A stretch of DNA of 64,000 nt. Source: an uncultured Clostridia bacterium. GTDB taxonomy: Bacteria > Bacillota > Clostridia > Christensenellales > Aristaeellaceae. Position numbers and translations under genes: made by a program. Shown here in pieces: positions 1-64,000 of the stretch (positions within the stretch are counted from its first letter, which is position 1; the number at the start of each line of letters is the position of its first letter). The notes below the pieces were generated by a model that was not told where the DNA came from, searched no databases, and saw nothing but the letters and a program-made list of their open reading frames with translations. The stretch is from assembly GCA_947165425.1 (NCBI GenBank), contig CAMVAJ010000003.1, positions 24,824-88,823 on the forward strand. The letters run 5' to 3'.

Positions 1-1290
1 GCCTATGAGGGCATGTACAACGCCAACCTGCCGATCCTGCTGGTCAAGGTCTGGCTGGCCGGCGCCGCGGCGGTGGCGCTGTGGTTCCTGATCGCCAACA
101 TCCGCTTCCGGCTGAAGCTGCGGGCGGACCGCATCGAGCCCATCTCCGGCCAGCTGGAGGCGCAGTATCTCGCCATGTGCCAGGCCCGGGGCGTGAAGCC
201 CGTGCCGGTCTATTTCACCGATCCGCTGCCCTCCGCCTGCCTGGTCGGGGTGTTCCGGCCCTACATCGTGCTGCCCCTCACGGCCTCCCCGGCGGACGCG
301 ATCCGGGTGCTGACCCACGAGATCTGCCACCTGAAGAACGGCGACCACCTCTGGAGTTTGCTGCGGCTGGCCTGCTGCGCCGTCCACTGGTTTAACCCCT
401 TCGTGTGGCTGGCGGCGGGCATGAGCCGCACGGACGCGGAGCTGCGCTGCGACGACCGCGTGATCCACGACATGGACGCGGCGGAGCGGCAGGCCTACGC
501 GAACGTCCTCGTGCTGGCGGCCTCCCGGCGCACCAGCCCGGGCGTGGGCGTGCTGGCCACGGGCATGACCATGACCGGCCGCCGCCTGAAGGAGCGGGTC
601 GCCTCCGTCCTGGAGCGGATCCGTCCCCTGCGCTGGCTGACCGTCACCTTCGCGGTGATGGCCAGCGCCTGCCTGGTGGGCGCCTTCGCCACCTCCGAGA
701 TGGCGCTGCGCCCGCGCCTGCTCACCGGCGTCTCCGAGCTGAACCCGGAGCAGACCCGGATCGCGGACGAGGAGGCGGCGAAGGACTTCGCCCGACAGGT
801 CTGGGCCCTGCCCCAGCTGGGCGGCCGCAGCTTCGACCAGGCCCCCGTCTGGGAGGCCTGGGACGAGGAGGACATGGATACCGAGGTCTGGTTCGTGAAC
901 GCCCTGGACGGGGAGGGCGGCTACGTACTGTTCGACATGGGCTTCACCGTCGAGGGCTATCTCTTCGGCCTCTCGGACTACAAGCGTCTGGACAACTACT
1001 ACGCTGCGGAGGTGACCTTCGGCGGGGAGGCCGCCGAGGCGCTGGCGGAGGACCTGCGGGCCTTCGTGCGCGCGGTCTGCCCCGGCGCGGCGGAGACGAT
1101 GCGCTCCTTCCGGATCCCGCTGGAATACCAGAACGGGGACCGGCGCGCGGTGGACGTGGCCTTCTACGATTCGGAGGAGCCCGGCGACGACAACGCCGAA
1201 TGCTCCGTCTACTTCACCGTGCAGATCGCGCCGGAGACGGTCATCACCTACTACAACATCAACCACGGCTCGGTGAATGGCAACGGCTGA
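1..1290 (+). CDS. BlaR1/MecR1-type M56 peptidase signal-transducer membrane protein (5-prime partial)
   Basis: The reading frame is open to the window edge upstream of ATG 13. N-terminal TM segments are followed by the zinc motif HEICH (HExxH) and the surrounding LTHEICHLKNGDH, typical of M56 BlaR1-like sensors. Confidence 0.8.
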   Translation, partial: AYEGMYNANLPILLVKVWLAGAAAVALWFLIANIRFRLKLRADRIEPISGQLEAQYLAMCQARGVKPVPVYFTDPLPSACLVGVFRPYIVLPLTASPADAIRVLTHEICHLKNGDHLWSLLRLACCAVHWFNPFVWLAAGMSRTDAELRCDDRVIHDMDAAERQAYANVLVLAASRRTSPGVGVLATGMTMTGRRLKERVASVLERIRPLRWLTVTFAVMASACLVGAFATSEMALRPRLLTGVSELNPEQTRIADEEAAKDFARQVWALPQLGGRSFDQAPVWEAWDEEDMDTEVWFVNALDGEGGYVLFDMGFTVEGYLFGLSDYKRLDNYYAAEVTFGGEAAEALAEDLRAFVRAVCPGAAETMRSFRIPLEYQNGDRRAVDVAFYDSEEPGDDNAECSVYFTVQIAPETVITYYNINHGSVNGNG

Positions 1291-1303
1291 GGAGGTGCGT
1301 TCC

Positions 1304-3025
1304 ATGCGGAAAATGACAGGGATGCTGCTGGCGCTGTGCCTGCTCGGCGCGCTCCTGCCGGGGGCGCGGGCCGAGGCGCAGGACCCCGTGCAGATGGCGA
1401 AAAACCTGCTGACGGAGGTCTACGGCTATACCGAGGAGGAGTCGGAGGCCTTCACCTTCGACGATCCGGGCGACGGCCTGCACTTCGCCCCGGCGGACCA
1501 CCCGGAGTGGGAGTATTATCTGCCCTACGACGACGAGACGGGCGCCTGGGACGTCTCCGGCGCGAAGACCCCCTTCATGCAGGACGGCTCCTACTACCGC
1601 TACCCCGGCGAGGGCGCGGTGCGCGGCTTGCTGCGCAGGGCGGAGGAGGAGAACTGGTTCGGCGGCTGGACGGCGGAGGACCGGGAGGCCCTGCGCGCGG
1701 CGCTGATCGGCCTCTATGAGCAGATGGAGGTGGAGGACCCCGCGAGCCGCCTGACCGGCGCGATGCTGGAGGCGCTCTCCGGCGAGAGCGACGCCGCCGG
1801 GGCGCTGCAGACCCTCTTCGAGCAGCTGTTCGGCCCCGTGGAGAACTGGTCCGCGGCCACCCTCGGCTGGCGGGACGAGCTGCTGGACCGCTGGGGGCTG
1901 CGCCTGACGGCGGGCAACCCGATGGCGCGGGGCATCCGCACCTTCCACACCAACGTGTACTACCGGGGCGACAAAAACGCCGACTTCGTCCGCTTCCTGG
2001 AGGAGGTCCCGGCGGAGCTGGACGGGGCGCTCGGCCCCTTCCGCGCGAAGGGCTGGGAGGCGCTGACCGGCGGCTATCTCCGCTTCGACACCCCGGCGAC
2101 GACGGACGGGGATCGGGAAAACGAGCTCTCCGGCATGGGCCTGATCGTCCTCGGGAAGGAGGCGCGCCGGCTGACCTGCATCCTGGACTGCCGGGCGGGG
2201 GCCTGGGAGCTCTGGGCGCTGGGCGAGAACTGTCTCCCCCAGGGTCAGCTGCCCGCCATCGGCCTGTATTCCCACGTCGCGCGCTTCAGCCTGACCTGGC
2301 CGCTGGACGGGGAGCGGGAGCTGCGGATGACCGTGCTGCCCGCCGTCGCCGCCAACGAGGAGCATGGATACGTCCAGGCGGTCTGCGAGCTCGAAGCGTG
2401 CACCGTGGTGAACCTGCGGGACGGCAGCACGGTCCTGCCGATCGCCACCCCCAGATACCTGGGCGAGGCGGATCTGAGCGGGCTGCCCGCGACCTGGGAG
2501 GAGACCGATGCCGCGCATGACAGCGTGGTCCCGGAGGGCTATGTGATGGCGGGCGGCGTCCATCTGCGGGCGGACCACTCCTCCCACAGCGAGGATCTGG
2601 GTCTGCTGACCCGGGGCGTGCTGCTCCCGGTGGAGGAGGTGGTGGACGGCACCGAGTACCCCTGGATCCGGACGCGGCTCGGCCCGCTGAAGGGCTATGT
2701 CTCCGCCAACTACACCAGCTACGAGGGCTGGGGCATCAGCGAGACGGCCAGCATCGCCCCGGTCCCGGTGGCGGAGGCGCGGCAGGCGCTGGCCCTGCGC
2801 GGCGATACCGGCTTTTTAGGGACAGGCCTGCTCGCCCCGACCCTGGCCGAGCTGCCGGCAGGCGCGCGGATGCACGTGCTGATCTTCAACGGGGACTGGC
2901 TCTTCGTCGCCGCCCCGCGCAGCGAGCCCGGCTGGTTCATGGACCCGGACAGCGATTTCGGCTGGGTCCGCGCCTCCGAGGTTCAGGTTGCCTCGACCAA
3001 CGCGCAGCTGGACTGGATGGAATAA
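1304..3025 (+). CDS. Secreted protein of unknown function with C-terminal SH3b-like repeats
   Basis: GAGGAGG RBS lies 8 nt upstream of ATG 1304. The signal peptide is MRKMTGMLLALCLLGALLPGARAEA. Two C-terminal segments end in GYVSANY and GWVRASEV, resembling bacterial SH3 domains. The gene overlaps the end of the M56 gene. Confidence 0.5.
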   Translation: MRKMTGMLLALCLLGALLPGARAEAQDPVQMAKNLLTEVYGYTEEESEAFTFDDPGDGLHFAPADHPEWEYYLPYDDETGAWDVSGAKTPFMQDGSYYRYPGEGAVRGLLRRAEEENWFGGWTAEDREALRAALIGLYEQMEVEDPASRLTGAMLEALSGESDAAGALQTLFEQLFGPVENWSAATLGWRDELLDRWGLRLTAGNPMARGIRTFHTNVYYRGDKNADFVRFLEEVPAELDGALGPFRAKGWEALTGGYLRFDTPATTDGDRENELSGMGLIVLGKEARRLTCILDCRAGAWELWALGENCLPQGQLPAIGLYSHVARFSLTWPLDGERELRMTVLPAVAANEEHGYVQAVCELEACTVVNLRDGSTVLPIATPRYLGEADLSGLPATWEETDAAHDSVVPEGYVMAGGVHLRADHSSHSEDLGLLTRGVLLPVEEVVDGTEYPWIRTRLGPLKGYVSANYTSYEGWGISETASIAPVPVAEARQALALRGDTGFLGTGLLAPTLAELPAGARMHVLIFNGDWLFVAAPRSEPGWFMDPDSDFGWVRASEVQVASTNAQLDWME

Positions 3026-3038
3026 GACAATATGCAGC

Positions 3039-3072
3039 AAAAAAAGAACGCGCCGCGCGGCGCGTTCTTTTC
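3039..3072. terminator. Bidirectional intrinsic terminator between convergent genes
   Basis: GAACGCGCC-GCGC-GGCGCGTTC hairpin flanked by an A-run on the left and a T-run on the right. Confidence 0.8.
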
Positions 3073-3073
3073 G

Positions 3074-4576
3074 TCAGAAACCGTAGACATCCCGGCACTT
3101 GTTCTCTAAGTAGTCCAGGTAGACATCGGGGTTGAAGGGCTCGCCCAGGGCGCGGTCCAGCACCTCCTGGGCGGTGAGAAGGCTACCGTAGCGCCAGATG
3201 TGCTCCCGGTTCCAGGCGTTCACCGGGGCGAAGTCGCCCCGGGCGATGCACGCGTCCACGTCCACGGTCTCCTTCATCTTCCGGAGGAACTGCGCGCCGT
3301 AGGCGCTGCCGAGGGCGTAGGAGGGGAAGTAGCCGATGGCGCCGAAGGACCAGTGGCTGTCCTGGAGGACGCCGTGCTTGTCGTCGGGGACGTCGATGCC
3401 CAGATACTCCTTGTACAGCCGATTCCAGGCCGCGGGCAGCTCCCGCACCGTGAGCTCGCCGTGCATGAGCTTCTTCTCCAGCTCGTAGCGGATCATCACG
3501 TGGAGGGAGTAGGTCACCTCGTCCGCCTCGGTGCGGATCAGGGAGGGCTGCACGCGGTTGACCGCGCGGTAGAAGTCTTCCCAGGTGTAGCCGTCCATCT
3601 CGGCGGGGAAGAGCTCCCGGAGCTTCGGGAAGACAAAAGCGCAGAAGGCCCGGCTGCGGCCGAGGATGTTCTCCACAAAGCGGCTCTGGCTCTCGTGGAT
3701 GCCCATGGAGGTGCCCCCGTCGAGGACGGTGTAGGCCAGGCCGTCGTCGCTCCCGGTGTCGTAGAGGGCATGGCCGCCCTCGTGGATGACGCTGAAGAGC
3801 GAGTAGGAGAGATCCTCCCGATAGTAGTGGGTGGTGATGCGCTCGTCGAAGTGGCTGCCGAGGGAGGTGGTGAAGGGGTGCTCCGTCGTGGAGAGGCCCA
3901 CGTGGGCCGTGTCCAGCCCGATGACCTCCATCAGCCACAGGGCCAGCTTCTCCTGCCGCGCCTCGTCGAAATCGCCCTTGATGCAGGCGTCGCTGACCTG
4001 CCCCGCCTCCTGGCAGCGGCGGATCAGCGGCACGAGCCGCTCCCGCAGCCGGGCGAAGAAGGCGTCGCACTTCGCCTGATCCAGGCCGGTCTCGTACTCG
4101 CCGAGCCAGTAGTCGTAGGGGTCCTTCTCCGGGGCGGCGAGCTGGGCGAAGCGCTTCTGCGCCGCGAAGATCTTCTCCAGATAGGGCGCGAAGGCGGCGA
4201 AATCGCTGGCGTTCTTCGCCCGGGTCCATACGTCCTGGCTCTCCACCACCAGGCGCTGGTAGGCGACATACTCGTCCTTGGGGATCTTCTGCATGAAGCG
4301 GATGTCCTTCAGCAGGAGGTACACCATGCGCCGCTCCTTCGCGGAGAGCTCGTCCCGGTGCTCGTCAAGGTATTCCAGCAGCCCCACGGTCTCCTCCCCG
4401 GTGGAGAGGGTGTAGAGGATGTCGGAGAAGATGCCCATCGTATGCGCGCGGTTCGCGGCGGTGCCGGAGGGGGCGGTGGTCTCCCCGTCGTAGGAGATCA
4501 GGCTGAGGGCATGGTTGTAGGCGCTCATCCGGTCCTGCAGGGCCAGGAGCTGTTCACGGGCTTGGGTCAGGTTCAT
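3074..4576 (-). CDS. Carboxypeptidase Taq-type metallopeptidase (M32 family)
   Basis: HEGGHALYD (HExxH) and IHESQSRFVEN motifs characteristic of M32. Length is 500 aa. Confidence 0.9.
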   Translation of the reverse strand: MNLTQAREQLLALQDRMSAYNHALSLISYDGETTAPSGTAANRAHTMGIFSDILYTLSTGEETVGLLEYLDEHRDELSAKERRMVYLLLKDIRFMQKIPKDEYVAYQRLVVESQDVWTRAKNASDFAAFAPYLEKIFAAQKRFAQLAAPEKDPYDYWLGEYETGLDQAKCDAFFARLRERLVPLIRRCQEAGQVSDACIKGDFDEARQEKLALWLMEVIGLDTAHVGLSTTEHPFTTSLGSHFDERITTHYYREDLSYSLFSVIHEGGHALYDTGSDDGLAYTVLDGGTSMGIHESQSRFVENILGRSRAFCAFVFPKLRELFPAEMDGYTWEDFYRAVNRVQPSLIRTEADEVTYSLHVMIRYELEKKLMHGELTVRELPAAWNRLYKEYLGIDVPDDKHGVLQDSHWSFGAIGYFPSYALGSAYGAQFLRKMKETVDVDACIARGDFAPVNAWNREHIWRYGSLLTAQEVLDRALGEPFNPDVYLDYLENKCRDVYGF

Positions 4577-4616
4577 TTGATTCGGCTCCTCTTCTTTTGA
4601 TGGAATGGATATAACC

Positions 4617-4836
4617 GTTCAGTCGCACGGGGCATGGCGACTGAAACCTCTCTGTCGCTGCGGCGACATCTCCCCTTTACTGTGAAAATACGAAGTATTT
4701 CATTTATCGTGTTAAATCGTACTTTGTACTATTTATGGTTATTTCAGGGGAGACAGGGGTTAAAAGTTACCTGAAGCCTCCCCTGAAAGGGGAGGGGGAC
4801 CGCTTGCGGCGGAGAGGTTTCGCTGCACGGCTGAAC
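4617..4836 (+). repeat. Mosaic palindromic repeat, subfamily 1, full unit with nested AT-rich cassette (copy a)
   Basis: GAAACCTCTC (4643-4652) and GAGAGGTTTC (4812-4821) are inverted termini. It contains TGTCGCTGCGGCGACA, an ATCTCCCC/GGGGAGAC stem around a 71-nt AT-rich loop (4676-4746), and CCTCCCCTGAAAGGGGAGGGGGACCGC. Confidence 0.9.
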
Positions 4837-4849
4837 AGATACGAATGGA

Positions 4850-6175
4850 TCAGGTTTCATTCATCCTGGTTCCGTCGGCGGTCACCACGGCCTCCCAGAG
4901 CTTGGGCCGCGCCGGCGGCTCCTCGGAGAAGGTGATGGCGGCGCGGATGGCCCGCTCGGCGGCGTCCGCCTCGGCCTCGCTCCGGGCGCAGAGGGTGCAC
5001 AGCTCGGTGTCCCGCTCCACCCGGTCGCCGATGCGCACCGGGAGGATAAAGCCGACGGAGTAGTCCAGCGCGTCCGTCTTGCGCAGCCGGCCCGCGCCCA
5101 TGGCCTGGGCGGCCAGGCCAAGGGCCGTGGTGTCCATGGCGTCCACATAGCCGCCGCGGCCGACGGTCACGCGGCGCCTCACCGCGGGCTGGGGCAGGCG
5201 GGAGAGGTCGTCGCAGACCCGGGGGTCGCCGCCCTGGGCCCCGATCATCTGCCGGAGCTTCTCCAGGCCCGCGCCGCTGTCGAGGGCGCGGCGCAGCTGG
5301 ATCTCGGCCTCGGCGGGGTCCTTCGCGGCCCCTGCCAGGGTGAGCATATGGCTCCCCAGCAGGAGGGAGACGGCCAGCAGATCGCCCTTCGTCCGGCCGG
5401 AGAGCACGTCGATGGCGTCCTTCACCTCCAGGGCGTTGCCCACGTGGGTGCCCAGGGGCTGGGCCATGCCGGTGATGACGGCGGTGACAGGCTTCTCCGC
5501 CAGGGCGCCGATGGCCACCATGGCCCGGGCCAGCTCCAGGGAGCCCTCCAGCGTGTGCATGATGGCCCCGGAGCCGGTTTTGACGTCCAGGACGATGGCG
5601 TCCGCGCCGCTGGCGAGCTTCTTGGACATGATGGAGGAGGCGATCAGCGGCAGGCTGTCCACCGTGGCGGTCACGTCCCGCAGGGCGTAGAGGGCCTTGT
5701 CCGCCGGCGCGAGGGAGCCGGTCTGGCCGATGACCGCCAGGCCGATGCGGTTCACCTGGTCCACGAAGGCCTTCTCCGACAGCGAGACGCTCAGGCCGGG
5801 GATGGACTCCAGCTTGTCCAGGGTGCCGCCGGTGTGCCCCAGGCCCCGGCCGCTCATCTTCGCCACCGGCACGCCGCAGGCGGCCACCAGCGGGGCGAGG
5901 ATCAGCGTCGTGGTGTCCCCGACGCCGCCGGTGGAGTGCTTGTCCACCTTGATCCCCGGGATGGCGGATAGATCCGCCACGTCGCCGGACTTCAGCATGG
6001 CCAGGGTCAGGGCGGTGGTCTCCTCCGCCGTCATGCCCCGCAGACGGATGGCCATCAGCAGCGCCGCGAGCTGGTAGTCCGGGACGCTCCCGGTCGCCGC
6101 GCCGTCGACAAAATACTTGATCTCGTCCGGGGAGAGCGCCCCGCCGAGCTTTTTCTTTGTGATGATTTCAACCAT
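4850..6175 (-). CDS. pdp: Pyrimidine-nucleoside (thymidine) phosphorylase
   Basis: Motifs DKHSTGGVGD and GRGLGHTGGTLDKLE. Start is at MVEIITKKK (ATG 6175) rather than the longer track ORF. Confidence 0.9.
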   Translation of the reverse strand: MVEIITKKKLGGALSPDEIKYFVDGAATGSVPDYQLAALLMAIRLRGMTAEETTALTLAMLKSGDVADLSAIPGIKVDKHSTGGVGDTTTLILAPLVAACGVPVAKMSGRGLGHTGGTLDKLESIPGLSVSLSEKAFVDQVNRIGLAVIGQTGSLAPADKALYALRDVTATVDSLPLIASSIMSKKLASGADAIVLDVKTGSGAIMHTLEGSLELARAMVAIGALAEKPVTAVITGMAQPLGTHVGNALEVKDAIDVLSGRTKGDLLAVSLLLGSHMLTLAGAAKDPAEAEIQLRRALDSGAGLEKLRQMIGAQGGDPRVCDDLSRLPQPAVRRRVTVGRGGYVDAMDTTALGLAAQAMGAGRLRKTDALDYSVGFILPVRIGDRVERDTELCTLCARSEAEADAAERAIRAAITFSEEPPARPKLWEAVVTADGTRMNET

Positions 6176-6285
6176 ATTCACAGGCCGATTCCTCCCGCAA
6201 AAAAGTGATGCGCGATCAAAGGCTTCCGCTGGGGACATTGTAGCACAAAAGGCGCCGGGGCACAATTCCTATCGCGACGGGTGTG

Positions 6286-6344
6286 GACCTCATCCACCGC
6301 TGCGGCGGTCCCCCTTCCCCTAAAGGGGAAGGTCGGGTTTTTTT
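6286..6344 (+). repeat. Mosaic repeat, subfamily 3 half-unit (copy d) ending in hairpin plus T7
   Basis: CCTCATCCACCGCTGCGGCGGTCCCCC, then the CCTTCCCC-TAAA-GGGGAAGG hairpin (6313-6332), then a T-run (6338-6344). The same module occurs at 33243-33305 and 33382-33430. Confidence 0.85.
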
Positions 6345-6456
6345 ATTTCTTGCGAAAACTGCGCATGCCGTCCTTGCGGAGAAGAGAACGCATGTTCTAT
6401 ATTCGCTGCGCCGGGAGGGAGCGCCTCCCGAGAGACGAGAGAAGGATGGTGAACCA

Positions 6457-6873
6457 ATGGCGGAACCCATGGAGGAGGAGCGGCCGGCGGAGGAGCTGGC
6501 GGCGGCGCTGGAGGAGACGGCGCGGCTGCGGGAGGCGCTGACGGCGGCCCGGGCGGAGACGGAGGCTCTGCGGGCGCGGACGGCCCGGGAGGCGGGCCTG
6601 CGGACGGCGCTGCTGGCGCGCGGGGTGCGGCCGGAGGCGCTGGAGCTGCTGGCCGCCTCGGCGGGGGCGGCGGAGGACGCGGAGATGGCGGCGGAGGAAC
6701 TGCGGGGCCGGTACGCCTTCTGCTTCCGGCAGGAGGGCGGGCTGATCCCGACCGCGCCCCTCTCGCCCCCGGAGGCGGAGACGGGCGGCCTCAGCCGGGA
6801 GGCCCTCGCGGAGATGAGCGCGGCGGAGATCAACCGCCGCTGGGAGGAGGTGCGCGGCGCGCTGGGCGCGTAG
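6457..6873 (+). CDS. Phage capsid scaffolding protein (coiled-coil, DUF4355-like)
   Basis: Acidic, Ala/Glu/Arg-rich coiled-coil protein directly upstream of the capsid gene. The upstream part of track ORF 6283-6873 is repeat-derived, so ATG 6457 was chosen. Confidence 0.55.
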   Translation: MAEPMEEERPAEELAAALEETARLREALTAARAETEALRARTAREAGLRTALLARGVRPEALELLAASAGAAEDAEMAAEELRGRYAFCFRQEGGLIPTAPLSPPEAETGGLSREALAEMSAAEINRRWEEVRGALGA

Positions 6874-6916
6874 TCCGGCCAGAAAGAAATCATGCGCGGC
6901 AGCTCAATCGCATGTC

Positions 6917-7063
6917 ACCGTGCGACTGGAAACCTCTCTGTCGCTGCGGCGACATCTCCCCTTTACTGTGAAAATACGAAGTATTTTCATTTATCGTGGT
7001 AAATAGTACTTCGTACTATTTATGGATATTTCAGGGGAGACAGGGTTAAAATGAACCGAGGCC
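6917..7063 (+). repeat. Mosaic repeat, subfamily 1, left half with nested AT-rich cassette (copy b)
   Basis: Near-identical to 4641-4775, including the 72-nt AT-rich loop (6962-7033) with hairpins at 6970-6988 and 7001-7021. It lacks the right-hand CCTCCCC module. Confidence 0.9.
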
Positions 7064-7124
7064 TTATTTAGGAAACCACAATGATGCGAAGTACGATTCA
7101 ACATCAGGAAAAGAGGTAAAACAC

Positions 7125-7928
7125 ATGGCCATCACAAGCTTTATCCCCAAGGTCTGGAGCGCGAGACTCCAGGAGAATCTGCACAAGGCGCTGGTCTTCG
7201 GCGCGCTGTGCAACCGCAACTACGAGGGCGACATCGCCGTCTGCGGCGACACCGTCCACATCAACTCCCTGCGCGACGTCACCGTGCGCCCCTACACGCC
7301 CGGCGAGGATCTGGCCGACCCGGAGCAGCTCAGCGGCGACGACCTGACCCTGACCATCGACCACGCGGTCTACTGCAACTTCTATCTCAGCGACGTGGAC
7401 GCGGCCCAGGCGAGGGCGGACGTGATGGACGCCGCCATGCGCGGGGCGGCCCGCCGCCTGGCGGAGGACACCGAGAGCTACCTGCTGGGCGTGATCCGCG
7501 CCGGCGCGGGGATCACGCTGACGCTGAACCTCTCCCGCTCCGACGTCTTCACCTGCCTGATCGACCTGAAGACCGCGATGGACGAGCGCAATGTCCCCCG
7601 CCAGGGGCGCAGGCTCGTGGTGCCGCCCACGCTGGAGGGGGAACTGCTCAAGGACAGCCGCTTCGTCACCGCCGGCGGCGCGCTGGCGGAGAGCGCCCTC
7701 GCCGAGGGCGCGGTGGCGCGGGCCTGCGGCTTCGACATCTACATCAGCAACGACCTCGACGGGGAGATGGTGGCGATGACCGAGGACGGCGTGACTTTCG
7801 CCCAGCAGATCGCGAAGATGGAGGCCTACCGCCGGGAGAAGGGCTTCGACGACGGCGTGAAGGCCCTCTCCCTGTGCGGCGCGAAGGTGGTCATCCCCGA
7901 CTGCGTGGCGCTGGTGACGGTGTCCTGA
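7125..7928 (+). CDS. Phage major capsid protein (P22-coat-like family)
   Basis: The N-terminus MAITSFIPKVWSARLQENLHKALVFGALCNRNYEGDI..GDTVHI matches the conserved start of P22-coat-like capsid proteins. It follows the scaffold gene. Confidence 0.65.
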   Translation: MAITSFIPKVWSARLQENLHKALVFGALCNRNYEGDIAVCGDTVHINSLRDVTVRPYTPGEDLADPEQLSGDDLTLTIDHAVYCNFYLSDVDAAQARADVMDAAMRGAARRLAEDTESYLLGVIRAGAGITLTLNLSRSDVFTCLIDLKTAMDERNVPRQGRRLVVPPTLEGELLKDSRFVTAGGALAESALAEGAVARACGFDIYISNDLDGEMVAMTEDGVTFAQQIAKMEAYRREKGFDDGVKALSLCGAKVVIPDCVALVTVS

Positions 7929-7946
7929 GGAGGCTGAGAGACGATC

Positions 7947-8384
7947 GTGACGGCAGCGGATGTGATGCGCGAGGTGCGCAACTGCTTCCCCGCCTCCTCG
8001 ATGCGGGGGACGTGGACCATCGCCGGGGGCCATCTGACCCCCGGCGACCTCCTCCTGCCCGGGGACTGGATCGCGCTGGAGGGCTCCCTCTATAACGACG
8101 GGGCGCACCAGCTGGACGAGCACGGCGACCTCCCCGGCGCGCGGGACGAGACCTTCACCGGCGTGATCTGGCTCCTGCGCCCGCCCGGGGCCTTCCTGGA
8201 GCTGTGCGCGGAGATCGCGGCCTGGGAGGCCCGCTGGGATACGGGCGCGCTGGCCCAGGAGCGGCTGGAGGGCTACGGCTGGCGCGGGGCCACCGACGCC
8301 AACGGCCTGCCCGTGGACTGGCGCGATGTGTTCCGGGCGCGGCTGATCCCCTACCGCCGGATGTTCCCGGAGGTGAACCCGTGA
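7947..8384 (+). CDS. Hypothetical phage protein
   Basis: 145-aa ORF in the phage gene string with GTGA overlap to the next ORF. No recognisable motif. Confidence 0.4.
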   Translation: MTAADVMREVRNCFPASSMRGTWTIAGGHLTPGDLLLPGDWIALEGSLYNDGAHQLDEHGDLPGARDETFTGVIWLLRPPGAFLELCAEIAAWEARWDTGALAQERLEGYGWRGATDANGLPVDWRDVFRARLIPYRRMFPEVNP

Positions 8385-8548
8385 GGGCCCGCGCCGCGTC
8401 GGCGGCGGACTGGGAGCGGGCGGAGGCAACGGCGGAGTCCCTGCCGGAGCCGGAGACGCCGCGGGAGCAGCCGGAGGGGGAGACGCTGCTGGCCCTGCTG
8501 GCGCAGGCGCAGCGGACCCTCCGGCAGGGGTACGGACAGCGAGGATGA
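8381..8548 (+). CDS. Small hypothetical phage ORF (possible gene remnant)
   Basis: GTG start overlaps the previous stop. It encodes 55 aa and lies where head-completion, tail and tape-measure genes would be expected. Confidence 0.25.
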   Translation: MRARAASAADWERAEATAESLPEPETPREQPEGETLLALLAQAQRTLRQGYGQRG

Positions 8549-8569
8549 GACAGAGAGAGGAGGAATCCC

Positions 8570-9322
8570 ATGCCTGAGACGGAGAGCGGCGGCTTCTCCC
8601 TGATCTGGCGCGGCGTGGCGGCGGAGAGCCTGGGGGTGCGCGCCGCGCGGCTGCCGCCGGTGACTACGGCCGCCCCGCGCCGGCGGCGGATCGCCCTGCC
8701 GGGCCGCAGCGGCGACCTGCCCCTCGCGGAGGAGGGGCGCTACGCCTGCTGCCGGCGGAAGATCCCGCTGCTGCTGAGCCCCGGGAGCGATCTGCGGCGG
8801 GTGCGGGACTGGCTCCGGGGTGAGGGGACGCTGGTGCTGGGCAACGAGCCGGACCGCGCCCTCGCGGCGGCGGTCTCGGGCGAGACGCGCTTCGAGCCGA
8901 TCCCGGGCAGGCGGTTTTTCGCGGAGGCGGTCTTCGACTGCCAGCCGCTCAAGGCGGCCTGGCCCGCGCCGGAGCCTGTGGCGGCGGATGTGGAGGCCGG
9001 GGCGCTGACCCTGTACAACCCCGGCGACGTGGCGGCCCGGCCGGTCTGCACGGTCGAGGGGAGCGGCGCGATCACGCTCTCCGTGGGCGGGGCCTCGGTG
9101 GAGGTGGATTTAGAGGCCGCCGGCGCGGCGGCCTGCGTGATCGACACGGGCGAGGGGACCTTCACCGACCCGGCGGACGGGCGGAGCCTGACTGAGTTCA
9201 GCTGCGTGTCGGATCACGGGCTGCGGGGGCTGTGGCTCCCCGCCCGGGCGGAGACGGCGATCACCTGGCGCGGCGAGGGCCTGACCGCGCTGACGGTGCG
9301 GCCGGAGTGGAGGTGGCTGTGA
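8570..9322 (+). CDS. Phage distal tail protein (Dit, siphovirus tail family)
   Basis: The FSLIW.G..AESLGV...LPP........RRIALPGRSGDL pattern is typical of Sipho_tail/Dit proteins. It lies directly upstream of the Tal-like gene. Confidence 0.6.
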   Translation: MPETESGGFSLIWRGVAAESLGVRAARLPPVTTAAPRRRRIALPGRSGDLPLAEEGRYACCRRKIPLLLSPGSDLRRVRDWLRGEGTLVLGNEPDRALAAAVSGETRFEPIPGRRFFAEAVFDCQPLKAAWPAPEPVAADVEAGALTLYNPGDVAARPVCTVEGSGAITLSVGGASVEVDLEAAGAAACVIDTGEGTFTDPADGRSLTEFSCVSDHGLRGLWLPARAETAITWRGEGLTALTVRPEWRWL

Positions 9323-9324
9323 GC

Positions 9325-10959
9325 ATGGAAAACCGGATGCCTGAGGAGGGGATGATCACCCTCCACGACGCCTGGACCCGGGATTTCCCCGAGGGGAGCC
9401 TGGGGCTGGGCCTCCTTTCGCCCAGCCGCTGCGAGGTGACGGAGGCGGCGGGCGGGGCCTACACCCTGACGCTGGAGCACCCGATGACCGCGGACGGCCG
9501 CTGGCGGGGGCTGCGCCTCTGGCGGCTCCTCCGCGTGCCGGTGCCGGCCTGCGAGACGCCCGCCATCGACATGAGCGGCGGCGTGGTGTCCGAGGGCGGG
9601 CAGATCTGGCGGGTCCAGTCCGGCGGGGCGCCGCTGTATGCGCGCACCGGGGTGGTGGGCTACACCGGCTGGGGTAGCGCCGTCGCGGGCAAGCAGTGGT
9701 TCGTGGGCGACCGCTGCACCTACAACGGCATCAACTACCGCTGCGTGGACGCCCACACCCAGGGCGGCGACTTCGAGGGGACGAGGTGGGTGGCGCTGGG
9801 GCCGGGCAGCCCGCCGGTCTCGCGGATGCTGCCGGCCTGGACGCGGCTGTACGTCTCCGCCGCGGACAGCGCATGGCTCACTGTCCGCCTGGAGGACGGC
9901 GCCCGCGGCTATGTCCGGGCGGCGGACGCGGCCTTCGTCCGGGACGCGGAGCGCACCGATCTGGAGGCCCTCTCGGTCTCGGCGCGGCGCATCCGCGCCC
10001 AGGCCTTCCGGATCACCCGGGTGGAGACGGACACGGCGGCGGGCCTGGTGCGGGTCAGCGCCCAGCACGTGAGCTACGACTACGCCTGCGGCCTGATGCA
10101 GGACTGGACGGTGCACGGGCTGCCGCTGCCGGAGGCGGCGCTGGACCTGCGGGCCATGTGTCTGCCGGACGGGGCGGCCTCCGCGCCCGCCCTCTACTGC
10201 CAGGACACCGGCGGGACCGTCAGCGCCGCCTACCTCGACTATTCCCCCGCCGGCGCGATCCTCGACCCGGAGGAGGGGCTGGTGGCGCAGGCGAGGGCGC
10301 GGCTGGTGCGGGACAACTGGGATTTCTTCCTCCTGCGCAACGACGAGCGGGCCGCGAGCCTGCATCTGGAGGAGGGGATCAACCTGCGCTCCCTCCGCCT
10401 GACCGCCGACGGGAGCGGCGTGGTGACCCGGGTCAGGCCCGTGGCGAGGGACGCGGCCGGGGCGGACCTGCCGCTGCCGGAGGGGAGCATCGATTCCGCG
10501 CACGTCGCCAGCTATCCGCTGGAGATGTGGGAGAAGCTGCGCCTGCCCCTGCGGGTGGGCCGCGCGAAGACGGACGGCTCCGGGGCGGTCTGGGGCCGGA
10601 GCGAGGTGCTGAGTCTGATGCGCGCCCGGGCCGCGGCCCGCTTCGCCCGGGACCGCGCCGACGAGCCGGAGCTGACGGCGGAGGTGACCTTCGCGCAGAC
10701 GGCGGGCCAACCGGCCCTGCGGCTGTACGACTGGGTGGCGCTCTGCGCGCCGAGCCTGGGCCTGGACGAAAAGATGCAGGTGAAGCGGCTCGTCTGGGAC
10801 GCCCTGGCGGGCCGCTGCCTGCGGGCGGAGCTGGGGGACGTCTTCGGCGGCGGGCGGGACCGGCTCGCGGGCTGGGAGATCTCGGACCGGGCCATCACGG
10901 CGCGCAAGCTCTCGCCCGCGCTGATCGAGGAGCTCAGAGAGGAGGAGACGCAAACATGA
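9325..10959 (+). CDS. Phage tail-associated protein (Tal / prophage endopeptidase tail family)
   Basis: The N-terminus ITLHD......L.....CEVTEAAGGAYTLTLEHP matches the conserved start of prophage tail endopeptidase proteins. ATG 9325 follows the Dit stop. Confidence 0.6.
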   Translation: MENRMPEEGMITLHDAWTRDFPEGSLGLGLLSPSRCEVTEAAGGAYTLTLEHPMTADGRWRGLRLWRLLRVPVPACETPAIDMSGGVVSEGGQIWRVQSGGAPLYARTGVVGYTGWGSAVAGKQWFVGDRCTYNGINYRCVDAHTQGGDFEGTRWVALGPGSPPVSRMLPAWTRLYVSAADSAWLTVRLEDGARGYVRAADAAFVRDAERTDLEALSVSARRIRAQAFRITRVETDTAAGLVRVSAQHVSYDYACGLMQDWTVHGLPLPEAALDLRAMCLPDGAASAPALYCQDTGGTVSAAYLDYSPAGAILDPEEGLVAQARARLVRDNWDFFLLRNDERAASLHLEEGINLRSLRLTADGSGVVTRVRPVARDAAGADLPLPEGSIDSAHVASYPLEMWEKLRLPLRVGRAKTDGSGAVWGRSEVLSLMRARAAARFARDRADEPELTAEVTFAQTAGQPALRLYDWVALCAPSLGLDEKMQVKRLVWDALAGRCLRAELGDVFGGGRDRLAGWEISDRAITARKLSPALIEELREEETQT

Positions 10960-11207
10960 CCCTTGGAGAATGGCTGAATGTGACCGCGACGGCGGTGTCG
11001 CTGGCGACGCTGCTGGCGGCGCTGATCCGGGACGCGAAGAAAACCGCCGCCGGGGAGGCCCGGACGGCGGCGCGGCTGGCGGCGCTCGCGAACGAGGTGG
11101 CGCAGCTGCGCCGGGAGACGCGGGGGCTGGCGGCCCGGCTGGACGCCCTCGCGCCGCTCCCGCCTTTAGGCCCCGGCGGCCGGCGCAGATGGGAGGGGCG
11201 GAGTTGA
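10956..11207 (+). CDS. Phage membrane / coiled-coil protein (XhlA- or holin-accessory-like)
   Basis: ATGA overlap with Tal. One TM helix (VTATAVSLATLLAALI) is followed by a coiled coil. It lies directly upstream of the endolysin. Confidence 0.45.
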   Translation: MTLGEWLNVTATAVSLATLLAALIRDAKKTAAGEARTAARLAALANEVAQLRRETRGLAARLDALAPLPPLGPGGRRRWEGRS

Positions 11208-11758
11208 AGCGATATCTGCCCTGCGCCGCCCGCTGGTGCGCGGACGCGGAGGAGGCGCGGGAGGCCGTCGCCGCCCACAGCCGGGCGAACCCCGGGCTGA
11301 TGACGGCGGAGACCTACCTGGCGAACCTGCGGCGCCTCGCGGCGGAGCCGGGGCTGACCTACAGGCGACTGGACTGCTCCGGCTACGCGAAGAAGGCCCG
11401 GCAGGGCCTGGGCTACCATGGGGCGACGACGAGCTTCGCCCGCCACTGCGCCTGCGCGGGGCGGATCGCCGACCTCGGCGGCCGGGACGGGCTGATCCCC
11501 GGCATGGAGCTCTACCAGGGGGAGACCGCCCCCGGGAAGCCGGGCCGGTATTACATGCGGCATATGGGCGTCTACGCGGGATGCCGGGATCTGGGCGACG
11601 GCGTGCCGCGGCCCGCGGTCTACCAGTCCTCGCCGGCCTACCCGCGCCTGAAGAAAAAGTACGAAAAGAAAAACGGCCCCAATCTGACCGCGATGTCGGA
11701 CAACTGGCGGTACTGGGGCTGGTCGAAGCATGTGCGATGGGAGGCGGTGCAGCCGTGA
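11204..11758 (+). CDS. Phage endolysin, NlpC/P60-type cysteine peptidase
   Basis: TTG start after a GGGAGGGG RBS, overlapping the previous stop. Catalytic-type LDCSGY and HMGVYAG motifs. It sits between a membrane protein and a holin. Confidence 0.6.
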   Translation: MKRYLPCAARWCADAEEAREAVAAHSRANPGLMTAETYLANLRRLAAEPGLTYRRLDCSGYAKKARQGLGYHGATTSFARHCACAGRIADLGGRDGLIPGMELYQGETAPGKPGRYYMRHMGVYAGCRDLGDGVPRPAVYQSSPAYPRLKKKYEKKNGPNLTAMSDNWRYWGWSKHVRWEAVQP

Positions 11759-12012
11759 AAATCAACTGGCGCGTGCGCCTGAGAAACAAGCCCTGGCTCG
11801 CGGCGATGGCCGCGCTGCTGATCTCCTTCGGCTACTCGCTGCTGGAGCTGCTGGGCGTGACCCCGCCGGTGGCGGAGGCGAAGGCGCTGGAGATCTGCCA
11901 GACGCTGCTGACGCTCCTCGGCCTGCTCGGCGTGGTGGTGGACCCCACCACCGCGGGCGTGGCCGACTCCCGGCTGGCGATGACCTACCGGGAGCCGTGG
12001 GAGGACGGGTGA
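11755..12012 (+). CDS. Phage holin (Phage_holin_1 / phi-LC3 family)
   Basis: KINWRVRLRNKPW start, two TM helices and a DPTTAGVADS motif typical of this holin family. GTGA overlap with the endolysin. Confidence 0.7.
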   Translation: MKINWRVRLRNKPWLAAMAALLISFGYSLLELLGVTPPVAEAKALEICQTLLTLLGLLGVVVDPTTAGVADSRLAMTYREPWEDG

Positions 12013-12062
12013 AACGGATCGTCCGCGGCAACGGTAGCAGAAAGAACCCTTGGATTTCCGGT

Positions 12063-12089
12063 CTCCCCATGGCGATGGGGAGGCTTTTT
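12063..12089 (+). terminator. Intrinsic terminator after the holin gene
   Basis: CTCCCCAT-GGCG-ATGGGGAG hairpin followed by GCTTTTT. Confidence 0.75.
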
Positions 12090-12113
12090 GAGTACAACGG
12101 GGCGGTTCGGACG

Positions 12114-12428
12114 TCATTCCAGCTTTCCCGGATAGTCCTCCAGGTCGTGGAAAACGCCCAGAATAAAGACCGTCTGCTCGTCCACGCGAAAAACGACCCG
12201 GTAGCGCATCCGCTGAAACAGCGCTTCCCTGTATCCGCGGATGAAGAGAAAACGGTCTTTGCTCTCGGCAAACTGGTAGGGATTGTCCTCCAGCCGGCTG
12301 TAGACGCGCTCAAGCTCGTCGAGAAAGTGGGAAGCGGCGTCCGGGTTTTTCAGCTGGTTGAGCAGATAGGAGACCGAGCGGTCAATCAGCTCGTCCGCCC
12401 GATCCGTGACGATCAGCTTATAAGCCAT
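12114..12428 (-). CDS. Type II toxin, RelE/ParE family
   Basis: 104-aa protein with the typical RelE/ParE layout (YRVVFRVDEQTVFILGVFH). It overlaps the upstream antitoxin gene by 11 nt. Confidence 0.8.
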   Translation of the reverse strand: MAYKLIVTDRADELIDRSVSYLLNQLKNPDAASHFLDELERVYSRLEDNPYQFAESKDRFLFIRGYREALFQRMRYRVVFRVDEQTVFILGVFHDLEDYPGKLE

Positions 12429-12678
12429 ACTTCGACCTCACAGCCTGGAGCGCCTTTTTCGCGTCCTTTGTTTTTCCCTGCGCGATCTGCTCCTCCGAGG
12501 TCTCCAGGTCGGCGTACATCTCCCATTTCCGGCGGGCCGCCTCGTAATAATCCATGCTCATCAGCACCATGTCCCCATAGCCGTTTTTGGTGATATAGAT
12601 GGGCTCGTTCAGGCTGTGACACAGATCGGAGATACCGGCCGTATTCTTCAGATCCTTGATGGGAATGATCTGTGGCAT
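12418..12678 (-). CDS. Type II antitoxin (Phd/YefM- or RelB-like)
   Basis: 86 aa with N-terminal IPIKDLKNTAGISD...EPIYITKNG, typical of Phd/YefM-type antitoxins. It is in an operon with the RelE/ParE toxin. Confidence 0.75.
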   Translation of the reverse strand: MPQIIPIKDLKNTAGISDLCHSLNEPIYITKNGYGDMVLMSMDYYEAARRKWEMYADLETSEEQIAQGKTKDAKKALQAVRSKYGL

Positions 12679-12749
12679 TCCGCATCACCCCTTTCGTTGT
12701 GGCCTTATTATACCATAATTAAGGGATTTTGCAAGGATGGCTTCCCGGG

Positions 12750-13322
12750 TTACTTTTTGCTTTGGCTGGTCAGCTGCTTCCAGCTGCTCGCCGCGTAGCT
12801 GACCAGGGCGGCGAGGTTCAGGGCGACGGAGGCCCAGAGGAGCCAGACGTCCGCCGGGAAGCCGGCCCCGGCGAGCTGGGTGTGGAAGAAGCCGAGGATC
12901 AGCGCGGCCATGAAGAAGACGGTCGCGGTCTTGCCCCAGATATTGGAGTGGACGACGACGCCCTTTTTCAGCAGCACGGCCCCGCCCGCGACCATCAGCA
13001 GCTCCTTGGCCGCGATGATCCACAGTGGGAGCGCTGGGAAGACGCCACTGACCGTGTGCAGCAGCAGGGTCACGAGCACCAGGAGCTTGTCCGCCAGGGG
13101 GTCCATCAGCTTCCCGAAATCGGTGATCTGGTTCAGCTTCCGGGCGAGATACCCGTCCAGGCAGTCCGTCAGGCTGGCCGCGCAGAAGAGCCCTAGCGCC
13201 ACCCACCGGGCCCCCGCCAGATAAGCCCATACAAAGAAGGGCACAATCACCAGCCGGAGCATGGTCAGCACGTTGGGGATCGTCCACATGTTTTTCGTCA
13301 GTCTGCGAATGGCCTCTTTCAC
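12750..13322 (-). CDS. pgsA: CDP-diacylglycerol--glycerol-3-phosphate 3-phosphatidyltransferase
   Basis: CDP-alcohol phosphatidyltransferase motif DCLDGYLARKLNQITDFGKLMDPLAD, multi-TM, 190 aa. Confidence 0.9.
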   Translation of the reverse strand: MKEAIRRLTKNMWTIPNVLTMLRLVIVPFFVWAYLAGARWVALGLFCAASLTDCLDGYLARKLNQITDFGKLMDPLADKLLVLVTLLLHTVSGVFPALPLWIIAAKELLMVAGGAVLLKKGVVVHSNIWGKTATVFFMAALILGFFHTQLAGAGFPADVWLLWASVALNLAALVSYAASSWKQLTSQSKK

Positions 13323-13493
13323 GGTTCTCCGTCTCCTCTGCCAAATGTCGGGTGCCTGTTCACGCCGCGCCGCGGCGTTTTTTCCGTGGGGGATTATAGC
13401 ACAGGGCGAGGAATTTTTACAACAAGAAAACCAAACGCGGGCGGCGTCCCTCCGCTGCCGCCGCGGCGGGCTTATTTCGCCCCGCGCAGGTTT

Positions 13494-13521
13494 TTGATTT
13501 CCGACGGAAATGTGATATAAT
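13494..13521 (+). promoter_or_regulatory. Sigma-A-type promoter for yerC-pcrA-ligA
   Basis: TTGATT, 16-nt spacer, then TGTGATATAAT (extended -10), about 65 nt upstream of the yerC start. Confidence 0.6.
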
Positions 13522-13585
13522 GGCTCGAAGGTTCGCGGGAACCTGTTTTGGAGCTATGGATAAAACGCGATAAGGCGGGATCGAT

Positions 13586-13906
13586 ATGAACGAAAACCCC
13601 ATCAAGAGCGAACAGACGGCTCTGCTGCTCCGGGCGCTGCTGGCGCTGGAGACCCCCGAGGAGGCGGCGGCTTTTTTGGAGGACCTGTGCACGATTCCGG
13701 AGATCAAGTCCCTGGCCCAGCGCCTGGCGGTGGCCTCGCGGCTGCGGGCGGGGGACCGCTATCAGGATATCGCCACCCTCACCGGGGCCTCCACCGCCAC
13801 GATCAGCCGGGTGAACCGGGCGCTGACCTACGGCGCGGACGGCTACCGCCGGGTGCTGGAGCGCCTGGAGGCGTCGGAGACGGAAAAGCGGGAAGGGGAG
13901 GAATAA
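13586..13906 (+). CDS. yerC: YerC/YecD-family TrpR-like DNA-binding protein
   Basis: LLRALLALETPEEAAAFLEDLCT..E...LAQRL.VA..L and ATGASTATISRV helix-turn-helix. It lies upstream of pcrA-ligA, as in Bacillus. Confidence 0.8.
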   Translation: MNENPIKSEQTALLLRALLALETPEEAAAFLEDLCTIPEIKSLAQRLAVASRLRAGDRYQDIATLTGASTATISRVNRALTYGADGYRRVLERLEASETEKREGEE

Positions 13907-13912
13907 GCAGCC

Positions 13913-18132
<4,220 letters not shown>

Positions 18133-18183
18133 TGTCCTGAGTGCAAACAGGACGTTCAAGTCAGAATGCTTCATGCCAGCAGA

Positions 18184-18382
18184 AGACCAGCCCCTCTGTC
18201 GCTGCGGCGCCCTGGCCTATCGGCATTCTGCGCTGAAAACATGCCGCTGGCATGTTTTCCAGGCGCTCCGAATCCCCAGCAAGCTGGGGAGATAGGGATT
18301 AAGTGCAGTAACCAAAGGACCTCCCCAGCTTGCTGGGGAGGGGGACTGCCGCCCTCCGTGGGGCGGCGGTGGAAGGGCTGGT
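18184..18382 (+). repeat. Mosaic repeat, subfamily 2, full unit with module B (copy f)
   Basis: ACCAGCCC (18186-18193) and GGGCTGGT (18375-18382) are inverted termini. It contains TGTCGCTGCGGCG, an 11-bp hairpin GAAAACATGCC/GGCATGTTTTC (18235-18259), CCTCCCCAGC/GCTGGGGAGG (18320-18341), and the CTGCCGCCC/GGGCGGCGG hairpin (18346-18369). Confidence 0.9.
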
Positions 18383-18431
18383 TATTCGATATAGCCATCG
18401 CATCTGAATGGTATAAAAGGAGCCTGAAGGC

Positions 18432-19598
18432 ATGTCTGCTTGGATTGAGGTGGATCTGGACGCGGTGACGGCGAACTACCGCACGGCCTGCGCCCTTGCC
18501 CGGGACGGGGCGGAGATCACCTGCGTGGTGAAGGCCAACGCCTACGGCCACGGGGCGGTGCCGGTGGCCCTGGCCCTGCAGCGGGCCGGGTGCCGGAGCT
18601 TCGCCGTCTCCTGCGGGCGGGAGGCCCTGGAGCTGCGCCGGGGCGGGATCGGCGGGGATATCCTCGTGATGACCCCCGCGGGGCCGGAGCTGCCGGAGTT
18701 GCTCGCCGGGGACGTGACCCTCACCGCCGCGGCGGAGGCGGATCTGCGGGCCGCGGAGGCCGTCGCCGCCCGGGCCGGGCGGACCGCCCGCGTGCAGCTG
18801 AAGCTGGACAGCGGCTTTCACCGGCTCGGCTTCCCCTGCGGGCCGGAGACCGCGGCGGCGCTCGCGGCGGCGATCCCGGCCTTCGGGCATGTCCGGGTCA
18901 CCGGGGCCTACACCCATCTGGCCCTCGCCCGGCCCGAGCTGGACGAGCGGCAGGTGGGCCGCTTCCGGGAGACCGTGGACGCGCTGGAGGCGGCGGGTGT
19001 GCCGCTGCCGGACCGCCATGTCTGCGACTCCATCGGCCTGGCACGCTATCCCCAGTGGCACATGAGCCGCTGCCGGGTGGGGGCGTTCCTCTTCGGCTCC
19101 TGCCCCCGGGACGTGCGGGCGCGGGGCATCCCCTGCCGGGAGAGCCTGCGCTTCCTCGCGCCGGTCACCCAGGTGACGGAGGTGGCCGCCGGGGAGACCG
19201 TGGGCTATGACGAGGCGCTCACCGACCGGCCCATGCGCGTGGCCACCGTCCAGGCGGGCTACGGGGACGGCTATCCCCGCTGCCTCTCCGGGGGGCGCGG
19301 ACAGGTCCTGATCCGCGGCCGGCGCTGCCCGGTGGTGGGGCTGATCTGCATGGATCAGATGATGGTGGACGTGACGGAGCTGCCGGCGTGCCGGCCGGGG
19401 GACACGGCGGTGCTGCTGGGCGGGGAGATCTCCTATGACGAGATGGCCGGCTGGGCGCATACCAACCGGAACGAGTGCCTGACGATCCTCTCCCGCCGTC
19501 CCGTGCGGAAGTATTTCAAGGGCGGCAGGCGGGTCGCCGCGTGGGATATGCTCGCGCAGGGCGGTTTCCTGCAAACAGATTACGCTTTGTCAGAATAG
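18432..19598 (+). CDS. alr: Alanine racemase
   Basis: PLP-lysine motif VVKANAYGHG, 388 aa. Confidence 0.9.
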   Translation: MSAWIEVDLDAVTANYRTACALARDGAEITCVVKANAYGHGAVPVALALQRAGCRSFAVSCGREALELRRGGIGGDILVMTPAGPELPELLAGDVTLTAAAEADLRAAEAVAARAGRTARVQLKLDSGFHRLGFPCGPETAAALAAAIPAFGHVRVTGAYTHLALARPELDERQVGRFRETVDALEAAGVPLPDRHVCDSIGLARYPQWHMSRCRVGAFLFGSCPRDVRARGIPCRESLRFLAPVTQVTEVAAGETVGYDEALTDRPMRVATVQAGYGDGYPRCLSGGRGQVLIRGRRCPVVGLICMDQMMVDVTELPACRPGDTAVLLGGEISYDEMAGWAHTNRNECLTILSRRPVRKYFKGGRRVAAWDMLAQGGFLQTDYALSE

Positions 19599-19649
19599 AT
19601 ATCTCTGTACTGTGTATGATTATTTCAGCCCCGAGGAGGCGAACGACGA

Positions 19650-20831
19650 ATGGATCTGACCCGGCTGAGGGAGACGATCGAACCCCTGCTGCCCCATGCG
19701 GTGGCGCTGCGGCGGGAATTCCACGCCCACCCGGAGCGCTCCGGAGAGGAGCGCGAGACCCGGGCGCGCGTCGTCCGGGAGCTGACAGCCCTGGGCATCG
19801 AGGTTCATCTCTTTGAGGACTGCCAGAGCGTGATGGGCGTTATGCGCAGCGGGGAGGGCCCCTGCGTGGCGATCCGGGCCGACATGGACGCCCTGCCCAT
19901 CGCCGAAGAGACCGGGCTGCCCTTCGCCTCGGAGAACCCGGGCGTGATGCACGCCTGCGGCCACGACGTCCACCTGGCGCTGGCGCTGGGCTCGGCGGCC
20001 TGGTTCAGCGCGCACCGGGACAGCTGGCACGGGACGGTCAAGTGGCTCTTCGAGTCCGAGGAGGAGACCGTGGGCGGCGGCCAGCGCATGGTGGCGCAGG
20101 GCTGCATGCGGAACCCGCCCGTGGACGCGGTGCTCGGCCAGCATATGAACCCGAACTACCCCACCGGCACCTTCTACGCCCGGCCCGGCTTCACCAGCGG
20201 CTCCAGCGACGAGCTGTGCCTGACGGTCACCGGCTCCGCCTGCCACGGCGCCTACCCCCAGCGGGGCGTGGACGCCATCGTGGTGACGGCCCAGGTGGTC
20301 AGCGCCCTGCAGACGCTGATCAGCCGCAGCATCTCCCCCTTCGAGCCGGCGGTGCTGACCTTCGGCGTGATCCGAGGCGGCACGGCGGAGAACATCGTCT
20401 GCGGCGAGGTGACGCTACGCGGCACGCTGCGCACCCTGACGCCGGAGACGGAGACCTTCCTGCTGGAGCGGATCCGGCGGACGGCGGAGGGCGTCGCGGC
20501 GGCGATGGGCGCGCGGGCGGCGCTCGAGGTCTTCCCCAGCTACCGGCCGGTCTACAACGAGCCCGCGCTCTATGAGACCGTGGCGGCCCAGGCGGAGCGC
20601 ATCTTGGGCCGGGAGCGGATGGTGCTCCAGCCGGCCCCGAGCCTCGGGGTGGAGAGCTTCTCCTACTTCCTGAAGGAGACCCCTGGCGTCTACTACGATC
20701 TGGGCTGCGGCGTGGGCACGGCCCTGCACACCCCCACCTTCCACGTGGACGAGGCGGTGATCCCCCTGGGGATCGAGATGCAGGTCGCGTGCGTGCTGCA
20801 GCTGTTGGAACGGAGCGCTGATACGCCATGA
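19650..20831 (+). CDS. M20D-family amidohydrolase (N-acyl-amino-acid / hippurate hydrolase type)
   Basis: MHACGHDVH metal-binding motif and the overall M20 layout. Confidence 0.8.
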   Translation: MDLTRLRETIEPLLPHAVALRREFHAHPERSGEERETRARVVRELTALGIEVHLFEDCQSVMGVMRSGEGPCVAIRADMDALPIAEETGLPFASENPGVMHACGHDVHLALALGSAAWFSAHRDSWHGTVKWLFESEEETVGGGQRMVAQGCMRNPPVDAVLGQHMNPNYPTGTFYARPGFTSGSSDELCLTVTGSACHGAYPQRGVDAIVVTAQVVSALQTLISRSISPFEPAVLTFGVIRGGTAENIVCGEVTLRGTLRTLTPETETFLLERIRRTAEGVAAAMGARAALEVFPSYRPVYNEPALYETVAAQAERILGRERMVLQPAPSLGVESFSYFLKETPGVYYDLGCGVGTALHTPTFHVDEAVIPLGIEMQVACVLQLLERSADTP

Positions 20832-21871
20832 AACAGAACCGGCAGTTCCAGTTTGTCCTGTATCAGACAGCGTCCGAGAACGTATCCGTCAACGCATTGG
20901 TCAAAGACGAGACCTTATGGCTGACACAAAAGGCCATGGCGGAGCTGTTCGGCGTGCAGACACCCGCCATCAGCAAGCATTTGAAACATATTTTCCAAGA
21001 AGGGGAATTGCAGGAAAAAGTGGTTGTTTCCAAAATGGAAATACCCACTCCCCACGGAGCGCTTTCCGACAGAACGCAAGTGCACGAAACCACCCTGTAC
21101 AATCTCGATGCCATCATTTCGGTCGGCTATCGTGTCAACTCTCGCAGAGCCACTCAGTTTCGCATCTGGGCAACCGGAGTGCTGCGGGAATACATGCAAA
21201 AGGGATTTGTGTTAGATGATGAGCGCCTGAAGCAGGGACAGTCTATCTTTAATTCAGACTATTTCCGGGAACTGCTGGAACGGGTACGCTCAATCAGATC
21301 CAGCGAGCGCCGGATATGGCAGCAGGTGACGGATATTTTTGCCGAGTGCAGCATAGATTATGACAAGGATTCGGACATCACGCGGTCTTTCTACGCAATG
21401 ATCCAGAATAAGTTTCATTATGCCATCACACATGCGACGGCGGCAGAAATCATTTATGACGGGGCAGACCATAACGCGGCCCATATGGGCCTGACCACAT
21501 GGAAAAACGCGCCGGAGGGCCGCATTCTCCAATCGGATGTTGTCATAACGAAGAACTATCTCACGGCGCAGCAGATCCATCAGCTGGAGCGGGCGGTATC
21601 AGCTTACTTCGACTATATTGAGGGCTTGATTGAAAGAGAAAACACATTTACAATGGCGGAGTTTGCGGAGAGCGTAAACGCATTTCTGAGCTTTAACCGC
21701 TATGATATACTCCCGGACAGGGGCAGGGTAAGCCATGCTCAGGCGGTGGAAAAGGCGAAGGCTGAATACCTCATTTTTAATCCGACGCAGCGCATCGTTT
21801 CGGATTTTGACCTTGAAGTTCAGCGGCTCCTGGACGGAAACAGTGAGAAGGAGTCATCCAATACCAGATAA
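20828..21871 (+). CDS. RhuM-family virulence/DNA-binding protein
   Basis: VSVNALVKDETLWLTQKAMAELFGV....ISKHLKHIF.EGEL and VGYRVNS.RATQFRIWAT motifs typical of RhuM. It is visibly AT-richer than its flanks, with ATGA overlap to the upstream gene. Confidence 0.8.
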   Translation: MKQNRQFQFVLYQTASENVSVNALVKDETLWLTQKAMAELFGVQTPAISKHLKHIFQEGELQEKVVVSKMEIPTPHGALSDRTQVHETTLYNLDAIISVGYRVNSRRATQFRIWATGVLREYMQKGFVLDDERLKQGQSIFNSDYFRELLERVRSIRSSERRIWQQVTDIFAECSIDYDKDSDITRSFYAMIQNKFHYAITHATAAEIIYDGADHNAAHMGLTTWKNAPEGRILQSDVVITKNYLTAQQIHQLERAVSAYFDYIEGLIERENTFTMAEFAESVNAFLSFNRYDILPDRGRVSHAQAVEKAKAEYLIFNPTQRIVSDFDLEVQRLLDGNSEKESSNTR

Positions 21872-21900
21872 GTGAAGCGAAAAACGCAGAGCAAAAAGGA

Positions 21901-22836
21901 ATGAATGTTATGCAGATTCAGCATCCCAAGCCCCTTCTCCCCGGCGACACCGTCGCCATGGTGGGCGTGTCCGGCGCGGTCCACGACGATCACCCGCGGC
22001 AGACCGTGGACGAGGCCGCGCAGCTCCTGCGGGAGCTGGGCTTTCAGGTCCGGGTGGACGAGACCTGCGCGAAGCAGTTCGGCTTCCTCTCCGGCACGGA
22101 CGCGGAGCGGGCCGCCGCGCTCAACCGCGCCTTCGCGGATGAGTCCGTGGACGGCATCTGGTGCCTCAAGGGCGGCTACGGCGTGTGCCGGATGCTGCCG
22201 GGCATGGACTGGGCCAACGCCGCCGCCCACCCGAAGGCCTTCGTCGGCTTCTCGGACATCACGGCGCTGCACATGGCGCTGCACCAGCGGGCGGGCCTGG
22301 CCACCTTCCACGGGCCGATGCCCAACGGGGGCCGCATCTTCGAGGCCAGCCGCCCGAGTCTCCTGGCCGCCCTGGCGGGGGAGCCGGAGCGCGTGTGGCG
22401 CAACCTGAACGGCGAGCCGCTGCGGGCCCTGCGCCCCGGCGCGGCGGAGGGCGTCCTCGTCGGCGGCAACCTCTCGCTGCTGGCAGCGGGCTGCGGCACG
22501 CCCTACGACCTCGACACCGAGGGCAAGCTCCTCTTCATCGAGGAGGTGGGCGAGTACAGCTACCGGGTGGACGAGTTCCTCTGGCAGCTGCAGAACGCGG
22601 GGAAGCTGGACCGCTGCGCGGGGATCGTGCTCGGCGGCTTCACGAAATGCGAGGAGGAGTACGATCATGCCCACTGCTTCACGGTCGACGAGATCCTCGC
22701 GCAGATGGCGGAGCGGGTGCGGGTGCCGGTGCTGGCGGGCCTGCAGGCCGGCCACACCGGGGACCAGGGCACGCTCTGCTTCGGGCGGAGATACCGCCTC
22801 GACGCGGACCGGCGCGAGCTGACCATCATCGACTGA
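21901..22836 (+). CDS. ldcA: LD-carboxypeptidase (S66, muramoyltetrapeptide carboxypeptidase)
   Basis: Nucleophile motif GFSDITALH. Size and layout fit peptidase S66. Confidence 0.8.
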   Translation: MNVMQIQHPKPLLPGDTVAMVGVSGAVHDDHPRQTVDEAAQLLRELGFQVRVDETCAKQFGFLSGTDAERAAALNRAFADESVDGIWCLKGGYGVCRMLPGMDWANAAAHPKAFVGFSDITALHMALHQRAGLATFHGPMPNGGRIFEASRPSLLAALAGEPERVWRNLNGEPLRALRPGAAEGVLVGGNLSLLAAGCGTPYDLDTEGKLLFIEEVGEYSYRVDEFLWQLQNAGKLDRCAGIVLGGFTKCEEEYDHAHCFTVDEILAQMAERVRVPVLAGLQAGHTGDQGTLCFGRRYRLDADRRELTIID

Positions 22837-22855
22837 GTGACAAGGGGGCCTCTCC

Positions 22856-23665
22856 ATGCTGTATCGTCTCCAATCCTATCTGCAGATGCTCCGCACGGAC
22901 CCGCTGGGCTTCGTGGTCTATCTGGCCTACTATGTGGTCGTGCTGCTGCTGAGCCTGATCCTCCACGAGTGCGGTCACGCCTACGTGGCCTACCGCTGCG
23001 GCGACCCGACCGCGAAGATGCTCGGGCGGCTGACCCTCGACCCGCGCAAGCACCTGGACCCCATCGGCACGGTCATGATGCTGCTCTTCGGCTTCGGCTA
23101 CGCCAAGCCGGTGCCGATCAACCCGCGCAATTTCCGCAACTACCGGCGGGACGACTTCCTGGTCTCTATCGCGGGCATCACCGTGAATTTCTCCCTCTTC
23201 CTGCTCTGCCTGGCGCTGGCCGTGGGCGTGAACCGCTTCATGTGGACGGATACGGTCTATCAGCGCTTCGCGGACAGCCGCGCGATGGATCAGCTCCTCT
23301 CCCCCTACGCCGGCTCGATCCCCAGCTGGATCGCCTACGCGGGGGACGCGGAGACCTTCGCCGATTTCATGGCCAACCCCTGGCTAGTCTACGTCCAGCG
23401 CTTCCTGCTGCTGATGTGCACGATGAACCTGAGCCTGGCGGTGTTCAACTTCCTGCCCGTGCCGCCGCTGGACGGCTTCCACATCTTCAACGATATCCTG
23501 CTGAAGGGAAAGCTCCAGCTCAACGCCCAGACCTACCGGATCGCCATGCTCGTGCTGATGGGCCTGCTCTACGCCGGGGTTCTCTCCGACCTGCTCTACA
23601 CGGTGAACGAGGCGATCTACGGCGGCGTGCTGAAGCTGTTCCTGCTGATCACCGGCGCGGCGTGA
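22856..23665 (+). CDS. Site-2 protease family (M50) membrane metalloprotease
   Basis: HECGHA (HExxH) and NFLPVPPLDG motifs, multi-TM. Confidence 0.85.
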   Translation: MLYRLQSYLQMLRTDPLGFVVYLAYYVVVLLLSLILHECGHAYVAYRCGDPTAKMLGRLTLDPRKHLDPIGTVMMLLFGFGYAKPVPINPRNFRNYRRDDFLVSIAGITVNFSLFLLCLALAVGVNRFMWTDTVYQRFADSRAMDQLLSPYAGSIPSWIAYAGDAETFADFMANPWLVYVQRFLLLMCTMNLSLAVFNFLPVPPLDGFHIFNDILLKGKLQLNAQTYRIAMLVLMGLLYAGVLSDLLYTVNEAIYGGVLKLFLLITGAA

Positions 23666-23678
23666 GGATACAGACAAG

Positions 23679-24458
23679 ATGGCAATGACATTTCAGCTCA
23701 AGGACTTTGACGGCCCGCTGGATCTGCTGCTGCACCTGGTGACCAAGGCGCAGATCGACATCCGGGACATCTTCGTCAGCGAGATCACGGACCAGTACAT
23801 CGCCGCCGTGCGGAGCGCGCCGGACCTGGACATGGACGACGCCAGCGAGTTCCTGGTGATGGCGGCGACCCTCCTGGAGATCAAGAGCCGCGCGATGCTC
23901 CCCCGGCCCCCGGCCCCCGAGGAGGGGGAGGAGGACCCGGAGGCGGAGCTGATCCGACGCCTGGAGGAGTACAGGCGCTTCAAGGAGACCGCCGTCGCGA
24001 TGCAGGGCTTTGAGAACGCCGCGAAGGCCCTCTTCACCAAGCTCCCGGACGAATTCCCCCTGCCTCCGCCGGAGGTGGAGCTGGTGGGCCTGACGATGGA
24101 GGGCCTGACGGAGGCCCTGCGGCGGATCCTGGCCCGCAAGCCCTCGGCCGAGGAGCTGCAGGAGAAGAACCACTACGCCGCCCGGGACATCCGCCGCGAC
24201 GAGCACAGCGTCCGGGAGTGCATGGTCACGCTCCTGCATGGGCTGAAAAAGCAGGGGCAGCTCCGCTTCGAGGAGGCCTTCTCCGCCGCGCCGACGAAGG
24301 AGGAGGTCGTCACCCTCTTCCTGGCGCTGCTGGAGCTGATGCGCCTGGGACAGGCGGTGGTGGAGCAGGAGGACACCTACGGGGAGATCGTGCTCCGGCC
24401 CGGCAGCGGGCGCAGGGTGGACGCAAAGGAGACAAGCGATGACACAGATGAACCATGA
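23679..24458 (+). CDS. scpA: Segregation and condensation protein A
   Basis: F.GPLDLLLHLV......I.DI.VSEIT.QY start typical of ScpA. It is followed by scpB. Confidence 0.9.
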   Translation: MAMTFQLKDFDGPLDLLLHLVTKAQIDIRDIFVSEITDQYIAAVRSAPDLDMDDASEFLVMAATLLEIKSRAMLPRPPAPEEGEEDPEAELIRRLEEYRRFKETAVAMQGFENAAKALFTKLPDEFPLPPPEVELVGLTMEGLTEALRRILARKPSAEELQEKNHYAARDIRRDEHSVRECMVTLLHGLKKQGQLRFEEAFSAAPTKEEVVTLFLALLELMRLGQAVVEQEDTYGEIVLRPGSGRRVDAKETSDDTDEP

Positions 24459-25029
24459 AGCCGCCGAGCAGACCTACGAGGGGACGCTGACCGGGCGGAT
24501 CGAGGCCGTGCTCTACGTCGCGGGGGAGGCCGTGGCTATCCGCGACCTGGCCCGGGCGCTGGACGTGGACCGGCGGGAGCTGAACCAGGCCCTCAAGCAG
24601 CTGCGGGACGAGTACGACTTCCAGCAGCGGGGGCTGATGCTGCGCCTCTTCGGGGAGCACGCACAGCTGACCACGCGGCCCCTCTACGCCCAGGACGTGG
24701 TGCGCCTGCTGCAGCCGGTGCAGAAGCAATCCCTGAGCCAGGCGATGATGGAGACCCTCGCCGTCGTCGCCTACCGCCAGCCGGTGACCAAGGCCGAGAT
24801 CGAGCAGATCCGCGGCGTCCGCTGCGACTACTCGGTGCAGACCCTCTGCGCCAAGGGGATGATCGAGGAGGTGGGCCGCAAGGAGGCCCTGGGCCGCCCG
24901 ATCCTCTACGGCACCACCGACCAGTTTCTGAGCCACTTCGGCATCTCCTCCCTGGAGGAGCTGCCCCCCATGCCCGAGCCCGAGACCGGGGAGGAGCCCG
25001 TGGACGAGGGCGGGGAGCTGGTGCCGTGA
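24439..25029 (+). CDS. scpB: Segregation and condensation protein B
   Basis: IEAVLYVAGE, ETLAVVAYRQPVTKAEIE.IRGV and GRP..YGTT motifs. Confidence 0.9.
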   Translation: MTQMNHEAAEQTYEGTLTGRIEAVLYVAGEAVAIRDLARALDVDRRELNQALKQLRDEYDFQQRGLMLRLFGEHAQLTTRPLYAQDVVRLLQPVQKQSLSQAMMETLAVVAYRQPVTKAEIEQIRGVRCDYSVQTLCAKGMIEEVGRKEALGRPILYGTTDQFLSHFGISSLEELPPMPEPETGEEPVDEGGELVP

Positions 25030-25040
25030 AGCTTCTTTAA

Positions 25041-25237
25041 AGCCTCCCCTGAAAGGGGAGGGGGACCGCTTGCGGTGGAGAGGTTTCTTTACCCGGGCAG
25101 ACGGTGAAACGTGAAAAAACTTGTACTGCCGCCAACGGGAACCTCTCTGTCGCTGCGGCGACATCTCCCCTTTCAGGGGAGACTGGGCTAAGAGTTACCG
25201 AAAGCCGCAGCAGGCCGCTTGCGGTGGCGAGGTTCCA
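25041..25237 (+). repeat. Mosaic repeat, subfamily 1, right module + spacer + left module + degenerate right module (copy c)
   Basis: CCTCCCC-TGAAA-GGGGAGG (25043-25061) followed by GGGGACCGCTTGCGGTGGAGAGGTTTC. Then AACCTCTCTGTCGCTGCGGCGACATCTCCCC-TTTCA-GGGGAGAC (uninterrupted loop), linker GGGCTAAGAGTTACCGAAAGCC, and GCCGCTTGCGGTGGCGAGGTTCC. Confidence 0.9.
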
Positions 25238-25297
25238 TAGCATAATGGAATAGATAGCTGTATCAGAATCCAAATCAAAAAAAGGAGCGAAAGAAAA

Positions 25298-25639
25298 ATG
25301 TCCGACTGCCTGTTCTGCAAAATCATCGCGGGGGAGATCCCCTCGGCCAAGGCCTACGAGAACGACCAGGTCTACGCCTTCCGCGACATCGCGCCGATGG
25401 CCCCGACCCACGTGCTGGTGGTGCCGAAGAAGCACGTGCCCTCCCTGGCGGGGGCGGACGGCCTGACCGACGCGGAGCTGGCCGCCTGCCTGCGGGCCTG
25501 CGCCGCCGTGGCCGCGCAGGAGGGCCTTGAGGGCGGCTTCCGGGTCGTGTCCAACTGCGGCGACGACGCCTGCCAGAGCGTGAAGCATCTGCACTTCCAC
25601 GTCCTCGGCGGCCGAAAGATGACTGAGGGGATGGCCTGA
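25298..25639 (+). CDS. HIT-family (histidine triad) nucleotide hydrolase
   Basis: HLHFHVLGG histidine triad, 113 aa. Confidence 0.9.
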   Translation: MSDCLFCKIIAGEIPSAKAYENDQVYAFRDIAPMAPTHVLVVPKKHVPSLAGADGLTDAELAACLRACAAVAAQEGLEGGFRVVSNCGDDACQSVKHLHFHVLGGRKMTEGMA

Positions 25640-25736
25640 GGGGCCGCGAAGCCGGCCCCCCGCCGCCGCCCGCGGCGGGCGAGGGAAAAGGCTCATCGCC
25701 ATTTGTGCGATCCGGTGACAATTTCGACAGAATCAG

Positions 25737-25765
25737 ACCAGAGCGGAAATCCGCTCTGGTTTTTA
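25737..25765 (+). terminator. Intrinsic terminator
   Basis: ACCAGAGCGG-AAAT-CCGCTCTGGT hairpin followed by TTTTT. Confidence 0.8.
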
Positions 25766-25777
25766 TTGACAGGCCTA

Positions 25778-25806
25778 TTGACAGGGCCCGCGGTTTGTGG
25801 TTTAAT
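25778..25806 (+). promoter_or_regulatory. Promoter of the XRE-cupin regulator / pot operon
   Basis: TTGACA (25778-25783; a second TTGACA lies 12 nt upstream), 17-nt spacer ending in TGTGG, then TTTAAT. Confidence 0.5.
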
Positions 25807-25821
25807 AAACCGCGCCCTGAA

Positions 25822-25873
25822 GTTTAGCTTTTCTAAACCTGGCTATGTCACCGGCTGTTTAGGAAAACTAAAC
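25822..25873. promoter_or_regulatory. Two copies of the inverted repeat GTTTAG-N5-CTAAAC (candidate operators)
   Basis: GTTTAGCTTTTCTAAAC (25822-25838) and GTTTAGGAAAACTAAAC (25857-25873). Centres are 35 bp apart, between the promoter and the regulator start codon. Confidence 0.6.
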
Positions 25874-25907
25874 AAAGGCGTCAGATTGCGGGAGGGGAGG
25901 AATCACC

Positions 25908-26450
25908 ATGGATATCGGCGAGAAGCTCCGGCAGCTGCGGCAGCAGCGGGGCCTGACCCAGGAGGAGCTGGCGGACCGGTGCGAGCTGAGTAAGGGCTTC
26001 ATCTCCCAGGTGGAGCGGAACCTGGCCTCCCCCTCCATCGCCACGCTGACGGATATGCTGGAGTGCCTGGGCGTGAGCCTGGCCGCCTTTTTCTCGGACA
26101 AGGACGGGGAGAAGACCGTCTTCGCGCCGCAGGATCTCTTTGTCAAGGAGGACACGGAGACTCTCCACGGCTCGGTGACCTGGCTGGTGCCCAACGCGCA
26201 GAAGAACGACATGGAGCCGATCCTCGTGGAGCTGGGGGAGGGCGGCGAGAGCTGGCCCGTGCCGCCCGGCGAGGGCGAGGAGTTCGGCTATGTCCTCTCC
26301 GGCAGCGTGTACCTCGTGGTAGGGGAGAAGAAGACCCGGGTCAAGCCCGGCGGCTCCTTCTGCATCCATCCCAGGGAGACCCATTACCTGAAAAACGCGG
26401 GCAGGACAAAGGCCAGAGTCATCTGGGTCTGCACCCCGCCGAGCTTTTGA
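25908..26450 (+). CDS. XRE-family HTH regulator with C-terminal cupin domain (PuuR-like)
   Basis: HTH LRQLRQQRGLTQEELADRCELSKGFISQVERN plus a cupin-type C-terminal half. It lies directly upstream of potABCD. Confidence 0.85.
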   Translation: MDIGEKLRQLRQQRGLTQEELADRCELSKGFISQVERNLASPSIATLTDMLECLGVSLAAFFSDKDGEKTVFAPQDLFVKEDTETLHGSVTWLVPNAQKNDMEPILVELGEGGESWPVPPGEGEEFGYVLSGSVYLVVGEKKTRVKPGGSFCIHPRETHYLKNAGRTKARVIWVCTPPSF

Positions 26451-26492
26451 CGGGCGAAACGGAAGACAAAAAACAGACCGGAGGGCTGGACC

Positions 26493-27572
26493 ATGGTGGA
26501 AAATGAGCATCTGATCGACCTGAAGCACATCAGCAAGGAATACGACGGCGTCAAGGTCCTGGACGACATCAACCTCTACATCCGCAAGAAGGAGTTCGTG
26601 ACCCTGCTGGGGCCCTCCGGATGCGGCAAGACCACGACGCTGCGCATCATCGGCGGCTTCGAGACCCCCTCCTCCGGAGAGGTTTTCTTCGAGGGCCAGG
26701 AGATCTCCGCCCTCCCGCCCTACAAGCGGCGGGTGAACACGGTGTTCCAGAAGTACGCCCTCTTCCCCCATCTGAACGTCCACGACAACATCGCCTTCGG
26801 CCTGAAGCTGAAGAAGATGGACCGCAAGGAGATCGACCGGCGGGTGGACTACATGCTGGAGCTGGTGAACCTCAAGGGCTACGGCAAGCGCCGGACGGAC
26901 GCCCTCTCCGGCGGCCAGCAGCAGCGCGTCGCCATCGCCCGCTCCCTGGTCAACGAGCCGGAGGTCCTCCTGCTGGACGAGCCCCTGGGCGCCCTGGACC
27001 TGAAGCTGCGCAAGGAGATGCAGCTGGAGCTCAAGCGCATGCAGCAGCGGCTGGGCATCACCTTCCTCTACGTCACCCACGACCAGGAGGAGGCCCTGAC
27101 CATGTCGGACACCATCGTCGTGATGCGGGAGGGCAAGATCCTGCAGATCGGCGATCCGAAGCACATCTACGACGAGCCGGCCAACGCCTTCGTCGCGGAC
27201 TTCATCGGCGAGAGCAACATCCTGCGGGGCACCATGATCCACGACGAGCTGGTGCGCTTCGCGGAACAGGACTTCCCGTGCGTGGACTTCGGCTTTGGCG
27301 AGAACGCCCCGGTGGACGTGGTGATCCGGCCCGAGGACGTGATGCTCGTGGGCGAGGACGTGGGCCAGCTGACGGGCACGATCCAGTCTGTGCTCTTCAA
27401 GGGTGTCCACTACGAGATGATGATTGACACCGGCGCCTACACCTTCAAGGTGCACTCCACCACCATGCAGCCCCAGGGCAGCCGGGTGGGCCTGTCCATC
27501 GTCCCCTTCAACATCCACATCATGAAGCCCATGGAGGGCTTCCGGAAGGAGGAGGAGACCGGTGAGGTATGA
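26493..27572 (+). CDS. potA: Spermidine/putrescine ABC transporter ATP-binding protein
   Basis: Walker [10 protein letters not shown], signature LSGGQQQRV, Walker B LLLDEP, and a C-terminal TOBE-like region. Confidence 0.9.
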
Positions 27573-28545
27573 CGTAACCCTCCCCTGGTGGGCGTGGGTG
27601 CTGATGGGCCTGGGCCTCGCGGCCTTCGCGGCCATGGTCGTGGTCTCCGTGCGGCGGAACCGGGGCGTCAAGCGCTCCCTGTTCGCGGCCCCCTACACGC
27701 TGTGGATGATCATCTTCACGATCGTGCCGCTGATCATCATCGTCTACTACGCCCTGACGGACGCCAGCGGGAACTTCACCCTGAACAACCTGCGGGACTT
27801 CTGGGACTCCAACTACAGCCGGCGGGCCGGCGCGTCCTCCCCGGCGATCCAGGCGCGCCTGGCGGCCCGGGGCATGAGCAACATGGAGCCGCTCCTGTAC
27901 TCGCTGTGGATGGCCTTCCTGTGCACGGTGATCTGCCTGGTGCTGGCCTACCCCACCGCCCTGTTCATGGCGGACCGGCGGATGAAGCGGGCCTCCAGCC
28001 TGGTGATCCTCTTCGTGGTGCCCATGTGGATGAACGTCACCCTGCGCACCTACGCCATGCGCATCCTGATGGTGGACGACGGGCCGCTGATCAACTTCCT
28101 GCGGCTGATCGGCTTCGCCGACGCGCAGCTGATGGACACCCCCACGGCGGTGCTCATCGGCATGGTCTACAACTTCCTCCCCTTCATGATCTTCCCGATC
28201 TACACGGTGCTCTCCAAGCTGGATCCCGCCCTGCTGGAGGCCTCCTCCGACCTGGGGGCCAGCCCCGGCCGGAGCCTGATCAAGGTCACGATGCCCCTGT
28301 CCATCCCCGGGGTGGTCTCCGGCATCACGATGGTCTTCATGCCCGCGGTGACCACCTTCACGCTGAACGTGATGCTGGGCGGCTCCAAGCGGCTGATGCT
28401 GGGCAACCTGATCGAGCAGACCTTCACCAAGCAGAACAACTGGAACATGGGCAGCGCCATGTCCCTGGTGATGATGGTGCTGATCCTCATCAGCCTGACG
28501 ATCCTGCGCAAGGCGGATCCCAACAATGAGGGGGGTGGCCTCTGA
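27562..28545 (+). CDS. potB: Spermidine/putrescine ABC transporter permease
   Basis: Multi-TM with EAA loop [24 protein letters not shown] start overlaps the potA end. Confidence 0.85.
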
Positions 28546-29336
28546 TGACCAAGACGTCCCGCCTGTTCAAGTGGATCTATCTGATCATCATCCTCCTGTT
28601 CCTCTATCTGCCCATCGCGGTGATGATGATCCAGTCCTTCAACAGCGGCCTGAGCATCTCCAAGTGGGAGGGCTTCACCTTCCGCTGGTATGAAAACCTC
28701 TTCAGCGGCAAGGAGAAGAGCATCGTCTCCGCCCTGCAGGTCACCCTCTCCGTGGCGGTGATCGCCACGGTGGTCTCCACCGTCCTGGGGACCCTGGGCG
28801 CCATCGGCATCTACGGCATGAAGAAGCGCACCCAGTCCGTGATGATGACGCTGACGAACCTGCCCAACACGATGCCGGACATCGTCACCGGCGTCTCGCT
28901 GATGCTGCTGTTCATCTTCGTCGCCGGGGGCGGGAGCCGGGGCTACTTCACGATGCTCCTGGCCCACATCACCTTCGACACGCCCTATGTGATCCTGTCG
29001 GTGCTGCCCAAGCTCAAGCAGATGAACTCTCACACCTACGAGGCCGCCCTGGACCTGGGGGCCACCCCGGGCTACGCTCTGCGCCACGTGATCATCCCCG
29101 AGTGCCGGCAGGGCATCGTCACCGGCGCGATGCTGGCCTTCACCCTGTCCATCGACGACTTCACCATCTCCTACTTCACCGCGGGCTCCAAGGTGCAGAA
29201 CCTGTCGATGCTGATCTACTCCGCCGCCCGGCGGCACGTGGACGGCACCTTCTACGCCGTCTCCACCGCCATGTTCGTGGTGCTGCTGATCCTGCTGCTG
29301 GCGGTGAACAAGCACACCGTCTCCGCCGACAGCTGA
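28545..29336 (+). CDS. potC: Spermidine/putrescine ABC transporter permease
   Basis: Multi-TM with EAA loop EAALDLGATPGYALRHVIIPE. Confidence 0.85.
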   Translation: MTKTSRLFKWIYLIIILLFLYLPIAVMMIQSFNSGLSISKWEGFTFRWYENLFSGKEKSIVSALQVTLSVAVIATVVSTVLGTLGAIGIYGMKKRTQSVMMTLTNLPNTMPDIVTGVSLMLLFIFVAGGGSRGYFTMLLAHITFDTPYVILSVLPKLKQMNSHTYEAALDLGATPGYALRHVIIPECRQGIVTGAMLAFTLSIDDFTISYFTAGSKVQNLSMLIYSAARRHVDGTFYAVSTAMFVVLLILLLAVNKHTVSADS

Positions 29337-29415
29337 GCGGCCTTTTCCCATTGTGGCCCCGGGGGAGGATCCCCCTGCAATAAACACGGAAACAACAAGT
29401 ACGGAGGTATGTCCC

Positions 29416-30462
29416 ATGAAAAAGCTGATGCTGATCCTGCTGGCGCTGTGCTTCTGCGTTCCCAGCCTGTCCGCGGCGGAGGGCAAGAAAGTGCTCTACG
29501 TCTGCAATTACTACGACTACATCGACGAGAGCGTGCTGGAGCTGTTTGAGCAGGAGACCGGCATTCACGTGGAATATATCTACACCATGGACAACGAGTC
29601 CCTCCTGCAGGAGCTGGAGATCAGCCCCGCGGCCTTCGACGTGATCTTCCCCTCCGACTACATGGTGGAGCGGATCATCGCCAAGGACATGGCGGCGGAG
29701 CTGGACTTCTCCCGCATCCCCAACGCGGAGTACACCCTGGAGTACCTGCGCAACCCCGCCTATGACCCCGAGAACAAGTACTCCGTGCCCTATATGTGGG
29801 GCACCCTGGGCATCCTCTACAACAAGGACATGGTGACCGGCCCCGTCACCAGCTGGGCGGACCTGTGGGATCCCCAGTACGCCAACAACGTGATCATGAT
29901 GGACTCCCTGCGGGACACCATGGGCATCGGCCTGAAGGTGCTGGGCTACAGCATGAGCTCCACGGATGAGGAGGAGCTCTTCGCGGCGGCGGATAAGCTC
30001 ATCGAGCAGAAGCAGCTGGGCATCGTCCGCGCCTACCAGCTGGACGAGACCAAGGACCGCATGATCGGCGGCGAGGCCGCCCTGGCCGTGGTCTACTCCG
30101 GCGACGCCTGGGTGGCCGCCGAGAGCAACGACAAGCTGGACTATGTCATCCCCCAGGAGGGCAGCAACGTCTGGGTGGACAACATGATGATTCCCAAGCA
30201 GGCCCCCCACTATGACCTGGCCCTGGAGTTCATCAACTTCATGTGCCGCCCCGACATCGCCCAGATGAACAGCGAGGAGATCGGCTACTCCTCCCCCAAC
30301 AGCGGCGCGATCGAGCTCATGGGCGAGGAGTACAGCGGCAACCACATCCAGAACCCCGCCGGCGAGGACGTGGACCGCTGCGAGATCTACCACGACATCC
30401 CCGCGGAGCTCCTGGACTCCCTCTACAACCCTCTCTGGAACGATGTGATGAACGCCCGCTGA
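29416..30462 (+). CDS. potD: Spermidine/putrescine-binding extracellular solute-binding protein
   Basis: GGAGG RBS upstream of ATG 29416, signal peptide MKKLMLILLALCFCVPSLSAA, PotD/PotF-type SBP layout, last gene of the pot operon. Confidence 0.85.
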   Translation: MKKLMLILLALCFCVPSLSAAEGKKVLYVCNYYDYIDESVLELFEQETGIHVEYIYTMDNESLLQELEISPAAFDVIFPSDYMVERIIAKDMAAELDFSRIPNAEYTLEYLRNPAYDPENKYSVPYMWGTLGILYNKDMVTGPVTSWADLWDPQYANNVIMMDSLRDTMGIGLKVLGYSMSSTDEEELFAAADKLIEQKQLGIVRAYQLDETKDRMIGGEAALAVVYSGDAWVAAESNDKLDYVIPQEGSNVWVDNMMIPKQAPHYDLALEFINFMCRPDIAQMNSEEIGYSSPNSGAIELMGEEYSGNHIQNPAGEDVDRCEIYHDIPAELLDSLYNPLWNDVMNAR

Positions 30463-30481
30463 GACGCGGCGCGACGCCTTT

Positions 30482-30507
30482 CTCCCCCGCCGCGGCGGGG
30501 GAGTTTT
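30482..30507 (+). terminator. Intrinsic terminator of the pot operon
   Basis: CTCCCCCGC-CGCG-GCGGGGGAG hairpin followed by TTTT. Confidence 0.8.
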
Positions 30508-30626
30508 CCTTCGCCGCGGGTTTTCGTCTGATTTTCGAGCGGACGAAAAGGGAAAAATCGTCCGAAAAACGGACGCAAAATCAGTCGCAAAATTTTGCGC
30601 TTGATTTTTCGACCGTTTTTCTCCGT

Positions 30627-30655
30627 TTGACTTTCCCATTTCCGGATGCTATCAT
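30627..30655 (+). promoter_or_regulatory. Promoter of cinA-recO-rlmH
   Basis: TTGACT, 17-nt spacer, TATCAT, about 55 nt upstream of the cinA ATG. Confidence 0.55.
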
Positions 30656-30711
30656 GGTTTCTGATCCCAGGACATCCAGCCAGACTGCTTATAAAGGAAG
30701 AAGAGAACCAG

Positions 30712-31962
30712 ATGATTGCTGAAATCGTATGCGTGGGCACGGAGCTGCTCATGGGGCAGGTGGCCAACACGGACGCCCAGTTTCTGGCCCGGGAACTCTC
30801 GGGGCTGGGCATCACCCTGCGGCACGTCACCGTCGTGGGGGACAACCCGGAGCGGCTGAAGACGGAGCTGCGGCGGGCGCTGGACCGCGCCGACGCGGTG
30901 CTGACCACCGGCGGTCTGGGCCCCACGGTGGACGACCTGACCAAGAACGCGGCGGCGGAGCTGCTGGGGAAGGAGCTGGTGCTCTTCCCGGAGGCGGAGC
31001 GCGCCGTGCGGGAGGCCTTTGCCCGGATGGGCCGGCCCATGACGGAGAACAACCTGAGCCAGGCCCGCTTTACCGCGGACAGCGTGCTCTTCCCCAACGA
31101 CTACGGCACCGCCCCGGGGGCGGCGGTCCCCGCGGGGGAGGGCAAGTGGATCCTCCACTTCCCCGGCCCGCCCCGGGAGCTGCAGCCCATGTTCCGCCGC
31201 TACGCCGCGCCCTTCCTGCGGCGCTTCGGGCGGGAGACGCTGGTGAGCCGCTACATCCACATTTTCGGCATGGGCGAGTCCACGGTGGACAGCCTCCTGC
31301 GGGATCTGGAGGAGGGCGGCAACCCGAGCCTGAGCCCCTACTGCTCCACCGGCGAGGTGACCCTGCGCCTGACGGCCTCCGGGGAGACGGAGCAGGACGC
31401 CCGCGCCCTGCTGGCCCCGGTGGAGGCGGAGGTCCGCCGCCGCATCGGGGACAAGGTCTATGCCGTCTCCGACGACATCGACCTCACCATGGCGGACTGC
31501 GTGATCGCGGCGCTGAAGGCGCGGGGCTGGACCGTGGCGACCTGCGAGAGCCTGACCGGCGGCCTCATCGCCGCGACGCTGGTGAACGTCTCCGGAGCCT
31601 CCGACGTGGTGCGGGGCGGCCTGGTGACCTACCAGAGCGTGGCGAAGACGATGCTGGCCGGGGTGCCGGAGGAGCTGATCGAAACCTGCAACGTGGTGAG
31701 CGCCGAGGTGGCCGCCGCCATGGCGGAGGGCGCGCGGGCGCGGCTGGGGGTGGACATCGCCGTCAGCGCCACCGGCCTGGCCGGCCCCGGCGGCGGCACG
31801 CCGGAGCGCCCGGTGGGCACGGTCTTCCTGGGCCTGGCTACGGCGGAGAGGACCTGGACCGTGCCCCTGCGCCTGACCGGCGACCGGGCGCGGATCCGGG
31901 AGCTGACCGTCAAGCACGCGCTGGACGCGCTGCGCCGGGCGGCCCGGGAGAAGGACGCATGA
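30712..31962 (+). CDS. cinA: Competence/damage-inducible protein CinA (MoCF-binding domain + NMN deamidase domain)
   Basis: MIAEIVCVGTELLMGQVANTDAQFLA start and C-terminal ATCESLTGGL motif. Confidence 0.9.
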   Translation: MIAEIVCVGTELLMGQVANTDAQFLARELSGLGITLRHVTVVGDNPERLKTELRRALDRADAVLTTGGLGPTVDDLTKNAAAELLGKELVLFPEAERAVREAFARMGRPMTENNLSQARFTADSVLFPNDYGTAPGAAVPAGEGKWILHFPGPPRELQPMFRRYAAPFLRRFGRETLVSRYIHIFGMGESTVDSLLRDLEEGGNPSLSPYCSTGEVTLRLTASGETEQDARALLAPVEAEVRRRIGDKVYAVSDDIDLTMADCVIAALKARGWTVATCESLTGGLIAATLVNVSGASDVVRGGLVTYQSVAKTMLAGVPEELIETCNVVSAEVAAAMAEGARARLGVDIAVSATGLAGPGGGTPERPVGTVFLGLATAERTWTVPLRLTGDRARIRELTVKHALDALRRAAREKDA

Positions 31963-32687
31963 AGCAGACCAGCAACACGGCCATCGTCCTGCGCTACGCC
32001 AACTACCACGAGCAGGACCGGATGCTGACGCTCTTCAGCCCCACCCGGGGCCGGGTGGAGGCCGTGGCCCGCGGCTGCCGCAAGCCGAAATCCCATCTGC
32101 TCAGCGCCAGCGAGCTCTTCTCTCTGGGCGACTATGAGCTGTTCGAGAAGAACGGGCGGGCCACGGTGATCGGCTTCACGCCCATCGAGAGCTTCTATCC
32201 GCTGCGGAGCGACTTCGACCGGCTGACCTGCGGGGTGTATCTGCTGGCCCTGTGCGAGGCGGCGGTGCAGCCCGGCGCGCAGGAGCAGGATCTCTTCATG
32301 CTGCTGCTGCACACGCTCTCGCGCCTCGCCTTCACCGACCAGCCCTGGGAGGGGCTGGTGACGGGCTTTCTGCACAACTACGCCGCCTGCCAGGGCATGC
32401 GGCCGCGCCTGCGGCACTGCATCCGCTGCGGCCGGCGGGTCGAGGACGGGGAGGCCGCCTGCTTCGACCTGCGCGAGGGCGGGCTTGTCTGCGCCGACCA
32501 CGGCGCCGAGGGCCTCCCCCGCCTGCTCCCCGCCGAGCGGCGCTTTCTGCGGCACGCGGAGGAGACGCCCGCCTCCCAGTGGCTGGCCGACGCGGAGCGG
32601 ACGCCGCCCCTGAGCGTGATGCGCCAGTATGTGGAGGCGCGGCTGGAGATGCCCCTGCGGGCCAGGCTGCCGGAGGTGGAGAGATGA
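31959..32687 (+). CDS. recO: DNA repair protein RecO
   Basis: ATGA overlap with cinA. N-terminal OB-fold region (IVLRYANYHEQDRMLTLFS...G) and a Cys-rich zinc motif CIRCGRR...C.D. Confidence 0.85.
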   Translation: MKQTSNTAIVLRYANYHEQDRMLTLFSPTRGRVEAVARGCRKPKSHLLSASELFSLGDYELFEKNGRATVIGFTPIESFYPLRSDFDRLTCGVYLLALCEAAVQPGAQEQDLFMLLLHTLSRLAFTDQPWEGLVTGFLHNYAACQGMRPRLRHCIRCGRRVEDGEAACFDLREGGLVCADHGAEGLPRLLPAERRFLRHAEETPASQWLADAERTPPLSVMRQYVEARLEMPLRARLPEVER

Positions 32688-33163
32688 ACGCGACCCTGAT
32701 CTCGGTGGGAAAGCTCCGGGAGAAGCCCTACCGCGCCATGGCGGACGAGTATCTCAAGCGGCTGAGCCGCTACGGGCGCTACCGGGAGGTGGAACTGCCC
32801 GACCTGGCCGAGCCGGAGGGCGGCTCCGCAGCCCTGGAGGAGCAGGTGCGCCGCCGGGAGGGCGAGGCGATCCTGAAGGCCATCCGCCCCGGCGACTATG
32901 TGATCGCTCTGACGATCCCGGGGAGGCGCTGGGAGTCCCCCGCGCTGGCCCGGCATTTAGACGAGCTGACCCTGCGGGTCCCGGGGGAGAAGGTCTTCGT
33001 CATCGGCGGCTCCCTGGGCCTCTCGCCGGAGGTCATCGCCCGGGCGGACGAGGAGCTGTCCATGTCCCCGATGACCTTTCCCCACCAGCTGGCCCGCGTG
33101 ATGCTGCTGGAGCAGCTCTACCGCTGCGCCCGGATCTCGGCGGGGGAGAGGTATCACAAGTAA
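32684..33163 (+). CDS. rlmH: 23S rRNA (pseudouridine1915-N3)-methyltransferase
   Basis: 159-aa SPOUT protein with a VGKLREK.Y start and a FVIGGSLGLS..V...A motif. Confidence 0.9.
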   Translation: MNATLISVGKLREKPYRAMADEYLKRLSRYGRYREVELPDLAEPEGGSAALEEQVRRREGEAILKAIRPGDYVIALTIPGRRWESPALARHLDELTLRVPGEKVFVIGGSLGLSPEVIARADEELSMSPMTFPHQLARVMLLEQLYRCARISAGERYHK

Positions 33164-33242
33164 AAACAGATCCTTACCACTGTCCCGATTCCGTTCATAG
33201 CATGCAATGCTTTGAGTTTTATCCAAACGCTGTGGGCCAAAA

Positions 33243-33430
33243 ACCTCATCCACCATCGCCCCGCGGAGGGCGATGGTCCCCCTTCCCCTGAAGGGGAAGG
33301 TTTTTGATTACTGCGCCTTTTGGAAGCAATCGCAGGGTCTTCATTGATGGAATCTATCCACTGAGCAACGGTGCAAAGCCCAACCTTCCCCTTTAGGGGA
33401 AGGGGGACCGCCGCAGCGGTGGATGAGGTC
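33243..33430. repeat. Head-to-head pair of subfamily 3 mosaic half-units (copy e)
   Basis: 33243-33305 (ACCTCATCCACC...GGTCCCCC, CCTTCCCC-TGAA-GGGGAAGG, TTTTT) and its inverted counterpart 33382-33430 (CCTTCCCC-TTTA-GGGGAAGG, GGGGACCGCCGCAGCGGTGGATGAGGT), separated by about 76 bp. Confidence 0.9.
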
Positions 33431-33524
33431 CGGTACCCGGAGCGACGGAGAGGGTTCATAGTACGTTGTACGATGTTTATATGGCGGAGGGCGATGCCGG
33501 ATGAGGCCCGCGCTTTTCATCCGC

Positions 33525-33553
33525 TTGCGTCCCTCCCGGGGCTGTGGTATAAT
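33525..33553 (+). promoter_or_regulatory. Promoter of nadK
   Basis: TTGCGT, 17-nt spacer ending in TGTGG, TATAAT. Confidence 0.55.
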
Positions 33554-33608
33554 TCCGACGAATATACACGCGGGCGGACGAGCGCCCGGCGAGGCGGGAG
33601 GGGGATCC

Positions 33609-34433
33609 ATGCGTTATCGGCTGATCGCGCCGGCGGACAAGACGGCGGCGGTGGAGACGGCCCGCCGCACGGCGGCGTGGCTCGCGGAGCGGGGCATCCC
33701 CTTCAGCTGCGAGGCGCCCCTGGCGGCCCTGGTGGGCCGGGGGGACGACGACGGCGGCGCGCCGGAGCTGCTGATCGCCCTGGGCGGCGACGGGACGGTG
33801 CTGCGCGCCGCGCAGGAGGCCGTGCGCCTCGACGTGCCGCTGCTGGGGGTCAACCTGGGGAACACGGGCTTTCTGGCCGAGGTCGAGCCCGAGGCGCTGG
33901 AGACCGCGCTGGCCCGCCTGACCGCGGGCGACTGGCGCGAGGAGCGGCGGAGCCTGCTGGAGGTCTCGCTGAACGACCAGCGCTATCTGGCCCTCAACGA
34001 CGCCGTGCTCACCCGCGGCGGCTACGCCCGGCTCATCCGCCTGACCATCTCGGTGGACGGCAGCTGGGCGGAGGACTACCGCGCCGACGGCCTGATCGTC
34101 GCCACGCCGACGGGCTCCACGGGGTATTCCCTCTCCGCGGGCGGGCCCATCATCACCCCCGGCGTGGACGGCATGGTGGTCACGCCGATCTGCGCCCACA
34201 GCCTGCAGCACCGGCCCTTCGTGGTGCCGGGCGGGAGCGAGATCACCCTGACCCTGCGGGGCGGCGAGCCGATGGAGGCCTCGCTGCAGATCGACGGCCA
34301 GGGCAAGGCGACCCTGACCCAGGGCGGGCGGATCGTGATCCGCAAGAGCGGCCGGGCGGTGCGCCTGGTGCGGATGCGGGAGATCGGCTTTTTCGATCTG
34401 GTCCACCAGAAGCTGACGGAGTGGAGCAGATGA
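33609..34433 (+). CDS. nadK: NAD kinase
   Basis: GGDGTVL motif (IALGGDGTVLRAA) and NDAV, TPTGSTGYSLSAGGP motifs. ATG 33609 was chosen over the longer track ORF. Confidence 0.9.
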   Translation: MRYRLIAPADKTAAVETARRTAAWLAERGIPFSCEAPLAALVGRGDDDGGAPELLIALGGDGTVLRAAQEAVRLDVPLLGVNLGNTGFLAEVEPEALETALARLTAGDWREERRSLLEVSLNDQRYLALNDAVLTRGGYARLIRLTISVDGSWAEDYRADGLIVATPTGSTGYSLSAGGPIITPGVDGMVVTPICAHSLQHRPFVVPGGSEITLTLRGGEPMEASLQIDGQGKATLTQGGRIVIRKSGRAVRLVRMREIGFFDLVHQKLTEWSR

Positions 34434-34467
34434 CCGGAGCTCATTCAGCAGGAAAGGAGAACAAGCC

Positions 34468-34917
34468 ATGGACAAGACGCAGCGGCAGAAGACCATCCTC
34501 AGCCTGATCGCGGAGCGGGGGATCGGCACCCAGGAGGATCTCGTGGACGCGCTCCGGGCGATGGACATCCAGGTGACCCAGGCGACGGTCTCCCGGGATA
34601 TCCGCGAGCTGCACCTGGTCAAGCGCACCGGGGAGTACGGCACGCGCTACGTCAAGCCCGAGGCGGAGGAGCACTCGGTCACAGGCCGCTTCCACCGGAT
34701 GCTGCGCGAGTCGGTGCTCTCGGTGGGCCGCTCGGAGAACCTGCTGGTGGTGCGGACGCTCTCCGGCTCCGCGAACGTGGCCGGCGAGGCCCTCGACTCC
34801 CTGGAGTGGCCGGAGATTTTAGGCACCATCGCCGGAGACAACACGGTCCTGGTGATCGCCCGCTCGGTGCAGGAGGCCCCGGACCTGGCCCAGCGGCTGC
34901 AGAAGCTGATCAAGTGA
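34468..34917 (+). CDS. argR: Arginine repressor
   Basis: 149 aa with a winged-helix N-terminus (RQKTILSLI....I.TQE.LV..L...G..VTQATVSRDI.EL) and a C-terminal GTIAGDNT motif. Confidence 0.9.
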   Translation: MDKTQRQKTILSLIAERGIGTQEDLVDALRAMDIQVTQATVSRDIRELHLVKRTGEYGTRYVKPEAEEHSVTGRFHRMLRESVLSVGRSENLLVVRTLSGSANVAGEALDSLEWPEILGTIAGDNTVLVIARSVQEAPDLAQRLQKLIK

Positions 34918-34955
34918 CCATGGCGTGATTCGGATTCGCCACAGGAGGGGCACAG

Positions 34956-36659
34956 ATGCTGCAAAGTCTGACCATCCGCAATATTGCGCTGATCGAGGAG
35001 CTGACCATCCCGTTCGGGCGTGGCCTGCACACCCTGACCGGCGAGACCGGCGCGGGCAAGTCCATCGTTGTGGACGCGGTCAACCTGGCGCTGGGCGGGC
35101 GGAGTGACCGGGGCCTGATCCGCACCGGCGCGGAGCGCGCCTCCGTGGAGGCGGTTTTTGACGTCTCCGGGAACCCGGCGGCCCAGGCCTGGCTGGCGGA
35201 GCAGGGCCTGGGGGAGCCGGGGGAGCCGCTGATCCTCTGGCGGGAGCTGACCGCCTCCGGGAAGACCCTCTGCCGCATTGGCGGCGTGGTGACGCCCCTG
35301 GCCTCCCTACGGGAGATAGCGGCCCTGCTGATGGACGTGCACGGCCAGCACGAGACCCGCTTCCTGATGGACGACCGGTACCACCTCTCGCTCCTGGACA
35401 GCGCCGGGGACGCGGCGCACCAGGCGCTGCTGCGGGAGACGGCCCAGGCCTGCGCCGACTTCCTGGACTGCCACCGGCGCTACGCGAAGCTGGTGCGCGA
35501 GAACGAGCAGCGGCAGGCCCGCATGGCCGAGCTGACCGAGGACCTGGCGGAGCTGGACGCCGCGAAGCTGCAGGCGGGCGAGGAGGAGAAGCTGACCCGG
35601 GAGCGGGACGAGCTCCGCCACGCGGAGAAGATCGCCGCCGCGCTCCGGCTGGCCTACGGCGCCATCGCGGAGGGCGACCTGGAGCCGGTGCTGACCAAGC
35701 TCAAGCCCGCGGCGGACGCGCTGGGGCAGATCGCGTCCCTGGGGGAGAAATACCAGTCCCTCTCGGGTCGGCTGCAGAGCGCCTACTACGAGCTGGAGGA
35801 GATCAGCTACGAGCTGGCGGGCCTGCTGGAGAACGGCCTGTTCGACCCGCGCCGGGCGGAGGAGGTGGAGAGCCGCCTGCAGCTGATCGCCCGGCTGACG
35901 CGCCGGTATGGCGCGGACATCCCCGGCCTGCTCCGGCGGGCGGAGGAGATGCGCGGGGAGCTGGAGCGCTTCGCCTCGATGGACGGGGAACTGCACAGCC
36001 TCGGCGCGGAGGACAAAAAACGCCTCGCCCGCTACCGGCAGGCCGCGAAGGCGCTCACCGAGAGCAGGACCGCGCTGGCGGAGCGCTTTGAACGCGGCAT
36101 GGAGGCGCAGCTGCGGGACCTGGGGATGGAGCGGACGGTGCTGCGGGCGGTGTTCGCCCCGAAGCCGGAGAAGGCGAGGATGCCCCGCCCCACGGGCGAC
36201 GATGAGGTCTCCTTCATGATCTCCCCCAACCCCGGCGAGCCCCTGCGCCCCCTGGCGAAGATCGCCTCCGGCGGCGAGCTCTCCCGGCTGATGCTGGCGC
36301 TGAAAAACATGGAGGCCAGCCACGCGGGCGTGGACTGCATGGTCTTCGACGAGATCGACACCGGCATCTCCGGCCGGGTCGCCCAGGCCGTGGCGGAGAA
36401 GATGGCCAACATCGCCGCCACGAGACAGGTGCTCTGCGTGACCCACCTGCCCCAGCTGGCCGCGATGGCGGACGTCCCGCTGCTGGTGCGCAAGGAGGTC
36501 GTGGACGGCCGCACCTACACGAGGGTGCAGCGCCTCGACGCCGAGGCCCACGCCGCGGAGGTCGCCCGGATGCTCGGCGGCGCCGACGGCAGCATGGAGA
36601 GCGCCCTCTCCCATGCCCGGAGCATGATCGCCTCCGCCGCGGAGCGCAAGGCGCGCTGA
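34956..36659 (+). CDS. recN: DNA repair protein RecN
   Basis: Walker A GETGAGKS, long coiled-coil centre, C-terminal SGGELSR and VFDEID motifs. argR-recN synteny. Confidence 0.95.
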   Translation: MLQSLTIRNIALIEELTIPFGRGLHTLTGETGAGKSIVVDAVNLALGGRSDRGLIRTGAERASVEAVFDVSGNPAAQAWLAEQGLGEPGEPLILWRELTASGKTLCRIGGVVTPLASLREIAALLMDVHGQHETRFLMDDRYHLSLLDSAGDAAHQALLRETAQACADFLDCHRRYAKLVRENEQRQARMAELTEDLAELDAAKLQAGEEEKLTRERDELRHAEKIAAALRLAYGAIAEGDLEPVLTKLKPAADALGQIASLGEKYQSLSGRLQSAYYELEEISYELAGLLENGLFDPRRAEEVESRLQLIARLTRRYGADIPGLLRRAEEMRGELERFASMDGELHSLGAEDKKRLARYRQAAKALTESRTALAERFERGMEAQLRDLGMERTVLRAVFAPKPEKARMPRPTGDDEVSFMISPNPGEPLRPLAKIASGGELSRLMLALKNMEASHAGVDCMVFDEIDTGISGRVAQAVAEKMANIAATRQVLCVTHLPQLAAMADVPLLVRKEVVDGRTYTRVQRLDAEAHAAEVARMLGGADGSMESALSHARSMIASAAERKAR

Positions 36660-36751
36660 CCGCCGGTTTCGCCGACGCTTGCTATTTCCCGTTTTCTATC
36701 ATATAATGCAGGTTGGACGGCGCCGATGCCGTCCGAGAAGGAGGTGACCGC

Positions 36752-39700
36752 ATGAGCGAACGCCGCAGCAGGCGGCTGCAGGGCGCGGAGCTGGCCGACG
36801 CGCCGGACGCGCGCCAGCGCAGCCGCAGACGCAGCCGCGCCAAGATCGTTTTTGCACTGATTGTGATGGGGGCCGCCCTGGCGCTGCTCGTGCTGGTGAC
36901 CCCGTGGGAGCCGCAGACCCGGGCGCTGCACACCCTCGCCAACGCCAACGGCGCGGTGGACCTGGAGGATGGCGCGGCGCAGCTCAGCGCCTACCAGGCG
37001 CTGAAAATCAGCGAGATCATGCCATCCAACCATACGGCGGTGCCCGACGAGAGCGGCAACTTCGGCGACTGGGTGGAGATCTGGAACAGCGGGGACGAGC
37101 CCATCGACATGAAGGGCGTCGGCCTGAGCGACCGGGGGGATTCCATCCGCTTCCTCTTCCCCGCCATGACCCTGCAGCCGGACGGCCGGGTGATCGTCTT
37201 CTGCGACAACAGCAACCAGGTGGAGAGCGGCAAGCCCTTCCACGCGAAATTCAAGCTCTCCTCCGTGGGCGAGACGGTCTACCTCTACGACCCGAACGCC
37301 TTCCTGATCGACCAGGTGGCCTACGGCATCCTGGGCTCGGACACCTCCTGGTCGCTGCTCTCGGACGGCGCCTGGCGGGAGGTCGCCTACTTCTCCCCGG
37401 GCTACGCCAACAGCGAGGAGGGCAACACCGCCTACCGCACCGACACGATGGTGCACGACGGGGCGCTGATCATCAACGAGGTCTGTGCGGACGCCAAGTC
37501 CGGCCTGACCGACGAGGATGGGGAGTTCTCCGACTGGATCGAGCTCTACAACGCCACCGGCGAGGTGGTGTATCTGGACAACTACGCCCTCTCCGACCGG
37601 GAGAACAAGCCGCTGAAATGGCGCTTCCCGGACGGGGCGGTGGTGGCGCCCCACAGCTACTATATCGTCTTCTGCTCCGGCAAGGACCGCCGGGCGGACG
37701 CCACGGTGATCCCCCACGCGAACTTCCGCCTGAGCGCCGAGCACGACACCATTGTCCTCTCGGACGCGCGGGGCCGCGTGGTGGACCGGACGACGGTGGA
37801 CAACCTGCCCGAGGACGCCTCCTGGGCCCGGGATCCCAACGGGATCTTCACCGTCCACCTGATGACGACCCCGGGCCGGGACAACGCCGACATCGGCGGG
37901 GCGGACATGGATCTGCGCCGCCGCAACCGCCTCGGCGTCTACCTCTCGGAGGTCATGGCCTCCAACGACACCACGGCGACGAAGGAGAGCGTCGGCTACT
38001 GCGACTGGGTGGAGCTGTACAACGCCGGCGCCGAGCCGGTGAACCTCAGCGGCTACGGCCTCTCCGACAATATCGGGAGGCCGCGCCGCTGGCAGTTCCC
38101 GGCGGGCACGGTGATCACCCCCGGCGCGTACATGCTCGTCTACTGCGACGGCCTGAGCGAGAAGAGCGTCGTGGGCGAGCTGCACACCAATTTCAAGATC
38201 CGCCGGGCGGGCGGGGAGACCGTATGCCTCTGCGACCCGGACGGCAGGGTGATCGACAAGCTGACCATGCCTGCCGTTCCGACCAACGTGTCCTATGGGC
38301 GCACCCTGGGCACTTCCGGCTTTTTTTATTATGACGCCCCGACGCCCTTCGCGGCGAACATCGGCGGCTTCAAGGGCTATGCGGCCAAGCCCGCCTTCAC
38401 CGAGGAGCCGGGCCTGTACTACTCCACGGTCTACACCGGCTTCACCGCCCCCGAGGGGCTGAGCATCCACTACACTACCGACGGCTCGGTGCCCACGCTG
38501 GACTCCCCGATCTACCAGGGCGAGATCATCGAGATGAACTTCACGGGCATCCTGCGGGCCCGCGCCTTCTCCAGCGATCCGCTGGTCTACGCCAGCGAGA
38601 TCCTCTCCGGCACCTTCTTCGTCAACGCCTACCACACGCTGCCGGTGTTCTCGCTGATCACGGACCCGGAGCTGCTCTGGAACGAGACGGACGGCATGCT
38701 GGCCGCGGGGCCGAACATGGTCAAGGAGGGGCCGGGCATCCTGCCCTTCAAGAACACGGTCTACCGGGAGTTCGGCAAGGCCTTCTACCGGAACGTGCAC
38801 GTGGAGTATTACGGCCTGGACGGCACCACGATCCTGAACCAGGACGCGGGCTACAAGCTCATGGGCGACTTCTCCCTCGACATGCCCCAGAAGAGCATGA
38901 AATTCCGGGCCAAGTCCCTCTATGGGACCAAGCTCTTCAGCGCCGCCCTCTTCGAGGACCGGCCCTGGACGGAGTACAAGTCCTTCGTCCTGCGCAACTC
39001 CGGCAACGACAGCATGTGGACCCGCCTGCAGGACGGCTTCCAGTCCCGGCTGATCGACGCCTACCAGGCCACGGTGGACTACCCGGAGGACACGCTCCCG
39101 GTGATCCACCAGGCGTGGAAGCCGGTGGTGGTCTACCTGAACGGCATCTACTGGGGCCACATGAACCTGCGCGAGCGGGTGGACCGCTTCATGGTCGCCC
39201 AGCACGAGGGCTACGACCTCTCCGCGGTGCCCGAGATGCAGATCCTGCAGGCCTCCGGCACGGTCAAGGAGGGCGTCCGCGCCGACCGCAAGGCCTGGCA
39301 GGCCTTCACGGCGAAGCTGAAAAAGTCCAACCCCGCCAAGAACGCCGACGACCTGCAGTATCTGCTGGACAACGTGGACGTGGCCAACCATTTCGAGTAC
39401 ATGGCCCTGGAGATGTACTTCGGCAACTCCGACATCGGCAACACGCGCTTCTACCGCCTGCGCGGCGAGGGGAACAAGTGGCGCTGGATCCTCTACGACG
39501 TGGACTACGGCATGTACACCTCCAACTGGAACTCCCCCTGGAGCTACACCAAGAAGGAGGGCATGGGCCAGAAGAAGATCGACAACACGGTCTTCATGAC
39601 CCTGCTGAGCGTGCCGCAGTACCGGGACATGTTCCTGCGGAAGCTGGCGGATGTGTTCAACTTCTTCACCAGCGAGCGGATGCTGGAGATCCTGGAGCCG

Positions 39701-39967
39701 ATGGTGGAGCAGATCAAGCCGGAGATGACCCTGCACTGGGCCCGGTGGGGCCCGGAGAACGACAAGATGGTTGTCTCCGACGCGCCCACCACCGCCGACG
39801 GCGCCTACCGCTACTGGGAGACCCGCGTGGAGCGGCTGCGGAACGTCTGCCGCAAGCGTCCCCACAACCTCTGGGAGCTGATCCGCGACGGCTTCAATCT
39901 CACCAACCAGCAGATGCTGGACTACGGCTTCGGCACCCAGCCGGACTTCGCCGAGGGCGCCTTCTGA
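36752..39967 (+). CDS. Membrane-anchored CotH-family kinase with three lamin-tail (LTD) domains
   Basis: GAAGGAGG RBS. Arg-rich N-terminus plus one TM. Three repeats of the pattern ISE(I/V)M.SN........G...DW(V/I)E(I/L)(W/Y)N.G.E...L.GYGLSD. IHYTTDGS.PT (chitobiase-C-like). C-terminal CotH-type region (YR...VEYYG.., LRNSGND, N...YM.LE..FGN.D). Confidence 0.75.
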   Translation: MSERRSRRLQGAELADAPDARQRSRRRSRAKIVFALIVMGAALALLVLVTPWEPQTRALHTLANANGAVDLEDGAAQLSAYQALKISEIMPSNHTAVPDESGNFGDWVEIWNSGDEPIDMKGVGLSDRGDSIRFLFPAMTLQPDGRVIVFCDNSNQVESGKPFHAKFKLSSVGETVYLYDPNAFLIDQVAYGILGSDTSWSLLSDGAWREVAYFSPGYANSEEGNTAYRTDTMVHDGALIINEVCADAKSGLTDEDGEFSDWIELYNATGEVVYLDNYALSDRENKPLKWRFPDGAVVAPHSYYIVFCSGKDRRADATVIPHANFRLSAEHDTIVLSDARGRVVDRTTVDNLPEDASWARDPNGIFTVHLMTTPGRDNADIGGADMDLRRRNRLGVYLSEVMASNDTTATKESVGYCDWVELYNAGAEPVNLSGYGLSDNIGRPRRWQFPAGTVITPGAYMLVYCDGLSEKSVVGELHTNFKIRRAGGETVCLCDPDGRVIDKLTMPAVPTNVSYGRTLGTSGFFYYDAPTPFAANIGGFKGYAAKPAFTEEPGLYYSTVYTGFTAPEGLSIHYTTDGSVPTLDSPIYQGEIIEMNFTGILRARAFSSDPLVYASEILSGTFFVNAYHTLPVFSLITDPELLWNETDGMLAAGPNMVKEGPGILPFKNTVYREFGKAFYRNVHVEYYGLDGTTILNQDAGYKLMGDFSLDMPQKSMKFRAKSLYGTKLFSAALFEDRPWTEYKSFVLRNSGNDSMWTRLQDGFQSRLIDAYQATVDYPEDTLPVIHQAWKPVVVYLNGIYWGHMNLRERVDRFMVAQHEGYDLSAVPEMQILQASGTVKEGVRADRKAWQAFTAKLKKSNPAKNADDLQYLLDNVDVANHFEYMALEMYFGNSDIGNTRFYRLRGEGNKWRWILYDVDYGMYTSNWNSPWSYTKKEGMGQKKIDNTVFMTLLSVPQYRDMFLRKLADVFNFFTSERMLEILEPMVEQIKPEMTLHWARWGPENDKMVVSDAPTTADGAYRYWETRVERLRNVCRKRPHNLWELIRDGFNLTNQQMLDYGFGTQPDFAEGAF

Positions 39968-40025
39968 CGCCCGACGATCCCACCTCCGCGCGCAGCGCCG
40001 ACCCTGACAAAAGGAGTGTCCGCAC

Positions 40026-40742
40026 ATGTTCTTTTCCACCGCCCTGGCCGAGTCCCTCAGCACCAAGGATCTGCTGAAGAACGACTCCAACCTGGCCCAG
40101 TACTTCCAGTCCCAGTTCGAGGCGCTCACGCCCATGAAGGTGGTCATCGCCCTGGCGATGGGCCTGCTGGTGGGCCTGCTGGTGGCCTTCACCTACAAGC
40201 GCTGCTACCGCGGCGTGCTCTACAGCCCCAACTTCTCCCTGACGCTGATCATGCTGACGCTGATCACCACGCCCGTGGTCATGTGCATCAAGAGCGACAT
40301 CTCCCTCTCGATGGGCATGGTGGGCGCGCTGTCGATCGTCCGCTTCCGCACGGCGGTGAAGGAGCCACTGGACACGGCCTACATGTTCTGGGCCCTGACC
40401 ATGGGCATCCTGCTGGGCGCGGAGCTGTATGTGGCGGCCGTCGCCGTGGCGCTGGGCATCGCGGTGATCCTGTTCCTCCTGACCTTCCTCAAGCTCTCCA
40501 ACAACGCGGCCTATCTGCTGGTCGTGCACTATGACGAGGCGGCGGAGGGCGACATCCAGCAGCTCCTGCGGGCGATGGTGAAGTACCGCCGCCTGCGCTC
40601 CAAGACCGTCACCCGCAACGGCGCGGAGATGACCGTGGAGGTCCGCCTGGACGACAAGCAGAGCCTGGTGGCCAGCGTCCTGAACATCGAGGGCGTCTAC
40701 GACGCCACCCTTGTGGCCTGCCAGACGGAGGCGGGCGCGTAA
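40026..40742 (+). CDS. DUF4956 membrane protein
   Basis: Multi-TM with the hallmark GALSIVRFRTAVKEPLD. It is a conserved neighbour of VTC-domain and CotH genes. Confidence 0.7.
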   Translation: MFFSTALAESLSTKDLLKNDSNLAQYFQSQFEALTPMKVVIALAMGLLVGLLVAFTYKRCYRGVLYSPNFSLTLIMLTLITTPVVMCIKSDISLSMGMVGALSIVRFRTAVKEPLDTAYMFWALTMGILLGAELYVAAVAVALGIAVILFLLTFLKLSNNAAYLLVVHYDEAAEGDIQQLLRAMVKYRRLRSKTVTRNGAEMTVEVRLDDKQSLVASVLNIEGVYDATLVACQTEAGA

Positions 40743-41449
40743 TGGCCACGACACTGCCGCTGCGGCACGAGCTGAAGTTCATCATCAGCCCGCAGCAGGA
40801 GTATGTGCTCTCCCGCGCCCTGGACCGCGTCCTGCGCAGGGACCCCAACGGGGATGAGCGCAACGAGTACGCCATCCGCTCGCTCTACTTCGATACGGTC
40901 TTCAACGACGCGCTCTACGACAAGCTCGACGGCGTGCAAAACCGCGACAAGTACCGCATCCGGATCTATAACTACTCCGACCGGGTGATCAAGCTGGAGT
41001 GCAAGACCAAGATCGGCTCCCTGATCTCCAAGCGCTCCATCTCCATCCCGCGCGACCTGTGCGAGCAGCTGATGGCCGGCGACCCCGCCGGCCTGGAGCG
41101 CACCCGCTCCGGCCTGCTCAACGACGTCTTCCGCGAGATGACGATCCATCTGCTGCGCCCCGTGGTGCTGGTGGACTATGTGCGCGAGGCCTATCTGCAC
41201 GACGCGGAGGAGGTGCGCATCACCCTCGACAAGCATCTGCGCTCCGGCCTGCGCTCCACCGACCTTTTCAACCCCCGCGTCCCGACCGTCGCCCCCTTCG
41301 AGCACGACGAGACGATCCTGGAGGTCAAGTACAACCGCTCCCTCCCGCCCTACCTCCGCGATCTCCTCTCCACCTACACCGGCAACGCCATCCACTCCGC
41401 GGTGAGCAAATACACCTGGTGCCGGACGTTTGAGGGGCTGGAGGCGTAA
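40742..41449 (+). CDS. VTC-domain polyphosphate-polymerase-like protein (CYTH-like fold)
   Basis: RHELKF.IS and RSLYFDT motifs at the N-terminus as in VTC-domain proteins. The start codon immediately follows the DUF4956 stop. Confidence 0.7.
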   Translation: MATTLPLRHELKFIISPQQEYVLSRALDRVLRRDPNGDERNEYAIRSLYFDTVFNDALYDKLDGVQNRDKYRIRIYNYSDRVIKLECKTKIGSLISKRSISIPRDLCEQLMAGDPAGLERTRSGLLNDVFREMTIHLLRPVVLVDYVREAYLHDAEEVRITLDKHLRSGLRSTDLFNPRVPTVAPFEHDETILEVKYNRSLPPYLRDLLSTYTGNAIHSAVSKYTWCRTFEGLEA

Positions 41450-41459
41450 GGGGCAAAGC

Positions 41460-41494
41460 AAAAACCCATCGGCGCAGACCGGTGGGTTTTGTTT
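41460..41494 (+). terminator. Intrinsic terminator of the CotH-DUF4956-VTC operon
   Basis: ACCCATCGG-CGCAGA-CCGGTGGGT hairpin (one G-U pair) followed by TTTTGTTT. Confidence 0.75.
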
Positions 41495-41517
41495 CGCTGA
41501 AAGGGTGGTTTGCAGGC

Positions 41518-41546
41518 TTGACATGGCTGATAATGGCGGATATAAT
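41518..41546 (+). promoter_or_regulatory. Perfect-consensus sigma-A promoter (TTGACA-17-TATAAT)
   Basis: TTGACA 41518-41523, 17-nt spacer, TATAAT 41541-41546. No + strand CDS follows it. Confidence 0.6.
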
Positions 41547-41552
41547 AAAGGC

Positions 41553-41641
41553 AGGGAGAGTAGCATCTCTGCGGAGCCTTTACCTGTTCAGGTTAAGCCT
41601 CTGGAAAAGCCACTGCGTACTGCGAATACGCGGTGGCTTTT
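41553..41641 (+). ncRNA. Candidate small RNA (about 90 nt) bounded by the consensus promoter and an intrinsic terminator
   Basis: Predicted TSS is about 7 nt after the -10 element. Terminator GCCACTGCGTA-CTGCGAA-TACGCGGTGGC (41609-41637) is followed by TTTT. No plausible ORF with an RBS lies inside. Confidence 0.35.
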
Positions 41642-41679
41642 AAGATCTCTTGATTGCCTGAATCAAGAGGATGATAACC

Positions 41680-41973
41680 TCAATTTACCCCTCCACCCTC
41701 TCCAGCAGCTCCCGCAGGATGCGGGCGGCTCTGTCGTGGGGTTGATCTCGCATTCTCTTCTTCGACAAGTCTAATCAGTTCGCTTGCGGTGATACCGAGG
41801 GTATCCGCGATTCGCCAAAGCGTGTCGAGCCTAACGGTTTTACGGCCGTTTTCGAGCATCACAAGATGGCTGCGTGCAACACCGGACAGGGCGGAGACTT
41901 CCTCCTGGGTGAGCATTTTCTGAATGCGGAGTCGCGCGATGACGATCCCAAATGCTTTGCTGCTATAGGGCAT
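41680..41973 (-). CDS. XRE-family HTH regulator with a C-terminal tail read out of the direct repeat
   Basis: AGGAGG RBS 8 nt upstream of ATG 41973. HTH LTQEEVSALSGVARSHLVMLENG. The last 15 codons lie in the 45-bp repeat in a frame different from the helicase frame. Confidence 0.75.
   Translation of the reverse strand: MPYSSKAFGIVIARLRIQKMLTQEEVSALSGVARSHLVMLENGRKTVRLDTLWRIADTLGITASELIRLVEEENARSTPRQSRPHPAGAAGEGGGVN
41685..41729. repeat. 45-bp direct repeat, left copy (displaced copy of the helicase gene 3-prime end)
   Basis: TTACCCCTCCACCCTCTCCAGCAGCTCCCGCAGGATGCGGGCGGC is identical base for base to 44595-44639. Confidence 0.95.
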
Positions 41974-42066
41974 TATGACAACCTCCTTTTTAGTGCCTCT
42001 ATAACAGCGCATGTTTTTTTAGCGATAGGAAAAGGCGCTGCGGCAAAGCAGCGCCCGGTTAAAGAC

Positions 42067-42513
42067 TTAGCGGAATACGATGCCCGCCATGATCGTGAGG
42101 CTGAACGCGACGCCGGACTTCAGCTCGTCCCCCTCGTTAAGCGTAATATAGATTGTTTCAGGCTCCTCGCCCTCGCCCGGCGCAGAGACAACTTCCCACA
42201 TAAGTTGCTTTCCTTTTCCTTGCTCAGAGTAGATTGTTACGCTGCCCCATTCTTCCCCTTTTGCAAGGCAGGTAAACATATATTTTCCTGCCGGGATGTC
42301 TACGCCTGCGATATAGGCGCCCTTGGGAAGTGTTGCGGTTTTCTCGATGCCCCTTTTGACAAGCTCTTTGGTGACTTGATCATGGAGAACCGAGATCTCG
42401 TCGTCGGTTAGCTTTGACAGGTCGATTTCCTCGGCGGCGGCATGAACTGAGCAGAACACCACCGCGAGCAGCAGGAGACTGGCAACGACTCTGACAAATC
42501 GATTCTGTTTCAT
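42067..42513 (-). CDS. Secreted protein of unknown function
   Basis: Signal peptide MKQNRFVRVVASLLLLAVVFCSVHAAAE. AT-richer codon usage than the surrounding chromosome. Confidence 0.55.
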   Translation of the reverse strand: MKQNRFVRVVASLLLLAVVFCSVHAAAEEIDLSKLTDDEISVLHDQVTKELVKRGIEKTATLPKGAYIAGVDIPAGKYMFTCLAKGEEWGSVTIYSEQGKGKQLMWEVVSAPGEGEEPETIYITLNEGDELKSGVAFSLTIMAGIVFR

Positions 42514-42661
42514 GAAAACCCCACCTTTCTGCAGCTGACTGCGCAGAAAGGATAGCAGAAAACGAAACGAAAATTGTCCACTTTAGATAACATAATCCCA
42601 AAGAGAAGAGATTTACTTCTTTGTTTTTCAAATCGGATGCCCAAACAGGGCAAAAGTCCCT

Positions 42662-42689
42662 TTGAATCCATTGCTGTTTGTGGTAAAAT
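42662..42689 (+). promoter_or_regulatory. Promoter for the mini-lipoprotein / DUF4230 genes
   Basis: TTGAAT, 16-nt spacer ending in TGTGG, TAAAAT. Confidence 0.5.
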
Positions 42690-42733
42690 GCAAGTGATGA
42701 GGTCTCAGTAGTTTTAGAGAAGGGGCAGTACGA

Positions 42734-42826
42734 ATGAACATACTGAAAAAAGTTCTCCTGATCCTTATGCTGATTATTATGTGTATGCTCCTGACAGCAT
42801 GTGGAGAAAGAGTAATATACTATTAA
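42734..42826 (+). CDS. 30-codon lipoprotein-signal-peptide mini-ORF (not in the ORF track)
   Basis: MNILKKVLLILMLIIMCMLLTACGERVIYY contains a classical lipobox L-T-A-C, which would leave an 8-residue mature peptide CGERVIYY. It lies 45 nt after the promoter -10 and 53 nt upstream of the first DUF4230 gene. Confidence 0.35.
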   Translation: MNILKKVLLILMLIIMCMLLTACGERVIYY

Positions 42827-42879
42827 CAAGGCGGTAAGCGCTGATAAGATAACGGAGAGTTATAAAAGGAGACGATTAA

Positions 42880-43479
42880 ATGGAGGAGAGCTACACTGAA
42901 AAAAGAGATTGGCAAAAAAACATTTTAGATGCTTTATTAGTCTTTGGTATAATTGCTTTACTCTTCCTCGTGTGGAATCTCTTAGGCGGAGATAGTTTGC
43001 CATTTATTCAGAAACAGAGTTATTCAAATTTGATAAATACGGAAAAGATAGCAGCGCTTTCTGTTTCTGATTTCGTATATAATGGAATAGTACAGGCGTA
43101 TAAAGAAAACGGAGATCATGATTATAATGTATTATATAAGTCTACCGTAAAAGTAAGCGTAAATGCAGAGAAAATCGCCTTTTCTGTCGATGAAGAAAAC
43201 AAAAAAGTGACTTTTATGTTTCCAGAGCTTACTCTTGATGCGCCTTTAGTTGATGTGGATTCTATTAGCATTATACCAAACAGAAATGATTTGTTTATGA
43301 GTGATATAGTTGCATCATGTCGAAAGGATGCTCTTGCCGAAGCAAATGAATCCTCTAAACTCATTTCTGTGGCCCAAGATAACTTGCGGTCAATTATCGA
43401 AGCATGGTATTCACCGGTAATGAAAGAGTATTCGTTTGAATTCATATTTGATACTGTACAAGGTGGTGAAGCAGAATGA
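42880..43479 (+). CDS. DUF4230-like membrane-anchored protein (paralogue 1)
   Basis: N-terminal TM anchor (ILDALLVFGIIALLFLVWNLL) followed by a segment IAALSVSDFVYNGI similar to the conserved DUF4230 core. ATGA overlap with the next gene. Confidence 0.5.
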   Translation: MEESYTEKRDWQKNILDALLVFGIIALLFLVWNLLGGDSLPFIQKQSYSNLINTEKIAALSVSDFVYNGIVQAYKENGDHDYNVLYKSTVKVSVNAEKIAFSVDEENKKVTFMFPELTLDAPLVDVDSISIIPNRNDLFMSDIVASCRKDALAEANESSKLISVAQDNLRSIIEAWYSPVMKEYSFEFIFDTVQGGEAE

Positions 43480-44129
43480 AAAGGCTCTCTGCCCGGCAGT
43501 TGGTAACGGTGATGGTGCTGATTGCTGATGTTCTTTTATGTGCCATATATATAAACAAAAATGAACAGCAACAATCTTTTATGGAAAAACACATATCAAC
43601 ACCGGGTATTCAGCGAATTTGTGAGCTCGCAACACTTGAATGCTTTTATCATAATGTTGGAGAATGGGGCAAGGCGGGGAATCTTGTAGGATATGGCGCT
43701 AAAAAAACCTGGGTCGAATATGATGGTTCTGTACGAGTGGGAGTAAAAGGGGACAAGATTAAAGTATCTGATCCAGATCAGGATAATGTTATTACTGTGA
43801 TGATTCCTGCTGCAACTGTTTTAAGCAAAGATTTAGACGAAGGCTCTATCCATGGAATTGATAGCGAATCGAGCCTTTGGGGGTTTATTCCTTTGTATGA
43901 TCATGTAACGGTTGAAGATAGGAAAAACGCTCTTGCAAAAGCGCAAGAAGATATGGAAAACAGTTTATTGCACGAAGGCGGCAAGATATTTATTGAGGCT
44001 CAAGAACGAGCAAAAATGATTATTGAAAGAAATATCGTTGCATTGGGTGAAGCATCTGGAAAGCATTATAAGGTGCGATTCATTGATGCAGCAGAGACGC
44101 AAAACGATAATTCAGGAGCTAACAAATAA
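43476..44129 (+). CDS. DUF4230-like membrane-anchored protein (paralogue 2)
   Basis: N-terminal TM anchor followed by IQRICELATLECFYHNVGEW, a pattern typical of DUF4230. Confidence 0.55.
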   Translation: MKRLSARQLVTVMVLIADVLLCAIYINKNEQQQSFMEKHISTPGIQRICELATLECFYHNVGEWGKAGNLVGYGAKKTWVEYDGSVRVGVKGDKIKVSDPDQDNVITVMIPAATVLSKDLDEGSIHGIDSESSLWGFIPLYDHVTVEDRKNALAKAQEDMENSLLHEGGKIFIEAQERAKMIIERNIVALGEASGKHYKVRFIDAAETQNDNSGANK

Positions 44130-44192
44130 TAGAGATGCAATATTTGAAAAGCGACTAATAGTATCATTTCAGAATAAGATGCATTATCTGGA

Positions 44193-44333
44193 AACCGGCC
44201 CTTCCACCACCGCCCCGCGAGGGCGGCGGTCCCCCTCCCCAGCAAGCTGGGGAGGTTTTTAGATACTGCACTTTAGCTCAATCTCCCCATCTCCGATGGG
44301 GAGATGTCGCCGCAGCGACAGAGGGGCCGGTCT
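44193..44333 (-). repeat. Mosaic repeat, subfamily 2, lacking module B (copy g, inverted orientation)
   Basis: ACCGGCCC...GGGCCGGT termini. It contains CCGCCCCGCGAGGGCGGCGG, CCTCCCC-AGCAAGC-TGGGGAGG followed by TTTTT (44234-44260), TCTCCCCATCTCCGATGGGGAGA, and TGTCGCCGCAGCGACA. Confidence 0.9.
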
Positions 44334-44350
44334 TCTGCCAAAAAGATAAG

Positions 44351-44383
44351 GCCACCGCATACTCAAGATGCACGGTGGCTTTT
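44351..44383. terminator. Terminator-like hairpin resembling the one at 41609-41641
   Basis: GCCACCGCAT...ATGCACGGTGGC followed by TTTT. The stem sequence GCCACYGC/GCRGTGGC is shared with 41609-41637. Confidence 0.6.
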
Positions 44384-44415
44384 GCATCGTGAGATGCTTC
44401 TACTGCAAAATGCAA

Positions 44416-44595
44416 TTACCATTCTTCGCTCCCCACGGGCTCTCCCCAGTCATACTCCCCGGACACGAGCAGTTTACCGCCATATGCTTCCGCGCGCTCC
44501 TGCAACGATCTGTGTTGGAAGGGCGCCGGATGAACGTCCTGCGAGGAAGATGTCTCGCGGGCGTTTTCCTTGCGGCTGTTTTCGTTTTTCAACAT
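44416..44595 (-). CDS. Orphan MazE/PemI-type antitoxin C-terminal tail (59 aa), no AbrB-like DNA-binding domain and no toxin partner
   Basis: It ends in YDWGEPVGSEEW; E. coli MazE ends in DWGEPKDKEVW. Its ATG shares one base with the helicase TAA stop (TAATG). Confidence 0.45.
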   Translation of the reverse strand: MLKNENSRKENARETSSSQDVHPAPFQHRSLQERAEAYGGKLLVSGEYDWGEPVGSEEW

Positions 44596-44639
44596 TACCC
44601 CTCCACCCTCTCCAGCAGCTCCCGCAGGATGCGGGCGGC
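44595..44639. repeat. 45-bp direct repeat, right copy (functional 3-prime end of the helicase gene)
   Basis: Identical to 41685-41729. It encodes the last 14 codons plus the stop (..AARILRELLERVEG*). Confidence 0.95.
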
Positions 44640-46874
44640 GGTGGCCTTGCCGTCGGGGCCGATCTCGCCCACGGGGCCGGCGCAGGAGGGGCAGCCGTGC
44701 TCGCAGCCGCAGTGGGTCACGATGTCGAGGCACTTCTCCAGAAGCATCCCCTGCATGCCGAAGGCCTTCTGGGAGAGGCCCACGCCGCCGGGGCAGTTGT
44801 CGTAGAGGATGACGGTGGGCTGGTCGGTGATGGGGCTCTTCACCTGGTAGATCACGGCCAGATCCTGGGGCGAGCACATCAGGTACAGCGGAGCGACGAT
44901 GCGCAGCAGGTTCGTCACGCCGAGCATGCCGTTTTTCAGCTGGTCGGAGGCGAGGGACGCGCACAGCTCCTCCGGCAGCGTCCACCACATGGCCTGGGTG
45001 TGCATCTCCAGTTCCGGCAGGCGCACCTTGCCGAAGCCCAGAGTCTCGTGGGTGTCGAAGCGGATCTTCTTGAACATGGTCACCAGGCTCAGCACCTTCA
45101 CCTCGCCGAAGGCGCTGGTGACGCCGCGGTGCGCCTGCTCCTCCTCGATCTCCAGCAGGGAGAGGGAGACGTTGAGGTCCGCGTCGGTATAGTAGCCCAC
45201 GTCCACCTGCCGGATGAAGGCCTTGCAGGCGTCGAAGTCCAGCTTCTCCACCTGGTACTGCTGGCCCTCGTGCATGTAGATGGCGTTCTCGTGCAGGAGC
45301 ATGGGGACGGTGTAGCGGTCCATCTCGCCGATCACCTTGTGCCGCGCCGGGTCGGTGATGTCGATGATGACGAAGTTCTCCCCCGCGGGGGAGCGCAGGC
45401 TGATCTCGCTGGCGGGGAAGTCCTCCGCCATCCAGTAATACTTTCCCTCCCGGTGGCGGAGAATGTGCCCCTCCTCCAGGAAGTTCAGGAAGGTCTCCGG
45501 CGCGGGCGCGTTCCCGAAGGCGTCCCCGTCCTCGAAGGGCAGCTCGTAGGCCGCGCATTTGAAGTGGCTCATGAGGACGTAGAGGTTGTTCGGGTTGAGC
45601 AGGGCGTGCTCGGGGCTGGCGGAGAGGAAATAGTCCGGGTGGGTGACGATGAACTGGTCGATGGCGGCGGAGGAGGCCACGAAGAAGACGATGGAGGAGG
45701 CCTTGCGGCGGCCCGCCCGGCCCGCCTGCTGCCAGGCGCTGGCGATGGTGCCGGGGTAGCCGCAGAGCACGCAGGCGTCCAGCGCGCCGATGTCGATGCC
45801 CAGCTCCAGGGCGTTGGTGGAGACCACCGCGTCGATCTCCCCGGCCCGCAGGCCGCGCTCGATCTCCCGGCGCTGGGTCGGCAGATACCCGCCCCGGTAG
45901 CCCCGGACCCTTCCGGCGTTGCCCAGGGGATCCCGGGCCATGTCCTTGAGATACCGGGTCAGCACCTCCACGGTCACCCTCGCCCGGGCGAAGGTGATGG
46001 CCTGGATGCCGTTTTTCAGCAGCAGGCCGGCGATCTCCCGGACCTCGGGCACGACGCCGCGGCGGATGCCCAGCTGCCGGTTGACCACCGGGGGATTGTA
46101 GAACACAAAGTGCCGCTCGCCCATGGGCGCGCCGTTGTCGTCCACGAGGGTCACGGGGCGGCCGGTCAGCGTCTCGGCCAGCTCCTTCGGGTTGGCGATG
46201 GTGGCGGAGCAGAGGATGAACTGCGGATGGCTGCCGTAGAAGGCGCACAGCCGCATCAGCCGCCGCAGCACGTTAGCCAGGTTGGAGCCGAACATGCCCC
46301 GGTAGGTGTGAATCTCGTCGATGACAATGTAGCGCAGGTTCTCGAAGAGCTTGACCCACTTGGTGTGGTGGGGGAGGATGCCCGAGTGGAGCATGTCGGG
46401 GTTAGTGACCACGATGTGCCCCGCCTGCCGGATGGCGCGGCGGGCCGCCGCCGGGGTGTCCCCGTCGTAGGTGTAGGTCTTGATGTCCACGCCCATGGCC
46501 TCGATCAGCTCGTACAGCTCGCTGACCTGGTCGGCGGAGAGGGCCTTGGTGGGGAAGAGGTACAGCGCCCGGGCGTCCTCGTCCTGCAGGATCGCGCTGA
46601 GGACGGGGAGGTTGTAGCACATGGTCTTGCCGGAGGCCGTGGGCGTGACGACCACGATATCGCGCCCGGCCATCACCTCGCGCAGGGCGTGGGCCTGGTG
46701 GGTGTAGAGGCGGTAGATGCCCCGCTTCTGCAGGGGCGGGAGCAGCCGGGGGTCCACCTCCGGCGGGAAATCGGCGTACCGCGCCTCCCGGGCGGGCATG
46801 ACCTCCCAGCGGGTCACGTTCTCCATAAAGGCCGGGTCGTTGCGCAGCACCTGCGCCAGCTGATCGACGTTCAC
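44595..46874 (-). CDS. DEAD/DEAH-box helicase with C-terminal four-Cys DUF1998 domain (MrfA/YprA-like)
   Basis: AAGGAGG RBS 8 nt upstream of GTG 46874. Walker A TPTASGKT, VIDEIH (DExH), and C-terminal CGCEHGCPSC. The longer track ORF (to 49652) is read-through on the antisense strand of other genes. Confidence 0.85.
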   Translation of the reverse strand: MNVDQLAQVLRNDPAFMENVTRWEVMPAREARYADFPPEVDPRLLPPLQKRGIYRLYTHQAHALREVMAGRDIVVVTPTASGKTMCYNLPVLSAILQDEDARALYLFPTKALSADQVSELYELIEAMGVDIKTYTYDGDTPAAARRAIRQAGHIVVTNPDMLHSGILPHHTKWVKLFENLRYIVIDEIHTYRGMFGSNLANVLRRLMRLCAFYGSHPQFILCSATIANPKELAETLTGRPVTLVDDNGAPMGERHFVFYNPPVVNRQLGIRRGVVPEVREIAGLLLKNGIQAITFARARVTVEVLTRYLKDMARDPLGNAGRVRGYRGGYLPTQRREIERGLRAGEIDAVVSTNALELGIDIGALDACVLCGYPGTIASAWQQAGRAGRRKASSIVFFVASSAAIDQFIVTHPDYFLSASPEHALLNPNNLYVLMSHFKCAAYELPFEDGDAFGNAPAPETFLNFLEEGHILRHREGKYYWMAEDFPASEISLRSPAGENFVIIDITDPARHKVIGEMDRYTVPMLLHENAIYMHEGQQYQVEKLDFDACKAFIRQVDVGYYTDADLNVSLSLLEIEEEQAHRGVTSAFGEVKVLSLVTMFKKIRFDTHETLGFGKVRLPELEMHTQAMWWTLPEELCASLASDQLKNGMLGVTNLLRIVAPLYLMCSPQDLAVIYQVKSPITDQPTVILYDNCPGGVGLSQKAFGMQGMLLEKCLDIVTHCGCEHGCPSCAGPVGEIGPDGKATAARILRELLERVEG

Positions 46875-47111
46875 GCCGGAGACCTCCTTATGATGCGCAA
46901 TCGAAAAAGGGAAAATCAGTTCGCATGGATTGTACCACGGGCGGCGCGAAATGACAAGGCGAACAGCGCTGTTTCCACGCCCTCCGCGGCCGTCCGCCGC
47001 CCAGAAAAGCCGATTGCGCTTTTCACGCAAAGAGGGTATAATAGGAATGCGGCACTTTTCGCGTGCCCGCAGTTCCGACATAGGATATGGGATCATAAAG
47101 GAGGTCACCCG

Positions 47112-48287
47112 ATGTACGCTGTTTGGAAGCGCCTGCTGTCCCTGCTGCTGGCTCTGGCTGTTCTGGCTCCGCTCACCCTCGGCGCCGCCCTGGCGGAGGA
47201 AGAGGAGGAGCTGATGCTGGAGGAGGACGTGATGCTGGAGGAGGACGAGGAGGTCGCCTTCATCATCGGAGACGGCAAGGAGGTCACGGAGGAGGATCTG
47301 GACGCGCTGGAGATCGACGACTCCATCGATCCGAACGACCTGGAGATCAACACGGCGCTGTCGGACAAGGTGATCAACATCCTGCTGATCGGCGTGGACT
47401 CCCGGGAGACGAGCCTGCAGTCCTCCTCGAGCCTGCTGCACAACGACGTCACCATGATCCTCTCCGTCAACACGGAGGACGGCTCGATCAAGCTGACCAG
47501 CGTGCTGCGCGATTTGTATACCAGCATCCCGGGCTACAAGGACAAGGGCCGGCTGAACGAGGCCTTCGCCCGGGGCGCGGGCAAGGCGGGCAACATCAGC
47601 GGCGGCGCGTCGCTGACCATGCGGACGATCAACCACCTCTTCGGGATGAACATCTCCCAGTATGTGGTCATCAACTTCTACGGCGTGGCCTCCATCATCG
47701 AGCAGCTCGGCGGCATCGATCTGCGGCTGACCCGCGGCGAGGCCTACGCGATCAACTATTACCTCGAGAAAAACGGTAGCCGCATGAAGTATGACACCAA
47801 GGGCAACGACAACCGCGAGAAGCTGACCCTCCCCAAAGGCAACAAGGAGGAGGAGATGGAGGAGCGGCATCTGGACGGCATGCAGGCCCTGATGTACGCC
47901 CGCCTGCGCACCGGCATGAAGGAGCGCACCGGCGACTTCTGGCGGACCAACCGCCAGCGCTATCTGCTGGAGACCCTGATGAAGAAGGTGCTCGCGGGCA
48001 TCGACCTGAACAAGCTCGGGAACCTGGTGCAGATCGCCTACCCCTATGTGCAGACCAACATCCCCGCCGGAACGCTCCTGCAGATGGCCATCGGCGTCAT
48101 CAGCCAGGGCGACCTGATGGGCAAGCTGGAACGGGGCGAGCCGATGATCGAGCAGCTCTCCATCCCCATGGAGAACCACTACAGCTACGACCAGGTGAAC
48201 GGCGCCAGCGTCATCACCATGACGACCCAGCAGTGGAGCGACTCGAAGGATCGGATCCACTACTTCATCTACGGGGAGAGCAACTGA
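47112..48287 (+). CDS. LytR-CpsA-Psr (LCP) family cell-envelope glycopolymer transferase
   Basis: Signal/anchor LLSLLLALAVLAPL, an acidic linker, then INILLIGVDSRE...D.MILSVN...G...LTSVLRD.Y, typical of LCP proteins. Confidence 0.8.
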   Translation: MYAVWKRLLSLLLALAVLAPLTLGAALAEEEEELMLEEDVMLEEDEEVAFIIGDGKEVTEEDLDALEIDDSIDPNDLEINTALSDKVINILLIGVDSRETSLQSSSSLLHNDVTMILSVNTEDGSIKLTSVLRDLYTSIPGYKDKGRLNEAFARGAGKAGNISGGASLTMRTINHLFGMNISQYVVINFYGVASIIEQLGGIDLRLTRGEAYAINYYLEKNGSRMKYDTKGNDNREKLTLPKGNKEEEMEERHLDGMQALMYARLRTGMKERTGDFWRTNRQRYLLETLMKKVLAGIDLNKLGNLVQIAYPYVQTNIPAGTLLQMAIGVISQGDLMGKLERGEPMIEQLSIPMENHYSYDQVNGASVITMTTQQWSDSKDRIHYFIYGESN

Positions 48288-48310
48288 GCCCCGGCTCCGC
48301 GGGGACAAGC

Positions 48311-48336
48311 AAAAAGCCCGGTTCGCCGGGCTTTTG
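48311..48336 (+). terminator. Intrinsic terminator after the LCP gene
   Basis: AGCCCGG-TTCG-CCGGGCT hairpin with an A-run before and TTTT after. Confidence 0.8.
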
Positions 48337-48386
48337 CGCGGAGGGCGGAAGCAATCCGAACGTTCGGATCCTTCATCCACCGGGCC

Positions 48387-48491
48387 TGTGCACAAATCTG
48401 TGGATAATGTGGAAAACTTTGATAAAATGTCGCCAAAAAGACATACATTTTCGCCCTTTGTCCCGATTTGCCTGTGGATAACGGTGGATAA
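48387..48491 (-). promoter_or_regulatory. Cluster of five DnaA-box-like 9-mers, all in one orientation
   Basis: On the + strand: TGTGCACAA (48387), TGTGGATAA (48399), TGTGGAAAA (48408), TGTGGATAA (48473), GGTGGATAA (48483). TGTGGATAA is the exact reverse complement of the consensus TTATCCACA. Confidence 0.6.
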
Positions 48492-48617
48492 CCATGGAAA
48501 GCCTGTGAATCTCCCCGACAGGGGAACAGGGCGCGGAACGCATTGTGAAGGAAATGTATCAGAATACGGGCCGGGGGAACCTCCAGAAAAAGACCCATTT
48601 CCGCGGCGCGCCCCGGT

Positions 48618-49670
48618 ATGACCAAAAAACGAAAAAAGAGGAACAGAACATTGAAACTGCTTACGGCCGTCGTGCCATGCTATAATTCCGCCGACTACAT
48701 GGAGAGGGCCGTGTCCGGCCTGCTGACCGGCGGGGAGGAGATGGACATCCTGCTGGTGGACGACGGCTCGACCGACGGCACGCCCGCCCTCTGCGACCGC
48801 CTCGCGGCGGAGAACCCCGGCGTGGTCCGGGTCATCCACCAGGCCAACGCCGGCCACGGCAGCAGCCTGAACCACGGCATCGGGACCGCCCTCGCCCCCT
48901 ACCTGCGGGTGGTGGACTCCGACGACCGCATCGACCCGGAGAGCCTGCGGGAGCTGCTGGCCCTGCTGCGGGAGCACACGGCGCCCGGGACCCAGGCCGA
49001 CCTGGTGGTCACGGACTACGTCTATGACAACGCGGACCAGGAGGCGGTCTTCGGCATCAGCTACCACCACGTCATGCCCCAGGGCCGGCTCTTCGGCTGG
49101 GATGAGTGCCGCCGCTTCGGCTTCACGAAGCAGTTCATGATCCACTGCCTGATCTACAACGTGAATCTCCTGCGGGAGAAGGGCTACCGCCTCCCGGAGC
49201 ACACCTTTTACGAGGACAACCTCTACATCTACCAGCCGCTGCCCTGGACGCGGAAGCTGCTCTACCTGCACAGGCCCCTCTACGGCTACTTCATCGGCCG
49301 GCAGGACCAGTCCGTCAACGAGCGGAACATGGTCCGCCGCGTGGATCAGCTGACGGAGATGATCACGCAGATGGCCACCACCTACACCCTGGCCGAGCTG
49401 GACGCCCAGCCCCGACGGCTGCGCGGCTATATGATCAACAACGTGGCGGCGCAGATCTGGCCCCTGTGCGCCCTGCAGTTCATCGCGGACACCCCGGAGA
49501 GCGACGCCCTGAACGCCTCGCTGTGGGCGCGGATCAGGGCCTTCGACCCCGACCTGTACCGCAAGCTCCGCACCCATCCGGTCAGCATGACCACCCACCT
49601 CCCCGGCCGCCTTGGCCGCAGGGTGCTCATCGGCGCGTACCGACTGGGGCACAAGATTATCAAATGGTAG
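48618..49670 (+). CDS. Family 2 glycosyltransferase
   Basis: AVVPCYNSADYM and LLVDDGSTDGT motifs of GT-A fold GT2 enzymes. Confidence 0.8.
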   Translation: MTKKRKKRNRTLKLLTAVVPCYNSADYMERAVSGLLTGGEEMDILLVDDGSTDGTPALCDRLAAENPGVVRVIHQANAGHGSSLNHGIGTALAPYLRVVDSDDRIDPESLRELLALLREHTAPGTQADLVVTDYVYDNADQEAVFGISYHHVMPQGRLFGWDECRRFGFTKQFMIHCLIYNVNLLREKGYRLPEHTFYEDNLYIYQPLPWTRKLLYLHRPLYGYFIGRQDQSVNERNMVRRVDQLTEMITQMATTYTLAELDAQPRRLRGYMINNVAAQIWPLCALQFIADTPESDALNASLWARIRAFDPDLYRKLRTHPVSMTTHLPGRLGRRVLIGAYRLGHKIIKW

Positions 49671-49704
49671 TGCTCCTCTTCATCAGAGGGTGAGTGCTGG
49701 CAAA

Positions 49705-49878
49705 AGACCGGCCCCTCTGTCGCTGCGGCGACCTGGCCTGTCGGCATTCTGCGCTGAAAGCATGCCACTGGCATGTTTTCCGGGCGCTCCGAATCCCCAT
49801 CGGAGATGGGGAGATTGGGCTAAAGCGCAGGATCTAAAAACCTCCCCAGCTTGCTGGGGCGGTGGAAGGACCGGTCTC
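49705..49878 (+). repeat. Mosaic repeat, subfamily 2, with module B, lacking the second GC hairpin (copy h)
   Basis: GACCGGCCCCTCTGTCGCTGCGGCGAC, then module B with GCATGCCACTGGCATG, then TCCCCATCGGAGATGGGGAGA, GGGCTAAAG, and CCTCCCCAGCTTGCTGGGGCGGTGGAAGGACCGGTC. Confidence 0.9.
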
Positions 49879-49928
49879 TGAATTGAGCGTTTCAATCAGC
49901 GTATCGCGACAAAGCAGGAGGAAACCCC

Positions 49929-51308
49929 ATGAACAGACACCTCTCGGAGATGACCCTGGCTGAGCTGACCGATCCGGCGGGTATCCGCTGCGCCTGCGGG
50001 AAGATCCACCGCTGCGGCCTGCGCTATTTCAAGGCCGGCCCCGGCGCGGTGGAGACCCTGCCCGAGGGCCTGCGCCGGCAGGGGCGGACGCGCCCCTTCG
50101 TGGTGATGGACGAGCATACCGAGGCCGCCGCCGGCGAGAAGGTGCGCGGCGCCCTGCGCGGCGCCGGGATCGCCTTCTCCGAGTATGTCTTCCCCCACCG
50201 GGAGGGCAAGATGGAGCCGGACGAGTGGGCCATGGGCGCCCTCGCGATGGCCTTTGACCCGGCCTGCGACATCGTGCTGGCGGTGGGCAGCGGCGTGATT
50301 AACGACTGCTGCAAGGTGCTGGCCCACACCTGCGCGCTGCCCTGCGCGGTGGTCTGCACCGCGCCCTCCATGGACGGCTACTGCTCCAACTCCGCCTCCA
50401 TGATCCAGGACCGGCTCAAGGTCAGCCTCTACAACGCCTGCCCGGAGATCATCGTGGCGGACACGGACATCCTGGCCACCGCCCCGGACATCATGCTGCA
50501 GGCGGGCCTGGGGGACATGCTGGCCAAGTATATCTCCGTGTGCGAATGGCGCATCGCCCATCTGGTCAACGGCGACCCCTACTGCGAGGAGATCGCCGGC
50601 ATGGTGCGCGCCTGCCTGAAGAAGATCGTGGACCAGGCCGACGGCCTCATGCGCCGGGAGCCCGCGGCGCTGACCGCCGTGGTGGAGGGCCTGGTCATCA
50701 GCGGCATGTCCATGGCCTTCGCGGAGATCAGCCGCCCGGCCAGCGGCCTGGAGCACTATTTCTCCCACCTGTGGGAGATGCAGGCCCTGCGGCAGGGCAA
50801 GCCCTCGGACCTCCACGGCATCCAGGTGGGCGTGGGGACGCTGCTGACCCTGTGGATCTACGAGCACGCGCTGAACCTGGAGAAACCGGACGCCGCCAGG
50901 GCCGAGGCCATGATGCGCGGCTTCTCCCGCGAGGCGTGGGAGGGCACGATGAAGCGCATCTTCGGGCCGGTCTTCCCCACGGTGGCCGCCATCAGCGAAA
51001 AGACGGGCCGCAACCGCCCCGAGACCCAGGCGGCCCACATGGCGAAGATCGAGGCCCATTGGGACGAGATCCGCGCCATCATCCGCGAGGAACTGCCCAG
51101 CCGGGATTGGGTGGACGGCCTGATGCGCCGCTGCGGGATGCCGCGGGTCCCCGCGGACCTGGGCCTGACGGTTCAGGACACCCTCGACGCCCTGACCGGC
51201 AGCCGGGAGATCCGGGACAAATATCTGACCTCCAGCATGCTGTGGGACATGGGCCTCCTCGCCGGGACCGCGGAGATGTTGAAGCGGGATTACCCCTGGG
51301 AGGGCTGA
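49929..51308 (+). CDS. Iron-dependent alcohol dehydrogenase superfamily protein, probably sn-glycerol-1-phosphate dehydrogenase (AraM/EgsA-like)
   Basis: DHQS/Fe-ADH-like layout (VGSGVINDCCK, GLGDMLAKY, metal-His region HYFSHLWE). The subfamily call rests on overall resemblance only. Confidence 0.55.
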   Translation: MNRHLSEMTLAELTDPAGIRCACGKIHRCGLRYFKAGPGAVETLPEGLRRQGRTRPFVVMDEHTEAAAGEKVRGALRGAGIAFSEYVFPHREGKMEPDEWAMGALAMAFDPACDIVLAVGSGVINDCCKVLAHTCALPCAVVCTAPSMDGYCSNSASMIQDRLKVSLYNACPEIIVADTDILATAPDIMLQAGLGDMLAKYISVCEWRIAHLVNGDPYCEEIAGMVRACLKKIVDQADGLMRREPAALTAVVEGLVISGMSMAFAEISRPASGLEHYFSHLWEMQALRQGKPSDLHGIQVGVGTLLTLWIYEHALNLEKPDAARAEAMMRGFSREAWEGTMKRIFGPVFPTVAAISEKTGRNRPETQAAHMAKIEAHWDEIRAIIREELPSRDWVDGLMRRCGMPRVPADLGLTVQDTLDALTGSREIRDKYLTSSMLWDMGLLAGTAEMLKRDYPWEG

Positions 51309-51325
51309 GCCGCCTCTCCCCGCGG

Positions 51326-51358
51326 AAAAACCCTCGCCGCCGGACGGCGAGGGTTTTT
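51326..51358 (+). terminator. Intrinsic terminator
   Basis: CCCTCGCCG-CCGGA-CGGCGAGGG hairpin with an A-run before and TTTTT after. Confidence 0.8.
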
Positions 51359-51383
51359 CCGTGTTTTTTAGGCGCGTCCGGCC

Positions 51384-51412
51384 TTGTCATTCCCGGCCAA
51401 ATCCGCTATAAT
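51384..51412 (+). promoter_or_regulatory. Promoter of purA
   Basis: TTGTCA, 17-nt spacer, TATAAT. Confidence 0.55.
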
Positions 51413-51475
51413 CAGAATGGGTTTCTGTGTGAAGCAGGAACAGATCATTGAATACAATAACAGGAGGGACTCTCC

Positions 51476-52756
51476 ATGGTACAGGCGATCGTCGGCGCCA
51501 ACTGGGGCGACGAGGGCAAGGGCAAGGTGACGGATCTGCTGGCGGAGCGCAGCGACGTGGTGGTGCGCTTCCAGGGCGGCGCGAACGCGGGACATACGAT
51601 CATCAATGAGTACGGCAAGTTTTCGCTGCACCTGCTGCCCAGCGGCGTTTTCCATCAGCGGGTGACCAACATCATCGGCCCCGGCGTGGCGCTGAACATC
51701 GATGCCCTGCTGCGGGAGCTGAAGGCGCTGGCGGAGCGCGGCGTGCCCGCGCCGAAGCTGATGATCTCCGACCGCTGCCAGGTGATGCTGCCCTGGCACC
51801 CGGAGATGGACAAGTACGAGGAGGAGCGCCTGGGCAAGCAGTCCTTCGGCTCCACCAAGAGCGGCATCGCGCCCTTCTACGCCGACAAGTTCGCCAAGGT
51901 GGGCATCCAGGTCTGCCAGCTCTACGACGAGCCGCTCCTGCGGGAGCGCCTGGCCATCGCCCTGGTGAAGACCAACTGCATCCTGGAGCATCTGTATCAC
52001 AAGGCGCCCATCGACCTGGAGTGGGCGGTGGAGACGCTGCTGCGCCAGGGCGAGCAGATCCGGGACATGGTGGGCGACACGACGCGCTTCCTCGCCGAGG
52101 CGGAGCGCGAGGGCAAGACGATCCTGCTGGAGGGCCAGCTGGGCACCCTGCGGGATCCGGACCACGGCATCTACCCCTACACCACCTCCTCCTCGCCGCT
52201 GGCGGGCTTCGGCTGCGTGGGCGCGGGCGTGCCGCCGCGGGCGCTGACGGACGTGATCTGCGTGACGAAGGCCTACTCCAGCGCCGTGGGCGCGGGCCCC
52301 TTCGTCTGCCGTCTGCCTGGGCCGGAGGGGGACGAGCTGCGCCGCCGGGGCGGCGACGCCGGCGAGTACGGCGCGACCACCGGCCGCCCGCGCGACGTGG
52401 GCTGGTTCGACGCGGTGGCCACCCGCTACGGCGTGATGGTGCAGGGCGCCACCGAGGTGGTGCTGACGAACCTGGACGTGCTGGGCTACCTGGACGAGAT
52501 CCCGGTCTGCGTCGCCTACGAGACCGCGGACGGGCAGCGGATCACCGACTTCCCGGCCACGCCGGTGCTCATGGGCTGCAAGCCGGTCTACGAGACCCTG
52601 CCGGGCTGGAAGACGGACATCCGGGGCGCGGCCAGCTACGCCGACCTGCCCGAGAACTGCCGCCGGTACGTGGACTTCATCGAGAAGGCCGCCGGCGCGC
52701 CGATCCACCTTGTCTCCATCGGCCCGAAGCGCGAGGAGATCCTGCGGAGAGACTGA
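51476..52756 (+). CDS. purA: Adenylosuccinate synthase
   Basis: GDEGKGK P-loop, GGANAGHT and TTGRPR motifs. Confidence 0.95.
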   Translation: MVQAIVGANWGDEGKGKVTDLLAERSDVVVRFQGGANAGHTIINEYGKFSLHLLPSGVFHQRVTNIIGPGVALNIDALLRELKALAERGVPAPKLMISDRCQVMLPWHPEMDKYEEERLGKQSFGSTKSGIAPFYADKFAKVGIQVCQLYDEPLLRERLAIALVKTNCILEHLYHKAPIDLEWAVETLLRQGEQIRDMVGDTTRFLAEAEREGKTILLEGQLGTLRDPDHGIYPYTTSSSPLAGFGCVGAGVPPRALTDVICVTKAYSSAVGAGPFVCRLPGPEGDELRRRGGDAGEYGATTGRPRDVGWFDAVATRYGVMVQGATEVVLTNLDVLGYLDEIPVCVAYETADGQRITDFPATPVLMGCKPVYETLPGWKTDIRGAASYADLPENCRRYVDFIEKAAGAPIHLVSIGPKREEILRRD

Positions 52757-52770
52757 GGGGAGGGCCCGCC

Positions 52771-53367
52771 ATGATCGCCATCCTGGACTACGGCATGGGC
52801 AACCTGCGCTCGGTGCAGAAGGCCTTTGAATCCCTCGGGGCGGACGCGCGGATCGTCTCCGCCCCGGCGGAGGCCGACGGGGCCGCGCGCCTGGTGCTCC
52901 CCGGCGTGGGGGCCTTCCGGGACGCGGCGGAGCGCCTGCGCGCCTCCGGCCTGGACGAGGCGCTGCTGCGCGCCGTCCGGGCGGGCAAGCCGGTGCTGGG
53001 CATCTGCCTGGGCATGCAGCTGATGTTCGCCCGGAGCGAGGAGAACGGGCGCTACGAGGGCCTGGGCCTCTTCCCGGGGACGATCACGCGCCTGCCGGCG
53101 CCGGGGCTGAAGATCCCCCACATGGGCTGGAACACGATCGCCACCCGCGTCTGCCCGCTCTGGGAGGCGGGGGAGGAGAAGTGCGTCTATTTCGTGCACT
53201 CCTACTGCGCGGCGGAGATCTCGGAGGACTGGACGGCGGCGGTGTGTGCGTACGGCACGCCCTTCTCCGCGGCGGTCTGCCGGGACAACGTGATGGCGAC
53301 GCAGTTCCATCCGGAGAAAAGCGGAGCGGAGGGGCTGGAGATGCTCCGCCGCTTCACGCGCCTGTAA
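52771..53367 (+). CDS. hisH: Imidazole glycerol phosphate synthase, glutaminase subunit
   Basis: ILDYGMGNLRSV start, catalytic GICLGMQ, C-terminal FHPEKS. Confidence 0.9.
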   Translation: MIAILDYGMGNLRSVQKAFESLGADARIVSAPAEADGAARLVLPGVGAFRDAAERLRASGLDEALLRAVRAGKPVLGICLGMQLMFARSEENGRYEGLGLFPGTITRLPAPGLKIPHMGWNTIATRVCPLWEAGEEKCVYFVHSYCAAEISEDWTAAVCAYGTPFSAAVCRDNVMATQFHPEKSGAEGLEMLRRFTRL

Positions 53368-53388
53368 GGAGAGAGAGGTGGAGAGACC

Positions 53389-54153
53389 GTGCTGACCAAG
53401 CGCATCATCCCCTGCCTGGACATCCGGGACGGGCGGGTCGTCAAGGGCATGAAGTTTGTCAACATCCGCGACGCCGGGGACCCGGTGGAGGCGGCTGTCC
53501 GCTATAACGAGCTGGGCGCGGACGAGCTGGTGCTGCTGGACATCAACGCCAGCCACGAGGGCCGCGGCGCGATGCTGGACGTGGTGAGCCGTGTGGCGGA
53601 GCAGGTCTTCATCCCCTTCACGGTGGGCGGCGGCATCTCCTCCCTGGAGCAGATCCGGGACATCCTGCGCCTGGGGGCGGACAAGGTTTCGATCAACTCG
53701 CCCGCCGTGCGGAACCCGGATTTCATCACCGAGGCCGCCCTGCGCTTCGGCAGCCAGTGCGTCGTGCTGGCTATGGACGTCAAGCGGCGGGAGCCCGGCA
53801 GGGCGGGCTGGGAGATCTATGTCAACGGCGGCCGGGTGCCCACGGGCCTCGACGCCCTGGAGTGGGCCGCCGAGGGTGTGCGCCGGGGGGCGGGGGAGAT
53901 CCTGCTGACCAGCATGGACCACGACGGCGAGGGCGACGGCTTCGCCCTGGAGGTGACCCGCGCCGTGGCGGACGCGGTGCCCGTGCCGGTGATCGCCTCC
54001 GGCGGCGCCGGAAAAAAAGAGCACTTCCGCGAAGTGCTCACAGAGGGCCACGCCGACGCCGCGCTGGCGGCGACGCTCTTCCACTTCGGCATCCTGCCGA
54101 TCCCGGAGCTGAAAAACTACCTGGCCGCCGAGGGCGTGCCGGTGCGGCGGTGA
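53389..54153 (+). CDS. hisF: Imidazole glycerol phosphate synthase, cyclase subunit
   Basis: [16 protein letters not shown] start and (beta/alpha)8 motifs (TVGGGI, SGGAG). GTG start. Confidence 0.9.
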
Positions 54154-54174
54154 GCTTCGGGGAGAGTCCGGGTG

Positions 54175-54585
54175 TCAGCGCGTGAGGTGAATGCAGTCCT
54201 CCTCGTAATGCTCGAAGTTTCCATCATGGGAGATCAGCAGCAGACCCTCCGTTTTGGCCTGCGCGATCAGCATCCGGTCGAAGGGATCCAGGTTGCTGAG
54301 CGTGTGGCCGTCCCGGATCCGCAGATGGCGTACAGACAGGATATGGGAGGGCAGAATGTTCAGGCAGGAATATCCCGCGAGCTCGCAGAAAGCCTGAATC
54401 TGCGCCTCATGGTAGGGGCATTTCTCCGGTGACTTCTGGTTTTTGAGCGCAATCTCCCACAGGGAGACCGCGCTGTAGCAGACATGGTTTTCAGGGGACA
54501 GAATCATTTCTGTCTCCTGTTTGCTTAGACGCGGGCTTTCGGTCAGCGCCCAGATCAGGACATGGGTGTCCAGGAGGATGTTCAT
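54175..54585 (-). CDS. vapC: Type II toxin, VapC family (PIN domain)
   Basis: ILLDTHVLIW start with the conserved Asp, and D.FDRMLIAQA typical of PIN toxins. It shares 1 nt with the antitoxin gene (ATGA). Confidence 0.85.
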   Translation of the reverse strand: MNILLDTHVLIWALTESPRLSKQETEMILSPENHVCYSAVSLWEIALKNQKSPEKCPYHEAQIQAFCELAGYSCLNILPSHILSVRHLRIRDGHTLSNLDPFDRMLIAQAKTEGLLLISHDGNFEHYEEDCIHLTR

Positions 54586-54842
54586 CAGATCTCCTCCTCC
54601 ATCAAGAATTCTTTTTCCATGTCGATGCTGTTGAACGCGTCCAGGGACTCGAGCGCGGGGAGCTGTCCCTTGGCGATGCCGATGCGCCTGGAGGTGTCCG
54701 CTTCGTAGGGGATCAGCTTTGCGGCGGGCTTCCCGTTGCGGGTGATCACGATAAAGGGCTCTTTGCGTTCCGAGAGAGAAGCCACATACTTGGAAAGATT
54801 GGTCTTCGCCTCAAAAATGCTGACGGTGGTCATGGCCAGCAC
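54585..54842 (-). CDS. Type II antitoxin, Phd/YefM family
   Basis: 85 aa with VSIFEAKTNLSKYV......EPFIVITRNGKP, typical of Phd/YefM. It lies upstream of vapC. Confidence 0.8.
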   Translation of the reverse strand: MLAMTTVSIFEAKTNLSKYVASLSERKEPFIVITRNGKPAAKLIPYEADTSRRIGIAKGQLPALESLDAFNSIDMEKEFLMEEEI

Positions 54843-54849
54843 TCCTTTC

Positions 54850-54880
54850 TTGGCTAACTTAGCTAACCAATTATATTATA
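54850..54880 (-). promoter_or_regulatory. Candidate TA promoter and operator
   Basis: On the minus strand, TATAAT (54875-54880) is followed by the imperfect palindrome TTGGTTAGCTAAGTTAGCCAA (54850-70), just upstream of the RBS. Confidence 0.4.
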
Positions 54881-54973
54881 GCGTGTTGGAACAGGGACGT
54901 CAATAGACCGCGATGGATCCACCGGAGGACGCGGAGGCTGATACTTATCTCAGAATAAATGGATCATCTGCCA

Positions 54974-55170
54974 GACCAACCCTTCCACTGCCGCCCCGCA
55001 GAGGGCGGCGGTCCCCCTCCCCAGCAAGCTGGGGAGGTTTTTGGATACCGCGCTTTAACCCTTTCTCCTCAGCTTACTGGGGATTCGGAGCGCCCGGAAA
55101 ACATGCCGGCGGCATGTTTTCAGCTCAGAATGCCGATAGGCCAGGTCGCCGCAGCGACAGAGGGGCTGGC
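54974..55170 (-). repeat. Mosaic repeat, subfamily 2, full unit with module B (copy i, inverted orientation)
   Basis: Mirror image of copy f: CTGCCGCCCCGCAGAGGGCGGCGG, CCTCCCC-AGCAAGC-TGGGGAGG followed by TTTTT (55016-55042), GGAAAACATGCCGGCGGCATGTTTTC, GTCGCCGCAGCGACAGAGGGGCTGG. Confidence 0.9.
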
Positions 55171-55277
55171 CTTTGGCCTGATTGTATGATAGAATAAACC
55201 AAACTATGATTCGATTTCCTGCGGAACGGGACACAGCCGAGTGAATAAACAGGATTTATGGAGGAGCGTCAGAAACG

Positions 55278-55838
55278 ATGGGGAAGAGAAGATCCGTTGC
55301 GCCGGTCTATTCCATGTGCGTTCAGCCGGCCTTCATTCTTGGGACGAACAACGAGGACGGGACGGCCAACTTCGCGCCGATCACCTGGGTCAGCGTGACC
55401 CAGGCGGGGGGCGACGGATACATGCTGGTCGTCAGCATGTTCGGCACAAAGCGCACGAAGCAGAACGTGCTGCGCACGGGGATGTTCAGCGCGAACCTGG
55501 TCAGCGTGGACATGCTGCCGCTGATGGACTATTTCGGCTCCCGCCACGCGGCGGACGGCAAAAAGGACGGGATCGCCTACGCGGTCAGCCGGGGCGAGGC
55601 GCTGGACGTGCCGGTGCTGGAGCAGAGCCGCTGGGTCTATGAGTGCGAGGTGGCCCAAACGGTGGAGACGGGGAATTCCACCACCTTTTTCTGCCCCATC
55701 CGGAATATCCAGATGGACGAGCGCCTCTCGTGCAGCGATCCCTTCGACGTGGACCTGACGGTGCTCGACCCCGTGATTTATTCCGGGAAGTATCACAGCC
55801 TCGGGAGGCTGCTGGGGGACATCGGAGATTTTCTATGA
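55278..55838 (+). CDS. Flavin reductase-like (FMN-binding split-barrel) protein
   Basis: 186 aa. P.FILGTNNEDGTANFAPITW is typical of flavin reductase domain proteins. Confidence 0.65.
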   Translation: MGKRRSVAPVYSMCVQPAFILGTNNEDGTANFAPITWVSVTQAGGDGYMLVVSMFGTKRTKQNVLRTGMFSANLVSVDMLPLMDYFGSRHAADGKKDGIAYAVSRGEALDVPVLEQSRWVYECEVAQTVETGNSTTFFCPIRNIQMDERLSCSDPFDVDLTVLDPVIYSGKYHSLGRLLGDIGDFL

Positions 55839-55860
55839 ACCGGAATTTGGGGAGGAAGGC

Positions 55861-56712
55861 ATGAACAGCATCTGGTCGGATCACATTCAGGGCGTCATGA
55901 CGCTGTACCTCAGCCGAAAGCTGAGGTTTGACGACGCGTTTTGGGACCAGTACGATCGCCTGTTTCAGATCGAGCATCACCGGGCGCTCAGCATCCTGGA
56001 GATTGGCTGCGGCCCGGGGGCTTTGGCCGAATCGCTGCACCGATGGTATCCCGACGCGCGGATCACCGCCATCGACCGGGACAGCCGGTTTATCGCCTTT
56101 GCGCGGGCCAACGGCAAGGGCATTGATTTCATGGAGGGGGACGCGACGAACCTCCCGTTTGAGGATCAGCGCTTCGACGTGGTGGTGTCCAATACGGTGC
56201 AGGAGCATGTCGAGCCGACGGCGTTCTGGCGCGAGCAGCGGCGCGTGCTGAAGCCGGGCGGAATCTGTCTGTGTCTTTCCGCGAGAAAGGGCTTGCGGTG
56301 CACGGCTCCGTGCCTGGAGGTCACGGCGGCGGAGAGCGCGTTCTGGGACCGTGTCTCCCAAACCGACGACGTGATCGAGCGGTACGGGGTCGGAAAGTAC
56401 TGGCTGGACGAGGCGGGCCTCCCAGCGGCCATGGAACGGCACGGCTTCTCGGAGGTATCGACGGGATACGCGGTCATTGACCTGACCCCCGATGCGCCGA
56501 AATACGCCCCGGAGATGGCGGAGGCGATGATCGAGGCCATGCGGGAGAACGATCTGGAGGCGATTGCGTCCGCCCACGCGCCCGACGCCGGGGACGCCGT
56601 GGACGCGGTCAACGCCAAGTATGACGAGCGCATCCGGCTGTACCGCGAGGGCATCCGGCAGTGGGATACGACGGTCTCGGTGACCATGGTCGTGCGGGGG
56701 ATCCGGAAATGA
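55861..56712 (+). CDS. Class I SAM-dependent methyltransferase
   Basis: Motif I ILEIGCGPGALA and post-I/II motifs (D.V.SN.V..H). Confidence 0.8.
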   Translation: MNSIWSDHIQGVMTLYLSRKLRFDDAFWDQYDRLFQIEHHRALSILEIGCGPGALAESLHRWYPDARITAIDRDSRFIAFARANGKGIDFMEGDATNLPFEDQRFDVVVSNTVQEHVEPTAFWREQRRVLKPGGICLCLSARKGLRCTAPCLEVTAAESAFWDRVSQTDDVIERYGVGKYWLDEAGLPAAMERHGFSEVSTGYAVIDLTPDAPKYAPEMAEAMIEAMRENDLEAIASAHAPDAGDAVDAVNAKYDERIRLYREGIRQWDTTVSVTMVVRGIRK

Positions 56713-56774
56713 GCGCCCGGCATGGCGGCGTGACGGAGCGGAAAACACTACAAAACATTTGAGGTATCAGAGCC

Positions 56775-57521
56775 ATGAAGTTTCAGGAATACGGGCCGGA
56801 GCAGAAAGACGTGATCCTGCTGCTGCACGGCGGCGGTCTGTCCTGGTGGAACTATCGGGAGGCGGCGGAGCTTCTCCGGGATGAATACCACATCATCCTG
56901 CCGATCCTGGACGGACATGCCGGAAGCGACCGCCCCTTCACGACGATCGAGGACAACGCCGCCGAGCTCATCTCCTTCATCGACGAGCGTCTGAACGGCG
57001 CCGTGCTGCTGATTGGCGGTCTCTCCCTGGGCGGACAGATCCTACTGGAGATGCTGTCGCGGCGCAGGGAGATCTGCTCCCATGCGCTGGTGGAGAGCGC
57101 GGCGGTCATCCCCTCGAAGCTGACCAACGCGCTGATTGCGCCGGCCTTCGGCGGCAGCTATGGGCTGATCCGGAACAGGAGCTTTGCCAGAATGCAGTTT
57201 CAGTCTCTGCACATGAAGCCGGAGTTGTTTGAAGACTATTACCGGGACACCTGCCGGATTCAGAAGCGGGACATGATCGCTTTCATGAAGGCGAACACGT
57301 CCTATGCGCTGAAGGACGCTTTCAGGGATTCAGCCGCGGAGATCCATGTCTATGTCGGGGAGAAAGAGACGGGAGAAATCCGGCGCTCGGCGGAGGCAAT
57401 CTGCAGGCTGCGTCCGGCCTGCCGACTGCACCGGATGCCCGGCCTGCGGCACGGCGAATTCTCCATCAACCACGCGGACCAATACGCGGACGCCATACGG
57501 CAGATCATTCAGGGTGGTTGA
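56775..57521 (+). CDS. Alpha/beta-fold hydrolase
   Basis: HGGG oxyanion region (LLLHGGG) and nucleophile elbow GLSLGG. Confidence 0.75.
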   Translation: MKFQEYGPEQKDVILLLHGGGLSWWNYREAAELLRDEYHIILPILDGHAGSDRPFTTIEDNAAELISFIDERLNGAVLLIGGLSLGGQILLEMLSRRREICSHALVESAAVIPSKLTNALIAPAFGGSYGLIRNRSFARMQFQSLHMKPELFEDYYRDTCRIQKRDMIAFMKANTSYALKDAFRDSAAEIHVYVGEKETGEIRRSAEAICRLRPACRLHRMPGLRHGEFSINHADQYADAIRQIIQGG

Positions 57522-57643
57522 CTCTTCTCTTTGGGATTGATCCAGTTTCAGTCATCTGCGATAGATTTGACTTTGGAGCTGAAAGCCAGGTTCAGGAGCG
57601 AAGGGATTGTCGTGTAAATCTGAGCATACCGAGGGAACAGGCT

Positions 57644-58126
57644 ATGATACATTTGGAGAAAGTGACAGGTAAAAATGTTTGGGATATCCTGAAGCTGGAG
57701 GTTGCTGAAGAGCAGAGGACGTTTGTCGCAGCCAATGAAGTCAGTATAATCGAAGCATATATCGCAATCACCGGAAACGGCCATGCGTTTCCGTTTGGGA
57801 TATATGACAACAATACGCTTGTGGGCTTTCTGATGATCGGTTTTGATGTGGACGATGATTGGGAAGATGCGCCCCAAATTGCAAAGGGCAATTACAATCT
57901 CTGGCGGCTGATGATTGATAAGAACTATCAAGGTCATGGCTTTGGCAAAGAAGCAGTCAGACTTGCCTTAGACTTTATGAAAACACAGCCATGCGGAGAG
58001 GCCGCGTTCTGCTGGCTTTCATATGAACCGGAGAACGAGGCTGCCCGCCAGCTGTATCGATCCTTTGGCTTTGCAGAGACAGACGAGATGGATGGAGAAG
58101 AAATCATAGCGGTCATGAAGCTGTGA
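57644..58126 (+). CDS. GNAT-family N-acetyltransferase
   Basis: Acetyl-CoA binding region YQGHGFGKEAVRLAL, 160 aa from ATG 57644. Confidence 0.75.
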   Translation: MIHLEKVTGKNVWDILKLEVAEEQRTFVAANEVSIIEAYIAITGNGHAFPFGIYDNNTLVGFLMIGFDVDDDWEDAPQIAKGNYNLWRLMIDKNYQGHGFGKEAVRLALDFMKTQPCGEAAFCWLSYEPENEAARQLYRSFGFAETDEMDGEEIIAVMKL

Positions 58127-58159
58127 AACAGAACCGAAATCACTTGCCAGGGGAAGGAA

Positions 58160-58377
58160 ATGCTGGCAAAGCTCAGGAGCGAAGGAATTGTGCAAATACT
58201 CGGAAGGGGAGGAATAATCGCGTATCATATTGGCAGAGTATTCAGCGAGGGAGAACTGAATCGCGATACTTCTGGCGAGTTTTCGACAGAAGTACGGGAA
58301 ACGCTTCCTCGCCATGATGGACGCGCTGGGATACGATGTGCGGCTTACTTATGAGAAGCGGGAAACCGCTGAGTAAA
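58160..58377 (+). pseudogene. Frameshifted debris of a small DNA-binding-type gene
   Basis: Two frames read AKLRSEGIVQILGRGGIIAYHIG and FRQKYGKRFLAMMDALGYDVRLTYEKRETAE*. A degenerate copy of the first part, with stops, lies at 57583-57630. Confidence 0.3.
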
Positions 58378-58401
58378 ATCGGGGTTTGAAGGGAGAATCA
58401 C

Positions 58402-58848
58402 ATGCTCAGATATGTCAAACTGCGGGAAATGCCGGAATTGAAAGAGCCCGCTGCAGAGTGGTTTCACCATAAGTGGGGAGTACCCAAAGAAGCCTATCTT
58501 GAATGTATGAACGCCTACCTGGATGAAAAGACAGAATACGGTTGGTATCTATGCCTGGATGATGATCAGATCGTTGGTGGCACAGGTGTGATCGAAAACG
58601 ATTTTCACGACAGGAAAGACTTGTTTCCAAATGTCTGCGCAGTATACACCGAGGAGTCATACCGGAAAAAAGGCATTGCCGGAAACTTGCTGAACCTGGC
58701 AGTAGACGATCTGCGATCAAAAGGAATTACACCGGTGTATCTCGTTACAGGTCATACGGGATTCTATGAGCGCTACGGCTGGGAATTCTTATGTATGGTT
58801 CAGGGCGACGATGAGCCTGATATGACACGCATGTATATTCACAGATGA
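58402..58848 (+). CDS. GNAT-family N-acetyltransferase
   Basis: YRKKGIAGNLLNLAV acetyl-CoA motif, 148 aa. Confidence 0.75.
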   Translation: MLRYVKLREMPELKEPAAEWFHHKWGVPKEAYLECMNAYLDEKTEYGWYLCLDDDQIVGGTGVIENDFHDRKDLFPNVCAVYTEESYRKKGIAGNLLNLAVDDLRSKGITPVYLVTGHTGFYERYGWEFLCMVQGDDEPDMTRMYIHR

Positions 58849-59130
58849 ATTCCAGTTTCCCGAGACGGCCGGAGGGCACGATGAAGCAGATATCGAACAA
58901 GGAATATGAGAAGTACCAGCAGACCGGATCGCCCGGCTGCACGGCAGAACCCTGACGCCGGATGGGTTCCGGATCATCTGCGTCCGCTTTGACGATGATC
59001 CCGAAACCGCTTGCATATCTGCGGATTTCCTTGTAGAATCGAACCTGTAAAACAGGGGCGTGAGCCCTGACGCGCGGCGCGCCGCCGGGGCGCTGCGACA
59101 GCATATCGAGAAATCGGGGGAGACGACAGC

Positions 59131-60459
59131 ATGAGACCAGACAATCGGGCGCCGGACCAGGCGCGGGAGGTATCCATTATCACAGATTTTGTCCGCACGG
59201 CGGCGGGCTCCTGCCTGATCGCCACGGGGAACACCCGGGTGATCTGCACCGCTTCGGTGGAGGAGAGCCTGCCGGCCTGGCGGCGGGGGAGCGGCCTGGG
59301 CTGGGTGACGGCGGAGTACGCCATGCTCCCGGCCTCCACCGGCACGCGCAAGCGCCGGGACGGCGCGACCAAGGACGGCCGCGGCGTGGAGATCCAGCGG
59401 CTCATCGGCCGGAGCCTGCGGCAGGCGGTGGACATGCGGCTGCTGGGCGAGCGGACGATCACCCTGGACTGCGACGTGCTGGAGGCCGACGGCGGCACCC
59501 GCACCGCCTCCATCACCGGGGCCATGGTGGCTCTGACCTGCGCCGTGGATAAGCTCATGCGGGAGGGGAAGCTGAAAGTCTCCCCCATCGTCCACCAGGT
59601 GGCCGCCATCTCGGTGGGCATCGTGGACAATACGCCCTGCCTCGACCTGTGCTACCAGGAGGACAGCAGGGCGCAGGTGGACATGAACTGCGTCATGGAC
59701 GAGACGGGGGCCTTCATCGAGCTGCAGGGCACCGGCGAGGGGCGGGCCTTCTCCGCCGCGGAGCTGCAGACCCTGACCTCCTACGGGGCCAAGGGCGTGG
59801 AGAGCCTGCTGGCCGCCCAGCGGGAGGCCCTGGGGACGCGCGCCGCCCGGATCGGCACCCGGCCGGTGCTGGTGGCCGCCACCGGCAACGCCCATAAGCT
59901 GACGGAGCTGCAGTCCATCTTCGGCGAGTTCTACGCCGTGGTCTCCATGCACGACGTGGGCTTTGACCAGGATATTGTGGAGGACGCGGACACCTTCGCC
60001 GGGAACGCGGCCATCAAGGCCGAGACCGTCTGCGCCGCCACCGGCCTGCCCACGATCGCGGACGACTCCGGCCTGATGGTGGACGCCCTGGGCGGGGAGC
60101 CCGGCGTCTACTCCGCCCGCTACTGCGGCCACCACGGGGACGACGAGGCGAACAACGACAAGCTCCTGGCGAAGATGGCGGGCGTGGAGAACCGCGCGGC
60201 GGCCTTCCACTGCGCCATCGCCCTCAAGCGCCCGGGCCGCGAGACCCTGGTGGCGGAGGGAGCCTGCCCCGGCGTGATCCTGCACGCGCGGCGCGGCAGC
60301 GGCGGCTTCGGCTACGATCCCCTCTTCCTCTACGAACCGCTGAACAAAACCTTCGCGGAGGTCAACGCGGAGGAGAAGAACGCCGTCAGCCACCGCGCCC
60401 GGGCCAGCGCGAAGATGCTGGAGCTGCTGCGGGCGGAGAAGGAGCGGGGACAGCTGTGA
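59131..60459 (+). CDS. rph: Fused ribonuclease PH / dITP-XTP pyrophosphatase (Rph-RdgB)
   Basis: The N-terminal half has Rph motifs (RPDNRAPDQAREV, TAEY.MLP.ST). The C-terminal half has HAM1/RdgB motifs (ATGNAHKL.EL, ADDSGL.VDAL.G.PGVYSAR, FGYDP.F). Single open frame of 442 aa. Confidence 0.85.
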   Translation: MRPDNRAPDQAREVSIITDFVRTAAGSCLIATGNTRVICTASVEESLPAWRRGSGLGWVTAEYAMLPASTGTRKRRDGATKDGRGVEIQRLIGRSLRQAVDMRLLGERTITLDCDVLEADGGTRTASITGAMVALTCAVDKLMREGKLKVSPIVHQVAAISVGIVDNTPCLDLCYQEDSRAQVDMNCVMDETGAFIELQGTGEGRAFSAAELQTLTSYGAKGVESLLAAQREALGTRAARIGTRPVLVAATGNAHKLTELQSIFGEFYAVVSMHDVGFDQDIVEDADTFAGNAAIKAETVCAATGLPTIADDSGLMVDALGGEPGVYSARYCGHHGDDEANNDKLLAKMAGVENRAAAFHCAIALKRPGRETLVAEGACPGVILHARRGSGGFGYDPLFLYEPLNKTFAEVNAEEKNAVSHRARASAKMLELLRAEKERGQL

Positions 60460-60953
60460 AGCGTCTGCTGGTTTTCTCGGACAGCCACGGGGAGCGCATG
60501 GCCCTGCGGCGCATCGCGGAGGAGGTCTGGCGGGTATACGGCCCGGTGGACGCCTACCTCCACTGTGGGGACGGCGCCCGCGACTTTCAGGCGGTGACCG
60601 ACGAGCTGAAGGCCCACGACCCCCAGGCTCAGTTTTTCCAGGTCCGGGGCAACTGCGACTGGTCCGGCGGGGAGGATCTCCCCTGGCAGCGCGTGGTGGA
60701 GATCGGCGGCGTCAGGCTCTTCCTGACCCACGGCCATCTCCAGGCGGTGAAGAGCACCCTCACGATCCTGAACGACGAGGCCCGGGGCTGCGGCTGTACC
60801 ATCGCCCTCTTCGGCCACACCCACGAGCCCGCCATGGAGATGTATTCCGTCCTCCTGCTCAACCCGGGCAGCGCCCAGACCGGCCAGTACCTGGTTCTGG
60901 AGCTGAAGGACGACGGCCAGCCCCGGATCCATCTGGACCGGCTGAGGATATGA
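60456..60953 (+). CDS. YfcE/MJ0936-family metallophosphoesterase
   Basis: FSDSHG, HCGD, GNCD and GHTH metal-binding motifs. Confidence 0.8.
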   Translation: MKRLLVFSDSHGERMALRRIAEEVWRVYGPVDAYLHCGDGARDFQAVTDELKAHDPQAQFFQVRGNCDWSGGEDLPWQRVVEIGGVRLFLTHGHLQAVKSTLTILNDEARGCGCTIALFGHTHEPAMEMYSVLLLNPGSAQTGQYLVLELKDDGQPRIHLDRLRI

Positions 60954-60969
60954 GAAAGGAATCGAGAAG

Positions 60970-62922
60970 ATGAACAATCTGGTTCGCGTGGCGGCGGCGG
61001 TGCCGCACTTGTATCTGGGGGACGTGGAGCGGAACGTGGAGGAGCATCTGAAGCTGCTGAAGGAGGCGGCGGAGAGGCACGCGACCCTCGTGGTGTTCCC
61101 GGAGCTGTCCCTGACGGGCTATACCTGCGGCGACCTGTTCCTGCAGCAGACGCTGCTGGACGCGGTGGAGCGCGGGCTGGAGCGGCTGACGCGGGAGTGC
61201 CCGGAGCACGTGCTGGCGGTGGTGGGCGCGCCGGTGCGCAAGGAGGGGCTTCTGTACAACTGCGCCGTGCTGCTGACGAGGGGCGCGGTCCAGGGCGTCG
61301 TGCCGAAGACCTACCTTCCCAACAGCGGCGAGTTCTACGAGAAGCGCTGGTTCCACGCCGGGGACGCCTTTATCCCGGCGGAGGACGACCTCTGCCGCAT
61401 CGGCGGCTGGTCGGACGCGCCCTTCGGCTCCTGCGTCTGGGAGAGCGAGGACGGCGTGCGCATCGGCGCGGAGCTGTGCGAGGACCTCTGGGCGCCGCTG
61501 CCCCCGTCCAACCTGCTGGCCGTCGGCGGCGCGGAGATCATCGTGAACCTCTCCGCCTCCAACGAGCTGATCGCCAAGCGGGAGTACCGCCAGGAGCTGG
61601 TGCGCCAGCAGAGCGCGCGCTGCCTGTGCGCCTATGTGTATGTCTCCGCCGGCACCGGCGAGTCCACCACCGACCTGGTCTTCTCCGGCCACAGCATGGC
61701 GGCCTGCTGCGGCTCGCTCCTGCGGGAGAACGACGGCTATCTCGACGACAACTATCTGATGACCTGCGACATCGACCTGGACCGCATCCGCGCGGACCGG
61801 CTCAAGCAGACCTCCTTCCGGGACGCGGCGGGCCGCTGGCGCGAGCGCGGGCAGGTGCCGTCCTGGAGCCTCGGGCAGGCGGTCCGCCTGACCCTCCCGG
61901 ACGGGGTCGAGCCGCAGCTGCGCGTGCCGAAGCACCCCTTCATCCCCGCGGACCGGGCCCAGCGGCAGGCGCGCTGCGAGCAGATCTTCGCCATGCAGGC
62001 CACGGCCCTGGCGCGGCGCATGTCCATCACCGGCGGCAAGGTGGTGGTGGGCATCTCCGGCGGCCTGGACTCCACGCTGGCGCTGCTGGCGGCCTGCAAG
62101 GCCGTGGATCTGCTGGGGCTCCCCCGGACCAACATCCTCGGCGTGACGATGCCCTGCTTCGGCACCACGGACTGGACCTACCAGAGCGCGCTGACCCTGA
62201 TGACGACCCTGGGCGTGGCCCAGCGGGAGATCGACATCCGGGAGGCCGTCACCCTGCACCTGCGGGACATCGGCCACGACCTCGGCGACCACAGCGTCAC
62301 CTACGAGAACGCGCAGGCTCGGGAGCGCACCCAGATCCTCATGGATCTGTCCAACGATTTCGGCGGCTTCGTGCTGGGTACGGGGGACCTGAGCGAGATC
62401 GCCCTGGGCTGGTGCACCTACAACGCCGACCACATGAGCATGTACGGCGTCAACAGCGGCGTCCCGAAGACGCTGGTGCGCTGGGTCATCCAGACGGCGG
62501 CGGAGCTGCCCGAGTTCGCCGCCTCCCGCGAGGTGCTGCTGCGGGTGCTGGACACGCCGATCTCCCCGGAGCTGCTGCCCCCGGACGAGAAGGGGAACAT
62601 CCAGCAGGTGACGGAGGACCTGGTGGGCCCTTACGCCCTGCACGACTTCTACCTGTACTACGCCGTGCGCTTCGGCTTCCCGCCCAAGAAGGTGTTCGAG
62701 TACGCCTGCATCGCCTTCGCGGAGGACTTCGACCGCGCGACGGTCCGCAAGTGGCTCATCAATTTCTACCGGCGGTTCTTCAACCAGCAGTTCAAGCGCT
62801 CCTGCATGCCCGACGGCGTGAAGATCGGCTCGGTGGCCCTCTCGCCGCGCGGCGACTGGCGCATGCCCTCGGACGCCCAGAGCGCGCTGTGGCTGCGCGA
62901 GGCGGAAGCCCTGGAGGTGTAA
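60970..62922 (+). CDS. nadE: Glutamine-dependent NAD(+) synthetase
   Basis: N-terminal CN-hydrolase domain (VVFPELSLTGY) plus a synthetase domain with PP-loop GISGGLDST. Confidence 0.9.
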   Translation: MNNLVRVAAAVPHLYLGDVERNVEEHLKLLKEAAERHATLVVFPELSLTGYTCGDLFLQQTLLDAVERGLERLTRECPEHVLAVVGAPVRKEGLLYNCAVLLTRGAVQGVVPKTYLPNSGEFYEKRWFHAGDAFIPAEDDLCRIGGWSDAPFGSCVWESEDGVRIGAELCEDLWAPLPPSNLLAVGGAEIIVNLSASNELIAKREYRQELVRQQSARCLCAYVYVSAGTGESTTDLVFSGHSMAACCGSLLRENDGYLDDNYLMTCDIDLDRIRADRLKQTSFRDAAGRWRERGQVPSWSLGQAVRLTLPDGVEPQLRVPKHPFIPADRAQRQARCEQIFAMQATALARRMSITGGKVVVGISGGLDSTLALLAACKAVDLLGLPRTNILGVTMPCFGTTDWTYQSALTLMTTLGVAQREIDIREAVTLHLRDIGHDLGDHSVTYENAQARERTQILMDLSNDFGGFVLGTGDLSEIALGWCTYNADHMSMYGVNSGVPKTLVRWVIQTAAELPEFAASREVLLRVLDTPISPELLPPDEKGNIQQVTEDLVGPYALHDFYLYYAVRFGFPPKKVFEYACIAFAEDFDRATVRKWLINFYRRFFNQQFKRSCMPDGVKIGSVALSPRGDWRMPSDAQSALWLREAEALEV

Positions 62923-62928
62923 GCAAAG

Positions 62929-63786
62929 ATGAAAAAAATGACGATCCGGAAGGCCTTCGCCGACGGGTGGCGCGTGTTTGCCGGCGACCTCGGCGGAAGC
63001 CTGATGACGACGCTCTTCGAGCTGGTGCTCCGGGCGATCGTGCTGCTGCCGCTGCTCTTCCTCGCGGACGGCAAGCTGCGGTGGCTGGCCCTGCTGTGCC
63101 CCGCACTCTTCCTGCTCATCACCCTGCCCGCGCGGCAGAACGCGGCGGAGGCCATGCAGCACAGCCTGCGCGGCATGCCGCTCTTCTCCAAGCGGCTGGC
63201 CTTCGGCGGCGCGCCCTACGGGCGCAAGCTCCTGCGCGGGCTGAAGACGGGCGCCTGCCTCCTGGTCTGGAGCCTGCCGCTGATCGCCGTGGGCATCTGG
63301 GTCGGACAGCTGTATTTCGCGGGCAACACCGCGGGCCTGAACGACGGCTTTACCCTGATGATGAACCTGACGCAGTTCGGCGGCGGCGAGCTGGAGCGCG
63401 GCGTGATCTACGTCGCCCTCATCGCGGCGGGGCTGGTGCTGATCGTGCTGTTCGGCTGCGCCTTCCACGCCGGAAGGCGGCATGAGTGGGCGCTGGGCGA
63501 GCGGCGGGTCGTGCCCGGCAACCGCGGCGGGCTGCTCCTCTGCCACATCGCGGCGGAGGTGACCCTTCTCCCCGCCTTCGCGGCGGGGGCCTGGGGAATT
63601 CTGGGCTATCTGCGCCAGTATCTCCAGGGCCTGAAGAGCCTGACCGGCGGGCTCGCGCTCCCGCCGATGAGCACCCATGTGCTGGTCGGCCTGATCGCGG
63701 CGGTCGTGCTGCTGATCCCCGCGATTCCGCTGCGGAGCCTGATCACGGCGGCCTATGTCCACGGCCTGTGGGAGGGGAAGGATTGA
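62929..63786 (+). CDS. Integral membrane protein of unknown function
   Basis: 285 aa with several predicted TM helices. No recognisable motif. Confidence 0.5.
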   Translation: MKKMTIRKAFADGWRVFAGDLGGSLMTTLFELVLRAIVLLPLLFLADGKLRWLALLCPALFLLITLPARQNAAEAMQHSLRGMPLFSKRLAFGGAPYGRKLLRGLKTGACLLVWSLPLIAVGIWVGQLYFAGNTAGLNDGFTLMMNLTQFGGGELERGVIYVALIAAGLVLIVLFGCAFHAGRRHEWALGERRVVPGNRGGLLLCHIAAEVTLLPAFAAGAWGILGYLRQYLQGLKSLTGGLALPPMSTHVLVGLIAAVVLLIPAIPLRSLITAAYVHGLWEGKD

Positions 63787-64000
63787 TCCGCCTGGACCGG
63801 TGCCTTGTGGCGCTGGGGGTGGGCAGCCGCTCCCAGGTGCAGAAGCTGATCCGCGCCGGCGCGGTGGCGGCGGCGGGGGAGACGCTCCGCGATCCCGCCG
63901 CCCAGATCGCGGAGGGAACGCCGATCTGCGTCCGGGGGGAGCCGCTGGACACCCGGCTCGCCCGCACGGTGCTGCTGGACAAGCCCGCGGGCCTGCTGAC
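63783..64000 (+). CDS. Pseudouridine synthase (RsuA/RluB type), S4-domain N-terminus, 3-prime partial
   Basis: TTG start overlaps the previous stop. RLDRCLVALGVGSRSQVQKLIRAG.V is an S4 RNA-binding domain. The frame runs off the window. Confidence 0.6.
   Translation, partial: MIRLDRCLVALGVGSRSQVQKLIRAGAVAAAGETLRDPAAQIAEGTPICVRGEPLDTRLARTVLLDKPAGLL

Follow-up and report, generated by a model that had tools for sequence, protein, structure and literature searches.

Small hairpin-rich intergenic repeats of MITE- or REP/BIME-like type in an uncultured gut Clostridia bacterium and its relatives

Well-known bacterial MITEs are Correia/NEMIS from Neisseria, RUP from Streptococcus pneumoniae and bcr1 from Bacillus cereus, while BOX elements of S. 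pneumoniae and SNRs of Deinococcus radiodurans are mosaic intergenic repeats. RAYT transposases have been described mainly from Proteobacteria, and Y1 transposition leaves no target-site duplication (TSD). REP, BIME and REPIN sequences together with RAYT transposases are known from Enterobacteria and Pseudomonas (PMC2817692, PMC3116915, PMC3733652), a REP being defined as a 20–40-nt imperfect palindrome with a GTAG (or CGTC) tag (PMC3733652). RAYT-like ‘TIRYT’ genes lie between TIR repeats of greater length, which may even be double palindromes; these repeats make up moderately abundant families with single, dimeric and grouped copies, and some share GGGGWSAS (Di Nocera et al. 2013, PMC3733652); Clostridia and Firmicutes are unmentioned in that paper. 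SNRs are mentioned in PMC1978522. Our text search of the literature for REPIN and RAYT in Firmicutes found no paper.

We analyzed a stretch of 64,000 nucleotides (the window) from an uncultured Clostridia bacterium, for which a dense family of modular nested-hairpin repeats at nine loci had been proposed. The nine loci do belong to one family of mobile repeats that are small, non-coding and rich in hairpins, MITE- or REP/BIME-like, and the modules described in the original prediction are present at the given coordinates in all nine. Repeat finding recovered the same loci independently: 18183–18316 and 55040–55173, 36 kb apart, share 90% identity over 134 nt, 49699–49799 and 55078–55178 share 92%, 6285–6341 and 33375–33431 share 96%, and 4643–4700 equals 6929–6986 (100%). 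Used as queries in a sensitive blastn search against the window, the nine loci returned exactly these nine regions and nothing more. The 16-nt core of module A, CTCTGTCGCTGCGGCG, has seven exact matches in the window with 0.23 expected, a count reached in 0 of 100 shuffles, and the DNA folding z-scores of the elements are −7.4, −4.1 and −5.4, with equal stability in 0 of 200 shuffles. The elements are 59–253 nt in size, non-coding and multi-copy, with more than 100 copies in related MAGs besides the nine loci in the window. The claim that nearly every long intergenic gap holds an element was too strong, as one is found in about 9 of about 17 gaps of at least 150 nt. Several mechanically called ORFs start or end within repeats (e.g. 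6283–6873, 32629–33291, 33371–34507 and 44304–48287), and the peptides that had been quoted as bogus are translated repeats. That no named family could be assigned also holds: an Rfam covariance-model search of the window gave 0 hits at the gathering score, 18100–18450 gave sub-threshold miRNA-hairpin noise only, nine related loci gave tRNAs only, and a text search with the core sequence had no match in the papers searched. The repeat family is without an earlier name; this type of selfish DNA is familiar and the host group is new.

The basic unit is a singlet of about 45–50 nt in which a short conserved tail is followed by two neighbouring GC-rich hairpins; it occurs as A-type (CCTCT-GTCGC-TGCG-GCGAC-ATC-TCCCC...GGGGA) or, reverse-complemented, as H-type (CCTCC-ACCGC-TGCG-GCGGT-CCCC-CTCCCC...GGGGAG). 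We have shown that both types are homologous variants of one two-hairpin singlet, modules A/H2 and A2/H1 being its inverted variants. Singlets stand alone (6286–6344, 25041–25090) or form inverted doublets via a linker (A-A2-linker-H1-H2), as in the doublet 33243–33431 and the A-linker-H doublets at 18184–18382 and elsewhere, and optional modules may sit inside a loop or separate two hairpins, so that every full element is a nested imperfect palindrome (Table 1). This module comparison upheld both the modularity and the subfamilies with common cores. In ruminal_MAG_389 additional units occur in tandem, and some copies possess palindromic flanks that vary from copy to copy or tandem extra A-only or H2-only units, as would be expected of REP/BIME-type elements rather than of classical MITEs.

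Table 1: Repeat elements in the window, with strand, module order and neighbouring genes.
Element	Position	Strand	Structure	Context
Family 2, full length, 232 nt	4611..4842	+	ATAACCGTTCAGTCG outer inverted end, A, A2 (hairpin loop holds ~75-nt AT-rich module), linker, H1, H2, outer end CGGCTGAACAGATAC	Flanked by perfect 8-bp duplication GAATGGAT (4603–4610 and 4843–4850); between pyrimidine-nucleoside phosphorylase stop (4850, −) and M32 carboxypeptidase start (4576, −)
H-type singlet	6286..6344	−	H2 hairpin CCGCTGCGGCGG and CTTCCCC/GGGGAAG hairpin; on + strand T7 follows (terminator-like)	Divergent gap: phosphorylase start (6265, −) / coiled-coil ORF, real start near 6454 (+)
Family 2, truncated	6917..7063	+	Partial left outer arm, A, A2 with AT-rich loop module, linker; without H1, H2 and right end	Upstream of capsid-like gene (7125–7928)
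Family 1, full length	18160..18412	+	Core 18184–18382: A, 60-nt middle module with hairpin AAAACATGCC/GGCATGTTTT, A2, linker, H1, H2; outer inverted arms TCAGAATGC (18163–18171) and GCATCTGA (18402–18409)	Fills ligA–alr spacer
H-type singlet	25041..25090	+	H1, H2, closing GGAGAGGTTTC	Begins 12 nt past scpB stop codon (scpB ORF end 25029)
Family 2, compact variant	25100..25237	+	Left extension (common to related locus L111), A, A2 (TTTC loop), linker, degenerate H1, H2, closing stem	Upstream of HIT gene (25298)
H-type singlet with linker	33243..33320	−	ACCTCATCCACC...GGTTTTTGATTACTGCGC; on + strand hairpin and T5; 98.7% identity to copy in L112 (unrelated context)	118 nt downstream of rlmH stop (33163)
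H-type singlet, second, inverted	33375..33431	+	Tail-to-tail doublet with 33243–33320, ends ACCTCATCCACC / GGTGGATGAGGT	
Family 1, without middle module	44161..44340	−	Outer arm from 44161 begins GTATCATTTCAG; on + strand H1 and T5 (44234–44260)	~100 nt downstream of DUF4230 stop (44129); gap convergent with helicase gene
Family 1, with middle module	49698..49880	+	28-nt deletion takes out H1 3' half and entire H2	Divergent gap: helicase start (49652, −) / Fe-ADH start (49929, +)
Family 1, full length	54966..55178	−	On + strand H1 and T5 at 55016–55042	Divergent gap: Phd/PIN operon (start 54842, −) / flavin reductase gene (55278, +)

The inverted termini GAAACCTCTC/GAGAGGTTTC and ACCAGCCC/GGGCTGGT are present as originally quoted and the modules lie where they had been placed, but the true ends of some copies are further out, the first one extending over 4611–4842. 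Family-1 copies have terminal inverted repeats AGACCGGCCCCTC / GGAAGGGCCGGTCT plus outer arms, with outer palindromic extensions of about 20–45 nt. The terminal inverted repeats of family 2 are GTATCTATTCAGTC... / ...GACTGAATAGTTAC, and the ends of the window copy (4611–4625 and 4828–4842) match in 11 of 15 positions. Looking for TSDs, we found perfect 8-bp duplications in family 2 only, located exactly at the inverted termini in four of five complete copies (GAATGGAT in the window, ACCTATCT in L007, GCCAAATG in L096 and CATGAGAA in L086); a sixth copy (L011) shows 6 of 8 matches, and the chance of one perfect 8-bp match is about 1.5e-5. In the related MAG CAMKAE01 three copies are each exactly 166 nt long and have outer inverted ends GTAWCYRTTCAG... 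and a perfect 8-bp TSD. These outer inverted ends together with the 8-bp TSD prove family 2 to be a MITE. The flanks of families 1 and 3 contain no convincing TSD, as 7/8 matches are expected by chance (by our estimate about one per copy), and none was seen for the copies in ruminal_MAG_389.

In two related species, the ligA–alr spacer of the syntenic locus measures 26–32 nt, compared to 299 nt in the window; the excess is almost wholly the element, which therefore is an insertion, and the expected insertion polymorphism is thus seen against related species at this spacer. The element is also in this position in a 97% strain, whose contig breaks off within it. One T·C mismatch in the A2 stem is common to 63 copies of one MAG, which argues for copying and against selection on each copy, and together with the identical 166-nt lengths in CAMKAE01 it points to amplification from master copies. 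The copies arose by replication from such master copies and insertion into intergenic DNA. The footprint of family 2, terminal inverted repeats and a perfect 8-bp TSD, would be that of a DDE transposase working in trans by cut- or copy-and-paste. The other copies (families 1 and 3, singlets) may be older products of the same process or, alternatively, REP/REPIN-like units moved by another enzyme. The window genes tested contain no transposase domain, as had been noticed before, and a transposase with matching ends was found neither there nor in about 0.6–0.7 Mb of related loci; the outer-end motif occurs in the window and in about 0.6 Mb of related loci only in short elements, with no autonomous IS. 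Repeat-flanked genes in related loci are those for a sortase and for an Ig-like protein.

Copies were also found outside the window in other assemblies: the reference-genome collection contains more than 99 such stretches, eight Clostridia MAGs contributing most of them, and many are at contig ends. Three further contigs contain families 1–3 within non-window flanks. A window copy and a CAMKAE01 copy share 92% identity over 190 nt, compared to about 75% in the sole other stretch aligned to this MAG, which lies within the recO-containing ORF. Core matches lie outside called genes in 171 of 179 cases, and tandem, convergent and divergent gaps all hold them. Three phage contigs carry singlets. 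The family has spread among high-GC Clostridia, an uncultured gut group, and has reached some of their phages. In the phage contigs the core flanks genes that, read by eye from the DNA, appear terminase-like. We regard a small, non-coding, non-autonomous mobile-element family as the best reading of these copies, with a probability of roughly 80%. Counting against it, a 27-nt core is almost invariant in at least eight MAGs (termite gut, rumen and human gut) and the three phage contigs, which is not easily explained by neutral decay of selfish DNA.

A possible but rather doubtful alternative is that the core singlets are REP/REPIN-like and are maintained by an HUH (Y1) transposase of the RAYT/TIRYT type that works on hairpins in single-stranded form and whose single gene lies in another part of the genome; family 2 would then be only a secondary capture of such a doublet in a conventional MITE. 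The conserved tail, the GC-rich hairpin with its 4-nt loop and the occurrence of units singly, as inverted doublets and in clusters where unit types alternate would fit this idea; linkers join two unit variants of opposite orientation, like the Y and Z REPs in BIMEs. The missing TSDs in ruminal_MAG_389 and family 1 also point in this direction, as do the stems of hairpin A, for which 116 units include nine doubly compensated and three uncompensated variants. However, the units have two hairpins, about 45–50 nt and the tails CCTCT or CCTCC, with no GTAG or CGTC tag, the 8-bp duplications of family 2 are not made by Y1 transposition, and RAYTs have mostly been reported from Proteobacteria. With E. 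coli RayT as query, phmmer found no homologue (best E = 1.4) among the ORFs of 80 aa or more from the window and from related loci totalling about 0.7 Mb, and a crude IS200 motif search of the related loci was empty, so that the suggested check for RAYT or IS200-type genes yielded nothing in this sequence. The A2 3' arm of family 2, GGGGAGAC, fits the GGGGWSAS of TIRYT repeats (PMC3733652) and is a lead only.

The elements could also be retained for a function, as terminators, as transcript insulators or stabilisers or as sites for host or phage proteins, their multiplicity then reflecting selection and not mobility. All four originally named sites with H1 and a T-run (6313, 33281, 44234 and 55016, + strand) are terminator-like, and so are 49859 and, weakly, 18341 (both − strand), giving six sites in the window, with hairpin and T-run in one element orientation. 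In this orientation H1 and the A-rich linker would form a hairpin with a U-run and end transcription behind genes such as rlmH and DUF4230, and judged from their sequence the hairpins may also insulate or stabilise transcripts. Preserved stems through compensatory changes, the near-invariant core in MAGs from different animals and in phages, and a slight enrichment in convergent gaps (40% with an element, 27% for tandem and 23% for divergent gaps) would agree with a function as well. Yet a co-oriented gene precedes only two of the six sites (33281, rlmH; 44234, DUF4230), the other four being in divergent or wrong-strand contexts, which upholds the earlier remark that some sit where nothing needs terminating, and the orientation towards downstream genes is inconsistent. 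Moreover, the truncated copy 6917–7063 and the deleted copy 49698–49880, which is without H2, persist, orthologous spacers of relatives are without any such signal, no Rfam family matches, and 63 copies keep their stem mismatch. We thus consider retention for function improbable, and effects of the elements on the host are probably secondary. Assembly or binning artefacts, namely chimeric joins or repeat collapse in a contig assembled from a metagenome, would be in line with the fragmented related assemblies, whose contigs frequently end in repeats, but such an origin has next to no probability, as the copies diverge by 3–15% from each other and also in module content, are located between intact syntenic genes, show the same alr-side junction in an independent assembly and are surrounded by TSDs in other assemblies.

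As a mobile-element family the repeats can be compared with all systems introduced above. With BOX elements and SNRs they share a modular or mosaic intergenic nature, a size of 60–220 nt, stable secondary structure, missing coding capacity and many copies, although those repeats are from other phyla or differ in GC content and are likened by description, not by sequence; the genes of the window are clostridial and not from Deinococcus. Like the TIR repeats of TIRYTs they are long, partly double-palindromic inverted repeats in single, dimeric and grouped copies, with the match of GGGGAGAC to GGGGWSAS being 8 nt long and possibly due to chance, but no TIRYT gene was seen adjoining any copy. REP, BIME and REPIN sequences are similar in their short GC-rich extragenic hairpin units with a conserved tail, in two unit variants of alternating orientation that with specific linkers build mosaics, singlets, inverted doublets and clusters, and in their long persistence within a clade with compensatory changes preserving stems. 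They are different in having a GTAG/CGTC tag and one hairpin per unit instead of two, and in contrast to them one subfamily here has 8-bp target duplications, no RAYT homologue was found in the sequence searched and the host belongs to the Clostridia, as an uncultured lineage of high GC content, and not to the Proteobacteria. Compared to bacterial MITEs, the interior consists of reusable hairpin modules that also occur outside such elements, as free singlets, in tandem and in mosaics of ~480 nt, no duplication is demonstrable for families 1 and 3, and no parent IS was found in the sequence searched; Correia/NEMIS, RUP and bcr1 are likened to the family by description and not by sequence. Nevertheless, the BIME/REP- or MITE-like type originally proposed is supported, with family 2 showing the MITE footprint: like bacterial MITEs the elements are small (150–250 nt), non-coding, intergenic and present in many copies, have terminal inverted repeats, long hairpin folds and, in family 2, a TSD of fixed length (8 bp), can place terminators or promoters beside genes and would be mobilised in trans.

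The nine intergenic loci that the original prediction had described as modular hairpin repeats do hold the modules A, A2, H1 and H2, and they are related to each other. A repeat search aligned 18183-18316 with 55040-55173 (134 nt at 90%), 49699-49799 with 55078-55178 (101 nt at 92%), 4643-4700 with 6929-6986 (58 nt at 100%) and 6285-6341 with 33375-33431 (57 nt at 96%), and a sensitive blastn search of the whole window with the nine loci as queries recovered the same nine regions and no extra one. The 16-nt core of module A occurs seven times exactly in the window (0.23 expected), and single-strand folding of three elements beats that of their shuffles (z = -7.4, -4.1 and -5.4). The loci had been placed correctly, although several elements reach past the ends first assigned to them, and elements fill about half of the gaps of at least 150 nt rather than nearly every long gap. 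As predicted, a Pfam search of about 50 window ORFs gave no transposase domain, and Rfam held no relevant match when the window was searched at gathering score, one element by E-value and nine related loci at gathering score.

The modules that had been listed separately are present but collapse into one two-hairpin building block, of which A + A2 and, read in reverse complement, H1 + H2 are homologous versions. This singlet has a nearly invariant core of about 27 nt, CCTCTGTCGCTGCGGCGACATCTCCCC, and one singlet together with its linker has a 98.7% identical copy in unrelated surroundings. The full element is an inverted doublet made of an A-type singlet, the linker, an H-type singlet and a further closing stem, which varies in sequence by subfamily and keeps its complementarity (GAAACCTCTC/GAGAGGTTTC, GACCGGCCCC/GGGGCCGGTC and TTGCCCC/GGGGCAA). 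Among 116 units, the hairpin A variants comprise nine doubly compensated and three uncompensated ones, and the compensated stems fit either a structural need for mobility or selection at the RNA level. The optional AT-rich module of about 75 nt, which in other genomes lies in the loop of the H-type hairpin, consists of the hairpins AAATACGAAGTATTT and AAATAGTACTTCGTACTATTT, which are complementary to each other; it is hosted by different singlet types, was found once outside the CCCC/GGGG hairpin and may represent either an independent insertion that targets loops or a long loop already present in the ancestor. One copy of this module overlaps with a weak promoter-like match at 7023-7052.

Parts, optional modules and special copies of the repeat elements (window positions unless a locus from another assembly is named)
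Feature	Position	Description
Singlet part 1, short tail		CCTCT or CCTCC
Singlet part 2, GC hairpin		GTCGC..GCGAC or ACCGC..GCGGT, loop TGCG
Singlet part 3, joint		3-4 nt
Singlet part 4, CCCC/GGGG hairpin		loop variable
Optional 60-nt module	copies 18184, 49705, 54974	between A and A2, own hairpin
Optional ~75-nt module	copies 4660, 6946	AT-rich double hairpin in loop of CCCC/GGGG hairpin
Sites of ~75-nt module	4672-4753; 6958-7040; L041; L045 3516-3597; L096 6401-6472	
Free singlets (examples)	6286-6344; 25041-25090; 33243-33431	last entry a tail-to-tail pair
Defective copies	6917-7063; 49698-49880	one truncated, one internally deleted
Mosaics in Gx481_bin194 (examples)	L019 3329-3830; L005 1437-1920	

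When the first copy, a member of family 2, was redefined as 4611-4842, outer inverted ends ATAACCGTTCAGTCG and CGGCTGAACAGATAC became apparent with GAATGGAT on either side. The related MAG CAMKAE01 has three copies of 166 nt with the ends GTATCTATTCAGTC... and ...GACTGAATAGTTAC, all with perfect 8-bp target-site duplications (TSD; ACCTATCT, GCCAAATG and CATGAGAA), and one further family-2 copy shows a TSD of 6/8. Four exact 8-mers located exactly at the element ends cannot be chance. The family-2 copy of the window is 92% identical to a CAMKAE01 copy over 190 nt, and the sole other stretch aligned to CAMKAE01, inside a recO-containing ORF, is about 75% identical. Family 1 shows suggestive direct repeats of 7-8 nt, for example TTTATTCT at the 55-kb copy, whose positions have no fixed relation to defined ends; in 60-nt flanks, chance is estimated to produce roughly one match of 7 of 8 for each copy.

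Comparison with related species revealed a site without the element, as ligA and alr are only 26-32 nt apart in two species that both conserve the order pcrA-ligA-alr-M20-S66, compared to 299 nt in the window, and nearly all of the excess is taken up by the element including its outer arms (18160-18412). In a strain of 97% identity the element occupies this junction too, with the contig ending inside it, and in an 80% relative the sequence at this place is unrelated. Upstream of an 80% alr orthologue (L101, 1-183) another short repeat, CCCGCCCGTCC ... GGGCGGGATATATCCCGCCCGTCC, stands in place of the window element, a hint that the clade may have other repeat families. For the copy at 54974 an empty site was sought via L022, a locus from another assembly, with which synteny stops at about 59.1 kb.

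The family extends beyond the window, as scanning a collection with a single genome for each species gave at least 99 stretches, many of them at contig ends. The matches listed comprise about 58 contigs of the Oscillospiraceae MAG Gx481_bin194, 13 of CAMKAE01 and 12 of ruminal_MAG_389, with fewer from Hs463_bin65, Nm470_bin129, RGIG7975, RGIG2676 and a Hadza human-gut MAG. About 15 of the listed genome-collection matches are coding sequence in other phyla, read as CDGSH-type Cys-rich motifs (...LCRCGAS.NKPFCDG...), and were rejected as unrelated to the repeats. A T.C mismatch in the A2 stem is common to 63 copies of one termite-gut MAG and is a master-copy signature. In Gx481_bin194 (loci L002-L098), which comes from a termite gut, module A starts mosaics of many hairpin modules (...GGTCCAGGCGAAGCCTGGTCAGGATTCGAAAGGGCGGATAGCCC...GTCCCGCCGCAGCG) of about 480 nt, which are present in more than 40 copies, often at contig breaks, and had no match in Rfam; this MAG also contains palindromic versions of 148-189 nt with complementary flanks that are different in every copy. 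Scanning metagenomes with a 29-mer specific to family 1 added three contigs with flanks unlike those of the window, each with a family-1 copy, two of them with another element besides (half of a family-2 element in L111, a singlet of the further subfamily family 3 in L112) and none with an autonomous element.

No match to the family was obtained in annotated phage and plasmid collections. On three IMG/VR phage contigs (L102, which is IMGVR_UViG_3300028805_002215, L103 and L104) A + A2 singlets flank a putative small-terminase-like gene directly 5' of a putative large-terminase-like gene, both read by eye from the DNA. These singlets could be insertions or phage signals, and phage carriage is a possible vehicle for horizontal spread between hosts.

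Concerning the mobilising enzyme, the elements other than family 2 show no clear TSD, have palindromic flanks that differ per copy, carry extra A-only or H2-only units in tandem at a spacing of about 32 nt and form the long mosaics of Gx481_bin194, and their behaviour looks nearer to that of REP/BIME. Mobilisation by a relative of the REP-associated tyrosine transposases (RAYT) is a live alternative here: Di Nocera et al. (PMC3733652) describe RAYT-like genes whose flanking repeats are longer, even double-palindromic, and make up families. The defining GTAG or CGTC tag is, however, missing from our units. No Y1 transposase was detected in the window and about 0.7 Mb of related loci, where a regular expression for the IS200 motif returned nothing and phmmer with E. 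coli RayT gave a best E of 1.4. Family 2 with its 8-bp TSDs points to a DDE enzyme acting in trans. Duplications of 8 bp are made by the IS families ISL3, IS66, IS256 and IS1595. A parent IS of family 2 would have the ends GTAWCYRTTCAG and 8-bp TSDs; none was found in the window or the related loci (about 0.6 Mb), in which the outer-end motif is confined to short elements. Clustering of all ORFs of 99 repeat-bearing loci (620 kb) gave only repeat-derived pseudo-ORFs and ordinary families as multi-copy ORF families, and the genes bracketed by repeats are ordinary ones, a sortase and an Ig-like protein.

A more far-reaching idea, which we consider unlikely, is that the singlet with its core of about 27 nt is more than debris of transposons and acts as a long-lived REP-like replicator of a gut Clostridia clade, transmitted vertically and by phages and either served by an enzyme without relation to RAYTs or recognised by a conserved binding factor of host or phage, with the TSD-bearing MITE as just one offshoot. 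If true, it would be a Firmicutes counterpart of REPIN-RAYT with a new catalytic partner.

Regarding effects on the host, a T-run complementary to the A-rich linker stands behind H1 when the element is read from H to A, resulting in six terminator-like sites. The canonical terminators of the original prediction are among these sites, but only two of the six, at 33281 (after rlmH) and 44234 (after DUF4230), are placed to end a known gene and the remainder face divergent promoters or the wrong strand. In the related loci the elements keep clear of coding sequence, with 171 of 179 core matches outside called genes, and occupy the three kinds of gap at comparable rates (27% of tandem, 40% of convergent and 23% of divergent gaps). 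Judged from sequence, any action as terminator or insulator is in our view a by-product that is now and then co-opted.

The host is an uncultured, high-GC member of the Clostridia, with 'MAG: Clostridia bacterium' entries as best protein matches and a Christensenellales rumen MAG as nearest DNA in the reference-genome collection (83% over 2.7 kb). Deinococcus SNRs, suggested by 67% GC and the repeat style, were rejected as identity of the repeats, with alanine racemase and its neighbours being clostridial and this MAG the nearest DNA. Housekeeping genes of the window include M32 carboxypeptidase, pyrimidine-nucleoside phosphorylase, RlmH, NAD kinase, RecN, adenylosuccinate synthetase, HisF and the run PcrA-LigA-Alr-M20-S66-M50-ScpA-ScpB; no tRNAs were found in the window. 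A RhuM-family gene (PF13310, E = 6e-100; 20828-21871) between the M20 and S66 peptidase genes has a third-position GC of 0.62 compared to about 0.93 for its neighbours; the 97% strain (L100) and two related species (L105 and L107) lack it at this junction, so it is a recent insertion. Two type II toxin-antitoxin pairs are encoded on the minus strand, ParE/Phd at 12114-12678 and PIN/Phd at 54175-54842, the latter adjoining the element 54966-55178. At 7125-8384 a capsid-like gene (PF25209 Phage_capsid_4 / P22 coat, E = 2.5e-10) is followed by an unknown ORF; a truncated repeat lies just 5', no prophage is obvious in the vicinity, and the locus is possibly encapsulin-like or a remnant. The gap between a solute-binding-protein gene and the following gene holds an AT-containing palindrome of 58 nt, GAAAAACGGACGCAAAATCAGTCGCAAAATTTTGCG... 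(30564-30621), which does not belong to the repeat family and resembles a bidirectional terminator or an operator.

The GC content of the window is 59-75%, save for a low-GC island (42%) at 42-44 kb. Here a perfect 45-nt direct repeat, TTACCCCTCCACCCTCTCCAGCAGCTCCCGCAGGATGCGGGCGGC, at 41685-41729 and 44595-44639 encloses a 2.9-kb segment (41730-44594) of 43% GC in surroundings of 62-65%, and the repeat is the 3' end of an MrfA-like helicase gene (1685 aa). The segment, in which no integrase was seen, contains an HTH_3 ORF, unknown ORFs, two DUF4230 genes and the repeat element 44161-44340, and it resembles an island that entered at the 3' end of the helicase gene and produced an att-like duplication.

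In summary, the repeat family is a previously unnamed member of a familiar class of selfish repeats, and a full-text literature search for the core sequence gave no paper. The repeats break the metagenome assemblies of this lineage, many contigs of which end in them, and create false ORFs, and recognising and masking them would improve MAG quality and annotation for a poorly known group of Clostridia from rumen, termites and the human gut. Polymorphic insertions could be used to mark strains, and ready-made hairpin and U-run signals beside housekeeping genes may rewire transcription locally. The family combines a MITE footprint with REP/BIME-like modularity and a core conserved across hosts and phages and is therefore a useful test case for how repeats persist and which enzyme mobilises them. 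Compared to known systems, family 2 acts like MITEs in everything save an identified parent IS, whereas the core looks like REP/BIME/REPIN mosaics without their GTAG/CGTC tag and with no RAYT found.

Follow-up and report, generated by a model that had tools for sequence, protein, structure and literature searches.

A 2.9-kb islet between 45-bp repeats at the 3′ end of a helicase gene in uncultured ruminant-gut Clostridia most likely derives from an integrating mobile element that has decayed

Introduction

Prophage 21 and the element e14, both residing in icd of Escherichia coli, are integrative elements that supply a substitute 3′ end for their target gene. A different strategy is followed by IMEX, integrative elements such as the CTX phage that exploit the host recombinases XerCD at dif, a site in which two 11-bp arms surround a 6-bp center. 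Elements whose integration and transfer genes have been lost but which have kept attL and attR are known as CIMEs and have been described in Firmicutes, for example, at the 3′ end of fda in Streptococcus thermophilus (PMC5704250). Defense islands associated with tmRNA and tRNA genes, which measure 20 to 55 kb, carry a tyrosine integrase and flanking direct repeats and have kept intY and alpA (PMC12595487).

Here we analyze a 2.9-kb islet found at the 3′ end of a helicase gene within a 64-kb stretch of DNA from an uncultured Clostridia bacterium (referred to here, over its whole length, as the window). Like prophage 21 and e14, the islet has a copy of the target 3′ end, reaching to the stop codon, in its putative attachment region, so that the gene stays intact and the original end is orphaned at the far junction. 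Unlike the islet, these two elements encode their own integrase beside the junction, and the absence of an integrase gene likewise sets the islet apart from prophages, ICEs, IMEs, and genomic islands that encode their own tyrosine recombinase. It resembles IMEX in having no recombinase of its own and in being flanked by target-site repeats, but its repeat is the GC-rich coding end of the helicase and, when the 45-mer is read against the dif consensus, has no dif-like layout. With the tmRNA- and tRNA-associated islands it shares insertion at the 3′ end of a conserved gene, a direct repeat, variable cargo, and a lack of autonomous transfer genes; in contrast to them, it has neither intY nor alpA, is only 2.9 kb long, and shows no recognizable defense genes among its domain annotations.

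Results

The 45-mer TTACCCCTCCACCCTCTCCAGCAGCTCCCGCAGGATGCGGGCGGC is present in two perfect copies in the window, at 41685-41729 and 44595-44639. The initial annotation had taken the right copy for the true end of the helicase gene and the left one for an orphan, and sequence comparison bore this out. The features at the two boundaries are as follows.

41609-41669, no strand assigned: bidirectional terminator hairpin (41609-41641) and 9-bp hairpin (41647-41669), located directly after the helicase stop in empty-site strains
41685-41729, minus strand: left 45-bp copy, the orphaned and displaced helicase 3′ end, followed by the original hairpin and terminator
41730-41751, minus strand: degenerate helicase-like continuation of the left repeat into the islet, overlapping the last XRE codons
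44595-44639, minus strand: right 45-bp copy, 14 codons (AARILRELLERVEG) plus TAA, forming the functional helicase 3′ end and the helicase-proximal junction
44595-46901, minus strand: target gene, a MrfA/YprA-type DNA-repair helicase with DEAD, Helicase_C, WHD_HRQ1, and MZB (MrfA Zn-binding) domains

The chance expectation for such a 45-mer is 0 copies (0 of 100 shuffles matched), and no third copy was found in the window even with up to 3 mismatches allowed. Since JGI metagenomes yielded 0 matches to the exact 45-mer and 0 to its codon-degenerate version, and IMG/VR again 0 to the 45-mer, it is not a generic repeat. The only inverted repeat inside it measures 6 bp with a 3-nt spacer, and direct reading revealed no obvious architecture of a recombinase core site. 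A transposon or insertion sequence is not indicated either, as the islet has no transposase and no inverted repeat pairing its ends. A 45-bp duplication also far exceeds the known target duplications.

Both structures noted to the left of the orphan copy are real, with calculated energies of −11.3 kcal/mol for the 9-bp-stem hairpin and −23.3 kcal/mol for the terminator, although the hairpin lies one base from where it had first been placed, at 41647-41669. The hairpin at 41606-41641 proved to be a dispersed palindromic repeat whose flanks vary widely among metagenome contigs; its likeness (75%) to a terminator-like hairpin at the other end of the islet was therefore rejected as evidence for a longer duplication. 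No Rfam match was obtained in 41300-50000.

The suspected degenerate homology inside the left copy was found to be statistically real. Positions 41730-41751 match helicase positions 44647-44668 at 17 of 21 positions with one gap and an offset of 6 to 7 nt (shuffle P = 0.0014), a score reached by 0 of 437 control 40-mers. This extension of ∼21 nt is confined to the upstream side, whereas on the other side (P = 0.95) the homology ends exactly at the stop codon. A one-sided extension running to a stop codon would be the expected trace of an element that carried a substitute gene end. In prophage 21 and e14 it is the part downstream of a short core that has diverged, while in the islet identity covers the 45 bases that end with the stop, and the diverged part lies upstream.

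The prediction that relatives would carry an empty site held for strains ∼99% identical to the window. In two contigs, one from another assembly and one from another sample, the order is VTC, terminator, hairpin, one 45-mer, and helicase. Contig L093 (10,196 nt, from an independent assembly) contains a single 45-mer and is 98.8% identical to the window over 8,347 nt on the left and 99.0% identical over 1,896 nt on the right; the Logan contig L095 skips exactly 2,910 nt, with 45 letters shared, and a loose end in assembly X4 likewise shows the empty site. Since close relatives lack the islet, we conclude that it is a real insertion. The occupied form was also recovered repeatedly, with the right, helicase-proximal junction found independently in L092, X3, X4, and X5 and the left junction in L081, L082, and X22, so that independent assemblies of sheep and goat gut samples from several studies contain both. 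The islet is at present a presence/absence polymorphism among ∼99% identical strains from the sheep and goat gut. Its alleles have diverged, and the one in L081 arose by recombination, with a breakpoint near 42110.

The 80 GTDB species representatives examined for an empty site in other species have only the helicase in common with the window (56 to 87% amino acid identity), without synteny of the flanks; in most of these species, a gene for an mrfB-like exonuclease follows the helicase instead. In none of the 80 does the end of the helicase gene recur over the next 8 kb, and the open reading frames (ORFs) scanned in this downstream region had no integrase domain. The helicase 3′ end was therefore not established as a general integration hotspot, the sole direct hint of a second cargo being L092, a 564-nt contig in which the same helicase-proximal arm is followed by different DNA.

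The DNA between the 45-mers is compositionally foreign. Its GC content is 0.447 over 41730-44594 and 0.376 in the core at 42540-44190, compared to 0.64 to 0.66 in the flanks, and GC3 values are 0.54 in the XRE gene, 0.62 in the gene of the secreted protein, and 0.29 and 0.33 in the two DUF4230 genes, compared to 0.92 to 0.97 for neighboring host genes. Composition and codon usage thus differ sharply from those of the host, in line with the visibly lower GC content noted in the initial annotation, and domain scans and homology also agree with its gene list. The window's other low-GC3 islets have no flanking repeats of ≥20 nt, and the idea that the same mechanism lay behind them was rejected. 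The islet contains the following features.

41680-41973, minus strand: XRE-family HTH regulator (HTH_3), 97 amino acids (aa) in the window
42067-42513, minus strand: signal-peptide protein (secP), 148 aa, no family match
42734-42826, plus strand: lipoprotein-like ORF, 30 aa, lipobox LLTAC, first gene of a low-GC three-gene unit
42880-43479, plus strand: DUF4230 protein a, 199 aa, GC3 of 0.29
43476-44129, plus strand: DUF4230 protein b, 217 aa, GC3 of 0.33
44190-44345, no strand assigned: GC-rich dispersed host repeat (MITE-like), an inverted copy of 49698-49866
44348-44383, minus strand: terminator-like hairpin downstream of the truncated mazE, 75% similar to hairpin 41606-41641
44416-44595, minus strand: 59-aa ORF, MazE/AbrB antitoxin C-terminal tail, with an ATG overlapping the helicase TAA

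The XRE gene had been described as terminating inside the repeat, its C terminus being derived from the attachment site. This is true of the strain in the window, where the protein reaches 97 aa because codon 80 (41736-41734) is CGA rather than TGA. In three other samples codon 80 is TGA, and the native protein has 79 aa with its stop 6 nt before the repeat; the att-derived C terminus thus arises from a stop-codon mutation in this strain and is not established as a design feature. Exact look-ups of the 97-aa XRE, DUF4230b, and secP proteins found none on record, while those using the 79-aa XRE variant and the VTC protein returned contigs. In related Clostridia, secP is conserved as the partner upstream of this XRE family. 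Relatives carry both the secP-XRE and the DUF4230 units as ordinary modules of the chromosome, with neither mobility genes nearby nor flanking repeats; no such repeats were found around secP-XRE homologues in other genomes. Relatives' versions of the lipoprotein ORF are 50 aa long, compared to 30 aa in the islet. The nearest database relative of DUF4230b is only 60% identical. Its AlphaFold2 model is good (pLDDT of 82.8), but a structure search of the PDB gave no significant match (the best was SPLUNC1/BPI-like, with an E value of 0.018 and a TM score of 0.2 to 0.3), and we therefore make no functional claim for this protein.

At the helicase-proximal end, residues ∼24 to 59 of the 59-aa ORF correspond to the C-terminal tail of MazE/AbrB, and the DNA-binding N-terminal domain is missing. 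The breakpoint lies near 44523, ∼70 nt from the repeat. The assignment rests on 117 tail-aligned matches and on three full-length ones that bear an N-terminal PF04014 domain. No intact MazEF module is present at this site, where only the tail remains and is directly followed by a terminator, with no mazF or toxin gene. A homologue of the mazE tail follows secA in L091, with no flanking repeats around it. The core motif of the neighboring host repeat occurs 7 times in the window and reaches very high depth in metagenomes. Since the variant junction in L092 lacks the copy at 44190-44345, this copy was inserted secondarily. The truncated mazE and the inserted host repeat both point to decay.

As the initial annotation had stated, no recombinase, relaxase, or transposase domain was found in any of the islet ORFs in Pfam and NCBIfam scans, which returned only HTH_3 and DUF4230. 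Nor was an integrase found among the scanned genes in the rest of the 64-kb window, for which annotation is partial. No intact integrase-bearing element was detected at the helicase site in the 80 GTDB species, JGI metagenomes, IMG/VR, plasmids, or phages; BLASTN searches of plasmid and phage collections with the islet as query were empty, as was a scan of IMG/VR with the XRE protein. Assembled contigs from 12 sequencing runs, at 2 to 10× depth, contained no circular (attP) junction, backward joint, or tandem form. The islet itself has no remnants of conjugation, mobilization, or phage genes that would show the nature of its parent element. With integrase, circular junction, and intact cognate element all missing from these searches, the originally proposed site-specific integration by a recombinase was not established. 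The companion proposal of a decayed island agrees with three features, namely, the substitute gene end, the loss of the N-terminal part of mazE, and the later arrival of the host repeat.

Discussion

The islet is a real insertion, and the most likely reading is that an integrating mobile element left it behind as it decayed. On balance, we consider it probable that this element was of the integrative kind and left an att-flanked, integrase-less remnant of the CIME type. We infer that the insertion was made by a tyrosine-type site-specific recombinase whose gene has since been lost and that the 45-bp repeats served as its att sites. A circular element would have crossed over with the chromosome within the final 45 bp of the mrfA-type helicase gene. 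The attachment region of this element would have borne a substitute helicase 3′ end, ∼74 nt of helicase-like sequence that ended exactly at the stop codon. Such a crossover would have kept the helicase intact, now completed by (or identical to) the element's copy, and would have displaced the former gene end, along with the hairpin and terminator behind it, by 2.9 kb. A later deletion starting ∼70 nt from the core may have taken the att-adjacent DNA, the usual place of an integrase, together with the N-terminal half of mazE; the truncated gene shows that a deletion happened there, not what was deleted. The host repeat also inserted into the islet, and recombination with related secP-XRE modules would have produced the mosaic cargo. 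What is left, with no mobility gene, are two small conserved units, a unit of the signal-peptide protein and XRE regulator and a unit of the lipoprotein and two DUF4230 membrane proteins.

The islet shares with CIMEs its flanking direct repeats, which take in the 3′ end of a protein-coding target gene and have a putative att role, its lack of integrase, relaxase, and transfer genes, its small, mosaic cargo, and the existence of empty sites in close relatives. It differs from them in that no cognate integrase-bearing ICE or IME is known for its site, in carrying no remnants of a conjugation or mobilization module, and in its small size of 2.9 kb. The target, an mrfA/yprA-type helicase, and the host, an uncultured ruminant-gut Clostridia bacterium, are new as well.

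Of the alternatives, a Campbell-type insertion by RecA has the best standing, though we regard it as unlikely. A circularized fragment from a related donor, carrying 45 to 74 bp of helicase 3′ sequence, would have entered by a single crossover without any dedicated recombinase. This accounts for the missing integrase and predicts the same topology of a flanking direct duplication and an empty site; the homology indeed reaches beyond the perfect 45-bp block, and the mosaic in L081 shows that homologous exchange acts on the islet. Nevertheless, the helicase-like segment runs precisely to the stop codon and is joined to the unrelated XRE gene, and so looks like a maintained substitute end rather than a random donor fragment. 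The sudden fall from 45 identical nucleotides to ∼80% identity with a 6- to 7-nt indel is also unlike the divergence of orthologous helicases, and 45 bp of homology is close to the minimum that RecA needs for efficient recombination.

Less likely still is that the occupied form is the old one, having arisen by local duplication of the helicase end in place and accretion of genes, with the empty strains representing secondary deletions between the 45-mers. Deletion between 45-bp direct repeats would yield exactly the empty allele observed, and the diverged islet alleles, the modules of mixed GC content, and the host repeat suggest long residence. An end placed precisely at the stop codon would then be a coincidence, though, and the abrupt border between perfect and degenerate sequence is difficult to account for unless exchange recurred within the 45-mer alone. 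Moreover, GC3 values of 0.29 to 0.33 in a genome with a GC3 of 0.95 indicate no amelioration, and the flanks of occupied and empty alleles differ by only ∼1%.

We also find it improbable that the islet is still a working element whose excision and integration depend on an integrase acting in trans, encoded either at another locus of the genome or by a helper element. Perfect conservation of both repeats, polymorphism of the site among near-identical strains, occurrence in several host animals and studies, and the different cargo suggested by L092 behind the same helicase-proximal arm would all agree with such activity. Against it stand the lack of a circular junction in the contigs of the 12 runs (2 to 10×), the lack of an identified helper (the genome being represented by 64 kb), and the signs of decay in mazE and the host repeat. 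We see a similarly slim chance that the mrfA-type helicase end is a live attachment site in this ruminant-gut lineage, at which small cargos would be exchanged behind a conserved arm (45-mer, truncated mazE, and terminator) by a recombinase acting in trans. Finally, a chimeric join at the common 45-mer is already refuted, since contigs from independent samples and assemblers span both junctions and the breaks at the 45-mer in several assemblies (L094 ends exactly there) would be caused by a real repeat with both alleles present.

As a decayed remnant of the CIME type, the islet can probably be lost by recombination between the two 45-mers and could move again only if a matching recombinase came from elsewhere. 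It belongs to an already known and fairly ordinary kind of element and reveals no new mechanism. Nothing ties its cargo, either the XRE regulator with its secreted partner or the lipoprotein with the two DUF4230 proteins, to defense, virulence, or resistance, and no member has a known function. If the helicase end were a live attachment site, it would imply a family of integrase-less islets mobilized in trans. The islet provides a clean, well-bounded case of small accessory gene units entering and leaving the genomes of uncultured gut Clostridia, with both occupied and empty alleles documented in natural populations. It adds the 3′ end of an mrfA/yprA-type helicase gene to the list of protein-coding integration targets and indicates that an att-flanked remnant without an integrase can persist as a strain polymorphism, here in gut metagenomes that several studies obtained from sheep and goats.

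A direct repeat brackets a foreign islet

A search of the window returned two perfect copies of the 45-mer (41685-41729 and 44595-44639), with no third copy even when three mismatches were allowed and no match in dinucleotide-preserving shuffles (0/100). This is the only case in the window of a low-GC segment bracketed by a long direct repeat, and it confirms the initial annotation, which had described a foreign islet between duplicated copies of a helicase 3' end. The product of this gene (44595-46901, minus strand) contains DEAD, Helicase_C, WHD_HRQ1 and MrfA Zn-binding domains and is therefore an MrfA/YprA-type helicase.

Features at the two copies of the 45-mer
44595-44639, minus strand: right copy; last 14 codons (AARILRELLERVEG) and TAA of the helicase gene
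41647-41669, left of the left copy: hairpin with a 9-bp stem, -11.3 kcal/mol
41609-41641, left of the left copy: strong hairpin, T-run on each strand, -23.3 kcal/mol
Left of the left copy, together with both hairpins: convergent DUF4956-VTC gene pair

The terminator hairpin (41606-41641) is a dispersed sequence, present in several metagenome contigs with 0-3 mismatches and wholly different flanks; this accounts for the 75% similarity between it and 44348-44383, with no duplication needed. On the plus strand of the VTC-helicase gap (window 41518-41641), there is a full match to the sigma-70 consensus (TTGACA, 17 nt, TATAAT; 12/12) ~60 nt upstream of the hairpin at 41609-41641. Promoter and terminator could together form a small RNA gene of ~90 nt; Rfam gave no match to this candidate. 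The -10 box reads TATCAT in the strain with the empty site (a single 45-mer, islet absent), versus TATAAT in the window.

The lower GC content claimed for the islet was also borne out. GC content is 0.447 over the 2,865 bp separating the copies and 0.376 in the islet core (42540-44190), compared with 0.655 and 0.642 in the flanking DNA. Third-position GC (GC3) separates islet and host more sharply than overall GC: it is 0.92-0.97 in the host genes of the window versus 0.54 in the gene for the XRE regulator, 0.62 in secP (encoding a 148-aa signal-peptide protein), and 0.29 and 0.33 in the DUF4230 pair. Four other islets of lowered GC3 (12114-12678, 20828-21871, 54175-54842 and 57518-58848) carry, respectively, a ParE/Phd toxin-antitoxin pair, a gene of the RhuM family, a PIN/Phd toxin-antitoxin pair, and two GNAT acetyltransferases; direct repeats of at least 20 nt flank none of them.

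At the right-hand end of the islet, 400 bp are GC-rich because they hold a dispersed host repeat (~44190-44345) and the small ORF beside the helicase. This repeat, an inverted copy of 49698-49866, is GC-rich, intergenic and MITE/REP-like, with internal hairpins. Its core motif GTCGCCGCAGCGACAGAGG occurs 7 times in the 64 kb (further core motifs at 4649, 6935, 18193, 25144 and 55145), and its depth in gut metagenomes runs to hundreds, far higher than that of the flanks. A direct repeat of ~125 nt (4643-4764 and 6929-7051; 58 nt perfect followed by 67 nt at 91%; spacing, 2,286 nt) includes a portion of the dispersed repeat along with an AT-rich segment and brackets two genes (4850-6265, minus; 6283-6873, plus).

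Closely related strains lack the islet

Species-level relatives were of no help in the search for an empty site, because only the helicase is common to them: the flanking genes of the window are absent in the 80 GTDB representatives that share it at 56-87% amino acid identity. Conspecific DNA was obtained from Logan contigs of gut-metagenome runs aligned to the window and from an exact-protein look-up of the VTC protein. In a 1,272-nt Logan contig of run X2, position 41684 is joined directly to 44595, with exactly 2,910 nt skipped and the 45 letters fitting either side of the join; a loose end in run X4 has the identical join. The VTC protein led to a 10,196-nt contig of an independent ENA assembly (L093), which is 98.8% identical to the window across 8,347 nt as far as 41729 and then 99.0% identical across 1,896 nt from 44595, in the gene order CotH, DUF4956, VTC, terminator, hairpin, one 45-mer, helicase. 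The empty arrangement envisaged in the initial annotation (helicase, single 45-mer, hairpin, terminator, VTC) thus exists in L093 and X2, with its join also in X4, and so the islet is precisely absent from strains ~99% identical to the window.

Contigs of two other ENA assemblies (L081 and L082) and of run X22 run across the occupied left junction (XRE, 45-mer, hairpin, terminator), and contig L092 and contigs of X3, X4 and X5/X6 across the right one (helicase, 45-mer, small ORF). Occurrences of the islet come at low depth from sheep and goat gut metagenomes of several studies (2013-2025). Some contigs, such as L094, stop exactly at the 45-mer, as a real repeat would cause when a single sample contains both alleles. 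With these ends explained and both junctions spanned by independent contigs, an assembly artefact is excluded.

The occupied strains are not alike inside the islet. The XRE gene encodes 79 aa in L081, L082 and X22, where a TGA closes it 6 nt short of the 45-mer; the window has CGA at that codon (41736-41734), and translation continues across the repeat for 18 further residues. The supposed att-derived C-terminus of XRE is therefore strain-specific read-through. L081 equals the window from the terminator to ~42110 and is ~70% identical beyond, where its signal-peptide gene matches the type of another species (L087); the change near 42110 is a recombination breakpoint. L092 is 98% identical to the window through helicase end, truncated mazE and terminator (its 45-mer contains one SNP) and continues beyond the terminator into unrelated low-GC DNA. 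Nothing but this one 564-nt contig, at ~2x coverage, hints at a second cargo here. The contig lacks the host repeat at 44190-44345, which was therefore inserted after the islet arrived.

Cargo and signs of decay

No islet ORF matched a recombinase, relaxase, transposase or phage family, in agreement with the absence of integrase, relaxase and transposase noted initially. Related uncultured Clostridia commonly carry XRE homologues (63-84% identity, 76-81 aa), and a secP homologue precedes them in both contexts examined. The position of the pair varies (beside rplL in one species; in another, with an ABC transporter on one side and an aldehyde oxidoreductase on the other), with no integrase or flanking repeats at those loci. 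Across L083-L090, secP and the gene for the 76-81-aa XRE protein are kept together as a two-gene unit, and the intergenic promoter region is likewise conserved. The lipoprotein ORF and the two DUF4230 genes are also kept as a unit in relatives, at no more than 60% identity and with no mobility genes nearby. The confident AlphaFold2 model of the second DUF4230 protein (pLDDT, 82.8) predicts a helix at the N-terminus and, after it, a sheet against which long helices pack, and had no significant PDB match.

The ATG of the 59-aa small ORF overlaps the helicase TAA. A word index found only two homologues; exhaustive phmmer gave 117 matches, in which residues ~24-59 align to the C-termini of 52-120-aa proteins. 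Full-length relatives (e.g., P0185, P0186 and P0194) have a MazE_antitoxin (SpoVT/AbrB) domain at the N-terminus, and the ORF is indeed the MazE tail it had been taken for. The DNA-binding half is missing, the breakpoint lies ~70 nt from the 45-mer, and no toxin gene follows; the islet does not contain a functional MazEF module. A deletion beside the attachment site is where loss of an integrase gene would be expected. In another genome, a second truncated mazE-tail ORF (L091, 1049-1231; 60 aa, likewise with an MLK start) lies 70 nt past the secA stop and is followed by low-GC genes, with no flanking repeat in the 2.4-kb contig.

An integrase-bearing relative of the islet was found in none of the GTDB species, JGI metagenomes, IMG/VR, plasmids or phages, nor was a circular junction in 12 runs (assembled contigs only, 2-10x depth), nor a repeated helicase end within 8 kb in related species. 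In most species the helicase gene is directly followed by an mrfB-like gene for an RNase_H-fold exonuclease (RNase_H_2 and TPR), which is absent from the window. In two of the best-matching representative species an additional gene separates mrfA from mrfB, coding for an ECF-type sigma factor (L001) or a 228-aa unknown (L004). On a coarse scale, the DNA downstream of the helicase is therefore prone to rearrangement.

Origin of the islet

In the orientation of the helicase gene, the empty site consists of helicase, 45-mer and hairpin-terminator, and the occupied locus of helicase, 45-mer, the islet from the ATG of the small ORF through the cargo to XRE, ~22 nt of helicase-like sequence, 45-mer and hairpin-terminator. 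Upstream of the orphan and the true copy, TGTCGT-GGGGTTGATCTCGC aligns with TGCCGTCGGGGCCGATCTCGC at 17/21 positions with an offset of 6-7 nt (shuffle p = 0.0014). That score was reached by 1/565 islet 40-mers (presumably the segment itself) and 0/437 helicase 40-mers, which upholds the degenerate homology suspected inside the left copy. Downstream of the stop codon the copies share no similarity (p = 0.95). With homology upstream only, the islet carries a helicase-like segment of ~74 nt, its distal 45 nt being identical to those of the host gene and its end falling exactly at the stop codon. Such a layout is to be expected where the attachment region of an element supplies a substitute 3' end for the target gene.

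For the mechanism and ALTERNATIVES, we consider it on balance probable that an element with a substitute helicase end underwent site-specific Campbell-type integration and then lost its recombination genes. One site-specific crossover inside the 45-mer, between the empty site and a circle of XRE, helicase-like segment with 45-mer, and small ORF, would yield the observed locus; the attachment region of the element would supply the new helicase 3' end, and later loss of the recombination genes would leave an att-flanked remnant, which is how a cis-mobilizable element (CIME) is defined (PMC5704250). The decayed island proposed initially is thus largely right, with the structure confirmed and the empty site now added; the loss of recombination genes is what we infer.

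One crossover mediated by RecA, with a donor fragment that had circularised, would produce the same topology with no need for an integrase. We regard it as unlikely, since a helicase-like segment stopping exactly at the stop codon and the abrupt shift from identity to ~80% are harder to reconcile with it. An origin in situ with later deletion in the "empty" strains leaves the unameliorated GC3 and the sharp homology boundary unexplained, and is more doubtful still. Slightly less probable again is that the islet is still mobilised in trans. Recombination between the two 45-mers can restore the empty allele whatever the origin of the islet.

The islet works like a CIME, with both structural hallmarks present (att-like repeats that encompass the target gene's end, and absence of integration and transfer genes), and it resembles the leftover of a target-gene-preserving insertion of the prophage-21/e14 type. 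Descent from an ICE or IME would be the further mark of a CIME; the islet holds no leftovers of such modules. With no integrase of its own, the islet does not qualify as a self-sufficient integrative element; nor is it an IMEX, because the 45-mer is not a dif-like site, nor a transposon. The kind of object is already known; what is new is its target gene, an MrfA/YprA-type helicase, and its host lineage.
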